Assembly: GCF_023055435.1 (NCBI RefSeq)
Contig: NW_025964001.1
Location: 43,400,001 to 43,464,000, forward strand
Source: Haliotis rufescens
Taxonomy: Eukaryota
Direction: 5' to 3'
Length of the DNA: 64,000 nt
Under the pieces are notes generated by a model. It did no database searches and had not been told where the DNA came from. It saw nothing but the letters and a program-made list of their open reading frames with translations. The stretch's first letter is position 1. Every line of letters starts with the position of its first letter. Shown here piece after piece: positions 1 through 64,000 of this stretch. The position numbers were made by a program, and so were the translations under genes.

Positions 1-444
1 GTGTAGGAGTTGCGTCCCCTAGATCATAGGGTGGAGGCGTGTGTGTATATGACACATGCATCGTTTGTGTGTGACGTTTACATGGTAACATGGTTATAAA
101 TTTTATACATAATTTAATGCAATATTTCAACAATTCAACATTATTTTTAAAATCACAAACATAATGAAATACCGACTGCGTATCAAGTTCTGCGTACAGA
201 CTATTCGATGTTTTTAACGTCAATCTTTCTGTTTGATTGTGTTTTTTGCGATATTTGTCCTTTTAAGCTGTGAGTACAAGCTAATTATCCATGGGCACCA
301 ATGTTGATACCTTAGATATAATAAATAGTTACCAATATATGTTCAGCGTAACATTTTTGCTGTTGAAGAGCATATATTATGTCAGAGCGGTATAACATAC
401 TTCTCTTAATGTTGCCATCACTACATGTCAGTTATGCGTTACAG

Positions 445-1769
445 ATCCTGGCGTTGCTATCGTCGGTTTTCTTCCAACACCAATGGCCCGGAGTATTCTG
501 TCCAAGCAACTGCCATCAAATAGACAAGGTATTTTGCTTGGTGGGGGTAGGGTGTGGCTTGTTTTGCTTGTTGTTTAACGCTGCATTAAGAAATATTCTA
601 TCGAAATGAAGGCAGCCTATAAATAATCGTGTCTGGGACCGACAATCCAGTAATTGATACACACGTTATGAGCAGCGAGCATCGCCGTCGGGGTACGATG
701 TCCGAGCCTGGCCACTCGATCCTTTACGAACAGCATAGGTTGACCTTTTCTAACCCGGAATCCCCACGGGGTGACAAGGTATGTATAAGAAAAAACATTA
801 CAGATATCCCAGTGTCTGTTTATTCACTGGATGGTTATGAAACTCGGTACACTTGACAGGGACGATGTTCGCGTCTCTATTTATTCACTGGCCGTGTATG
901 AACTACTGTGTACTTGGCAGGGGCGATATTCGCGAGTCTGGCAGTGGTGCAGGCGTTGTGTTCTGTGGTGGCGGCTGTAGTCTACAACAACATCTACCAG
1001 GTGACTGTCACCTTCTGGCGGGGCGCTGTCTACATGTCCTATGCTGCCACCAATGGCATTACACTGATTGTGTTCATGTGAGTAAATATATACCAACACG
1101 GGGATTATTTGTTTTTCTAATCACAGTAAAGATACGATAGATCATATCTATTTCTTTTAGGCAAGGCCTAAATTCATTGTCTCTGAAGACTTTCGATCCT
1201 GTTCCTATGTATTTGAACTACAAATAAGATTATATTGAATTGAGATGTTTGTGCTCCACCTTCTGCAGAGCCTTATCAGAGAGTTCACATATCCCCAAAT
1301 CGTATATGCATGTGATCTGTTTGGGAGCGTAGATAATAAACTATACATAAAAACAGACGTTTTTGGAGAAGATTAAAACACTTAGTTTGTTGTGGTCTAG
1401 CTGATGGACCCTGGTTCGTCTTGTTTCGTCAAAAGTTAGGAGACTGATTAATCTGCGAGGCCTTATAGTCCATATAATCATAATTATAATTCATGAACTG
1501 TTGTCAACAAAAATATAACCAGTTATTTTTTACTCTAAGAATATCTATCTAATCTGCAGTTGTATGCATGTCTATTCCCAAACATATCACTGAAACTAAG
1601 CGACCCAATTTACAGTAAATTATTGGGGTTTTATTTACATAGATATAGTGCAAAATCGTCTGTGATGTGGTTATGTCCCAATGGTATATAGTTGTAATGT
1701 TTCAGAGTGATGGCGATCCTCATACAAAAACAGAGGAAATCAACAGCGCAACAGATCAATGTAAACTAG
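445..1769 (+). CDS. Gene A: SLC46-family (PCFT-like) MFS transporter, 3' partial; exons 445-528, 921-1077, 1706-1769
   Basis: GT-AG bounded 84-nt exon (PGVAIVGFLPTPMARSILSKQLPSNRQG), 157-nt exon (GAIFASLAVVQALCS...FWRGAVY) and terminal exon (VMAILIQKQRKSTAQQINVN*). Sizes and phases match the other paralogs. The 5' exons lie upstream of the window. Confidence 0.88.
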
Positions 1770-3149
1770 AGCGGTGTGGATATTGGCAAGAACGAATTTC
1801 TCCTAGAAGAAACGATGAACCGCATAGCATTGTAGCTCACGTGCTATGTGGCCAACAGTTGTCAACATTGAAATACAAATATTTTCTTCATATTTATTGA
1901 GGACAAATGTTGGATTACCTGCATCATTACAAGCAACCCAATCACCAACCATTCCTCAGTGCACAACCAGCTCACAACATCGATGTTTATTTTAATGAGA
2001 AATTTAACATGCACTTCCAGTAGAAAATCCTGACTACTTCTTTGCCTGGCATGAAACCATTATTAGAAAGGGTGAACTTGTTAGGAAACAAGCATAGAAG
2101 ACGTTTCGCATCTATGGAGATAGAAGACAGTTTTCTTCAGCAATAGGGCCATCATCCTTAAATAAATAGAGTTAGAAGTGATGTTGAAGTAAAAATATAT
2201 TTAAGGAAGGACAAATTCATTATCACGTTTCTGACACATTAATGTATTTCTTGAGTTTATTCACAAATACCATAAAAATGTTAGAATAATTTCATTCCTT
2301 CTACCGGGTACATACTATTACATTTATCTTGTATTCTGAAATATGAAGAGGAGGTGTATTGCATTACAATATTTACAAACAAATATAATATTGAATCTTT
2401 TAAACGTTTACTGTTTCATTTTCAAATATATACACAAGCTTTCTTTAAATGGTGTCTATTAATCCCTTCAAGACTTTGTGCAAGCTTGAATGAGTGCATA
2501 TGAATTTAGCTATCAATGATTTTCATGTAGAAAGAGTTGTTAAAGATAGATAATTCTCCTTATGCAAAAGTGGCTGATAACATTTCTAGCTGTAAGAATG
2601 CGAGAGACATATGATGGATTTATTGTTAGCCTTAGTTTGTCTAAAACTTTAACATACTGCACAGATTCACCTGAAATGTGCCAAACAATAAAGATGCTGT
2701 TATCCATAAAAACAGTTTCATGTTGTCATATTCTACCAACTTCTAAATGCCGTTCAAAGACTTCATTGCATAAATATAGTTGGAATCACAAAATGTTGGT
2801 GCAGTCACATGTATCCAAAAACCAAATTGACACCAACAGACATCGGAAATAGAATACATCCGGTGTCTCATGACCGGTAAGTTACCCATGTGACGCATGC
2901 TCGCCTGACGAGATAAATATCACTTATGGGTGTCTGTTGGACAATGTTGATAGTAATAAACATATTTCCAAAAGCGTGTTTTATTTGGCCTTTTACGTCC
3001 AATGGATTCTGTTTCGGCGGATAATCGAAAGATCAGGTATTCTCTGGCTTTGATGCTTTTGTATTTACACCCCGTGGGGAATCCGGGTTAGAATAGGATC
3101 GCAACATGCCGTACCGTTCATTTAACACGACTGTGAATCATGTGTATTT

Positions 3150-3390
3150 GTGTTGTTTGTTTGTTTGTTGTTTATCGCCTAAGCAAAGTTTCAGCTATAT
3201 AACAGCGGTATGTAAATAATCGAGTCCAGACCAGACAATCCAGTGATTGACATTATGAACATAGATCTACGCAAATGGGATATCATGACATGCATCAAAC
3301 CAAGTCAGCGAGCCTGACCACCCGATCCCGTTAGTCGCCTCTCACGACAAGCAGGGGTATCAGATCAGTTCTAACCCGGATCTCCATGGT
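3150..3390 (-). mobile_element. SINE family 2 with (AAAC)n tail; other copies at about 560-772(-), 6500-6640(+), 15312-15468(-), 17088-17212(-), 22840-23055(-)
   Basis: Shared body gtaaataatcgagtctggaccagacaatccagtgattgac...gagcctgaccacccgatcc...ttctaacccgga in six places. Confidence 0.8.
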
Positions 3391-3872
3391 ATCGGAATAC
3401 GGTCACGTCCTACCACCTGCAATGGGGTGCTGAGGACATATTATACAACGGGTCTCATCGTGTAAGAACTGGTACGTTCAAAAGATGAAGATATTAGATG
3501 TTCGGTGTTTGGTCATGAACAACATCAAAGTATGTCAGTTGTACATGTGGTATGCTTTAAATATGCCGGTAATGAGTCAATAAATCAACCATCGTATGTA
3601 TAGAATACTATAATTTCGAGTAGTTCTGGCACGATTCCAATATATGTTTTGAAACTTAATGATAACATGTAGGTATTCATGCAACATGCAAAACCATAGT
3701 GTGATAAATGTATTGGGACTGAGTGAACCAAACTGATAGGTTCCTGAAGTCTATCGGTTCGCCCCGATTATGTTTCTATGTTTGTCAGCACCATGCTCGG
3801 GGTTTCACCGAAGTGGTAAACGTCTGATGTCTGCATCACTTCGGGCTTTCCTCCCACATTAAGCTGACACGC

Positions 3873-3881
3873 TGCGCGCGC

Positions 3882-3916
<35 letters not shown>

Positions 3917-3963
3917 CGTGCGTGTGTGTGTATGTGTGCGTGCGTGCGTGCGTGCGTGCGTGT
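3873..3963. repeat. (GT)n/(GCGT)n microsatellite
   Basis: Read directly from the sequence. Confidence 0.97.
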
Positions 3964-6900
3964 CCTCTTGGTTTGTGGCATCTTCAGTATAAAATAAAGA
4001 TTGACTGAAATTTCCACGAGGGTGTAGTTTGGACATTTGACATTATATTCGAATTTTGCTGTTGATTATTCTGCCACACATTTCCCGAATGATTCACCAT
4101 ACAAACTACAGTAAGAGCTACTGACAGTGCTATTTGTTCTGTAAACATTACCATGTTATAAAGTCATTGATGTGTGAAGGTACAAACGAATGATTAGAAT
4201 AAAGATAACTTATAAAACTAGCCACAAGCCTCCTTAGCTTTTACAGCTTGAACTGTAAAAAAAGCTGGAACTGTTGGAACTATGGTCGACATAGAGTGAA
4301 AGAAAGAGGGACTTTTGGAGATTAAAGTCATCCCTTTTATCAAAACGTCTTGTATTTTGAGATTATTTTGTCACTCTGGAACATTATGCAAAGGTCTAAA
4401 TATAAAACAGGCGTGGCTGTTTGACTGATCAAATGAATTATGACAAACTGTATCCATGCATACCATTACACGTTAATAACAAAATGTTCAACATTTTTTT
4501 ATGTGTAGCTATTCGTTAGTTATCATCACGAGTGGGGCGTAATAAGATCAATATCTTGACCATGACATCGCCCTCGGTTCACTCACGCTATATTCCAGAT
4601 ACTGTGGGGGTCAATAGTTTGATATCTAGTTACATGTACACATGTACACATGTAGATGGTATCTATTTGACTGGAAGAAAGGTTAAGCATCATCCTCTTA
4701 AATTATTTTTATATCACGACCTTCTAGTTATCTTTCGGAAATATCTACATTTGGCCTTGATCTCATTTTGATAAAGTTCAAAATAAGGCTTCTGCGATAC
4801 CATGTGTTGTGTTGGAAATTACAGAAACATTTGTTGAAACGTAAGTTTATCATGAGGTGTCAAACACGAAAAGTCATCTAAATTACCCAAACGCCTGTCT
4901 GCGGGGATGTCAGGGCCACTGATTGTCGTGGTATTCAAGTACATGCAACCATGCCTTGTAGACATAAGGTAATCGGTACATGCTCACAGCCTTCACACCA
5001 TATATACAGGTTATCTTCTCACTATCTCACAGGTATTACAATCATGCAGCAAGTACGTCAGATTAGCTCAAAGATGTTTGCACACTGGGTACACTTGGTA
5101 CTGGGTTAATTTGCTTATTTGGGTATTAGTTGCAAATGAAAAACAAAGGATTGTATCATGGGAAGCAATGGCTTCAGATTGCTAAAACTCCAAGGGTTAT
5201 GTGCACAAAACCTATAAATATTTCTTGATGTTGTATTCGGAGTGTATAGGGAGTAGATTTCCCTGAGAACATATGTAAATTGTGATTCTAATATCCAGGC
5301 TAATGTAAATTCCCCTGCCGCCCGGATATCAAGATGATGTTTTATTCATAAAATAACCGCCACTTGGTCGCATAATTAAAAGATATATGGATTTTCACAA
5401 TCAGAATTAATTTGATAAAAAAACAAGGTCGAATACATAACCCATCAGAAGCGTGAAACGAATTCTAGGAGCTCTTAAATATTTGGAGAGGATCGTGAAA
5501 AAGGAAATTATATATCAAAATATAAAGTGCGTTTGGTTATTGTCTTTCCTGGGAGGATTACGAATAAAATGTACAAGAACATGGTGGGTAATCCAAAATG
5601 TCAAGCATTTGGGGAGGGTAATTATTTTCAGTACATTAACGATGTCACAGATTTGGTATCGTTATCTTGAGTTTCGTGTGTGTTATTGTTTAAATAAGCA
5701 GTATTTGAAGTTATTATCGTTGATTTACCTGACGACTTGGGATGAGCAAGAGGTACAATGTTAGCAATGTTAGCTTCAGTCTCAGTCAAAATTCTGGTGC
5801 GTTAAGAATGTTTCTGAGAACGAGTTTAGTGACAATAGACAAGAGCGGGTGCGCCCATGACTGTCTGACTTGGGGCCCGCTCCAAGTTAAAACCTGGGTT
5901 CCAGAGTCACACCAATTATCATTATCGTTTAGCATTGGTCGGTAACCTTTCCCCCTTGCAATAGACTATTCCACCGCTCTAGTCGTTCTTACCCCGAGTC
6001 CTCATTTGGTCCACTGTTGGGTGGATTCCACCATGTCCAGGAATTTGGTTCGCCTCCCCAAGACTATTTATGTTTTATTTGTTAGAAGGTCTCTAACTGG
6101 GACTGCCCTATTTCCGACAGTTCGGATAATACTTCTAACCTTATTACCCTCATCATGATATGTGACATTCCCGTTACCCCAGTTTCCCATGTTTGCCCTC
6201 GCCTCAGAGCACTGTATACCTACTCAGCAATGTTAGCAACTCTTATAATAATTCTGGATATATTCCCTCTTATTTCCATGGATTAATTATCTAAACTTCC
6301 TTCTAATTATCTTAATAAATATTGTAATTTCATTCCTATAATATTTACGTGTATACCTCCTTAAACGCGAATAATTTTGAAGTTAATTCTCAACACACAA
6401 ATACAATGCAGAATGTATCCAAAGTCATTTATAACATACAATGCATGAACATAAAATGCATGAACTTACAAAATGAACATACAAAATGAAATAACAAACG
6501 GATGAGTTGCGTGGATCGATGCTCATGTTGTCAATCACTGAAATGTCTGGTCCAGACTCGGTTATTTACAGACCGCCGTCATTAGGCTGGAATATTGCTG
6601 AGTGCGGCATTAAACAACAAGCCAACAAACAAACAAAACAATACAATATCACAGAATATGATCAGTGATGACCGTTCATGTCTTGTGAAAGGTATGTTTG
6701 ACTAAAGCTAGACCGAGCGCATGCTGTTTTGCGTCGCTTTTCATTACTCCAGATATTTATCACGTCAGTCTGAATACAATCAGGTCGATTATTCTTCCCC
6801 AGATTCTCGAAAGGGAAGTGGAATTACACTAAATATTTCCCTTAAAGAGAAACACTTGGTTGAACGGTGGACATGTTTGTTGAAACAAATATTAATAGTA

Positions 6901-6995
6901 GCAACAACTTCAATGGTAAATATATATATTGCACATGTAGGATAACAAAAGATGTCATGGTGAGGATGTTGTATCACTCAAAGTATATTAGACGG

Positions 6996-9534
6996 TCATG
7001 ACTTTGGCGTCTGTATCTGCCGAACTTCTTGACGTTGTCTCTGTTCCTTCCTGAATAGCGGAACGAATATGCTGAAAGAAGACATGAAGATTTGAATTAA
7101 TTGGATAAAAAGACTTAGTACAATTAAATATTATAAATACCATTGACACATTCGCTACCACAGCGTTGACAACACATGGCCATCTTATTTCTCTTATCAG
7201 TAAATTCCCACATAATTTCTTTCGCGAAATAGTTTAATTGAATTGGAAGACTATCTTTAGCGTCGTGCCATTTTAATCAGACTCAAATCGCATGGATCCA
7301 GTGTATTTATAATTAAAGATTGGGGTTATTATACACTGAATAATCGAGGATGTCACAATATGACTGCAAACAGTTCAAATATGCAGGACTACATTATGTA
7401 TACATCATAACAATCATCATAATTCACGCCACAAAAGAATATCTATCGATTCCGCAGATACTTTAATAATACATGAGAGTAGCGATAGTTCAAACTGACC
7501 TCTTATCATCTGCATGTGTTTGTGGCAGAGTAGATAATACCAACAGTAGATTGAGCAATGTGTCAATCCTTTGTACCGCCTAACAAGCATGACAAGGTAT
7601 TTTCGGCAAATAGGTGACTTTTGAGGTGCCTGTTTTGATGAAACATATTTAGTTTTAATTCCAAGGTACTATGTTAGTGAGATGAAGCTGCCATGTAGGC
7701 CTTGATATGAAGCCACACTATACTCACAGGTAGAGGACTAAGGCTGCCACATGCATGGCCCCCATGGCGATGAACACAGCACCCCTCCAGTAAGTCACTG
7801 TCTCTTGGTAGATGCTGTTGAAGAGCGGGGTGCCGAACGTACTACACGCAGACTCCACGAGGGCCAGACTAGCAAACAGTGCCCCTAGTAAAGTATAACT
7901 GAAGATCAGTAGATAAAGATGCATCCAGTATTTTTGCATATAATGTTTTATGTTTATGTATAATGTTTATAAATGTGTCAGAGTCGCTATTACCGCTATA
8001 ATTGTGATAACTATAGTGGTCATATTCAAATTATATGTCCTATACTAGTATTGAATCAGTATTTATCTTACAATTTAAAGGTATAATAAAATTCAGCCTC
8101 TTACGAGTGCATGTTCTACATAACATCCTGCATCTCTAACCACACTTAACACCACCCTGACCAAATTGATTATGATCCTTGGTCTGACACCAAATTGTCT
8201 TTGTGCTACTTCATTTTGGACACATAGACACATATTTTGTATATCTACTAGATTCAGACACCCTACTGCTCACCAATTAAACAGCGTGAGCTGGGTATTC
8301 ATGGGCACTGTATCACATGATTTTATTGTATATACACATGTAGTGTAAATAATTTATTTGCCTAGGTGTGATCGGTTGAATCTCACTGTGAAGGCTGCTT
8401 GTATGGAAGTGACAGGAACTGTGTTGTTTTAAGAAAAGGGGCCATATCATAAGCAATTATCCTTTTTCCGATCCAAGCCTTCAGCAGAACTTCAGCGTTC
8501 AGCAGAACACAGCTCTCAACCCACCACTTACTAATAAATAGTGAATGGTTTAACTTAAAGAATAAGGGAATTGGTAACAGTATACTCCATTTGAATGATC
8601 AAAGCATAATGCCTTCAAATGGAGAATTAAACCACCACACTGTCATAAAACATGGCTAATGCTTCAGCAAATATTGAGTTTGTTACGAAAGATAAGGCAA
8701 CATTAAACAATCTCATCCCAGCCTTGTCAGATTGACAGACCTACTTTTAAGAGGCTAGCAGTGTCCCAAAAGAGTGAGTGAGTTGGGTTTTACGCCGCTT
8801 TTAACATTATTCCAGTTATATCACGGCGTGTCAGCTTAATGTGGGAGGAAAGCCCCAAGTGATGCAGGTCTCAGACGTTTACCACTTCGGTGAAACCCAC
8901 GAGCACGGGTATGGTGCTGACAAACCTGGAACATAATCGGGGTGAACCGGGATTCGAACCAACAATCATAGGTTTCTGGCGTGTCCAGGGGACGCAACTC
9001 TGCACAGCGAATCGCGGCGCCTTAGACGACTGGGCCACCCGTGCCCCCTGTCCCAAAAGAAGAAAATATCGGATGACAATGACAGATAAGAAAAGATAGG
9101 AAATATGTTTCTGTGTGTATGCGTGCCATTGCAAATGAAATATAAATATACATGCGAATATGTATCTCTGAGTGTGTATCTGATGGAAATGAATTTATTA
9201 TAAAAATATTCAAGTATATCAGTGTCAGCTGCATATTTTTTATGCCACCCATACAGTCCATTGTTCTACCAATCACCATGCTTCACTGCGCTAGTAGTCT
9301 CACAAAAGGTGCTACACAATGAGGTCAACCCACTAATACGGTCCACAGAAGGGCTGAGTCTATTTACATGCACTGAGTGCGTCCAGTGGTAGGCACTTCG
9401 CTCTGCCACGATTACAGACTTTAAGAGATTCATCAGCCCCCACTCTGTTTTAAGGTAAGATTATGTTAATTATATCTAATTTTTACAGTCAATTGTTCAA
9501 GCCGCTTTATCATACACGTACTTTTGAATATATA

Positions 9535-9565
<31 letters not shown>

Positions 9566-12500
9566 TCCCTCTCTCTCTCTATCACTAGACATTGATTATT
9601 CATCAAATAACACTTTAATTTGTGACTAAAGTTAAGAGAAGAGGGTCAAATGGACAATTTCTGTATGGATATCACGATTAAAAACAGATGGGAATTCGGT
9701 TGGAAATTCAAGATACAGGTCCACTGGTGATGGGACAGTCTCCGATTAATGTTGGTCCTGTACTTTTAAATTATATTAATTAATAACATTTTGTCATGTA
9801 TCTGCTGCGTACCCTGTTTACTTTGAGGCGCCATCTTTGACATGATGCCCCGGATGATAGGAGTAGCGGCAAATCCGACAAGTCCGACAACAGGAACTGC
9901 AGTGAAAGGTTATTATCATTGGCAATTTGGCTGTAAATCACGAATCATGGTAGGCCTAATATAAGATGAAGATGTGAAATGGGGTTTCTCGTCGCATTAA
10001 AGATTATTGCACTTATATAGTGACGTGCATGCACGCGTGTGTGTGGCTACTTGTACCAGTCCGGACTTTACAGTGCTAGCCAACTGAGATAGCATCCCGT
10101 ATTTTAGCATCAATACCCCACTGAGAAACCACTGAGTATACCGGCTCCGAGCCGGCCAGTCCTTGTTTTACTCAGGCAGGGAAACAACAAGTACTATCTT
10201 GTAACGTGTTGTGGTATGACCCCGCCGGGGTTCGAACCCCGGACCTTCCGCTACACCACGGAGGCTGTCAGACCAAGTATAAGCCGTGCTGTATATGGCC
10301 GTTGACTATTCAGTGGAGAATCAATCAATAGCGCCATCATTACCCCGGTCAATGGCGGTCAACTCAACTCTCTGGGAAGGATACAACCCAAGCTGCCACC
10401 AACGCGATAAAAGCATCGGCAAACCCGACCTACTCTCGTAACCGCGTTTTGTCTTACTCAACTTTATAAATTAATCTAAACGAGCCCCTCGTGAAACTTT
10501 GCCTCGTTTGAACCGTCTAATATCGGAATGAAAATCTCACCTCCCGCATACAGCATAAAGTCGTTTGTGGCAAATCCCCACATGAGGTCTCCGCCGATAG
10601 CTGACACCGTGGCCACTAAAGCAACAACTTCATCCGTCATACAATACTGTAGTCCTTTCACCAGAAACACCCCGACCAGGTTCTTCACCAGGTAGGTGAT
10701 GGTGTTGAACAGCCCCATCTTCTCCGGGCTCCAACAGAACGGCAGGTTCATCTCGAACAGCGTGTCCAGATTAGACCCACTCGAGTTGTTGATGATGGAG
10801 AAGAGGAATATCAATAGCCCTAACCAGATGAGACCTTTCTTTAATCTTGTTCCCTGGAAGACATACACGCTCATCATGTTCCTTAAACCCTGAAGGGGGG
10901 TAATGCAGGACCTCTGTTGCCTGGGACATGTCTCCTCCATGAACAGGATCACGACTAGGATACCTAGGACATTGACAAGAGCTGAGGTTAAAGATGGATA
11001 GAAATAGCCTGTGGCCTGTATGAAATAACCTACTGCGAGGGATGTAAGAGCAGCGCTAAGACCAGTGACGGTCTCGATGACGGCCATCCACAGAGATCGG
11101 GACTGGTGTGGGGGTGTATTGTCAGCGGTGTAGGCGCACGATGCAAGTGTGAATGACCACGATCCTCCACATAGACCATACAGACCGGTAGCAAGGAAGA
11201 GGTAGTCGAGGTCTAGGTTCCAGTGTATTATTATTACCGTAACAATTGTCCGTAATACATACCCCGTCATACATATAACATAGAGGAACTTCCTTCCAAA
11301 GAAGTCAGAGTAGGTTCCCAGGATTACATTACACAGGACTGCAATGCCGCTGGACGCTATAGTAAACTCGGAGAGCTTCTCTGATGATTCAATCTGTGCT
11401 CGCTCCTGAAGGAGGTAGCCTGGGTCCGATGTGTTCTGGAAGCATGGAGCCAGCGTGGAGAAGTTCCTTGTTCTCGTGTCATTGCCGAACACCTGCAGGG
11501 AGATTCTGTGGTAGACGTATTGAGACAGGACCGGCGAGAAGAGGCTGGATGCTGATGTCAGGATGCAGACGACAACGTTAGCCAGGACCAGGTTGAATAG
11601 ACAGGATCGTCGCCCTCTTTTCTCGCCACAAATGCTGAAGAATTGGACAAAATTTGATTTATTTATTTGATGACAAATTCTTCAAGGGAAACATTTTAAA
11701 ATCGTTGACATGTGTTTATTTATTTAAGGTTAATATGCTAGAGTTATATTATGTACATCGATCTATCGTTACATCTTAAAGTCTTAGTCGTGCTAGTAGC
11801 CACTGATCGCTGTTTCGAATTCGCGATCGGCCTGATTATTATCCTTCTGTTATCAGCACCATATACCCAAAGTGGCAAATATTACGATCTCACCCCGTGA
11901 TATACCTTGAATACTGCTCAAAGCCGCGTAAAAGCCAAATTGACTCACTCCTTACATTTAACGGTCAAATATTACAGTGTTATTCGGATTAAATGTGTTA
12001 TCCTTTTTTTATTACATTTTATATCATATTGCATAAAGACTTGTTTGTATTGGTCCCCAAACATTTCTTTTATAATAAAGTAAGAGTTGAAAGGTGGCGT
12101 CATATCTGGTCAATATTTACAGTTTAGCGATTATTTTATTTTTGGGATTTTTGACTGACATGATTTTTTAACATTTCTCCGCGAGTTTTACCGTTGGTGA
12201 GATATAGATAGCCTACTCTTCCCCCAGATAATCTGTCTGTCACTCACACAGCGAACGGGTCACAAATCAAGTCGCGGAGAGTCCTTTGATTGGTGACCGA
12301 GTTTCGGCTGCTTGGGTTGTTTATTCCCCAGGGAGCTGAGAATGAATATCTAGTGTACACTGATCCATTGGCCGGGGTAATAATGTCTGAGTGCTTAGAG
12401 CATGCTTATGCATGGACTACAGCGTCATATTAATGGACTGTTATTATTATTAATTTATCTCGGGTGTCGTGCACATCACTTGGGAGAGTTACGTCCCTTA

Positions 12501-12873
12501 TATCTATCAGGGCATTTCTTTCGAATGACCGCTCCGCTCCGATTATAACCTTGATGTTACACATGTCAGAGTGGTAAACGCCGACGACATACACAACATG
12601 AATCGCACCATTCGCATTAAGCTGTTACACCCAGAAGTATCTGAAATCTGTGTTAACGGCGATGTTAAATGAGCGATTGCGTGAGTCCGTAACAAGGAAG
12701 TGACCCAGGGTAATTTGTGTTACATGACATTATGCTGAGTGCCGGGGCAGAGAATGCGTGACCCGTCACCCTAATGTCGGAATACTTGTTACCAACCTTG
12801 GAGGTGAGATCCCGTCTGTGTCGGGCTGGCTCGAGAGAAGCGGTGATTTCTCGTTGTTTGAGTCTGTCGCCAT
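6996..12873 (-). CDS. Gene B: SLC46-family (PCFT/SLC46A3-like) transporter, about 495 aa; exons 12873-12797, 11634-10541, 9896-9813, 7884-7728, 7071-6996
   Basis: The exons splice in frame to 1488 nt. N-terminus MATDSNNEKSPLL; motifs GTYSDFFGRK, AYTAD, PFCWS, PIIRGIMSKM, QGALFASLA. All introns are GT-AG. Confidence 0.9.
8772..9048 (-). mobile_element. SINE family 3, full length; partial copies at about 3745-3872(+), 17313-17555(-), 62288-62447(-)
   Basis: Head ggggcacgggtggcccagtcgtctaaggcg...ggttcgaatcccgg, body gtgggaggaaagcccgaagtgatgcagg, (ACTC)n tail. Confidence 0.82.
9535..9580. repeat. (CT)n microsatellite
   Basis: Read directly from the sequence. Confidence 0.97.
12195..12455 (+). 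mobile_element. Probable SINE 3' part with an L2-like tail ending in (TTA)n
   Basis: gagtgcttagagca...agcgtcatattaat...ttattattatta resembles tails of L2-dependent SINEs; only one copy in the window. Confidence 0.4.
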
Positions 12874-13034
12874 CTTGTTCTGATCACAGTGACCATATGA
12901 AAGCCTTTAATTCGTATTCCGTGACAGTGGAGTGTGTCTAATCATTTACAAACCATACCGAAGCATGCTGTTACAGATCAGAGGAACGTGCTATGCCCAT
13001 TACACAAAAGAAATATTTTCGTTAGTCATTGCAG

Positions 13035-13066
13035 GTCATGTGACAGGTAGCAAGGCGCACCACGTG
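13035..13066. promoter_or_regulatory. Candidate MiT/TFE (CLEAR/M-box) and E-box pair upstream of gene B
   Basis: gtcatgtgac at 13035-13044 (one mismatch to GTCACGTGAC) and cacgtg at 13061-13066, about 160-190 bp upstream of the B ATG. Confidence 0.4.
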
Positions 13067-14437
13067 CTTTGTTGTCAACAAACCCACCTGATCGCATATC
13101 ATCCCGTTATAACGCATCGCGTCAGGCGCTGTGACTCGATATACCACACAAGGGATTGTTACAGTGTTAAATGACATACAAGTACGCGAGTGGTTAACTG
13201 CAAATTAAAACATGGATGTATATTTGTATGAAAATAAAAAAACAACAATGATTTCGCCAATTTATGAAGAATGGGTGAGTAACTTATAATTATATAATAT
13301 TGAACAAGGGTTTATGTACTCTATATACTAGTACTTAGGAGATAAACCGACTGTGTTTTGAAATTTGATGTAGTCCCACTGTAGAGTAGATACCTCTTAT
13401 TTGAATTTGGAGCCGAGCGCTTAAGCGCGAGGTTTCAAATGTATAGATAAGAAATAAGACATTTGTTGCCAAGAAAAAGTGGTTCGTGTATGATTTCCGA
13501 ATTGTGCGTGTTCTGAAATGAATTTCATCAAGTTTGACTTCAATGATGTCGGGACATTGTTTTCGTGGCTTTTCGAATGGACGAGTGTTTTCTGAGTGAT
13601 GGACTTTCAAATCCTCTTCTGCCAAATCCTTACGATGGTGGCTGACGGAGATGGCAACGAATATCGATCACACAAAAAAGTTTGTAAACAACATGTTGTC
13701 ATGAATAAGTTTTTTTCAAACAATTTTCATAATGTTTTATTTTACTTTCATTGTCGGTTGTTTCAATGAGGAAATAGCTGAAATTGTTCCGATTCTGGTC
13801 ACAATAGTACATGTCCCTAACAGTTTCATAAACATTTCATTTGTATGCAAAAGATATGCCTTCGTTCAATCTTTTAATGTTATCATCGAAGCAGTCAGGG
13901 TTGCGGCCTAGAACGCCCCAAAACATCCGATATTTCCTCTATTCGACGCTTTGCCGTCTATTAACGTCACGAGCCCTTGACTCGGCGTGTATTAGAGACC
14001 TGGATGGTATTGGAGACCAGGGTGTATTAGAGGAAATATAGATACGTTTTACAGTTCATATGGGGGTGATAGATCGGGAGCCATTTTTATGAATCGATAT
14101 GTAGGCTATCTATGTATTCATACGCTCGTTTTTTGTGAAAAGACTTAATATATTTTAGAGGGGTTTCCGTAGCAAAAAGGAAATATCTTTTTAACCAGTC
14201 AGAATCAAGCATTCATCAATGTCATTATAGAATCTACGATGTGCTCTGGCAGTGATGTATGAATTTACATTTAGAATATTTGCGCTGGTGTAGGAATGTT
14301 TAATGCTCGCACATGTTGACAGCTGTGTAAACATTCGAGATATATAAGTAACAGCATCGCCTCATTACTGATATTTCAATACGAATTTCTGGCTAGTGCC
14401 AGAATAGGTAAACAACACTATGAATAACCATTGAGAA

Positions 14438-14700
14438 GTACTAGAACCTCGTTATCTCGAACTCCGTTATCTCGAATGTGCCGATATCACGAACCTATCT
14501 CCGGTCCCGACCGCGTCGCTGTATAAAACAGCATATAAATGTGCTCGTATATCTCGAAGATTATAAGGATACGTATTCTGTTTGTTGACTGTAAACGCCG
14601 ACGAGAGTTGTACACCGTTATAAGACGATGTGATGAATGTACGTACCTCGAAGTTATCTGACACAGATCTAATATCAGCCGCTGTTGAAACAACAGATTA
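14438..14700 (+). mobile_element. Possible Tc1/pogo-type MITE fragment
   Basis: Begins gaacctcgttatctcgaactccgttatctcgaa, typical of such TIRs; the partner end was not found. Confidence 0.35.
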
Positions 14701-17700
14701 CTCCGTCTACGTATACATGCATCACACCATAGGTGAATTCCGGGTCAGGATACGACGCAAATGAAGCTGTTGATCGGGCAAGCACTATAGCACAACACGA
14801 CTGCATGGAGGGTTGCTCATGACTTCAGTAACAGGTTTGTCTGTCTTGATTAATTTCAGTCTATGATATATCTGGTGTAATTGCTTCAGTTTTTGAACAC
14901 TACCCACACACTCGCATGAGTGTAGCGAAGTGGATAAGGCGTTGGCTCGTCTCTCTGAAGACCAGAGTTCTATTCCCCATACAGATATAACGTATGATGT
15001 TGTGCTCCGCGGTGACGCAATTACAAAAGACGGTGTGCAACCACACGTATTCTCGTCGGCATTACCTGCACTCAGAAGCATACTGACCCCCTCCTTTCTT
15101 ACTAATACACCCAGTACATATGTTGACCGTGTGGAGAAAGAGATACAAACGTGTTCTTTCAGTGTGCCATTCTATTGGGCTCTGACGGAATGTCGGTTAA
15201 TGGCTAGATAGACCACGAGATCCCTACGTAAAACGTTTCATATTAAAAATAGTTCAAATATTGTTATATTTGTCAAAAAAGGAGTAGGACTCAGGATGTT
15301 GGAAAAAGATGAGTTGTTTTGTTGTATAACGCCGCACTCAGCAATATTCCAGCTATATGACGGCGATCTGTAAGTAATCGAGTCTGGACCAGACAGTCCA
15401 GTGATTGACAACATGAGCATCGATCTATGCAATTGGGGTCGATGACATGCATCAACCAAGTCAGCGAGTGTTCACATTAGGGGTTGTGATTTTTACAATT
15501 GAGTATTGGTGCTTAGTGATGTATTATTAGAGAAAATTGGTTGTGAATACCATGTACATTGTATACAGGATATCTTCAGGTATTTTGGCCTTCTTTTTTT
15601 CTGTGTGTAATTCTGATGGAAAGAAGTCACTCAACCAGTTCAATCATTCCATAGTATAAGAAGATCAGACTTGGTTAGAATCCGTGTTTATCTCTGGCAA
15701 CTTCCCACTGATGACATTAAGTGAACTTGGCAAGTGGTTATGAATTTTGATATTCATATTATTATTATAGTGCAAACCATTTCAATAAAAAAAATTAAAA
15801 TAGTGCAAACCATTTCAATACTTTTATTTTAAATTTCATTTATCTAAATACCTAACTGGTTCAATTTGCACCGAATTTCTATGCCCTTTGTCTGTTTAAT
15901 ATATTCAGCAAACATTCGGCGTATCCCCTCTTATCATAAGCCCCTCCTGGCAGGACCCTTATTCTCCAGCGCTATCTATAAATTTCAAATAACACCTCCT
16001 TACGTCGCCGGATCTTACGTCTATACATACACGTGGGACAATGACCTTGCCACACGTTACGTAATACCTCGCTCGACAGCCAGAAGATCGACTCGTGTAA
16101 GTGACAGAACTCCCCAACAATCTCAGTCATTGGGACGCAGCCAAAACGAGACAAAAACGGCCCAAGGCAAGGTACGTCGTAAAGGTGGCGTATAAATACA
16201 ACATTCGTTGCTGGTGATTCGACCATAGACGCGTAAGTAGACGCGGTGATGAATGTTGTGATTATGCTTCAATATAATGTTTTGTTTATTGATGATACGC
16301 TGAACCTTTATGCTTGTATGCTTGTACTAGAGAGACCCTATACCTTCTCTATCTTAAGCGTATTTGTTCGCCTGACCTGCTATTGATCAAAGGCAACTTC
16401 AACGATTTATGGACGTTACAAATTCAGATAAACTGTTCCAATAATACAGGGTGTGGTGAGCTGCATGCATCTATGCATATCTTTATGAAGTGTAAATAGT
16501 AGTGTCTATCGGGAATAGATTATCTATAGGAGCTGAATAGCTTTCGTATAGCTATCTGGACCCAGCCTTACCCCCATCCCCACAAACATTCGGATGACCA
16601 GCTGATGCCTAAAAATAGTCCCGTCCGCACGTGATGTTTTCAGACACTGGACAGTAAATAAATTTGTTATTAAACGGGTGATCTCTTCACAGAGGAGTAA
16701 TACACATAGATATTTAATCTCACAAACACTGGTACGAAAGTAGGATCGTGTAGAAATAAAAGTAGCCATGGAGAGTGTGATTGCCCTGAAGTGACCTCTG
16801 TACATACAGGTCAGTCACAGTAGGTGTAAGTTCGCTCATCGATGTGTGTACCGTTACCAAGCCAGGTTCCACTTGTCGCGGTCCGCCCAGATAATTCTCC
16901 TTGTCAACATGGCACTAATCATTGATGTCTTTGAGAGGTTAACGTGTAAGAAATGATTACGTTTGTCTTTCCACCGCGATATAACTGAAAGGTCACGTTA
17001 ATTCCAATTCACTCACTCGATCCCCAAGTTCAAGGAAAGGTTAATGTGCTAGGAATAATGTACATAATCAGTTACTACTCAGATGACTTTGTTTGTTGGC
17101 TGGTTAACGCCGCGCTTAGCAATAATCCAGCTATATGACTTTCTGTAATAATCGAGCCTGGAACTGACACTCCAGTGATTGACACCATGACCATCAATGT
17201 ACGCAATTGGGCTCTGATAACTAACTATCCAAATGTATAACATCGCAGATGCCAAAGGATCAAATCTTTAATCCGCATACCCACAATGTGGCTCGTGAAC
17301 ACCCCAGCAAAAGAGTGAGTGAGCGAGTTTAGTTTAACGCCTCTTTTAACAGTATTCCAGTTATATCACGGCGTGTCAGCTTAATGTGGGAGGAAAGCCC
17401 GAAGTGATGCAGGTCTCAGACGTTTACCACTTTGGTGAAACCAACGGGCATGGGTATGGTGCTGACAAACCTAGAAACATAATAGGGGCGAACCGGGATT
17501 CGAACCTCCAATCATAGGTTTCTGGTGTGCTCAAGGCACGCACATTTGCACAGCACCTTCCCCCTTCCCAGTCGATACCGTTCACAAATCAATCACCCAA
17601 CCCTAAAATGAATGTTACCATAAAATGCAATGTTAAATTTAAGATACCTTCATAGAATTGACAAAGCCATATCTCATTCTAAAAACTTATTCAAATATGA

Positions 17701-18038
17701 TTACAAAAGCAACATTATTGATACATCAATTTCATTTTAGTTCGATATATAATTATAGACCGTGCACGTGGTAATCGGTGAACATCTGAAGCGAGCATAT
17801 GGCTATGTAGCGGCACGTAGGTAAGCGATATATACTGATCACACTGTCAACCAATCTCATTGTCACGAGACACGCTTAACACGCCCACCTACACATAAGA
17901 CAGAGTGGTACATTTTATGACCTTTTCAACTGTGAAGTCGACAGGCAGCGGTCATATGGTCTGAGGTGCAGCGTTATCTCAAGTTCGTATGATTATGTTT
18001 CAGGAGGACTGAAAAAGTGTAATATAAGTCTGTCAAAA

Positions 18039-21000
18039 ATGCCGAAGGAGGAGGAACAAAAGCCGCTCCTTGGGGCCCCAAGCACTAAACCCAGATCGTT
18101 CCTGAATGCTATGGTTCTCTGCGGGTTGATGATGGTGTTATACATCTCTGGCTTCATCTCACTGGTCCCGCTCCTCAGCCAGTTTGTAAGGAACAGAGTT
18201 GCTGAGCGTTACTCCAACAACAGCAACGGCAGTGTCAGCACCGGGGACGTCTGCAAACGAAATAACAGTGACGACAACATAAAACTTGGAATCATAATCC
18301 AACAAGACTCATCAGAACTCTTGCTTATTACTACTCTACCCGGCTCGATTATCGCCATCCTTGTCAACCTCGTCCTTGGATCTTACTCGGATTTCCTCGG
18401 AAGAAGGTTCCTTTTCTTTGTACCTACTTTAGGAGCTGCCCTGAAAGTAACGCTTCTGTGTTTTATTATAGGCTTCCACATGTCCCTTAATTGGCTCTAC
18501 CTGGCATACATTTTGGAAGGTTTTACTGGAGGGTTTACAGCCTTCCTGTTAGCCGTGTTTTCTTACACTGCCGATGTCACAACGCCAGGGAAAAAGCGTA
18601 CTGTCATGATAGCTCTCATGGAGGGTATCTTAGCTGTTGCCGGAGCAGTTGGACAAGTGGCAGTGGGATTTATTATTGAGGATGTCAACTACCTGTACGC
18701 TGCGATAATGATCGCTGCCATCTTTGGTCTGGCACTGATCGTTATAATAACACTCCTACCTGAAACCATGACCAATAAGATGGAGAAACGGTGGTCTCCA
18801 CTGCCACACATCAAGAAGGTTTTTGGATTCTTCTTCACACGAGGCTCAGGTAAACAGCGAGCCATGTATATTCTAGCAATGCTTATATTCTATTTTGGAG
18901 TAATTGTCAACCTAGGTCGGACTTCAGTAGAAACTCTCTATCAATTAGACAAACCATTTTGTTGGAGCCCTCTGAAAATCGGTTTCTATGGTGCTATCAG
19001 ACTGTCCTTCACTGTCGCATGCAGTGTAGTTGGATTGAAGCTTCTGCAGCCTTGCTTCCGAGACATGACAATTGCATTAATAGGACTGGCTTTCGGCGCA
19101 GCATCCTTCGTGATGGAAGGACTGGCCGTCAACGATTGGATGCTGTATTCAGGTTAGTTTTCAATGGGTTTCTGATCTACCTTCATAATTTTAGTATCTT
19201 ATACTGAGCGTAAAACCGTTAAACCGTTAAACTGTAATAGTGGTATAACATACATGGAGTAAAACATTTTAAATTAGTTTGTGACAGTTTAAGGTCCGGT
19301 TAATGTTAAAGCAGCTGGTGGAGCTGCTGCCAGCTTGTGGACCAATAATATAAGCCTGTGGAGCGAATGAACACCACGTGGATTGATCCAATAGGCAGAT
19401 TATACATCCGAAGTCACTTTGTGGGGCCAATAGCCAGCTTTGAGCCAATATATAGTTCTGTGGGGCCAGTGGGCAACTCGTGGATCCAGTGGAGCCAATT
19501 TCCTGTCTTGTGAGCCTATGGTGGAGACAATATATTACTCTTCGGGTCTAAAAGGCAACTTGTGGAACCATTATAATATGATATTTTCCAGTAAGTAGCT
19601 TGTGGAGTTAATATATAACTCGGTGTAGCTTGTGAAGCCAATGCCGTTATTTGAAGCCGATATGGAGCAAGTGAACCAATATATAGCTCCATGTGACTTT
19701 TGGAGCCCGTAGTACTCAGTGAAGATAATTCACCAAGAAACAAGGGATAGCTTGAGTTGTCACATGCACCTAGATTTGATGTGATAACAACTATAACTAT
19801 TTCTTAGGCTGGTTCCAGATAATATAAATCAGTTCTTTGTTTCAGTGCCAGCAATCGGTTTCATAGCATTCAATGTTGTTCCTGTTGCCAGGGCAACCAT
19901 GTCCAAAATGACCTCGCCACTAGAACAAGGTAAGCACGTTCACAAGTTTGCAGATATGGTTGATTATTTACCCACCACAATGATGCGATTTACGTATTCA
20001 TTCCGATCAATGTAACTATTTCTAACGCAATTTAAACATAAATATAAAATGTTCGTTCTTACGAAAGTTTAATGGTGCATCTTTGTTTGCATATTTTTTT
20101 TAACATCAGAATGTCTGCTTACATTAATATCTTTTCCCGAAATTTCGAGTTTTTTCGTAATTCCGATTTACTCGTTATTTCGAGATTATTTAAAAATACT
20201 AGACTTTTTGATTTTTCTCACTTCGATTAGTTTTTCGTAATTTCGATTTCGATTTTTGAACATAAACTTGCAATATTGAGAAAATAATCGAAGTGACGAG
20301 AAAATACTATTTTAATTTGATACTCTAATTTGTAAGGTTTTTAAATGAACTTGAAATAACAAGAAAATAATCGAAATTACGATAACTCTTTTTGCTGCTA
20401 CCAAAGTGGCACCATATTACGGTTTCCTTCATATTTCCGATTCTCTTCCTTTGAAGGTGCCTTATTCTCCAGTATTGCTGCCATGGAAACCATCTGCAAC
20501 ACGATGTCCAACACTCTCTACAACACCGTGTATCAGAGCACTGTAGGGGTATTCAGGGGGGCCGTGTTCATAATGATGGCTGGGTTTGGTGTCCTTACCT
20601 CCTGCTTCATTGTGTGAGTATCCCAATGTTTTGTGTGTTGATCTTTAGAAACTGAATCTGGGCGGTCGGGTAGCCTCGTGGTTAAAGCGTTCGCTCGTCA
20701 CGCCGAAGACCCGGGTTCGATTCCCGACATGGGTACAATGTGTGAAGCCCATTTCTGGTGTCCCCCGCCGTGATATTGCTGGAATATTGCTAAAAGCGGC
20801 GTAAAAACAAACTCACTCACTCACTCACTATAAACTGAATCCTATTGTTTGCTGAGTTTTCATATGGAAAGTATGCTATATTCACCGATCAGATGCACTT
20901 ATAAGAAATATAAGATAGCTATAAGAACAATGAAGAACGAAGCGTGGTCTATTTCACGACAGAACACTGTTCTATCACGACGTCATTTCTGGAGATTCGA

Positions 21001-22219
21001 AAATGTAACATATCGCAACTTGATGACGTCATATATTGGACGACGTAATATTTTGGTGGGAAATGTCTACAGTAGTAAGTTATTTCCAATAGACGTAACC
21101 TTACAACGCAGATAAACGCAGTGGCCGAACGATTATGTCAAAAAGTGGGAGAGATATAGCAGTTTGTATTAGGAGAAAAGGTACAGGTAATCGACTTTGA
21201 TGATTGTAGAAATATGTGGGATATACCAAACTTAACCCACCTGTGCGTTAAATGGACTTGTCCGACATATGCGAGGTTGGGTTCTATTCAGGGAGTAGTC
21301 ACCTTTATACGAGATGTACGTGTTATCTTGAACTGTATCATCTGAAGTTTGTGATGCACTTCGTGGCATTGCTTTGTAATACAAGATCTGTACAGAAATA
21401 TGTGACTTGGCTTGTGTAATACGGAGTCTGTATCGAAATATGTAGATTGGCTTGAGTAATACGGCGCCTGTTCTGAATAATGTGTCTGGGCTGGTGGTAT
21501 ACGAAGCATGTGCTGAAATATGTGACTTGGCTTGTGTGATACGATCATGTGATGAATATTATGTCTGGGCTGGTGGTATACGAAGCATGTGCTGAAATAT
21601 GTGACTTGGCTTGTGTAATACGATCATGTGATGAATATTATGTCTGGGCTGGTGGTATACGAAGCATGTGCTGAAATATGTGACTTGGCTTGTGTAATAC
21701 GATCATGTGATGAATATTATGTCTGGGCTGGTGGTATACGAAGCATGTGCTGAAATATGTGACTTGGCTTGTGTAATACGGAGCATGTACTGAAATATGC
21801 GACTTGGCTTTGTTATACGATATCTGCATGCTCAGTTTTCATTGGTCTGAACACTCGCAGCCTTCCCTTTATCTTTAGTTATGGTTTCAGCTTGATTGAA
21901 TGGTTATTCGCCGCGACTCTCTGTATAGGAACTGTGTATGTAAATAGAGTGGCTGGAACAATGCTCAAAGAAGCTTAACACTGACATATCTGCTGACATA
22001 TCCACGTGGTGGAAATTGTCTTCTAAACCTGTCATAACGTAACGTAAAGCAGTACTATCATATGTTGTATATTGCAGCATCTTCCTCTGCATCTCTCGTA
22101 ACAGCGGGGACCTCGTCTACGAGGTAACGATTCCTCCAACCAAAAACGACGTGACTGTGAACAAGGAGGAGACAGCATCGTCCCCACACACGTGCACAGA
22201 CACGACAAACAACGAATGA
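18039..22219 (+). CDS. Gene C: SLC46-family transporter, about 498 aa; exons 18039-19152, 19846-19929, 20457-20613, 22078-22219
   Basis: In-frame splice of 1497 nt. Motifs GSYSDFLGRR, SYTADVT, LPET, PFCWSPLKIG, EQGALFSSIA. An acceptor at 18002-18003 suggests a 5' UTR intron. Confidence 0.93.
19315..19715. repeat. Degenerate minisatellite (tgtggagccaatatata-like) in gene C intron 1
   Basis: About 15 imperfect tgtgga(g/c)ccaat motifs. Confidence 0.65.
20135..20390. repeat. Foldback-like MITE remnant with internal tcgt(a/t)atttcga repeats
   Basis: Left-half motifs (tcgtaatttcgatt, cttcgatta) are mirrored in the right half (aatcgaaattacga, taatcgaag). Confidence 0.55.
20660..20831 (+). mobile_element. 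tRNA-head SINE family 1 with (ACTC)n tail
   Basis: A box tagcctcgtggttaaagcg, B box ggttcgattccc, TSD aaactgaatc at 20649 and 20832. Confidence 0.88.
21390..21815. repeat. 79-bp minisatellite (dimer of ~40-bp subunits) in gene C intron 3
   Basis: gtctgggctggtggtatacg recurs at 21484, 21563, 21642 and 21721. Confidence 0.95.
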
Positions 22220-24542
22220 TACTCAAACACATACACGTGCTCAACACTATCAGTGCGCACATTGAAGTTAGTGAAGATGTCCTTTACACCCAACTGGTTT
22301 CTTGGTCATAAACCTGGACAGTTCTACGATCTGAAATGACGCATCTCTTAGATCATTCTGAACACATGCAGCGTGAAAACAGAAACAATCAGTATTGGCG
22401 CCATTAGAATGTGTTCTGGACATTTTGTTGCAACGGGTTGTTTTCCCTGGTAACATTCCTGTGTAGGCGCCGAGGTTGAACGACTTTATTTAGAATACCT
22501 GGGAGTAAGCGTTGGTTCTCTGTTATGCATTATTTTGTAAAGAGCATCATGTTCGTAGCCCATGTGTTTTAAACATGGAGTCAACGCTCTCGACTAACTC
22601 CTCGATGGTTGAAATGTATATCCCCCTTTAGGGGGTCGCTAAATTTACAGAAATTCTTTTTCCACCAATTGAGCTGAGTGACAAAAATCACTTCAACCGT
22701 TACATGACGGAAGACACCAAGACTGAGCATCACATTGTACCTACTTTGAGATTCGAACCCGTGGCTTCAGTCGCGACTGATTATGTTTCAGGGCTACATA
22801 TTAAACAGCAGGCAACGATTTCCATCAGACATTGATGTATTTCTTTGTTTATTGCTTAACGACACAGTCAGCAATAGCTATATGTAAATAATCGAGTCTG
22901 AACCAGACAATCCAGTGATTGATATTGCGAGCGACGATCCACGCCGTCAGGATACGTTGACACGCCATCGACCAAGATACCGAGCCTGACCTCCCGATCC
23001 ATTAAGTGTCCCCCCCACGACCATCAAAGGTTGTAACCCAGAATCCACAGGGGTCACAATGCATTGAAATATGCAATCCCTGTCTGTTTTATTTGACTAC
23101 GATGTTGTTTCTTAAAATGTGAAATGAGCAGTACGTCTCCAGTGATTAGTTTGGATGGAAGTTTCTATAATTTAAACAGATATGGTGAGGCATCGTGGAG
23201 TTCATTACCAACGCAGTGAAGAAACAAGGGTTTAGATGATAAATCTGTACGCCATCCTCCGTACTGCGTTTTAGCTGTTTTGATTAGATAATCGCGACCC
23301 CAAAGATATTGCGCCCGACAAACTTTGCTTTAATCCTACTAAATCATAAAACTAGACAAAGCCGGATAACGACTTTCGGTTAAATGTAGGGTTGCTAATT
23401 TGAATGACGATGTGAAGCCAGTTCAGATATATTTACGATATTGCCTTTCCTGTATTGTTGTGTCATTTGTTTTGTTCTTGCAATCGCACGACACTGTTTC
23501 CTAAAGCGTTCATGAATGACACTGTAGCTGAAGAAATGCTGGGGAAAAAATATATATATATATATCTGACTGCCAGCGATGCACGTTTCGACATAGCTTC
23601 ATTCACTTATATGATTTCAGTTATATGTGGTCCTTTATTGTTATTTATATAGACATGGAACGTGAGTATTATATAAAATGCCAGACGCGTTCTCGTTAGA
23701 TGCCAGTTTGATGAAGTTCACTAGTTCCACACAATGGAGACCTTCTGTAACAATCTCAATGTATGATGTATCTTTATGTTGTTTTCGGTGTCACCTGTTA
23801 GGCGTTTTCCCTTGCAAACTTTCTTATCATTTGTCACGTACAATACCCATATTTGTATAGTATGCATTCTTCAATAAATTATACCTCTTACAATTGTTCT
23901 CTTACAATGACACCAACAGATGGTCTTCTACAACCGCTGTTTGGCCTGTGATATAACCTTGCATTTACAGTGAACCCTTGGAATGGCAATAGCGGCAGAG
24001 ACCCGTTACTCACACATAATGATAACCGTCCCCGAACACGGTTAACGGGGAAAGGAACCACACTTAGGATGCAACGTTAAGATCTCGTCTATTTTGAAAT
24101 GTTCAATTATTCTCACCGAGTCTTAGCACAAACCAGGAAATCTATAATATCTGACATCGCACAGGATGTAGATAAAGAAAGTAAAATTAACCTCACCAAG
24201 AGTTAAAGAAAGAGTTCTCTTGCAATCTTGAAGTTTACGTCCTAATCGATCTCTTTATAGATGACTTTATTAAACGAAAACTAAAACGACCTTATTCTGT
24301 GTTCCCTCTTCGAGTCAATATATTGAAACACAAATAAACAGCGGGACAAACAAAAGTATACATCCATGTTAAAAAATTGTGAAAAATGATAAATGGTTGT
24401 TCATAGTTAGGTATCATTGTATCTTAGTTATGTGAAGTTCGAAGTGTTTCGGCGACTGTTTTCAGCCAATTAACGCTTTCATGTGAACATTTGTATTTTT
24501 TTGGTCAAATCCAATTTGATATATCGTTTATAATTTCTTTTA

Positions 24543-25172
24543 GGGCTCAGTCACACATTCCGGATTTTTACTGCCGCCCTTGGAAGGACCATTCCTGATT
24601 AATATTTGTCAAAAGTCTGATCAAAATCCTGTGATACGGGTGGGAAATTCACAAAAAAATCAGATATTGTTCAGGAAGCGCCCCGATTTAGCCGTTTCCA
24701 GCCGAATTCGTCCCGATTCTCCCATTCTCAATCTGAATCTGATCCGATTTGTATCTTCCGCATGGTAAAAAACGACCGAATGTGTCCCGACAGAGTCCCG
24801 ATTCCCCGAATGCGATCCGACAGAGATTTGACAGTGACCGGACAGTTAACCGACAAAGACGCAATCGGTACTCAATCAAAAAGAAACGGCAATGAACAAT
24901 TCATGTCCGTTCATCACGACAGAGTCCCGATCAACAGGACACCATCCAGACAACACAGGACATTGTTACGATTTTGATCCGATACAGCAGAATCTGTCAC
25001 GACATAGTCACGAGTTTCCCGAATGTTACGGGACGCACCATACTGTCGGGAGTGCTTGTCCGACCTCTCTTGACCTTTCCCGATCCGCAGGACTCTGTTA
25101 CGAACCTATACGTGCCGTAGCCCTGTCTGATCTCAAACGGGAGCCATAATCGGCACTGTGTGAACCTGGCCC
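24543..25172. mobile_element. PIF/Harbinger-like MITE
   Basis: Imperfect TIRs gggctcagtcacaca ... tgtgtgaacctggccc around a non-coding interior rich in ccga/tcgg. Confidence 0.55.
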
Positions 25173-26228
25173 TACCTGGCCTGTAATGATTTAATGTATC
25201 AGTTTTCCATTTGAGAAGATCAACATGAACTTCATATACACGTGTACAATGTATGATGTTACTTCACTTCCCTACGAACTGTGGAATATGATTTTAATAT
25301 CAGCTAAGACATAGATGATACCGTATCAACAGCGTCAAACCTTAATCCCCACGTATAATGACTTCTTCAAATGCAGCTGAAAAAGTTTTATAGTACTATT
25401 TGTTTAATTGTATGTCTTGCTATATAATGGTGATTGGTGTTCTGTTACTGATACACATCTTTAGCCCAAGCAGCCACTGATCGTGGATTCGAATCACGGT
25501 TTTGTTCTGAATATGACTCATTGTTTGTAAGCAATGATCTGTTTCAACTTTTCCAACACTGTGGTATAGCTGAAACACTGCTCGAAGCTCACCCACTCAC
25601 TCATTCCAAATGTATCACATTTGTGTATCTGGCACAGAAAATACAAATCTTTCTTGGTGGAGATGCAACGCAAATCAATTGCCCATATGTTTGCGATAAC
25701 ATCATTTACAGTTAATCACATTAATGACATGATAAGTATTTAAATACGCAGAAGATGACGATAGAATCCATTAATCTTGGGTTCGTGTCACGTTTTGCCT
25801 GACTATTAATAATATTTCGTCATCACTACGTCATCAGTGTCATGGATCTGCAACTTCCGCCAAACACCGTGGTATTATTGAAATAATGTTCGACGAGGTG
25901 TTTAACCCAACTCATTCACTCATTCCAAATGTAGCGCATTTGTGTTTCCGGCACGGAAGATACTGAGTTTACTTGGAGGAGATGCAACGCAAATTAATTA
26001 CTTGTATCTTTGAGGTAGCATCATTTGTCATACAATCTACCACATTCATGACATGATAAGTATTTAAACACACAGAAGAGGACGTTACTAAACTACTATC
26101 ATCCCATCACATGATCAAAGCGTGGTGTTCCATATTTTGAACGTATCTATCAACACCGTTGCATTCACGTGATAACCTTGGTTGTTGATGACTGTTCCTA
26201 TAAGCTAATTGATGCATCACCATAGTGC

Positions 26229-29200
26229 ATGTTAAACATGAGCAGTATGGGAAAGGCTAGTAGCTCCAAAGCAAACGTTATTGATGAAGATTATAATGAT
26301 GCCAAGAGTGTGCCCTTGCTAAGGGCCATGGTGACTTGCGGGATAGTGGCGGTGGTTTATATGTCTGGTTTCATATCCTTCTCGCCACTCCTCAGCCAGT
26401 TTGTCCGGAAGCGTATTGCTGAGTCTTACACAAACAACCCAAACGAAAGTTTCAGCACTGGAAACACTTGCAGCAGAAATAAAAGCAACCATGACAATCT
26501 GATTGGAATCAAGATCCAACAACAGTCGTCGGATATCTTGCTATACTTATCACTCTCTGGATCCATTGTTTCCATCTTCATCAACCTAATCTTTGGATCC
26601 TACTCCGACTTCCTTGGCCGGAAATTCCTATTTTTCATACCTACCCTAGGGGCTGTCCTGAAAGGAACAATGTTGTGTCTTGTAATAGCGTTTCGATTTC
26701 CCCTTGGCTGGTTATATTTGGGCTATGTTTTGGAGGGTCTCACTGGGTCGTTCAGCGGATATCTCCTGGCTGTGTTTGCATACACGGCAGATGTGACTGA
26801 GCCTGGAAAGAAACGTACTGTCATGATAGCTCTGGTGGAGGGTAGCTTTGCTGTGGCAGGGTCTATTGGTCAATTGGCCGTTGGATTCATCATACATAGT
26901 GTCAACTACCTGTACGCTGCTATAATGATTACTGCCATCTTTGGCCTGGGACTGATCTTGGTAATAACACTCCTGCCTGAAACTATGACCAATAAGATGG
27001 AGAAACGGTGGTCTCCACTGCCACACATCAAGAACGTCTTTGGATTCTTCTTCACCAGAGGCTCAGGTAAACAGCGAGCCATGTATATACTAGCACTCCT
27101 TATATTCACTTTTGGCGGATTCCAAGTGCTTGGACGGTCAAATGTAGAAACTTTGTATCAATTAGACAAGCCATTTTGTTGGAGCTCTCTGAAAATCGGC
27201 TACTATGGTGCAATCAGACTGTCCTTCAGTGTTGTATGTAGCCTAGTTGGACTCAAGCTTTTACAACCTTGCGTCCGTGACATGTCAATTGCGTTGATAG
27301 GAGTTGCTTTCGGCGCAGCATCCTTCGTGATGGAAGGACTGGCCGTCAACGATTGGATGCTGTATTTAGGTAATTTTACATTCATACCGCGACATTGAAC
27401 ATAAACTCATCGTTAACATCTATAGTGGCATAACTAAAGATGTCAACCATTCTCTACCATTCATTTTGTGCGACAGTTTTACTTTTGAGGTTAAACTGAG
27501 CACGAACCACTTTCCAATTCCTTACATTGACTTGTACCTTATGTTCCAATGTGTGTACGGGCGAATACGTGACTTGCGTTTGCGTGTATTTGTGACTGGA
27601 CCCACCAGTGGGCCAGGAAAACTCGCATTTTCGCGAACATCTGGTATCATCTCTTATTGATAGCGGTTCATAAACACATGCTCATGACATAGTCGAATCG
27701 TAATAGTTTTCTTATGGGTTATGGACATGGTTTTTTTGGCATCTATGTACATATATAAGAATACATAAGCTTGTGTATATTCATATATAAGACCTAGTTT
27801 GATTTCCCCAGATAGGTACATTGCTTGCAGTCTGTGCGAGGTGTCCGTGACATGGCTGGCATGAAGCTAAAAGAAGCGAAACTGACTCACTGACACAAAC
27901 TTCCAAATAGAGATGGCATTTAAAACATCCCATGGGGTTTTTATACTACGGGAAACAAAATGACACAATGTGGGTACGGGTGGTTTCAATAGCCTTGCTG
28001 CATGTCCGAGAGCGTAGACAGTTAAATCCTACATTGTATATCAGTTACTGAATTGTTTGGCACAAACTCGAATATTTACAGGCTGGTGTAACATGCAATG
28101 AAGATGTAACAACGTGAAAATGCTTAGGCTTAGGGTTAACTTCACTTCGCGGCCACGTTGGTCCTTGCACCCATTATACTAATTTGAGTAACGAAATCCG
28201 TGCCCGTTTTACTCTAGTTTTCATGATTCAAGATGTTTATTGTATGAAGGCGATATTACCTACGTTACATGAAAGTAAATAAATACCCTGGTCTCTTTTT
28301 CCTTCACAAGAGTCATCATTGTTGTCATTTATTGGAAATATACTCAACAACAAAAGTTCCTGTGACACCACTATTTTAGTGTATTTTTCAAACAAGTAAA
28401 GTTTGGTTTTCATTGTTGTAGTACATGTTTGGAATCAATTCACAAAAACGCAACTGCTACAGAAAAGCATGCATTCCATGCAAAAGTTGACTTTTATGCA
28501 AGCCCCATGCATTTCACTACCCACGAATGGGTATAAAAACGTGCGTTAACGGGATTCCATATGCATTGTTTCGCATCGTGCTGACAAAACCACTCAGAAA
28601 AACAACAAAATTACGCAATTATTCAACATTACGAAATGCCACGCCTGTCCGAAAATGAGCGTCTGCGAGCCATTGGCATGCTTGAAGCCAACGTGATGCT
28701 GCAAGACAATTTAACGTCCACAGAACCTTCATTTGGTGTTTATGGCAACGTTGGCAACAGACGAATGCAGTCATAGACCATCCTCGGAGTGGCAGGCCAC
28801 GCGTAACCAATAATCGACAAGACAACTGGATTCGAACAACACACCTACGAAATCGAGTCCAGCCAGCAACAGTGACTGCAAGAAGCATCCCTGACCTCCG
28901 ACGAATATCTTCACAAACCGTACGTCGTCGCCTCAGATGTGCAGGGATTGTCGCCAGAAGACCCGCCAGACGTCCCATTTTGACAGGAAACCACCATCTA
29001 GCACGTCTACAGTGGTGCAGACAGCGTATACGCTGGACTGCCGTGCAGTGGGGACAAATTCTAGTCACTGACGAGTGTCGTTTTCACCTCAGCCACGGCG
29101 ATGGACGTATTCGAGTGTACCGACGTCGAGGTGAACATTTCGTCAATCATTGTGTCATGGAAGAAGATCGGTTCGGGGGCGGCAGCGTTATGGTATGGGA

Positions 29201-32200
29201 TGGGATTACAGCAAGACAGAGGACCCGTTTGAAAGTGGTAGAGGGAAATCTAAATGGACAGCGCTACCGGCACGAGATCATCGGCCCTGTTGTTCTACCG
29301 TTTTTTCGTCGTCATGGCCCCGGCATTACCTTTCAACTTGTTCAGGATTCTCTTCAACAAAATAACGTGAATGTCATCCCCTGGCCGACTCGCTCCCCTC
29401 GACATGTGGGATGAGATGGATCGGCGCCTTCGACGTCAACCACGTGTTCCACAGACACTCCAGGAACTTGGAAACATGCTCCAGCAGATGTGGACAGATA
29501 TCCCACAGGACTTTGAGCGACACCTGGTCCTTTCCATGAGACGAAGATGTGTTGCTTGCATCGAGACCAGAGGTGGACACACATGCTATTGATTTGTAAA
29601 TTGACATTTTGGCATGTTCATGTTTTTTTAATGAAATCACGCATTTTCTGAAGTCAGTATGGCAAATTAAACCATTTGAACACTAACAGGAGTATTTTAT
29701 CTGTTGCAAACCGAAATTGTTTCAGATTTGGTAAAATACATAACTTTGCATTAAATCTTATTCAATGTCACAAGAACTTTTGTTGTTCAGTATAGATAAC
29801 AAACATCTTTGCCTGATACGTCATATGCTATAAATCAATGTTCACTTTGCAGTCCCAGTGATTTCGCTCTTATCATTCGCCGTTTCTCCTGTTTCTCGAT
29901 CAACCATGTCGAAGATGACGTCACCGCTGGAACAAGGTAAATAGAGAGACGTCTTTCCGAACATTTTATTTGAATTCACATTTTTTTAACAACCGTCTTT
30001 AGGTACCCAAATGCTTATTTGATAATTTCCGCAGGCACACGAAGTGTGTGGAGGTGGAGGTGAAATATTCATTTCATGAGTCAATAACATTTTTATTCTT
30101 TCTTCTAAATTAACCAATCATTGAATGTGAAACGCGAAAGGTGAGGTTGGGTAAAATTAGGTTTAACTCCGCGTCCAGGATTATTGCACTTATATAGAGA
30201 CGTGCATGCACGTGTGTTTGGCTATTTGTACAAGTCCGGACTGATGCCGATTTATAGTGCTGGCCCACTGAGATACCATGCCGCAGTTTAACACGAATAC
30301 CCCACCCAGACCCAGTATACTGATCCCGAGACGACCAGTCCTTGTTTCAGTCCCTTACTTCCTTTAATGCCGAGCGCCAGACAGGGTAACAACAAGTACC
30401 ATCTATTGATGTCTTTTGGTATGACGCGGCCGGGGATCGAACCCCGGGCCTTCCGCTCTCCGGGCGGACGCTCTACCACTAGACCACGGAGGTGGTCCTG
30501 AAAGGCGAAGGAAGTTCAACGGGTCCGAGACTGGCCGGGGCGCTGAGATATTCATAAGTGAGTGAGTATGGTTTTACGCCGCTTTTAGCAATATTCCAGG
30601 AATATCACGGTGGGCGACTGAGATATTCATGAAGGTTTGACATCATCCTGGGGTCCACTCTAGTGACCACTGGAAGAAAATCAAATCTGATTATACTCTA
30701 AGTCTAAGTAGTCACAACAATACATTTATCAATTTATCAGGTTGTATAACTCCCATTCAGAAACCTTCGAAGGCTGTAACCTTTTATACTAATGAGTGAA
30801 CCAGCCCTTGGGGCGTCGTCAGCAGAATTGCTGTAGGGGGAAGTAAGACTGGGATTTCCACCAACATTTCTAGGAGAAAGGGGACTGGACAGAGAGCTGC
30901 GTTGCATCCAGTTGCTGCCATCCAGCTGGAAGCCCAGTCTGCCTGAATGTTCTCCACTCCCGGGAGATAGATAGCACACAGGTTCAAGTGTTTTCCCAGA
31001 CACAACTCCCAGATTTGTATGGTTATCACGAGGAGGGTAGTCGAACGTGTACCTCGCTGGTCATTCACATAACCTCTATATGCTTGCGACAGAGAGTCTT
31101 GAAAACTAGGTCGTCTAGCCAAACTGCCTTCAGCTCCAGAGCATTTATGTGAAGTTTGCTCTTGTCCTGGGACCAACGTCCTCATGTGCGAGTTTGTTGG
31201 CAGACATCCCCCAAGCCGAGGTTTGACGCATCTGTCTCTAAGATCAAGTCGGGATGAGTCACTGGGATCGGTTTCTCGCTTAACATTGCTAGGTTGTTTG
31301 ACCACCATTGCACCATTGCAGTTCTCTGAGATACGGTAGTCTTGCATCTGCAAGTACCTGCAGTGAAGCTGAGCAGGGATTACTGCTATCATTGAGGAGG
31401 ACATTGTCCACAGGAAACTGGCGAGTTGACGACTATACACCAGATTATTCCTGATAAGGTTGTGGCATGTGGAGATAATGTTTGTCACTTTCTCCTCAGA
31501 GAGTCTGTGAGTTAATCTTGAAACCGAGAAAGGTTATTTGCAATGGTGGGATAAGCACTCGTCTGACAAAGCCCAGGTTCAAGCAGAAAATGTTATCCAG
31601 GTAGATCCACCCTGCCCTTGTCAGGAGACATGCGACTGGCTGTGGCAGCTTGATGAAAGCTTGAGGGGATGCGGCGAACGGAAGGCTAATGAAGTGGAAG
31701 ATAGAGGCTCTCCACCTGAAGTGTTGTGAGCTCTTGAGATCTGTTGCAATGGGGGCGATATGATAAACGTCCTTCAGGTTCAACTTGCCCATAAAGTCGT
31801 TTCGTCTGTAGTCACCATCCCTCTTAAGAACGATGAATATCAAACTCACATATTTTGGGGCAGTGGGTTCTGAAAGGGAGTCCAAATCAGCGGGAATCTG
31901 AACACTTTTACAGTTTCGAGAACCCAAGGGTCTGACGTAATCAGCCGCTACCGGATCTTAGTCTGCCTCTGCTGGAAGTCTGAGGTTGCCTGATATCTTG
32001 AAAATATCCTGAAGCCGTTTTAGAGGTTGGAACTCTTGCATTGACATCATAGAAGACTGTTGTGTCACTACTATGATGGGTTCGGAACAAAGGTTTTTCC
32101 CACGTGGAATAGGGATGTCTAGATCTCTGTTTCTGGGCGACTCGGCCACGACCTCTTCTGCCTCTAGTTGTGTGACTACCCGGTCTGCTGAAGCTGGCTC

Positions 32201-34412
32201 GGACCATGAATCTGCACCGTGGGCACAGCAGGAAAGGGCTGATTGGACTTGGAAGCAAACTCTCTACATAGCTCCAAAACCAAGCGATTTTTTCTCTGCC
32301 TCAAAAATGAGTTTGTCTTTTGTTTTGCGTATGACCTCTTTCAAGAGGGTGCCATAGAAACTGTCCCCCCAACCTTTCCCATTCCCAAGCCGACTGCAAA
32401 CTAGCATCATGTTTCAAGAGCTTTTTGTGTTTGTTAGTTTGACAAGTTTATGTCATCATTTGTTTAAATTATGAGACATGAGCTTGTCCCTGTAAACAGG
32501 TTGTTTTCTCAACAATACACAACATTTCAAAATGGCATTGTCATCTGGGGATTCCCCTTGCCGAATCTTATCCAGGATGTGCCATAGATTAGTCAGGGGT
32601 CCCATATAATTCATCCTCTACATGTCCAGGGCTAGCATTTCTGTAAACTTACACTAACCCCTGCATCCATTCCCATGGCTCTTGCAATCACAAATTACCA
32701 GCCCTTGATTTTCATTAACATTTTACCGACCAATCAAACGTCGATATAAGGGAAAGTATATGGGAGGTAACTCGTATTACTTCGAAACCAAAGATACCGC
32801 CAGTTTTAATGGACATCAGGAAAGCTATCCCAATTATCTTCAGACAGAGTCCAAAAATTGAGAATCTGACAAGAGTCATGTGTTGTACCTATTTTTTTTA
32901 TGGACGGAGGGCGTCCCAGCCTCCGATCGAGATGATAAACCTGCGTCAGCCATGTCCGGATTTTCCATGTGGTTGACATTAGACTTACTTTTAGAGATTC
33001 AAGCGTTAGATATGCCGAAATTTAATTTATGTAGTCCTTAACCTCTTTATTGAAGACCTCATCTGCAAACTATGTGGGAAAACTTGATAAAACTTCAAAA
33101 TTAGGTGCGAAATTCTTTCAACTTTCAAGGTTTTCCGCCTTGATGAAGAAAGCTTTTCGGCTTTTATAAGCCTGTTAATGGTTGCTATGTAGAAGATACC
33201 AATATCACATTAACGTCACATCAAGTACATTTAATGAAGTAAAACTAGAGACGATCATTCATGGTTACCTACCACCCTATCTTACAAGCAATAAAAACGC
33301 AATTCCGATTATCATCTTAATTTTGTTTCATAGACAAGGCAAGGTTCGTGTTCAAAAAGCAACAGTGCCGCAATAACAGAACTGCGTTTCTATTGCGGAC
33401 TAGTATATTATCTAGCTGAGAGAAAACGACTTAAGACGTCGTGGTGTACCGATCCTGACAGATACAACATATGCTATTTTTACTAATAAATGTAGTGTTT
33501 ACATTACACCAAGGATGATAATATAACAAATAAATAGTTCATTGCCTGCATTTACAAAATGATAGACTGAGATATTTGCCATGTTTTTGCAGGTGCTCTT
33601 TTCTCCAGTGTTGCCGCCATGGAAAGTATCTGTAACGCGCTGTCGGAGACGATGTACAACACCGTCTACCATGCTACTGTTGACACCTTCAGGGGTGCGG
33701 TCTTCATTGTAATGGACGGATTTGGGATAGCCTGTGCTGCATGTATTATGTGAGACCCATAACTGATTAACATTCACGAAATGATTGTTATGCAGAAATA
33801 TGTTCCCACTTTTAACAATAGAGCCAATCAGTTTACCTTTTGATTATATTTTGTTGACAGTATATCACTTAAAAGCCTTATATCTATTCACACAGCATCA
33901 ACTATTATTTGTTGGTTTAAATAGTTACTGTATCGATATATTGGACACATATTTTGTGACAAACTAATTTTACTAATTCAGTTTTGACAAATGTAAAGAA
34001 GTAGTTTGATTCACTTTGCTTAATCTGTTCTTGTTGAGTCTGATGACTTGTGATCATGATACTCCGTGTGCGCCAATTGTAAGTTAAGCAATCATTATTC
34101 TCAATGTTCAATGTTGCTCCAGGCCTGTGGTTTATGAAAATATATTCAGAAACATCACCACACGAAAAAAGAAAATATTTAACAGTCATCAGTAATCAAC
34201 CAAGGATCGTGGTTACAAATGCAGTTGTGCTTTTGTATACTTTCATCTGAACAGCGTCCTTAGTGAAACTTACCGGATTATTTGGCACTTTCTGTCACGT
34301 CTTTGTTTATGTTGACAGTGCATTCCTCTTCATCTCGAGAGAAGACGCCCAGGTTTCGGAGTCTGGTGTTGTGCCCCCAGCCAAAGTCGAACTGAAGTCA
34401 CTAAACAAGTAG
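26229..34412 (+). CDS. Gene D: SLC46-family transporter, about 491 aa; exons 26229-27369, 29853-29936, 33593-33749, 34319-34412
   Basis: In-frame splice of 1476 nt with the same motifs. The start Met is uncertain (26229, 26238 or 26247, or an upstream exon using the acceptor at 26224-26225). Confidence 0.9.
28341..29792 (+). mobile_element. Tc1/mariner DNA transposon, defective, in gene D intron 1
   Basis: 27-bp TIRs (tactcaacaacaaaagttcctgtgaca / tgtcacaagaacttttgttgttcagta) with flanking TA. Transposase remnant at 28636-29592 (MPRLSENERLRAIGML, VTDE, FGGGSVMVW, RGGHTCY) is frameshifted and lacks the DNA(R)PH and SPDLNPIE catalytic motifs. The element is absent at the paralogous site in E and F. 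Confidence 0.93.
30140..30498 (-). mobile_element. SINE family 4 copy, gene D intron 2
   Basis: Reverse-complement homology to 41317-41666. Confidence 0.82.
30700..32660 (-). mobile_element. DIRS-type retrotransposon remnant (gag-like, RT, RNase H) in gene D intron 2
   Basis: Fragmented frames give DFMGKLNLKDVYH, FISLPF..ASPQAFIKL and IYLDNI (RT), and YVNDQRGTRS...AIYLPGVENIQADWAS (DIRS-type RNase H C-terminus). Confidence 0.8.
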
Positions 34413-35551
34413 CGATGACACCATGAAAGTTATCCTGATAATCTAACCCGTGACCCAAGCAGTACATTCTAAAGACATCATATTTTGTTTGTGACTATGA
34501 TACGTGGAGAGCAAGATCAAACATTTGTGTACTAAATGAATGGATATGTGTTAATGAATACAAATTGATTTAGGCTGCTTTCGCAATTCTTCATCTATTT
34601 GCAGCAGAATTAATTTTAAGTAGTTACTCGTAACTTAAAGTAGTAACTTCATTAAGTAAGTTAAGTTGACCACAGGAACGTGTCCTGCTCAATCAGAAAT
34701 TTCAAATCAGAATACATGTTCCGTGTGATCTGTTTTAATAATTTGGTAACACGTACTAATATATTTGCAGTGCTTTTATGATTTCCCCCCAGAAGGGATT
34801 CAGGTGGTCCAGTTCTCTAAGGGGCAATTCCCTTTGCGGATAAGCGCCCTCTATTATGCTGGGCTCGAAATTAGATTTTGATTCTTGGTAATTCAGCTCC
34901 ATTCCCGTGCTCGTGAGTTTCACGATCGTATTCAACGTTTACTCCCTGACCACTTTATATCCATATTAAACATTAAACTGAGAAAAACACCACCCTTCTC
35001 CCCCCAAAAAACTGCATACGTGCTTGCAGTCTGCCGTAACAACGTAGCGCACACTGTTAAAAACGTAAGCTGAATGGTAGCTGCAGCAGTACATGGCAAA
35101 TGTAAAAGCAAATGCACGAAGACCTACGTTCTGTGGTCACTCAACCCCTCTACTACTATCTGTATTCTTCCTACATAGTTTGCATACTGCTCACTGTGTA
35201 CATATGTCCTGCTTCATAATAAGTAATAAAACGGTTTTATATTATCAGTAGTGTGACGGGCCCATAGTACATGTTGTCCGGTAATGGGTGTATAAGATTA
35301 TAAAGTAACATTTTTGGAACGTCTTAGGTTCTTCCACACTATCGGAACACCCGTGCTAGCTTGTCATTAAATGTCATCAAATTGTGTGGAAAATGTTTGA
35401 AAGCAACAAAATGTAAATATCACCCTGATGTGAATATGCGCGGATGCAATATGATGATAGTATCAATCGAGTATGTCCCACATCAATTAATGGTAGGCGT
35501 CGTATGATAACCCGTATTGGATTCGTAATAACCTATATACACAAGGCTTGG

Positions 35552-36189
35552 ATGAAGGACGACAACATTCACCACGGACGTAAGACAGAACCCATCATTA
35601 AAGATTGCAGCGACCATAAGACGACCAATTCGGCCGTCTGTTCCTCGTTACACTCAAACTGTTCCTCCATGGCTGTTCCAGTGCCATCCAGCCATGTCTC
35701 AGTACCTGCGACATAGCGAGAAGTACTTTCCTAACTGGGCGATTGCAGAAAGGAAGGCCTCCCACAGTGGGTGTGTTGTCAACAGCTCTGCCAAGGAGTC
35801 CCCCCTCTAGATGTAGGTTAAGAAACACGCCACCAACCTCAACATGCATCTGGGACCTTTATTTCACCCATTACGATATTTAAATACATGTTCGGTTTTA
35901 TTTTAGGAAAACGTCTTATTGTCTCTGTGTCTTAATCTGGATCTGCATAAGTGTATTCTTGTTTAAGATGACAGACCAGCATAGAACAGTAAATATCGAG
36001 AACTTGTATATGTTGAGTCCTCCATTGCTGGGATTCTGTCAGATTGGGACTCTACGGTGCCCTGAAGGACGGTGTCTACTACTTCAGCTGTGTTGCCGTC
36101 CACAGCTGGTGTAGTTGGTATCTTCGGATTCAAATCTGCGGCTGCTTCTAAACGTTTTACGGCTTTTGTGGACTGGATGTTGAATTTAG
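35552..36189 (+). pseudogene. psi-G1: decayed copy of gene G exon 1
   Basis: Starts atgaaggacgacaacattcac (compare G atggaggacgacaacattcac) and ends at the same donor, tttag|gtgagtca. It has frameshifts and internal deletions, and no downstream G-type exons. Confidence 0.88.
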
Positions 36190-36512
36190 GTGAGTCAGTG
36201 TGCTAGGTGTTACAGGCACAGTGGGGTTGCCTAGTGGTAAAAACATTCACTAGTCATGCCAACGGCCGGGCTCGATTCTCTCAATGTGAAGCCCTTTTCT
36301 GTTGTACCCTGTCGTGTAATTGTGGGAGAAGTGCCAAAAAACCAATACTCACTCATTCACTTTTATATTATTTTTTTTACAAAATGATTGTACGTGGACT
36401 TTGCCATAAATGTCAATGATTTTGCAGCTGTTGCTTGCAATACTATTCCCGGGTCTCAACAGATAAATCTAAACGTATAGTGAAGTAGTATAGTAGATGG
36501 TATTAAGTAGCT

Positions 36513-37286
36513 AATTATCCCCCGCCCCCGTGTGTGTGTGTGCGTGTGTGCGTGTGTGCGTGCGTTCGTGCGTGCGTNNNNNNNNNNNNNNNNNNNNNNN
36601 NNNNNNNNNNNNNNNNNNNNNNNNNNNNNNNNNNNNNNNNNNNNNNNNNNNNNNNNNNNNNNNNNNNNNNNNNNNNNNNNNNNNNNNNNNNNNNNNNNNN
36701 NNNNNNNNNNAGCATAACTCAGAAACCGTTAAATATTTCTCTACGAAACTTTGCATGTCTATCAGACTCTGAACTGGTGCCTTTTGCTATTTAGGAATTT
36801 TATAAATTTTTATTTTTTACGTTTCCATGGCAACAAGTTGGACTTAGGTTCTATAAGGGTGGTGTTCGTTTCCAGAGTGTAACTCAAAAACCATTAAATA
36901 CTTTCTAAAAAAAACTTTGCATGTCTACCAGGCACATACTGAACTGGTGCCTTTTGATATATAGCACTTTTAGAAATTTTTATTGTTTATGTCTCCATGA
37001 CAACAAGTTGGATTTAAGTTTTGATATAGGATTGGTTTACTTAAGTAGTATAACAAATAAACTGTTAAATATTTCCTTGCCAAACATTGCATGTCTATAT
37101 ATAAAGCGCATACTGAACTAGTGCCATTTGATATTAAGGAGTTTTAGAAATGTTTATTTTAGAATTTCCATTGCAGCTATTTTGACATGGGCTAAGAGAA
37201 ATGTTGGGTCAGTTACCTAGTTTGGGACCATAACGTGTTAAAATGGGCGGGGGATATAGATGACTTTTTCAACTATACGCTTGTTT
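36513..37286 (+). mobile_element. Non-autonomous Helentron/HINE-like element with internal 164-172 bp tandem repeats
   Basis: Subterminal IR tatccccgccc (36516) and gggcgggggata (37245), a GT/GTGC microsatellite, three repeat units starting near 36711, 36875 and 37047, and a cttgttt end. Contains an assembly gap. Confidence 0.7.
36578..36710. other. Assembly gap (N)
   Basis: Run of n. Confidence 1.
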
Positions 37287-38599
37287 ACAATATGTATTTA
37301 GTGATGAAATACTGTATTAATCTGAGGAAAATAAAATTTATATCTGACTTGAGTGAAATCACACTTTATGTCGAAACTATTTTCAGTCTGCTTTAGTGAC
37401 ACAAGGGATATAACATTAAGATCATGGAGAACAAGCAGAATAAAAACAAATATTTGCATCTTTTAGTCAAATAACCGGTTTGTCTCGTTGACCTGACAAA
37501 GTTAACAGTTGCACTGCGCCACTCATGAAAATATCAATATCAGGTCAGGAGATGAGATAAACATACTACTTTACAAGAAAAGACAAACATATCTCAGTAA
37601 TTCTAATCAATTATTAAAAAGAAAAAAAACTTCCTTCTTATTGTGTTCCCAGTTAGATTCAATGTATTGAACCACAATTAAAGTGCGGGATATACACCAT
37701 GCTGGCTAAAAATGAAAAAAACAAAACAACCAAGAAATGGGGCTCGTAAGTAGGTCACGGGACTATGTCAGACCTTTCATTGTTTTAGTACTTACGTGAC
37801 AAACAACGTTTCATGGCAATTGCGATAGCAGTGTTATGTCGGACAGAGCCCGGGTTATCACGCTAGTAGTGTAACTTAGAAAACCATGACATGTCACAGA
37901 CATTAAAACACTGGAGTTCGGTTGCACGAATAGCATGTGTAGCTTTTCAAAGCAGTTGCAGTGTTGTCAAGACGTCCTGTGATCGATGTCAAACTGGCCG
38001 CTACCCATTCATATATTGAGTCAGTTTTCACTGTTCTGATAGGCTGGTGTAATTGCCGGTGTTCAAGTCACTACTGATCGGTTAATCATCACACGTACAG
38101 TGGTGATGGCGTGGAAATATGAGCAGAAACAGTCGTTGTACGACTCGTTTGATTTAATTGGTTATTTATTGTCAAGAAGAAATAATTAATTAACTTTTGC
38201 TCCCCGTTTGTGCACCATACAATGCTATGTCAAATTTCGCTCACATCAGCCCTGAGCCTTTTCCAAAATTAATTGTTCAGCTCTGATAACTAACGTCACA
38301 GAATCATATTTTTGTATCCAGGGTAGATGACACAAACAAAAGTAATAAGTAAGCATTCTATGTGCTTGTGGGCAATGGAAATTTGTGAATAGTTGTCAAT
38401 ACTTGTAATATCTCTATGTAATCATAAGCAAAGACCTGTGTTAATAAAAAAAAGAAGACATGTGACAATATCATGATGATAATGTTATGTGCATTAAAAG
38501 TCAGGTTTTATTTAAAAAAACTATTAATCTAATTTCTTCATTTTGAATGATTAAATCCTTGCAATGTTTGTTTATAAGATCTCTGAAGACTATAATTAT

Positions 38600-40400
38600 T
38601 AGATTTAAAAGGGTCCTTATTTATTTCCGATAAACCGAGAAGTATATGCTGCCCAAAAAAAAGGAACGCGAAAAACGAGAGAAAAAGACTTGACTGAAAC
38701 GTCACTGAAACAGCTAACTGCTTGGATCACTTGATAATGAAACTATGGAGACGTAAAAGTGGACTCGAAATGAAATTGAACTGATTAATGGAGATCTTAA
38801 AGAAATAAGTCGGGTTAAAACAAATGGGATGTTAATAAGATGGAAATGGGAGAAAAAACATCTTAATATTTATAGAACCTGGAAGCAAGAAAGCATACAT
38901 GGGTGTTGAAACCGTTAGTGGAAATAGAATAACGAAGCAACAAGAGATTCAGAATGAAGTGAGATCATTCTACAAAAACCTGCACAAAACAAGAAGTTTC
39001 AAGTGTTTATCTAAACAATCTATTAGATAATGTTCATATTCCTAAACTTTCAGATAATACTACAGCAAAGGGGAACTCAGTTATGACGAAGTACTACTTC
39101 CTGTAAAATCCTTAAAAAGTGAGAAAAGTCCTGGCCCGGATGGATTTACAGCAGAATATATTACGATTTTTGGGTTAGACCTAGGAAAATGTCTTATTCG
39201 ATCGTTGAATGCAGCTTTCAGACAGGGATCGCTATCAGTCTCTCGGAAACAAGGTTTTATAACTTGCATTCAAAATGAAATAAACCAAAATACTTCCTTA
39301 AAAATTTGAGACCGATATCACTACTTTCAATTTTGTATGAAACTGGATCATTAACTATATCCAAAAGAATGAAATCAGTACTAATGAAGACCAAAAGGGA
39401 TTTAAGCCCGGCAAATATGTCGGAGAAATAAGTAGATTTGTCTTTGACTTGATGGAATAAACAGAGGCATTTGATGCTGTCGAATAGAAATGTATAGATA
39501 AGACGTTAGCTTTCTTCAACTTTGGATCATCTATGCGTAAATGGATAATAATATTTTAAAACGCAATTGAATCTGGTCTATTGATAAATGGCTTCGGCTC
39601 CGAATTCTTTAATGTTTCGGGAGACTGTCATCAGGGCGACCAGGAACCAGGAGTACCAAAAATCAAAGAATTAATTCAAGCTCAAAGGTTTTTAATAATA
39701 AGACGTTATTACAAGAAAAGATCAATACGGTGTACTATATTTGAAAAGAAATATACCAATGTTCATCAACGATTTAATAGACAAAATTGGCCAGTTTCTA
39801 ACCTTTCCGAGAGTCAAAGAGATTTATGATGTCAATACCAACATATCTCCAAACTTAAGATTGACCAAAGATTGAACCTCCCCCTCCTCCACCCAATTTA
39901 TTTCATCAACTGAAAGAAGAAAGGAGTCACGTTATTTCTACACAACATTAATTTAGAACCACTGCCGCACGAATCAACATATTTAGAACATTATCATACT
40001 AACTGCAGACACGTTTCTCCAGATAAATATTGCTAAAATACAACATGATCCCGTTTAGATGTACAGGGCACACTCCACTGCAGCGGTTTCAATACAAAAT
40101 CCTACACAACATCTTACCAACTAACAATTTGTTAAAAAAATGGATTATGTCAACAATGAAACATGTGACTTTTGTACATTAGAATTAGAAACTATACTAC
40201 ATGTGTTTTTGGAATGTAGAACAATTCGTTTACTTTGGACATACTTGGAAAGTTGTTCTTTTGAACAAATAGAATTGAAAATCGTCATGCACGTGCTTTC
40301 TACATTGCATAAAATCATATTATCTCCTTAATAATAAATACTAGTATTTAAAAAATAACTTTCTACTTACAACTAACAACTACTATGTTTTGGGGAAAAT
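38600..40400 (+). mobile_element. Decayed LINE ORF2, L1/Tx1 clade
   Basis: KSEKSPGPDGFTAEY, KQGFITCI, RPISLL, AFDAVE and CHQGD, plus the C-terminal FQYKILHNILPTN...TCDFCTLELETILHVFLEC Cys-His motif. Many stops and frameshifts. Confidence 0.85.
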
Positions 40401-41316
40401 TACTTACAGATATTAAAGGTGCGTGACAGTAAATATGACCAAATATAATACATATTGAATTTTTTAAGTTTCAACCACATGACTGGTTGAACAAGTACTA
40501 TAACTACTAAAGAATAAATGAATACAATTTACTAAGATGCATTTCGCGTTTATAAATTCATAGCATAGGTTTTCCAAATTTCATCCTCCACGGCACGGCT
40601 TCCATGTCACTGCTCTTGCTGTCAGATGCCAGAATACCATGGTAATTGTGATAATTTGGTCTACCTATTTTATGGCATCTTCATAAATAATCTTACATCC
40701 CAGAAACAAGTAACACGTAATCACAAAACACTGTCCATTGAGAACATAAATACATTTTTCTGAACGATAGTACCCCACTGGTTGTCAAAAGTATTTTAAA
40801 GATAAAGGAGGTGAACACATACCTTTCGAAAGGTCCTATGGTTGTCAGTTGTCAGTCATGAACCGATAAACCTAACCGATCATATTATTCCGAAATAAGC
40901 CAACTGTTACGATAGTAAACAGTGGTTGTATACTTGGTCCCGTCTAGCATTGGTGGTTACGCACGCGTTTCGAAAGCAGAACTAGTTCATGAGTTGGGCA
41001 TGTCATCGGAAATGCTGGGTCCGGTAGTAGCGCTTCGCGAGACTGACGGGCCTTCCCTATACGATGGGGATTTATCATGGTTTCATAGTTGCGTTTTTGA
41101 TCTTACGTTTGCAGTATTTCGGCGACTGTTACAGTCTAGTAACGTTTTCATATAAAAAGTTTGTAATGTTATTGTCAAATCTAATCTTCAAGTGTATACT
41201 TTCTTTTGCCCGTCGGTGTGCCCTTTTAGGAGATCAACATGACCTACATATACACATATATATGTGGTGTTGTTCCAGTCCCCTATGACCTGTGGAAAAT
41301 GTTTCTTGATCATGAA

Positions 41317-41666
41317 GACCGGCTCCTTGGTCTAGTGGTAGAGCGTCCGCCCGGAGTTCGACCCCCGGCCGCGTCATACCAAAAGACATCAAAAGATGGT
41401 ACTTGTTGTTATCCTGTCTGACGCCCGACATTAAGGGGCTAAAACAAGGACTGGTCGGCTCGTAAAAAGTTTACTGTATCTGAGTCGGTCATTCATGCTA
41501 AACTGCGGCATGGTATCTCAGTGTGCTAGAACTATAAATCGGCATCAGTCCGGACTAGTACAAGCAGCCGCACATACACACACGTGCATGCACGTCGCTA
41601 TATAAATTGCAATAATCTTGGACGAGATGTGAAACCCCATTTCACCTCACCTCACCTCACCTCACC
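41317..41666 (+). mobile_element. SINE family 4 with (CACCT)n tail; other copies at 30140-30498(-) and about 9965-10268(-)
   Basis: A box tggtctagtggtagagcg, B box gttcgacccc, 11-bp TSD tcttgatcatg at 41304 and 41667. Confidence 0.85.
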
Positions 41667-41845
41667 TCTTGATCATGGATTGTACACTATGAACAGCGTC
41701 AAACACATATCTATAACTTATAACAACTGGTATTCAAATGTAGAGAGAAAACTTTCATAGTACTATTTATTAAATTGTATGCCTCATTATGTAATGGGTT
41801 ATTAGTGTTCCGTTACTAATATGCAGAGTTTCTTCCTACGCCTCT

Positions 41846-42495
41846 ATTAATCTTGGGTTCGTGTCACGTTTTGCCTGACTATTAATAATTTTTCGTCATC
41901 ACTACGTCATCAGCGTCATGGATCTGCAACTTCCGCCAAACACCGTGGTATTATTGAAATAATGTTCGACGAGGCGTTTTAACCTAACTCATTCACTCAT
42001 TCCAAATGTAGCGCATTTGTGTATCTGGCACAGAAAATACTGATCTTTCTTGGTGGAGATGGAACGCAAATCAATTGCCCATATGTTTGTGATAACATCA
42101 TTTATCATATAGTTAATCACATTAATGACATGATAAGTATTTATATACGCAGAAGATGACGATAGAATCCATTAATCTTGGGTTCGTGTCACGTTTTGCC
42201 TGACTATTAATAATTTTTCGTCATCACTACGTCATCAGCGTCATGGATCTGCAACTTCCGCCAAACACCGTGGTATTATTGAAATAATGTTCGACGAGGC
42301 GTTTTAACTCAACTCATTCACTCATTCCAAATGTAGCGCACGGAAGATACTGAGTTTACTTGGAGGAGATGCAACGCAAATTAATTACTCATATCTTTGA
42401 GGTAGCATCATTTGTCATACAATCTACCACATTCATGACATGATAAGTATTTAAACACACAGAAGAGGACGTTACTAAACTTCTATCACCCCATT
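41846..42495 (+). repeat. ~325-bp tandem duplication upstream of gene E; partially duplicated homolog at about 25590-26100 upstream of D
   Basis: attaatcttgggttcgtgtcacg at 41846 and 42171; near-identical units. Confidence 0.9.
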
Positions 42496-42614
42496 ACATG
42501 ATGAAAGCGTGGTGTTCCACATTTTGAACGTATCTCTAACACCGTGGCACTCATGTGATAACCTTGGTTGTTCAGGACTGTTCCCATAAGTTAACTGATG
42601 CATCACCATAGTGC

Positions 42615-45600
42615 ATGTTAAACATGAGCAGTATGGGAAAGGCTGGTAGCTCCAAAGCAAACGTTATTGATGAAGATTATAATGATGCCAAGAGTGTGCC
42701 CTTGCTAAGGGCTATGGTGACTTGCGGGATAGTATCGGTGATTTATATGTCTGGTGTCATATCCTTCTCGCCATTTCTCAGCCAGTTCATCCGGCAGCGT
42801 ATTGCTGAGTCCTACACTTACAACACAAACGAAAGTTTCAGCACTGGAAACATTTGCGACCGAAATAAAAGCAACCATGATAATCTGATTGGAATCAAGA
42901 TCCAACAACAGTCGTCGGATATCCTGCTGTACTTATCACTCTCTGGATCCATTGCTTCCATCTTCATCAACCTAGTCATTGGATCCTACTCCGACTTCCT
43001 TGGCCGGAAATTCCTATTCTTCATACCCACCCTAGGGGCTGTCCTGAAAGGAACAATGTTGTGTCTTGTAATAGCGTTTCGATTTCCCCTTGGCTGGTTA
43101 TATTTGGGCTATGTTTTGGAAGGTCTCACTGGGTCGTTCAGCGGATATCTCCTGGCTGTGTTTGCATACACGGCAGATGTGACTGAGCCTGGAAAGAAAC
43201 GCACTGTCATGATAGCTCTGGTGGAGGGTAGCTTTGCTGTGGCAGGGTCTATTGGTCAATTGGCCGTTGGATTCATCATACATAATGTCAACTACCTGTA
43301 CGCTGCGATAATGATTACTGCCATCTTTGGTCTGGGACTGATCTTGGTAATAACACTCCTGCCTGAAACTATGACCAATAAGGTGGAGAAACGGTGGTCT
43401 CCACTGCCACACATCAAGAAGGTTTTTGGATTCTTCTTCACACGAGGCTCAGGTAAACAGCGAGCCATGTATATACTAGCACTCCTTATATTCTTTTTTG
43501 GAACGTTCCAAATGCTTGGACGGTCAAATGTAGAAACTTTGTATCAACTAGACAAACCATTTTGTTGGAGCTCTCTGAAAATCGGCTACTATGGTGCAAT
43601 CAAACTGTCCTTCAGTGTTGTATGTGGCCTAGTTGGACTCAAGCTTTTACAGCCTTGCTTCCGAGACATGACAATTGCATTAATAGGACTGGCCTTCGGC
43701 GCAGCATCCTTCGTGGTGGAGGGACTTGCCGTCAGTGATTGGATGCTGTATTTAGGTATGTTTTGTGAGGAGTGTGACCATCTTCATTACATTAAAACCG
43801 CCATACTGAACATAAATTCATGTTAAATCTTAATAGTGATATAACAATAGGTGTTTACGATTAGATTCTCTCCGTAGTTATATATTTATTTTGTGCCCTA
43901 AAATTTCGTTTATAAATGTGAACACATAGGTCACAATGACCTGTTCTAGGGATGACTATATTGCGGAAGAACTTTTACTCATTGTACTTTTGAGGTTGAA
44001 CTGCTTTGCAATTGCGTATATTGACTTGTACCGTATGTTCCTATGTTTGTTCAGGTGAATACTTGACTTGCTTTTGCATGTGTTTGTGACTGGACCCACC
44101 AGTGGGGCAGGATAAACTCGCCTTTTCGCGAAGACCTAGTGTCATCACTTATTGCTAGCGATTCATAATCACATGCTTCTGACATTGTCGGAATCGTATT
44201 AGATTTCTTATGATTATGGAAATGGTTTTCTTGGCTTTTATGTACATATAAAAGAATGCATAAGCATGTGTATATATTCATATTTAAAACCTAGTCTGAG
44301 TTCACTACTTGCAGTCCGTTATTGGTGTCAACCTCCGTGATATTGCTGGCATAAAGCTAAAAGAAGTCCAGAGCCACTCACACAAGCTTCCAAATAGAGT
44401 TGGAGTCCTCTTGATCACCAGACACAAATAATCTGAATGTGGGTACGGGGGATAACAAGCCTTTCTACAGGACATTCCCGAGAGCGTGGACAGTTGAATC
44501 AACTTCAATTACTGAATTATCTGGACAAACCCGAATATTTGCAATCTGGTGTAATATGCAATGAAGATTTATGACGTGAAAATACATTCAGTTGACTTCA
44601 CTTCGCGTCCAGGTTGGACCTTGACACATTATGCTGACTTGAGAAAAGAAATTCATACCCGTTTCTACTCTCGGTTTCTCTGGATTCCAGGTTCAAGTGT
44701 TTATTGTATCCAAAGCGATATGACCCAAATTTCATGAAAATAAATAATACTCTTGTTTGTTTTCACAAAAATCATCATTATTCACATTTATTAGAATGAG
44801 TGACAACCTATGACAAAAGACGTCAAATCCAAAATAACCAATATTTTCGTTGCAGTCCCACTGATCTCCATCTTATCATTTACCGTTGTCCCTGTTGCAC
44901 GATCAGTTATGTCAAAGATGACGTCCCCGATGGAACAAGGTAAAACAACAAGACAGACATCTTTCCGAACATTCCATTTTATTTGAATTTGCATTAACAA
45001 CAATCGTCTCATTGTAGCCAAATGTTTAATTAGGGACTCGCATGTGTGGGTAATGAAATCCCCACAGTCCCCATTTTTTTCTAACAAGCAATTAAGACCG
45101 ATAAATAATCAACGTAATGTATTTCATAAACAAAGATTCGTTCTCAAATTGCGTTTTAATGCGGACGGGTATACTGTCTAGCAAGTGATAGGAGAAGCCG
45201 ACATACGATCACGTGATTTACCTATCCTGATAGATACAACCTTGTATTTGAACGATATCCAAATGAGATAACATATTAATAAATGTATGCATTACTCCAG
45301 GAATGATAATATAACAATATCACCACACAAATAGTGTACTGCCTGCGTGGACAAGATGATGGACTGAGATCTTTGCCATGTTGTTGCAGGCGCTCTGTTC
45401 TCCAGCATTGCTGTCATGGAGAGTATCTGTAGCACGCTGTCGGCAACGATGTACAACACCGTCTATCACGCTACTGTTGACTCTTTGAGAGGAGCGGTTT
45501 TCATCGTAATGGTCGGAATCGCAATTATCTGTGCTGCTTGTATTATGTAAGAACTATGGCTGATTAACGTTCATGAAATGATTGTTATGAAGAATCATAT

Positions 45601-46272
45601 ATAACCCCTTTCATCAATACAGCTGATCAGTAATTATCAATATTGTTTGGTTTACTGGTATTGTCCTGTAAATTCATTGTATATCACCTAAAAGTATTTC
45701 ATTGAAAGGTTATTCACAAAGCATTAACTATGGTTTTAACGATTTACTGTATCGGTACATTGCTATGTTATGTGACAAACTAATTTTACTAAATGTGGAC
45801 AAATGTCAAGAAGCAGTTTGATGCATTCAGTTTGCTGAATCTGTTTTTGTTGGGCCTGTTGTTTTTTTCATCCGAGAAAAGGAAATGGTTCCCAAATAAG
45901 TATCTATATCGTGATGTCATGATACTCCGTGTGTCCCTACTGTAGGTTTAGCAAGCATTATTCTCAATGTTCAATGTTGCTCCACGTCTATGGTTTATGA
46001 AAACATATTTTATAAACGTCACCATACGAAAATTAAAATAATAATATTTAACCTTCATCAGTAATTAGCCAAGGATCGTGGTTACAAATGCAGTTGTGCC
46101 TTTGTATACTTTCATGTGGACAGCGTTCTTAACCGGGTAATTTGGCACTTTCTGTCACGTCTTTGTTTATGTTGACAGTGCATTCCTCTTCATCTCGAGA
46201 GAAGACACACAAGTATCGGAGTCTGGTGTTGTGCCTCCAACCAAAGTCCAACTGAAGTCACTAAACAAGTAG
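42615..46272 (+). CDS. Gene E: SLC46-family transporter, about 491 aa; exons 42615-43755, 44856-44939, 45390-45546, 46179-46272
   Basis: In-frame splice of 1476 nt; close paralog of D and F. Confidence 0.92.
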
Positions 46273-46344
46273 CGATGACACCATGAAAGTTATCCTGATG
46301 TATCTAACCCGTGACCCAAGCAGTTTATTCTAAAGACATCATAT

Positions 46345-46572
46345 AATATTTGTTTCTTACACACCTGTGGGTAAGAAACCCATTTGAGATAACTGGTATC
46401 AAACATATGTGTGAGATCGAATTCCAGGCCCGTGATGAGCTACTCCATGGTGATGACCTGAGGTCAAATGATGACGGACTACTTTTCTGATTGTAAATCA
46501 TTGATAAGTTGCTCGTGCTTCAGTCGAATGTTCACCTACGCCTTGTTGAACCACATGACCGTGTATTAATTG

Positions 46573-46607
<35 letters not shown>

Positions 46608-48172
46608 CAAACTCGTCCTCGCCTGCGAGTTTGTTTGTTATTATTATTAGTTACATTATCTGCTGTTATGTCAACGTTATCATTTTTTAAAGTGTAATGC
46701 ACTCCCCTGGATGCCACAGCGACACATATGTCCCCCCTCTTAAACCCTCACTTCGAAGTCGAACAAAATTCAAAATACGTCACGCAAACTAATACACTTC
46801 GCAGTTTTGAATTCACTCTTCTGTTTATCATTAGGTACATTGTAAATCTAGCCAAATCACAATAAACGGCGTTATTTACTGTGTGTTTTGAAATCTAAAT
46901 ATTGGATATTTACTCGAATAATTAAAGTAGAAAAGTAGCATATTAGTGATCACGGGTATCAAATTACTAATGATAATTCTGCAACGTCGCTGATAAGCCT
47001 ACAATCGTTTAGAATGTTTTGGAAAATACGCATTCACGAACGCATAGTGTACGTTCCGCCATATTGGATTGTGTTTACAAAATGCCGGTTATGAGACGCC
47101 TATTCGATCAGGTATATTTCAAACTCAGATGCTATACATGCATCCCTGAATTCCTCATATATGTTAGAAACAAATGACAAATTTGTCACCAATGCAAATT
47201 AGCTAGATGAAATCATGCGAAATAAATAAGTTGTGGAAACGAACACTGTGCTCGGATAACTGTACTTGCTGAAATATAAGCAAAGCAAAAGATTTTACAC
47301 TGTGTTGCATGTTTAGAGGTACTTTTGTCTAATTGTCGCATGCATTGGCTCCATAACGCGTTTGAGAATATACATGGGAAGAGTGTCGTTGCACTAATAA
47401 TGGAATTCCAAATATAAACATTACAATGATGTGGTAAATTCAATAGAAACCGTACAAGTGTGACGCCATGGCTGACGCTAAATCACACACAACGACGACG
47501 GTAGTTATCAGCATTTCTGACTAATTCTCTTTGTTACATTGGAAAAAATGATAAACAAATAACAGTAAGCAGATTGTCAGAATGTTTCTGATTACTTACG
47601 TGACACATTTATGTATATACGATCCCTCAATCAACGAAAATCCTTCTCTGGAAATCCCGCGTACTGTTGTCAATGTACACGCCATTTTGCAAAAGTCGGT
47701 CACCGGTAATGATGTCATACAGAAGTTAACATTGTTGTACTTATTTGGTAATTTCTTTGAGGTGTAAACTTTTAACTCTGCATCCAGCGTGTTCTTTGTT
47801 TTTGTCTTGTTTGCATTATCATCATCGCCTTGATAATTAATCCACAGACATGTCGGAAACCTTTTTGTGTAGGGTCTCATTATTTATGAGTAGTAAGCAG
47901 TACATGGAACGACGTAACTTGTGACAATGGTTTTATGTATTAATGCGCCACTGCGATCATGAGAATATACAAAATGCATCGATCCGATGCTAAAAAGGTG
48001 CGATTTTAGGGTGTGTAAGAAACAGATTACTGTACTCGTGTATGTCAGATACCATTGATCTTACAACTCGTTGTTACACAGCGTATCTAACTCGCTTTCG
48101 CTCGTTAGATACGTTTTGACACAACTCGTTGTAAGATCAATGGTATCTGACTGACACTCGTGTAGTAACCTC
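46345..48172 (+). mobile_element. Non-autonomous insertion with 15-bp IR and terminal ~150-bp hairpin (X1)
   Basis: tgtttcttacacacc at 46351-46365 and ggtgtgtaagaaaca at 48010-48024; hairpin at 48024-48171; empty site in the D unit near 34480. Confidence 0.75.
46573..46603. repeat. (AAT)n microsatellite
   Basis: Read directly from the sequence. Confidence 0.95.
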
Positions 48173-49235
48173 AGACTGTCTGTAACTATGATACGTGGAG
48201 AACAAGATCAAACATTTGAGTACTAAATGAATGGATATGAATTAATAAATACATATTGATTAAGTCTGCATTCTTCATCTATTTGCAGCAGAATTAATTT
48301 TAAGTAGTTACACGTAACTTCAAGTAGTAAGTTACGTTGACCACAGGAACGTGCCTTGATCCTGCCCAATTAGAGATTTCAAATCAGAATACATGTAACG
48401 TGTGATCTACTTTAATAATTTAGTTACACATACATATATATTTGCATTGCTTTTATGATTTTCTTCCTTAAAAGAGCTTCAGGTGGCCCAGTAATCTAAG
48501 GAGCAATTCCCTGTGCTGATTAGTGCCCCCTGTTATACTGGGCTCGAAATATGATTTTGCCCTGATTTTGATTCTTTGTAATTCAGCACCATTCCGTGCC
48601 CGTGAGTTTCACCATAGAGATCAGCGTTTACTACCTGTATCACTTCATATTAAACATCAAACTGAGATAAACACACCCCTGCGTCCGTGCTTGCAGTCTG
48701 CCGGAACAACACAGCACACGCCGTACTGTTGAAAACGCAAGCCGTCAACTTGATGTGACGTCACATAAAAGCAAATACACGAAGACAGGCGTTGGATGGT
48801 TATTCAACACCACTACTACCACCTGTTTTCTTTAAAAAAAATATTATATATATATGTGCACACGTTGTACATATATCCTGCTTGATAATAATGACGTTAA
48901 ATATACCTCGAATCACTCTTTAATAAAACGGTTTCATATTATCAATGGTGTCATGGGCCCATAGTACATGTCTGGTAATGGGTGTATAAGATCATAAAGT
49001 AACATATTTGGAACGTCTTAGGTTCTTCCACACTATCAAACATCCATACTAGCTTGTCATTAAATGTCATCAAATTGTGTGGAAAATGTTTGAAAGCAAC
49101 AACATGTAAATATGACCCTGATGTGAATATGCACGTATGCAATATGATGTATCAATCGAGTGTGTCCCATATCTATCAATGGTAGGCATCATATGATAAC
49201 GTGGATTCGTAATAACCTATATACACAAGGCCTGG

Positions 49236-49625
49236 ATGGAGGACGACAACATTCACCACGGACGTGAGACAGAACCAACCCATCATCAAAGATGGCCGCG
49301 TCCAGAAGACGACCAGTTCGGCCGTCTGTTACGATCTCCAGATGTAGATCCAGAGAGACGCGACCAACCTCAACATGCACCTAAGACCTGTATTACAGTC
49401 ATTACAGCCATGAAAGAGGTGTTCTGTTTGTATTTTAGGAAAACGTCCACTGGTAACCGTGTCCTATTCTGGATCTGCATAAGTGTATTCTTGTTTAAGA
49501 AGATAGACATGCATGGTACAGTAAATACAGTATATGTTGAGTCCTCCATTGCTGAGATTCTGTCAGACTGGGCATCTGTGGTGCCCTGAAACTACGATGT
49601 CTACTACAGCTGTCTCGTCTTCCAC
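49236..49625 (+). pseudogene. psi-G2: more deleted copy of gene G exon 1
   Basis: MEDDNIHHGRETEP start, then ...FRKTSTGNRVLFWICISVFLFKKIDMHGTVN, with frameshifts and large deletions. Confidence 0.85.
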
Positions 49626-50032
49626 TTCGTGATAAACGTGATGGACCTGCTACAATTCTGACTTCTTTCCAACACCATCGTACAGCTACAATAATTTTCG
49701 AAGCGGCGTTAAACCCATTTACTCACACTTTCCAAATGTAGCACATTTGTGTATCCGGCACCGAAGATACCTATCTCACTTGGAGTAGATGTAACCCAAT
49801 AAATTACTCGTATCTTTGAGATAGCATCATTTGTCATGCAGTGTACCACATTCATATCATGGTAAGTATCTAAACACACAAATGACATTACTAAACTACT
49901 ATCATCCCATCTCATGATCTTCAACATGGTGTTCCATTTTTGAACGTATCTCTAACACCGTTGCACTCACATGATAACCGGTGTTGTTGTAGACTAAGCT
50001 AACATAAGCTAACTGATGCATCACCATAGTGC

Positions 50033-53000
50033 ATGTTAAACATGAGCAGTATGGGAGCTGGTAGCACCAAAGCTAACGATATTTATGAAGATGATAATGA
50101 TGCCAAGAGTGTGCCCTTGCTAAGGGCTATGGTGACTTGCGGGATAGTATCGGTGGTTTATATGGCTGGTGTCATATCCTTCTCGCCACTTCTCGCCCAG
50201 TTCGTAAGGAAGCGGATTTCTGAGTCCTACACTAACAACACAAACGAAAGTTTCAGCACTGGAAACATTTGCAGCAGAAATAAAAGCAACCATGATAATC
50301 TGATTGGAATCAAGATCCAACAACAGTCGTCGGATATCCTGCTGTACTTATCACTCTCTGGATCCATTGTTTCCATCTTCATCAACCTAGTCATTGGATC
50401 CTACTCCGACTTTCTTGGCCGGAAATTCCTATTCTTCATACCCACCCTAGGGGCTGTCCTGAAAGGAACAATGTTGTGTCTTGTAATAGCGTTTCGATTT
50501 CCCCTTGGCTGGTTATATTTGGGCTATGTTTTGGAAGGTCTCACTGGGTCGGTCAGCGGATATCTCCTGGCTGTGTTTGCATACACGGCAGATGTGACTG
50601 AGCCTGGAAAGAAACGCACTGTCATGATAGCTCTGGTGGAGGGTTGCTTTGCTGTGGCAGGGTCTATTGGTCAATTGGCCGTTGGATTCATCATACATAG
50701 TGTCAACTACCTGTACGCTGCTATAATGATTACTGCCATCTCTGGTCTGGGACTGATCTTGGTAATAACACTCCTGCCTGAAACAATGACCAATAAGATG
50801 GAGAAACGGTGGTCTCCGCTGCCACACATCAAGAAGGTTTTTGGATTCTTCTTCACACGAGGCTCAGGTAAACAGCGAGCCATGTATATACTAGCACTCC
50901 TTATATTCTTTTTTGGAACGTTCCAAATGCTTGGACGGCCAAATGTAGAAACTTTGTATCAACTAGACAAACCATTTTGTTGGAACTCTCTGAAAATCGG
51001 CTACTATGGTGCTATCAGACTGTCCTTCAGTGTTGTATGTAGCCTAGTTGGACTCAAGCTTTTACAATCTTGCTTCCGAGACATGACAATTGCGTTGATA
51101 GGAATGGCTTTCGGTGCAGCATCCTTCGTGGTGGAGGGACTGGCCGTCAACGATTGGATGCTGTATTTAGGTAGGTTTTGTGAGGTTTCAGACATCTTCC
51201 TTAGATTAATACCACCATACTGAACATGAAATCATTATAATTTCATAATTTCAAGTTAACACTGTTTCTTTACTGCTGATTGGCTGAATGGATAGTCACG
51301 AGATCTGACATTTGGAGTTCACAAACCTGTGAACGGACAGAAAAGTTCATACGATGTGAACAGTTTTTGTGTGAAATTGATCGTGTGAACTTTTATTGGA
51401 ACTACTTTCCGGGGTTTCCCCGAATTCTCGATCGGTGTTTACAATAAACTCGTTTTTCTATTTTCATTTTAAGCCCAGCGTTTATCAGCAATATAATTAA
51501 TTTAGTATTTTGCCTGCACTTGTAATATTGCATCTGACTTGAAATAAATAATAGCTTTGGTTCTGGTGTTTAATGTAGCTGCTAGATGAAACAAAATGGA
51601 TTGTCCTTACGGTGATTTGGATATGGAATGGCTATCTATCAATACTAATAACGCAAGTTAAGAAAATGAAATCTGTAAAATTACTGAGGTGAACGAAATC
51701 GATTTATTGAGCGATATTTCCTTTGATGCCTTGTTTTCGGAAATGACAGGAATCTAGCACCAAGACAATTGCGAATGAAAACAATGTCGTACCCTGCTCA
51801 GATACGGCCGCCGACACAGATCAAAGCGTCTGCTCCTGATCAATCCCAAACTAAGACCCGATTCACTACCGTATCGGGAAACAAATCCAAGATTTTGAGA
51901 AACCCTAAAACACAAACAGGTAAAGAAAGAAACTTAAATATAAAAAATAAAAAAAAATAAACCGTGCCTACCTGTTTTACCGACTGGTCACTGGAGACGA
52001 GAAAATATCTGAAGACGGAATTACTATTCCGGTTTCTGAGTTGGCCGACCTTCTCCGTGCATTCTTGGCCGAGAAGCGGCGGCACTCGAGAAATGACGGG
52101 GCACAGAAATGAATCTGGCATCAGGTCATACAGTAGGTCCATCTCAGGTGACAAGAAACACCAGCTGAGCAACGTATTACAGCACACACGACAAATCCCA
52201 AACTCCAAATATAACACGCCCTGACGTTGAAGATTAACACAAAACATACAAGTTTCAGAGCACTTCATTCAATCCCCATCAGTCCATTCCACATCGTCCG
52301 AATTGGTTTGCGATTATCCAAACACAAGCAACACATTCATAAATCAGTGATATTCCCAATTTGCTAGTTCCATGGGAGGGTTCATGCGTCGGGGTGTTTT
52401 CCATAACTGTTCCATAAACTTCTTTCTCAACAGCAGTAAGTATCCATTTCGACTCGAAATGCACCCTTTTACAAACTTATGTGACGTCATATATAAATCC
52501 ACACTTGATGGTTGACCTCGCCTCGGTGCATTGAGGTCATGTTTAGATTTTTGTTCGGTTTCCTGTTACGGTAACCTTATTTTAACTTGATTAATCCCAA
52601 ATATTGTTTGTCAGTTTGTTCAGAGAATAAAATTATGTTGATGTTGACATATTTTCACATTGTTGCAATGTTCTTCGGCGAAACCAGTGGACGTCAAATT
52701 TCAGCAAACTTTGTTACAATATTATTCAGCGAGACAAGTAAACTACACAGTATGAAATTATAAGGATTGAAAGTCAGTGTGGATGGGTTTATTGAAGTGT
52801 GAACCCCGCAAGCTCGGATGTTCACACAGTTTAACCAGCGCTTTTAAATGGTTCACACTTCAATGAATCCATCCAAACTGACGTCAATTATTAATTAAAC
52901 CGGGCGGTCGGGTAGCCGAGTGGTTAAAGCGTTCGTTCGTCACGCCGAAGACCCGGGTTCGATTCCCGACATGGGTACAATGTGTGAAGCCCATTTCCGG

Positions 53001-55705
53001 TGTCCCCCGCCGTGATATTGCTGGAATATTGCTAAAAGCGGCGTAAAACTATACTCACTAACTAATTAACTAAACCCTAATAGTGGTATAACTATAGGTG
53101 TTAGATTATCTACGTAGTTATATATTTATTTTGTGCCCTAAAATTTCGTTTATAAATGTAAACACATAGGTCACAATGACCTGTTTTAGGGATGACAATA
53201 TTGCGGAAGATCTTTTACTCATTTTACTTTTGAGGTTGAACTAAGAATGAACTACTTTGGAATGCCTTATATTGACTTACACCGTATGTCCCTATGATTG
53301 TTCAGATGAATACTTGACTTGCGTTTGCATGTGTTTGTGACTAGACCCATAATTGGGACAGGACAAACTTGCTTTCTTGCGAACACCTGGTATCATCACT
53401 AATGAATAGCGATTCATAAACATATGCTTCTGACATTGCCGTCATCGTACAACATCGACTCTGCTGTAAGCATAGATTTCTTATGATTATGGAAATGGTT
53501 TTCGTTGCTTTTATGTATATGTGTATAAGAATTCATAATAATATTTATATTCATATCTAAAACTCAGATTGAATCCCCCATATGTGTACACCGCTTGCAG
53601 TCCATTCTTGGTGTCATCCTCCGTGACATGGCTGACAAACTCAGACTCACTCACACAAGCTTCCAAATAGTGTTGACATTTAAATCTTCCCGTGGGGTTC
53701 TCTAGCTCACCAGAAACAAGTGGACTGACTTTGCTTACGGGTGCAGGACATCCCTGAGAGCGTGGACAGTTAAATCCAGTATCAGTTGCGGCATTGTCTC
53801 GATGGAACTCGAAGATTTACAATCTGGTGTAATATGCAATGAAGATTTATGACGTGAAAATACATTCAGTTGACTTCACTTCGCGGCCACGTTGGTCCTT
53901 GCACACATTATACTTACTTCAGAAAAGAAATCGATACCCGTTTCTACTCTAGTTTTCAAGATTCAAGGTTCAAGATGTTTATTGTATTCAAGGCGATATC
54001 AATCACAAGACATGAAAATAAATAAATAAATACTCACTCATTATTCACATATATTGGAAATATTGACAACTAATGACAAAAGACATAAATCTTTGCCTGA
54101 TATGTCGTATCCAATACAACCAATATTCAAAGTAGGCACAATTTATGGAAACAACTTCTATATTTTTATTACTAACATTCACTTTGCAGTTCCACTGATC
54201 TCCCTCTTATCATTGACCGTTGTCCCTGTTGCTCGATCAGTCATGTCGAAGATGACGTCCCCGCTGGAACAAGGTAAACAACTAGAGAGACCTATTTCCG
54301 AACATTGCCATTTTCGTTGAATTCAAATATTAACAACGACTGTGTTAAGTTGGCCAAATGTGTAATTGGTGACACGCATGTGTGGTTAATAAAATCCCCA
54401 CAGGCGCTATCTATACTAACAAGCTATCACCGTAATTTATTTCATAAACAGGGCTAGTTTGGTGCTCAAAGGGTGATGTTCCCGAAATAACACTATTGCG
54501 TTTTAATACGGCCGAGTGTACCATCTAGCAAAGTCCTTGTAATTAGCTAACTTTATGGACACAACCTTGTATTTGAACGATANNNNNNNNNNNNNNNNNN
54601 NNNNNNNNNNNNNNNNNNNNNNNNNNNNNNNNNNNNNNNNNNNNNNNNNNNNNNNNNNNNNNNNNNNNNNNNNNNNNNNNNNNNNNNNNNNNNNNNNNNN
54701 NNNNNNNNNNNNNNNNNNACACACTACATACATGGGGAAAAATATCATATTTATACTGGTGTATGTAGTGTTAACATTACACCAAGGATGATAATATAAC
54801 CACATAACCTATTAAATAGTTTACTGCCTGCATGGACAAGATGGCGCACTTAGTTATTTGCCATGTTGTTGCAGGTGCTCTGTTCTCAAGTATTGCCGCC
54901 ATGGAGAGTATCTGTAGCACGCTGTCGGCAACGATGTACCACACCGTCTATCACGCTACTGTTGACTCTTTGAGAGGAGCGGTTTTCATCGTAATGGCCG
55001 GAATCGCAATTATCTGTACTGCTTTTACTATGTAAGAACTATGGCTGATTAACGTTCATGAAATGATTGTTATGAAGAATCATATATAACCCCTTTCATC
55101 AATACAGCTGATCAGTAATTATCAATATTGTTTTTGTTGATAATCTATTGTCCTGTAAATTCACTGTATTGTACCTAAAAGGCTTGTATTAAAAGGTTAT
55201 TCACACAGTATAAACTATTGCTTAAACGATTTATTGTATCGGTATATTGTGATATTAAGCTAACTTTAACTAAATCGATGTGGACACATGTCAAGAAGCA
55301 GTTAGTTGCAATCAGTTTGCTTAATCTGTTTTTGTTGGGCCGGTTGTTTTTTAGTATCTGTATCTTGTAGTGAACTTGATATCACGATACTCCGTGTGTC
55401 CCTACTGTAAGTGTCGCAAGCATTATTCACAAATCTCCACGTCTCTGGTTTTTTGAAAACATATTTTAGAAACGTTATCATACGAAAATTAAAATTAAAA
55501 TATTTAACCGTCATCAGTAATTAGCCAAGGATGGTGGTTACAAAGGCACTAGTGCCTTTGTATGCTTTTATGTGAACATCGTCCTTAGCGAAATCTAACC
55601 GGGTAATTTGGCACTTTCTGTCACGTGTTTGTTTATGTTTGCAGTGTTTGCAGTGCTACATTTTATCACGCGAGTGTGTCCCACATCGGGCCTAGTCATA
55701 AGTAG
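50033..55705 (+). CDS. Gene F: SLC46-family transporter; exons 50033-51170, 54190-54273, 54875-55031; normal last exon missing, predicted replacement exon 55645 (or 55654)-55705
   Basis: The first three exons are intact and in frame. After the conserved last-intron acceptor the sequence no longer matches D/E exon 4 and reads (VCS)ATFYHASVSHIGPSHK*. The 3' end is uncertain. Confidence 0.8.
51235..52892 (+). mobile_element. Non-autonomous insertion with 13-bp IR and terminal hairpin (X2), gene F intron 1
   Basis: ttataatttcata at 51235-51247 and tatgaaattataa at 52751-52763; hairpin arms 52766-52805 and 52850-52888; absent from E intron 1. Confidence 0.72.
52902..53062 (+). mobile_element. SINE family 1 copy
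   Basis: Near-identical to 20660-20831. Confidence 0.88.
54583..54718. other. Assembly gap (N) in gene F intron 2
   Basis: Run of n. Confidence 1.
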
Positions 55706-55812
55706 ATGCGAACTGGAACTGACAGATACTATTTACTAGTTTATCTATTACTGATAGACATCATATGATAGCCTGTGTTGCATTCTTTATAATCTAAGCA
55801 CACAAGGCTGGG

Positions 55813-58800
55813 ATGGAGGACGACAACATTCACTGCGGACGTGAGACAGAACCTCTCATAAAAGATGGCGGCGACCACAACATTGTCCCTGGCAGCCAGC
55901 AGAAAATGCAAATCAGACGTCTGTTCCTCGTTAGTCTCATACTGTTCCTCCATGGCGGTTCCGGTGCCATCCACAGTCCGCTCATGTCCCAGTACTTATA
56001 CCTGCGATATAGCGAGGAGTATTTTCCTAACTCGACGTTTCCGGAAAGGAAGACCTCCCACAGTGAATGTGTTGCCAACAGCACTGCCATGGAGTCCAAC
56101 CTCCAGAAGGAGGTCCAGAGAGAAGCTACCAACCTCAATATGCAGCTGACTCTTGCCACAAGCATCCCTGCAATCTTTACCAACCTGTTTCTGGGAGCCT
56201 ATTCGGACTATTTCGGCCGACGCTTCTTGTTCATGACAATGATGGTGGGCAGGCTGACTAGGGATCTCACGACAGTTGCCATCATCGTCTGGAATCTTGA
56301 CCTTCACTATTTCTTCATCGGGTACGGCGCTGACGGACTGTGTGGGTCATCCTTTACCTTCTACCTAGCGGGGTATGCGTACACAGCAGACATCACCCCG
56401 CCAGCTAAAGTGAGAACGGTGGCACTGGCTGTAGTGGATGCTGCCAGGGGTATAGCTGATATATCCCTGCATATAGCCACGGGTTACTTGATAAAGATGT
56501 ACGGCTACCTGTATCCTTCTGTGGGAATGGCTGCCATGACACTTCTGGACTTCCTTGTGGTGGTGACCCTGCTTCCGGAAACGGTCAAAAGAAGCGGGAC
56601 CTGTATTTCACCCATCACGGCCATTAAAAATGTGTTCGGTTTTTATTTTAGGAAAACGTCCACTGGTAACCGTGACCTATTCTGGATCTGTATTATTGTG
56701 TTCTTGTTTAATATGATAGACAAGCATGGTACAGTAAATATCGAGAACTTGTATATGTTGAGTCCTCCATTTTGCTGGGATTCTGTCAGATTGGGACTCT
56801 ACGGTGCCCTGAAGGACGGTGTCTACTACTTCAGCAGTGTCGTCATCATCAAGGCCCTCCACGTCTGCACCACAGATGGTGTAGTTGGTATCATCGGCTT
56901 CATGTCTGCGGCTGCTTCTAAACTTATAGAAGGCCTTGCTTTTGTGGACTGGATGTTGTATTTAGGTGAGTCATTGTGCTAGGTGGTACAGGAACGGTGG
57001 GCTAGCCTAGTGGTTGAAGCATTCATTCATAACACCGAAGGCCGGGTTCGATTCTCCAAATGTGAAGCCCTTATCTGTTGTACCCTGTCGTGGTATTGTT
57101 GGAATAGTGCCAAAAAATCAATACTCACTCACTCATTAAGTCATTCACTTAAATTCATTGTTGTTTTTTGCATTATAAAAGGACCTCGTCATGATTTTAG
57201 AGCTGTGGCTTGCAAATCTGTGCCTGGGCTTAAGAGATAAATCTAAACATATTGTAAATTCAGGTCACGAGATGAGATAAACATGTTATTTGACAAAAAA
57301 CACCCTCTATATATTTTTATTGTCTTACCACCATCCCCCGACAACCAACCCCATCCCACTAGTAGTGCCTAACATGGGGAACATGGTAAATGAGTTAAAG
57401 AAAAGAAAAACCCATCTGTAATGCAAAAAGCATGCAACCCACTAATAGCCAGATAACATGTATCCGTTATTTTGCCCTTTCTGTCGGATCAGTTCCGGTT
57501 GTGGGGGTAGCATCATCAGCCATCTCCCCAGCCCTCAGGGCTATCCTGTCTCGGATGGTTCCAGCCGAGGAGCAGGGTATGTATGTTCGTTAAGATCTGA
57601 TAAAATTCAATTAAAAAATGTTTGCCAAATTTTCAAACGAAGAACTGAATTCCATGTATATCTAGCAAGCTTAGAAACTGGTTCAGTGTTGGTCATTAGA
57701 AATATGGCATTTCGAGTTAATAGAAAATATGTGTGATACCTTGTTATAGGTGCAATATTCACCAGTATGTCTGTGGTGGAGGCTGTCTGTGATGCAGTAG
57801 GGTCCACCGCACTCAATGTCGTGTATGAAGCAACGTTGAGCGTCATGCGTGGTGCAGCGTTTCTCATCATGGCGGCCTCCAAGATCGTGGCGATTGTTTT
57901 GTTGACGTAAGTAAGGCGTGTGTTTTGGCCTTCCGTTTATATATTTACATTTCATCTCAAGCGCCGGGCAAAAGAAAGTATACACTCTTGTTTGATGGTG
58001 GCTGAAAATGAAACTAACAAGAAATGGTTAGTCGATAATTGATACGGGTATCATAGTTGCGTTGTGTACCTTAAGTTTGCAGAATTTCGTTTTCATATTA
58101 GCGTTTGGAGCTTTTTGCTCAACTCCCATGTTCAAGTGTTTATTTACGTTTGCCCGGTAGTTAACAATTTAAAAGAAGCCGGTGCTCGACAGACTGGAGA
58201 CTATTTAAAAATCTAGGTCTGGAAATATAGATATGAGTGGCGTCCATATCCTTTCAATGTCGGTACAAAAGTCTGCCATACAGACAATGAAACAAATATA
58301 TCCAATACAAGCCATGCAAGTCTATGATGCTTGGCAAGTCTAGATTACTGCAGTTCCGGAGAAAATGAAGAAAGTCTCTTTGCTCCTTTTAATTATATTT
58401 TGTCGACAATTTAACAAATGTTTTTTTTCTGTAAAAATATGGTCATTTCAATTACTATCTAGTCTGTCGGTACATGTGCTGATTTATCAAGCAAGTGATT
58501 AGCAACTTGGTGTTGTAAAATCACCCGTGTGAAGCTGAGACATTGTCCGTGTGTAATTAGAAAACTCATTGACTGCTTGATTGATATTCATCATCGAAGT
58601 TTGCTCGGCACACAAAAATAGTGGTGTCAACAGTGTTTGACACTGACCAAAATTTGTCAGTGGTCTAAAGGACCAGAATATCGAAAACTCTCTACAGACA
58701 CAATGGTGCTGAGCAAAACAGGCTTTAAATCGCAGATACCTTACCATTTTCATGCAACAAGTGAGCGGGCGTAGTTAGAATGAGAAACCAGTCAAGAAGG

Positions 58801-59386
58801 AAACCACTGTACCACACAGAGTTGTTTAGATTGCTGGTTTTACTTGAGTTTAGAGTCGATCTATCGCCGATTTCAAAAGTCATACAAACTTAATATAATT
58901 AAGATTACTTACATAGTCTCTTAAAAAACACTTGACCACCGAACCAGCATTTATATAATTGTCCTGGTCGTTTGGGAAATATACTAGACTCGGACCAGCG
59001 GGCCAGTGTCGAACACTGTGTCAAACGACATAAATCAAATGAGGGGTAACATATTCGCGCCTGGTCCCCTTTTATACATTATAAAACTGTTTGGTAAAGA
59101 AAGTGGATTCAATTCAATCCAAAAATAGTACAAGTCCAGGTGATTAAATCAAATTAGATTTGCATTTGCATAGCGAACTTTCCAATTAACAACCGCTCAA
59201 ATGCGCTCAGACCATGACTGATCTATAGTCTTGAAGAGAATGTTTATTCCTTTTGATATGGTTTTATTCACATTCATTTTCAGTGTGTTTGTGTTCAAGA
59301 CTCGGTCGAGAGTGGTGCCCCCCAAGGACAACCTGTGTGTACAAGGGCGGGATGACCAGGGTATCTCTGACGAGGAGCAGCAGTAG
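55813..59386 (+). CDS. Gene G: divergent SLC46-family transporter, about 498 aa; exons 55813-56965, 57493-57576, 57750-57906, 59284-59386
   Basis: In-frame splice of 1497 nt. Motifs ETEPLI, GAYSDYFGRR, AYTADIT, PPFCWDS, PALRAILSRM, EQGAIFTS; C-terminus DQGISDEEQQ*. Confidence 0.92.
56995..57150 (+). mobile_element. Old SINE family 1 copy at the start of G intron 1; co-duplicated copy at about 36220-36360 after psi-G1
   Basis: Degenerate A and B boxes, tgtgaagccc body and actcactc tail, at the same position after the exon-1 donor in both G and psi-G1. Confidence 0.65.
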
Positions 59387-59999
59387 CTCTCTCCTACAAC
59401 ATCCAGCCTGAGTAAGGATAATATAAAGGATGAACAACTTCTTTATTACAATTAACAGCGACGTTTCAGCGTAGGTGCTAAACACAGTCATCAAGCAAGT
59501 CCTTGTACATATCGCGGGGTCTGTTTTTGTCCCTGACCAGTTTTTGAAGACGGAGTGTCGTTCAACGTATTTATTTGCTTGTAACCTGTAACATGAAAAG
59601 TCAACATCAGAAAGGTGTTGATTACTGTCGACCATCTTGCCAGGCTGAAAGGTGACAACTGAATATTCACATTATACATTATAAATATATATAAGCACTG
59701 ATAGACTAGTATGCATGCTAGAGAGTAATAATGAGATATGAAATATATATAACCACTATAGGCTATGCATACTGGCGCTTTATGATGAGATGATAAGATA
59801 CTGGCGTCAGTCACACTTATAGCGAAAAGTCAGTGATCCATAAAATAGTGATTTGGGTATAATATTGTAGTATGATATTAAACATTTATACATATAGTAT
59901 TCTTCCTTTACTCACTGACTTACATGTTATGCCAGAGCAGTGCTTAGGTTAGTAATAGCGATTAGCGCGGTGTGTACATTTCACACGAACTATTTTTTT

Positions 60000-60165
60000 A
60001 GTGAGTTGGTGAGTATGGTTTTACGCCGCTTTTAGCAATATTCCAGCAATATCGCGGCGGGGGACACCAGAAATGGGCTTCAAACATTGTACCCACGTCG
60101 GGAATCGAACCCGGGTCTTCGGTGTGACGAGCGAACGCTATAACCACTGGGCTACCCGACCGCCC
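60000..60165 (-). mobile_element. SINE family 1 copy
   Basis: Reverse complement of 20660-20831; TSD aactatttttt. Confidence 0.88.
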
Positions 60166-60539
60166 AAACTATTTTTTACTAACTTGAGATGACATTACTT
60201 GATTGGTAATTAACATATAATATATTAGATATAATTGATACACTAGCAAGGAGATGTAGATGTACAGTGAATCTATAAGTGGAGTTACCTGTAACATGAA
60301 ACGTCAACATCGGAAAGGTGTTGATTACTGTCGGCCAGCATACACGGCAGACAGGTGACAATTGAATGTACATTCAGATTAAGCCAAGTACGGGTAGCAC
60401 GTACAACTACTTATATTTACACAGCGGAGAGGCAGCTTTAAGATGGATAAAACTTGAAATAAGGTTGCCATCGACATATCCAGTGCGGGTGATATATGGT
60501 AAACATCCTAACAGGTGAAGCCAGTAGTATAAACAAAAG

Positions 60540-60740
60540 GATTATAATGACTGATTGTTGTCTTTGATCAGTGGAAAGTACGCAGGAGGCATGTAATAGC
60601 TAAGATCACGGATGATTAATGGTTGTAGTCTTTTGATGTGGATAGCGTCTTGGATTTTTCTGATTTTGAAGTCTTTAAGGTTGGTTGTAAGACAAGATGT
60701 GTTTAAATCATGTAGCTTCTCACCGTGCATCTTCCCGAGA
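60540..60740 (-). mobile_element. Penelope-like element 3' remnant (GIY-YIG C-terminus)
   Basis: RKIQDAIHIKRLQPLIIRDLSYYMPPAYFPLI resembles the RKIxEAIxIx4PxxNRDxG..LP..Y terminus of Penelope ORFs. Confidence 0.6.
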
Positions 60741-60756
60741 TAAAGCCGATAACTGA

Positions 60757-61775
60757 CTTTATCATATAATGGGTAGGTTACTCGGCAGGATAAAGCCAAC
60801 GGATAAAAACGATATCCGTTGGGGTCATATGCGGATAGAGATGCAAATATCAAAGGTCAGGTAGGACTACTTTCACTGTTTATAAACAAGCATGGCGTCG
60901 CCCTCGTCATTCGGCGATCGAGTCAATTAACCATCGTGAATCTGGATAAACTACAGGGATACTTGCTATCATTATCAAACGAACAGTCTAATATACTGAA
61001 AATCAGTGTCTAACTGTGACGTAGCAAAGGCATTTTATAAGTTTTGGCAACTTTCGAGATATAAGTTTCGAAACAATTTTGCGAGGGCACGAAGCCTAGC
61101 CAAGCGAGATCAGTAGCCATATCTGTGCTTGTAGACCTCTGTGGCTTGAAACCTTCTCCACAAATCAAAATGGTTGGATTCGGCCGAATATGTTTGAACT
61201 GTTACCTTGTTTCGTTTTGTCGCTGTGTGTACATCTGACTACACTTCTTAACGTTATGAAAGGACAGACCGACTGTCAACAACGTCTGACCGTGGCCGTG
61301 ACGTCTCATAGACCAGAGATAGAGTAGCTTCCCTTTGACAAAGGGCAGTTACTCTAGCGGACAGACCGATGGATTGCCGCGAAAGGCAATTAAAAACAAC
61401 TGTTGTTTTGCCTATAAGTTGCTTCGCCACTGTATAAGAAACAGATTTCAGTTGGAACTATATTGGCTACTGTCACTGTCCGACTGACTAATCACTTACC
61501 CTGTGACGTAATAAATATTAATGCGCACATTCCAGGAAAACTCGCAATGTTTCGGTAATGTTTGTGAGAGAGGGAAAGCGATTTTAAAGCACAGAATTAA
61601 AGAATGACATTATATGATAAAGAGGTTATCACGCTTGTGTGTTTGGGGATGGTAAATATCCTGTATTAGGAATAAATACTATGTATTTAGCTCGCCAAGG
61701 CTCGCTAAATACAATGTTTATTCCTAATGCAGGATATTTACCATCCCCAAACACACTTGCGTGATAACCTCTATA
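60757..61775 (+). mobile_element. Non-autonomous insertion with 15-bp IR and terminal ~150-bp hairpin (X3)
   Basis: ctttatcatataatg at 60757-60771 and cattatatgataaag at 61608-61622; near-perfect hairpin at 61621-61772. Confidence 0.72.
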
Positions 61776-62529
61776 TAAAAGTCCAGTTTCCATCCTTGCG
61801 GAACTAGGCTGGTATTTTGGAGTTACATTTTGGCTGGACTAACGAGTCTATGCACAGTCAAATCAAAATCGCTTAACGAACTAGACATCCGGTTCGAAAG
61901 CAACATGGATTGAAACGTGCAGATTTTGGTCGGCAGCAGGATTTGCAAAGCATGTGTACCGCCAACTAGGCGTCATCGGATATTTTGCAAATGTGCTCAT
62001 GTTTTTAATCAAGGTGCTCAAATGAGTTGATGTACTTTGTGGGGTAAAACCCGTTTTATTACAATATAGATCTATATTATCGATCAGATCGTCTTGATTG
62101 GGCGCCGCCATTTTGTTAGAAGCAAATGCAAGTGATATGAGAGATGGAATCTGATTGGTCAATAGGAGGGGCATAGACTTTTAGAGTCAGTTGACGTCAT
62201 TGCCCCGAGATGATACTCACCGTGTCAGGAAGAATTGTTATGCCTATTGATATTGAACAATGGTAATATTAACCATGTTTAAAGTTTGAGTGAGTTTGGT
62301 TTAACGCCGCTTTTAAGAGTATTTGAGTTATATCACGGCGTGCCAGCTTAATGTGGAAGGAAAGCCCGAAGTGATGCAGGTCTCTGACGTTCACCACTTC
62401 TATGAAACCCACGAACACGAGTAGGGTGCTGACAAACCTAGGAACATACCCATGTTTAAAGAACTGCTACATATTTATTACATCTGTTTAAACATGCAAC
62501 ATTTATGTCGACGCAGGCCGTGACATAAT

Positions 62530-63870
62530 ACCATGCAAACATGTTTCAATTTTAATGGCTTAAAATCATCATTGCAATCAGGATTGAATGTAGGATATTC
62601 TACTGTGTACCTGTCAACTCACTCATATGAATTTATTGAAAACTCATTGGATAATGGTAAGGACATTAGGTCAGTATTTCGCGATATCAATAAAGTCTCT
62701 GATAGAGTCTGGCATAAAGGTATCTTACGTAAATTATATTAAAATGGAACACGAGGCCCACTCTTGGATTGGTTTGAAAGTTATCTAACCAACAGATAAC
62801 AAATACTGTAGTTAATGGAAATAAATCCAGTATTAAGTCTGCACTTGAATGCGTTCCCCAAGGTTCAGTGTTGGGGCCACTTTTATTTTTATGTTTTATT
62901 AATCATATAATTGAAGACATAGACTGTAATATCAATTTTTTTGCTGATGATACTTCTTTATACGTTGTTATTGATGACCCAGTGTCATCAAGTATATGCT
63001 TGGATAGGAATATAGAAATTATATCACAATGAGCTAATGTTTGGAAAGTGAAGTTTAATCCTAACAAAACAGAATCAGTCAATAACATCTATGTCCGACA
63101 TTTTTAATGGAAGGCACTAAGATTCCAATTGTAGATTCTCATAAACACATTTGACTTACTTTGCAAAGTTATGGTCAGTGGCAACTGCATGTTTATGAAG
63201 TTATGACCAAAACAAGCCCAATGGTTAATTACTTAAGAAGTTTCAAATATCCTTTGAATATAAAAAGCCCACAAAATTGTAAAATTCTTATTACTAAAAT
63301 GATAGTACTAAGGACCAAGAACTGCTATTAGAAAAACTATAATTTGATGCCTCAAGAACAATATGTAGATCTGTTAGAGGGGTGAGTCACATATATTTCA
63401 CCAAGTGAAACCACAAAATGGGTGTATTTCACAAAATATTCTGTGATAAAACGTATACTTATCAAGTTTAATTCCTTTAATCATTTCTGTCACTTCCACG
63501 TATGTAACAAGATCATCCAACATACTTCAAATACGTTTATGTCACACGGACAAATGAACGATAATTTTTTCCATCATCAGTGCATGGTTAGAATATGTTG
63601 GATAACATTTTAAGAAGTACTGAATCTTTAACACAAATTAAAAAGAATTAGGAAAAATATATTATTAGCAATGTATATCCTTTATTTCAATGTTATGGTT
63701 CTAGAAACAAACAAATCATTCACTGTAGAATGAGACTCAATTGCAGTGACCTAAATGGACATAAGTTTGATTGTTAGGTTGTTATTGATTCTGAGTGGAG
63801 TTGTGGTCATTATTACAAAGATAATCATCATAATCTATTTCAATGTAAACAGTACACGGATATATGATAT
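62530..63870 (+). mobile_element. Decayed LINE RT, CR1-like clade
   Basis: DRVWHKGILRKL, LDWFESYLTNR, VPQGSVLGPLLF, FFADDTSLY and C-terminal HCRMRLNCSDLNGH; interrupted by stops. Confidence 0.87.
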
Positions 63871-64000
63871 ATGATATACGCGATATAACTTGAATACTGT
63901 TAAAAGCGGCGTTAAACCCAACTCACTCACTCACTCACTCGGTTTGGAAACAAATCTGTCATCTGAAGAAACTGTTGAACAAATAGGATCTGTTCATGCA

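What the first reader, a model, noticed from the sequence alone, without database searches (positions are those of the whole stretch)
445..59386. Dense, actively evolving tandem array of at least 7 SLC46 transporter genes plus 2 pseudo-exons
Seen: seven paralogs with the same 3' exon architecture in about 59 kb, ranging from very close (D/E/F) to deeply diverged (B, G). Known: vertebrates have only SLC46A1 (proton-coupled folate transporter), A2 and A3; A2 and A3 move muropeptides or cGAMP to cytosolic sensors, and A3 is lysosomal. Inference: this may be a lineage-specific repertoire of endolysosomal and gut transporters for diet- or microbe-derived small molecules, evolving birth-and-death like an immune or detoxification family.
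Basis: partly seen in the sequence, partly recalled or inferred. Interest (0 to 1): 0.7.

Follow-up and report, generated by a model that had tools for sequence, protein, structure and literature searches.

The report
Large abalone SLC46 transporter gene array
These seven abalone genes are the middle of a real array of about 29 related transporter genes (about 50 genome-wide) that lack the folate-gripping residues of the vertebrate folate carrier and likely move varied small molecules out of lysosomes; such expansions are already reported in molluscs, so this is a large but ordinary example.

Summary
Confirmed and larger than reported. The window (Haliotis rufescens, by exact protein matches) holds seven SLC46 genes and two broken relics of gene G. 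They lie within an array of 29 first-exon loci over 510 kb; at least 50 loci exist genome-wide. D/E/F are not haplotype artefacts: their introns differ 16-21%, and a second Haliotis species has a 96-97% ortholog of each. Birth and death are visible: a [DEF+G] unit was triplicated, two G copies decayed, exon 1 shows gene conversion, and F lost its last exon (bridged by contigs of two studies). The array is old: it holds several gastropod-wide lineages (single clade rejected) plus abalone radiations. All copies lack PCFT's Arg156-Asp164 pair; most keep the Glu193-Arg384 gate, and half carry an N-terminal dileucine lysosomal motif. Best reading: proton-coupled endolysosomal exporters of varied organic solutes, substrates unknown. 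Against an immune-like repertoire: dN/dS 0.21-0.73 and no clear enrichment of paralog divergence at pocket sites. SLC46 expansion is in print for another gastropod, and this scan noted two mussel arrays before.

The parts
445..1769 (+). Gene A, 3' exons: 445-528, 921-1077, predicted last exon 1706-1769. Its large exon with ATG lies 1343-227 bases upstream of the window (L017).
6996..12873 (-). Gene B: coding exon 12873-12797 (start, with EKSPLL dileucine motif), 11634-10541, 9896-9813, 7884-7728, predicted last exon 7071-6996
   Evidence: contigs of runs X16 and X17 cover exactly 10541-11634 and continue off both ends
18039..22219 (+). Gene C (RefSeq XP_048258931.1, 498 aa): 18039-19152, 19846-19929, 20457-20613, 22078-22219; 3' UTR to about 23537
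   Evidence: pieces in 4 of 4 RNA-type runs; AlphaFold model pLDDT 82.5, best fold match PCFT 7bc6
18681..19145 (+). Gene-conversion tract shared by C and D/E/F (C codons about 215-369), with a less homogenised island at TM7 (codons 282-300, window 18882-18938)
   Evidence: third-position identity C vs E 122/145 inside vs 133/313 outside, 0 of 5000 permutations reach it; island scan P 0.0002-0.002 for nucleotides, 0.06-0.09 for residues
26229..34412 (+). Gene D: 26229-27369, 29853-29936, 33593-33749, 34319-34412; open frame, all splice sites GT-AG. RefSeq's 404-aa model stops after exon 2.
   Evidence: ortholog P0014 96%; contigs of run X16 cover 26192-27335 with 13 differences
35482..36484 (+). 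psiG1: frameshifted, internally deleted relic of G's large exon plus start of its intron
42615..46272 (+). Gene E (RefSeq XP_048259711.1, 491 aa): 42615-43755, 44856-44939, 45390-45546, 46179-46272
   Evidence: ortholog P0015 97%
49170..49666 (+). psiG2: shorter relic of G's large exon, same 448-bp deletion as psiG1
50033..55031 (+). Gene F: 50033-51170, 54190-54273, 54875-55031; normal last exon missing
   Evidence: ortholog P0017 97% and with a full tail
55645..55672 (+). Junction of a ~1.1-kb deletion that removed F's last exon and most of the F-G spacer; the acceptor survives and would give a 20-residue replacement tail
   Evidence: contigs 55596-56673 and 55597-56673 without gaps in DNA runs X2 and X9, two studies
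55813..59386 (+). Gene G (RefSeq XP_048258932.1, 498 aa): 55813-56965, 57493-57576, 57750-57906, 59284-59386
   Evidence: spliced contig in run X15 joins the large, 157-nt and last exons with about 84 unlisted letters between the first two

Best explanation
This is the middle of an old, still-changing tandem array of SLC46-family transporter genes in an abalone, whose proteins likely work as proton-coupled carriers that export varied non-folate organic solutes from endosomes and lysosomes. Shown: gene structures, copy number, orthology across Haliotis, duplication of a [DEF+G] unit with decay of two G copies, gene conversion, loss of F's last exon, purifying selection, transcription and splicing of B, C and G. 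Predicted from a model and alignment: 12-helix MFS fold like PCFT. Inferred: (1) the Glu/Asp193-Arg384 cytoplasmic gate, kept in all seven window genes, couples transport to acid pH; (2) loss of Arg156, Asp164 and His289 means folate is not the main cargo; (3) the N-terminal [DE]xxxL[LI] motif sends A, B, C and G to late endosomes or lysosomes, while D/E/F, which lack the acidic residue, may sit elsewhere; (4) different charges in the cavity give the old paralogs different cargo, plausibly products of intracellular digestion of food, as vertebrate SLC46A3 carries steroid conjugates and bile acids.
For: Only PDB sequence hit and best fold hit is chicken PCFT (E 4e-19, next 2e-9). Column table (47 own rows): Asp117/Gly120/Arg121 in 46 of 46 rows with that region; acidic residue at 193 in 37 of 47; Arg384 in 33 of 38; Arg156 in 0 of 47; Asp164 in 0 of 47; His289 in 1 of 47. 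Roles of these residues: passages of PMC7612623 and PMC8978580. Dileucine motif 22 of 44 vs shuffle mean 2.0, max 8. SLC46A3 and a C. elegans homolog are lysosomal (passages of PMC9896951, PMC13216265). dN/dS 0.21-0.73 in 29 of 29 pairs. Orthologs of 12 array or related genes in other Haliotis. Spliced contigs.
Against: No transport, localisation or tissue data. Residue equivalences come from a 26%-identity alignment to chicken PCFT and may slip in TM7-8. No vertebrate SLC46A2/A3 sequence was in my alignments, so likeness to A3's pocket was not tested. Pocket positions are not clearly more divergent between paralogs than other membrane positions (1 of 4 measures at P 0.048, the others 0.17-0.32), so 'different cargo per paralog' is weakly supported. 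One review passage says a functional role for human Asp156 in transport has not been shown. Half of the N-termini lack the motif, and human SLC46A3 uses a C-terminal tyrosine motif that C, E and G tails do not show.
Confidence: 0.62

Rival explanations
1. Innate-immune repertoire: the copies deliver muropeptides or cyclic dinucleotides to cytosolic sensors, and diversify under pathogen pressure.
For: Drosophila CG8046 and mammalian SLC46A2/A3 support muropeptide sensing, and a cited title names SLC46A2 as cGAMP importer (passages of PMC11509177). Endolysosomal motifs fit. TM7 differs between C and D/E/F and between species in the DEF lineage (10/17 identical H. rufescens vs H. rubra, against 17/17 for C).
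Against: No pair with dN/dS above 1. Deep paralogs are kept as 74-87% orthologs across Haliotis, slower turnover than the label implies. No expression data from haemocytes or challenge. No sequence signature for muropeptide transport was available to test.
Confidence: 0.15
2. Largely redundant copies: a recombination-prone array gains and loses genes by drift or for dosage, with broad overlapping substrates.
For: Three relics, frameshifted copies, F's exon loss, conversion tracts, raised dN/dS (0.4-0.7) in young pairs; non-significant pocket test.
Against: Old paralogs at about 30% identity are intact and conserved between species; cavity charges differ by clade (Glu vs Tyr vs Thr at the Arg156 column); the TM7 island resists homogenisation.
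Confidence: 0.15
3. Dietary vitamin or metal uptake: apical gut folate, haem or copper carriers amplified for an algal diet.
For: Family membership with PCFT; SLC46A3 and worm SLCR-46.1 are tied to copper handling (passages); G has a His/Asp-rich cavity; D/E/F lack the lysosomal motif.
Against: PCFT's folate-contact residues Arg156, Asp164, His289 are absent from all seven genes, Tyr323 from six.
Confidence: 0.07
4. D/E/F are uncollapsed haplotypes (assembly artefact).
For: Large exons differ by only 4-6%.
Against: Introns differ 16-21%. Each gene pairs with its own ortholog of a second species at 98-99 support. E- and F-specific intron contigs occur in the same DNA runs at depths like G's (12-16 vs 13-18). 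No long read spanning the three was available.
Confidence: 0.01

Closest known systems
SLC46A1 / PCFT (chicken structures 7bc6, 7bc7)
   Same: MFS fold (TM-score 0.74/0.84), TM2-3 DxxGR motif, loop cysteine pair, Glu193-Arg384 gate, an intron at the same codon and phase as human c.1166
   Different: 26% identity; Arg156-Asp164 bridge, His289 and mostly Tyr323 absent; N-terminal dileucine motif; tens of copies instead of one
[quoted passage not shown]
   Same: RefSeq names the abalone proteins 'SLC46A3-like'; lysosomal targeting is predicted for many copies
   Different: Orthology to A3 not tested; A3 uses a C-terminal YxxPhi motif, the abalone copies an N-terminal dileucine motif; substrates unknown
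SLC46A2 and Drosophila CG8046 (muropeptide, cGAMP delivery; PMC11509177)
   Same: same family, acidic-compartment location
   Different: no evidence here for immune role or for orthology
Molluscan SLC46 expansions (Alviniconcha, bioRxiv 10.1101/2025.05.21.655246; mussel arrays in scan notes e1-9598417, e1-9545308)
   Same: expanded, diverged SLC46 families in molluscs; the notes also report loss of folate residues and lysosomal motifs
   Different: the preprint only lists SLC46 among expanded families and links it to symbiosis; this array is larger (29 loci) than the six-gene mussel clusters noted, and is in a grazing snail

Membership tests
SLC46 (MFS) | 12-helix MFS fold closest to PCFT | tested here: met
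   gene C model; Pfam MFS_1 above cut-off in 6 of 6 large exons in the window
SLC46 (MFS) | sequence closest to PCFT among solved proteins | tested here: met
   single hit 7bc6, E 1.4e-43
SLC46 (MFS) | TM2-3 Asp-x-x-Gly-Arg motif and loop disulfide cysteines | tested here: met
   all seven window genes
SLC46 (MFS) | 3' intron positions shared with vertebrate SLC46A1 | tested here: inconclusive
   abalone intron in codon 400, phase 1, maps to human codon 389 = c.1166 (alignment; boundary read from a reference title). The matching c.1082 boundary and the 84- and 157-nt human exon lengths are recalled, not from a call.
SLC46 (MFS) | proton-coupled transport | not testable with these tools
   acidic residue at 193 and Arg384 kept in 7 of 7 window genes, function untested
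PCFT-type folate transporter (SLC46A1) | Arg156-Asp164 salt bridge; Arg156 binds folate carboxylate | tested here: not met
   0 of 47 own rows have either residue
PCFT-type folate transporter (SLC46A1) | His289, Phe290, Tyr323 at the outer gate and pocket | tested here: not met
   window genes: His 0 of 7, Phe 0 of 7, Tyr 1 of 7
SLC46A3 ortholog | groups with vertebrate SLC46A3 in a tree | not tested
   no vertebrate sequence was returned to my alignments
SLC46A3 ortholog | C-terminal YxxPhi lysosomal motif | tested here: not met
   absent in tails of C, E, G, 3 of 3 scanned; N-terminal dileucine instead in A, B, C, G
Birth-and-death multigene family | duplicates of mixed age, pseudogenes, orthologs across species, purifying selection | tested here: met
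   modified by local gene conversion
Immune-type diversified repertoire | positive selection or excess divergence at ligand-contact sites | tested here: inconclusive
   whole-gene dN/dS below 1; pocket test 1 of 4 measures borderline; TM7 island suggestive; no site-model test was run

The most novel reading that the evidence does not exclude
The array is a selected panel of ligand-specific lysosomal export gates, tuned to algal or microbial metabolites met by a grazer that digests inside cells. Gene conversion homogenises the scaffold of C and D/E/F while selection protects and diversifies the TM7 outer gate, so these near-identical proteins are a natural mutagenesis series for SLC46 substrate choice.
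Probability: 0.25. Interest if true: 0.6.

Novelty: new member of a known kind. Interest (0 to 1): 0.3.

Why it matters
Vertebrates have three SLC46 genes with very different cargo, and what sets specificity is known only for PCFT. About 45 apparently intact abalone copies, including near-identical ones that differ mainly in TM1, TM7, TM10 and TM11, give ready material to map specificity and to ask what a grazing mollusc exports from its lysosomes. As genomics it is an ordinary tandem expansion, already annotated gene by gene in RefSeq. Five literature searches listed no paper describing the abalone array; subscription journals are not covered.

Tried and rejected
Haplotype artefact: rejected. 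One abalone-specific radiation: rejected. Pocket-specific divergence across 23 paralog lineages and 12 ortholog pairs: not supported. E as a simple F/D crossover hybrid: upstream E resembles D (6% vs 18%), the start of intron 3 resembles F, and informative sites are mixed elsewhere, so no single breakpoint. Direction of the C/DEF conversion: not resolved from H. rubra proteins. F-G read-through transcript after the deletion: no contig showed or excluded it; no F-specific RNA piece was listed, which is no evidence of silence. No listed run is on record as RNA; the runs used are guessed RNA, accepted only where pieces stop at exon borders. Two word-based protein searches returned only 10-11 hits each and no vertebrate. 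Scan look-ups by place and by sequence gave no SLC46 note for this genome. Papers sought for the human exon-3 boundaries and for the Drosophila study were not held or did not give them. No complex prediction was run: no binding claim is made.

Full report
Identity. Gene C matches RefSeq XP_048258931.1 of Haliotis rufescens exactly. The window is bases 43,400,001-43,464,000 of a 67.9-Mb contig in a 1.33-Gb genome. The large exons score above the Pfam MFS_1 cut-off (6 of 6 in the window). The only solved relative by sequence is chicken PCFT, which is also the best fold match of an AlphaFold model of C (pLDDT 82.5).

What is in the window. Seven genes, A to G, share a large exon, an 84-nt exon, a 157-nt exon and a short last exon. 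A's large exon lies just outside. B has an extra 77-nt first coding exon. Two relics of G's large exon follow D and E; they are 84% identical to G, frameshifted, and share a 448-bp deletion. So the duplicated unit was [DEF-type gene + G-type gene]. Shared introns of D, E and F differ by 16-21% and the relics differ from G by 17-18%, while the large exons differ by only 4-6%. The triplication is therefore older than the exons suggest, and the exons have been homogenised.

The array is larger. In 554 kb fetched around the window a profile finds 29 large-exon loci, 25 of them within 283 kb; one is frameshifted, and a third relic lies at 43.319 Mb. A second cluster of 8 lies at 5.47-5.56 Mb of the same contig. 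Five single-protein searches of the genome converge on the same set: 29 + 8 + 7 (57.6-59.7 Mb) + 6 on four other contigs = 50 loci, plus 3 relics. About 45 look intact in the parts examined. This is a lower bound, since genes of many small exons can be missed. The two exceptions are the frameshifted copy and one copy that lacks its own 3' exons.

Not an artefact. A second Haliotis species (name cut in the output) has one ortholog each of D, E and F at 96-97%, higher than any paralog pair (88-92%), with support 98-99. H. rubra and H. asinina each gave one DEF-type cluster. E-specific and F-specific intron contigs occur together in DNA runs of two studies, at depths like G's.

Recent change. F's last exon is gone: its acceptor is followed within 27 bases by sequence that in the D unit lies 1150 bases further on. 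Contigs from two studies bridge this junction without gaps, and the sister species' F model keeps the exon. RefSeq ends F at the intron. The deletion also removed most of the DNA upstream of G, yet G pieces appear in a guessed-RNA run of the same organism label. The second half of the large exon is converted between C and D/E/F (third positions 122/145 vs 133/313; no permutation of 5000 reached it). Inside the tract, nucleotide differences cluster at TM7 (scan P 0.0002-0.002), residue differences less clearly (P 0.06-0.09); I chose this test after seeing the pattern.

Age. With 12 named non-abalone molluscs, a tree of 20 of the abalone genes rejects one clade for 17 of them (p-AU 8.9e-7, quick tree). 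C/DEF group with Gigantopelta, Batillaria and Aplysia proteins; A/B and the upstream genes group near Patella, Lottia, Elysia and Littorina; G stands apart. Within the A/B group a 31-row clade (support 99, FastTree) holds only abalone-like sequences among the top 150 representatives; closer relatives such as top shells were not identified, so it may be wider than Haliotis. In H. rubra, orthologs of both clusters are listed on a contig of the same length, 1.21 Mb, which suggests one ancestral array split by rearrangement in this lineage.

Mechanism. Passages of PMC7612623 and PMC8978580 give PCFT two salt bridges, Arg156-Asp164 and Glu193-Arg384, with His289, Phe290 and Tyr323 at gate and pocket. 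Mapped through the alignment, none of 47 abalone rows has Arg156 or Asp164, whereas 37 of 47 keep an acid at 193 and 33 of 38 keep Arg384. All seven window genes keep that gate, and six carry a new acidic residue three positions after the lost arginine. An N-terminal [DE]xxxL[LI] motif is in 22 of 44 tails (3 rows without a start codon were dropped) against 2.0 in shuffles; that it sorts to lysosomes is established knowledge, mentioned in PMC9896951. A, B, C and G have it; D, E and F do not. I infer proton-coupled export of non-folate solutes from acidic compartments, like SLC46A3. Cargo and tissue are unknown.

Selection. dN/dS (Nei-Gojobori) is 0.21-0.73 in 29 of 29 within-group pairs. At 24 literature-defined pocket positions versus 282 other membrane positions, ortholog change was 0.154 vs 0.168 (P 0.32), paralog difference 0.743 vs 0.700 (P 0.17), paralog BLOSUM 0.89 vs 1.40 (P 0.048), ratio P 0.18. 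This does not show an immune-style repertoire, nor exclude site-level selection.

Expression. Contigs from guessed-RNA runs stop at exon borders or join exons for B (X16, X17, X18), C (X16-X19) and G (X15); a D-like piece appears in X16. They carry no tissue label and cannot rank genes.

What is known. A bioRxiv preprint on Alviniconcha snails lists SLC46 among expanded families (two passages seen). Two unchecked notes of this scan describe six-gene mussel arrays with the same traits. Muropeptide and cGAMP roles are from passages of PMC11509177; lysosomal location and copper from passages of PMC13216265; passages of PMC13603547, PMC5815676 and PMC3542225 added nothing decisive. Other papers were seen only as search listings. 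Supplements were not read; gene-family tables in mollusc genome papers may already list this expansion.

Verdict. A real and unusually large SLC46 array, new member of a known kind. Interest 0.3.

Noticed in passing
L059:6145-7641 (contig 5,562,144-5,563,659, minus) with L058: A large exon without its own 3' exons lies upstream of a near-identical complete gene, separated by transposon pieces. It could be a truncated duplicate or an alternative front half spliced to the neighbour's back end, the layout that note e1-9598417 reports in a mussel.
   Followed up: partly
L062:911-2395 and L065:172-1680: Two intronless SLC46 copies on other contigs, with open frames and orthologs at 80% and 97%: likely retained retrogenes from two different array lineages. 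A third intronless gene lies at L067:6213-7733.
   Followed up: partly
L050-L059 versus L001-L009: The 5.5-Mb cluster contains close relatives of the genes at the left end of the main array, 38 Mb away; in H. rubra both kinds are listed on one 1.21-Mb contig. Suggests a chromosomal rearrangement breaking the array.
   Followed up: partly
L054-L059: Five copies with a 130-residue acidic N-terminal extension that have lost the acid at position 193 and mostly Arg384; possibly uncoupled carriers or sensors.
   Followed up: no
L069-L075: A separate seven-copy SLC46 subfamily at 57.6-59.7 Mb with one extra intron in the large exon; one copy frameshifted.
   Followed up: partly
L021 vs L020 (contig 43.489-43.498 Mb): Two neighbours share an identical stretch of about 60 residues over TM4-6 in otherwise diverged proteins: another probable conversion tract.
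   Followed up: no
window 28619-29592 and 30784-32300: Gene D's introns hold a Tc1-type transposase relic (PF01498) and a degenerate element with a match to a DIRS-like ORF elsewhere in the region (label recalled from motifs); these may explain RefSeq's truncated D model.
   Followed up: partly
window 33718-33720 region, gene D exon 3: D has an aspartate in TM12 where E and F have Val or Ala, shared with the sister-species ortholog, and an extra Glu in TM11.
   Followed up: no
L017:1850-6807: A non-LTR retrotransposon with open ORF1 (486 aa) and endonuclease-RT ORF2 (1167 aa) just upstream of gene A.
   Followed up: partly
window 21388-21819 and 36723-37158: Minisatellites of 79-bp and 170-bp period; several high-copy short repeats (for example 20659-20830, 52902-53072, 59998-60166) are scattered through the introns.
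   Followed up: no
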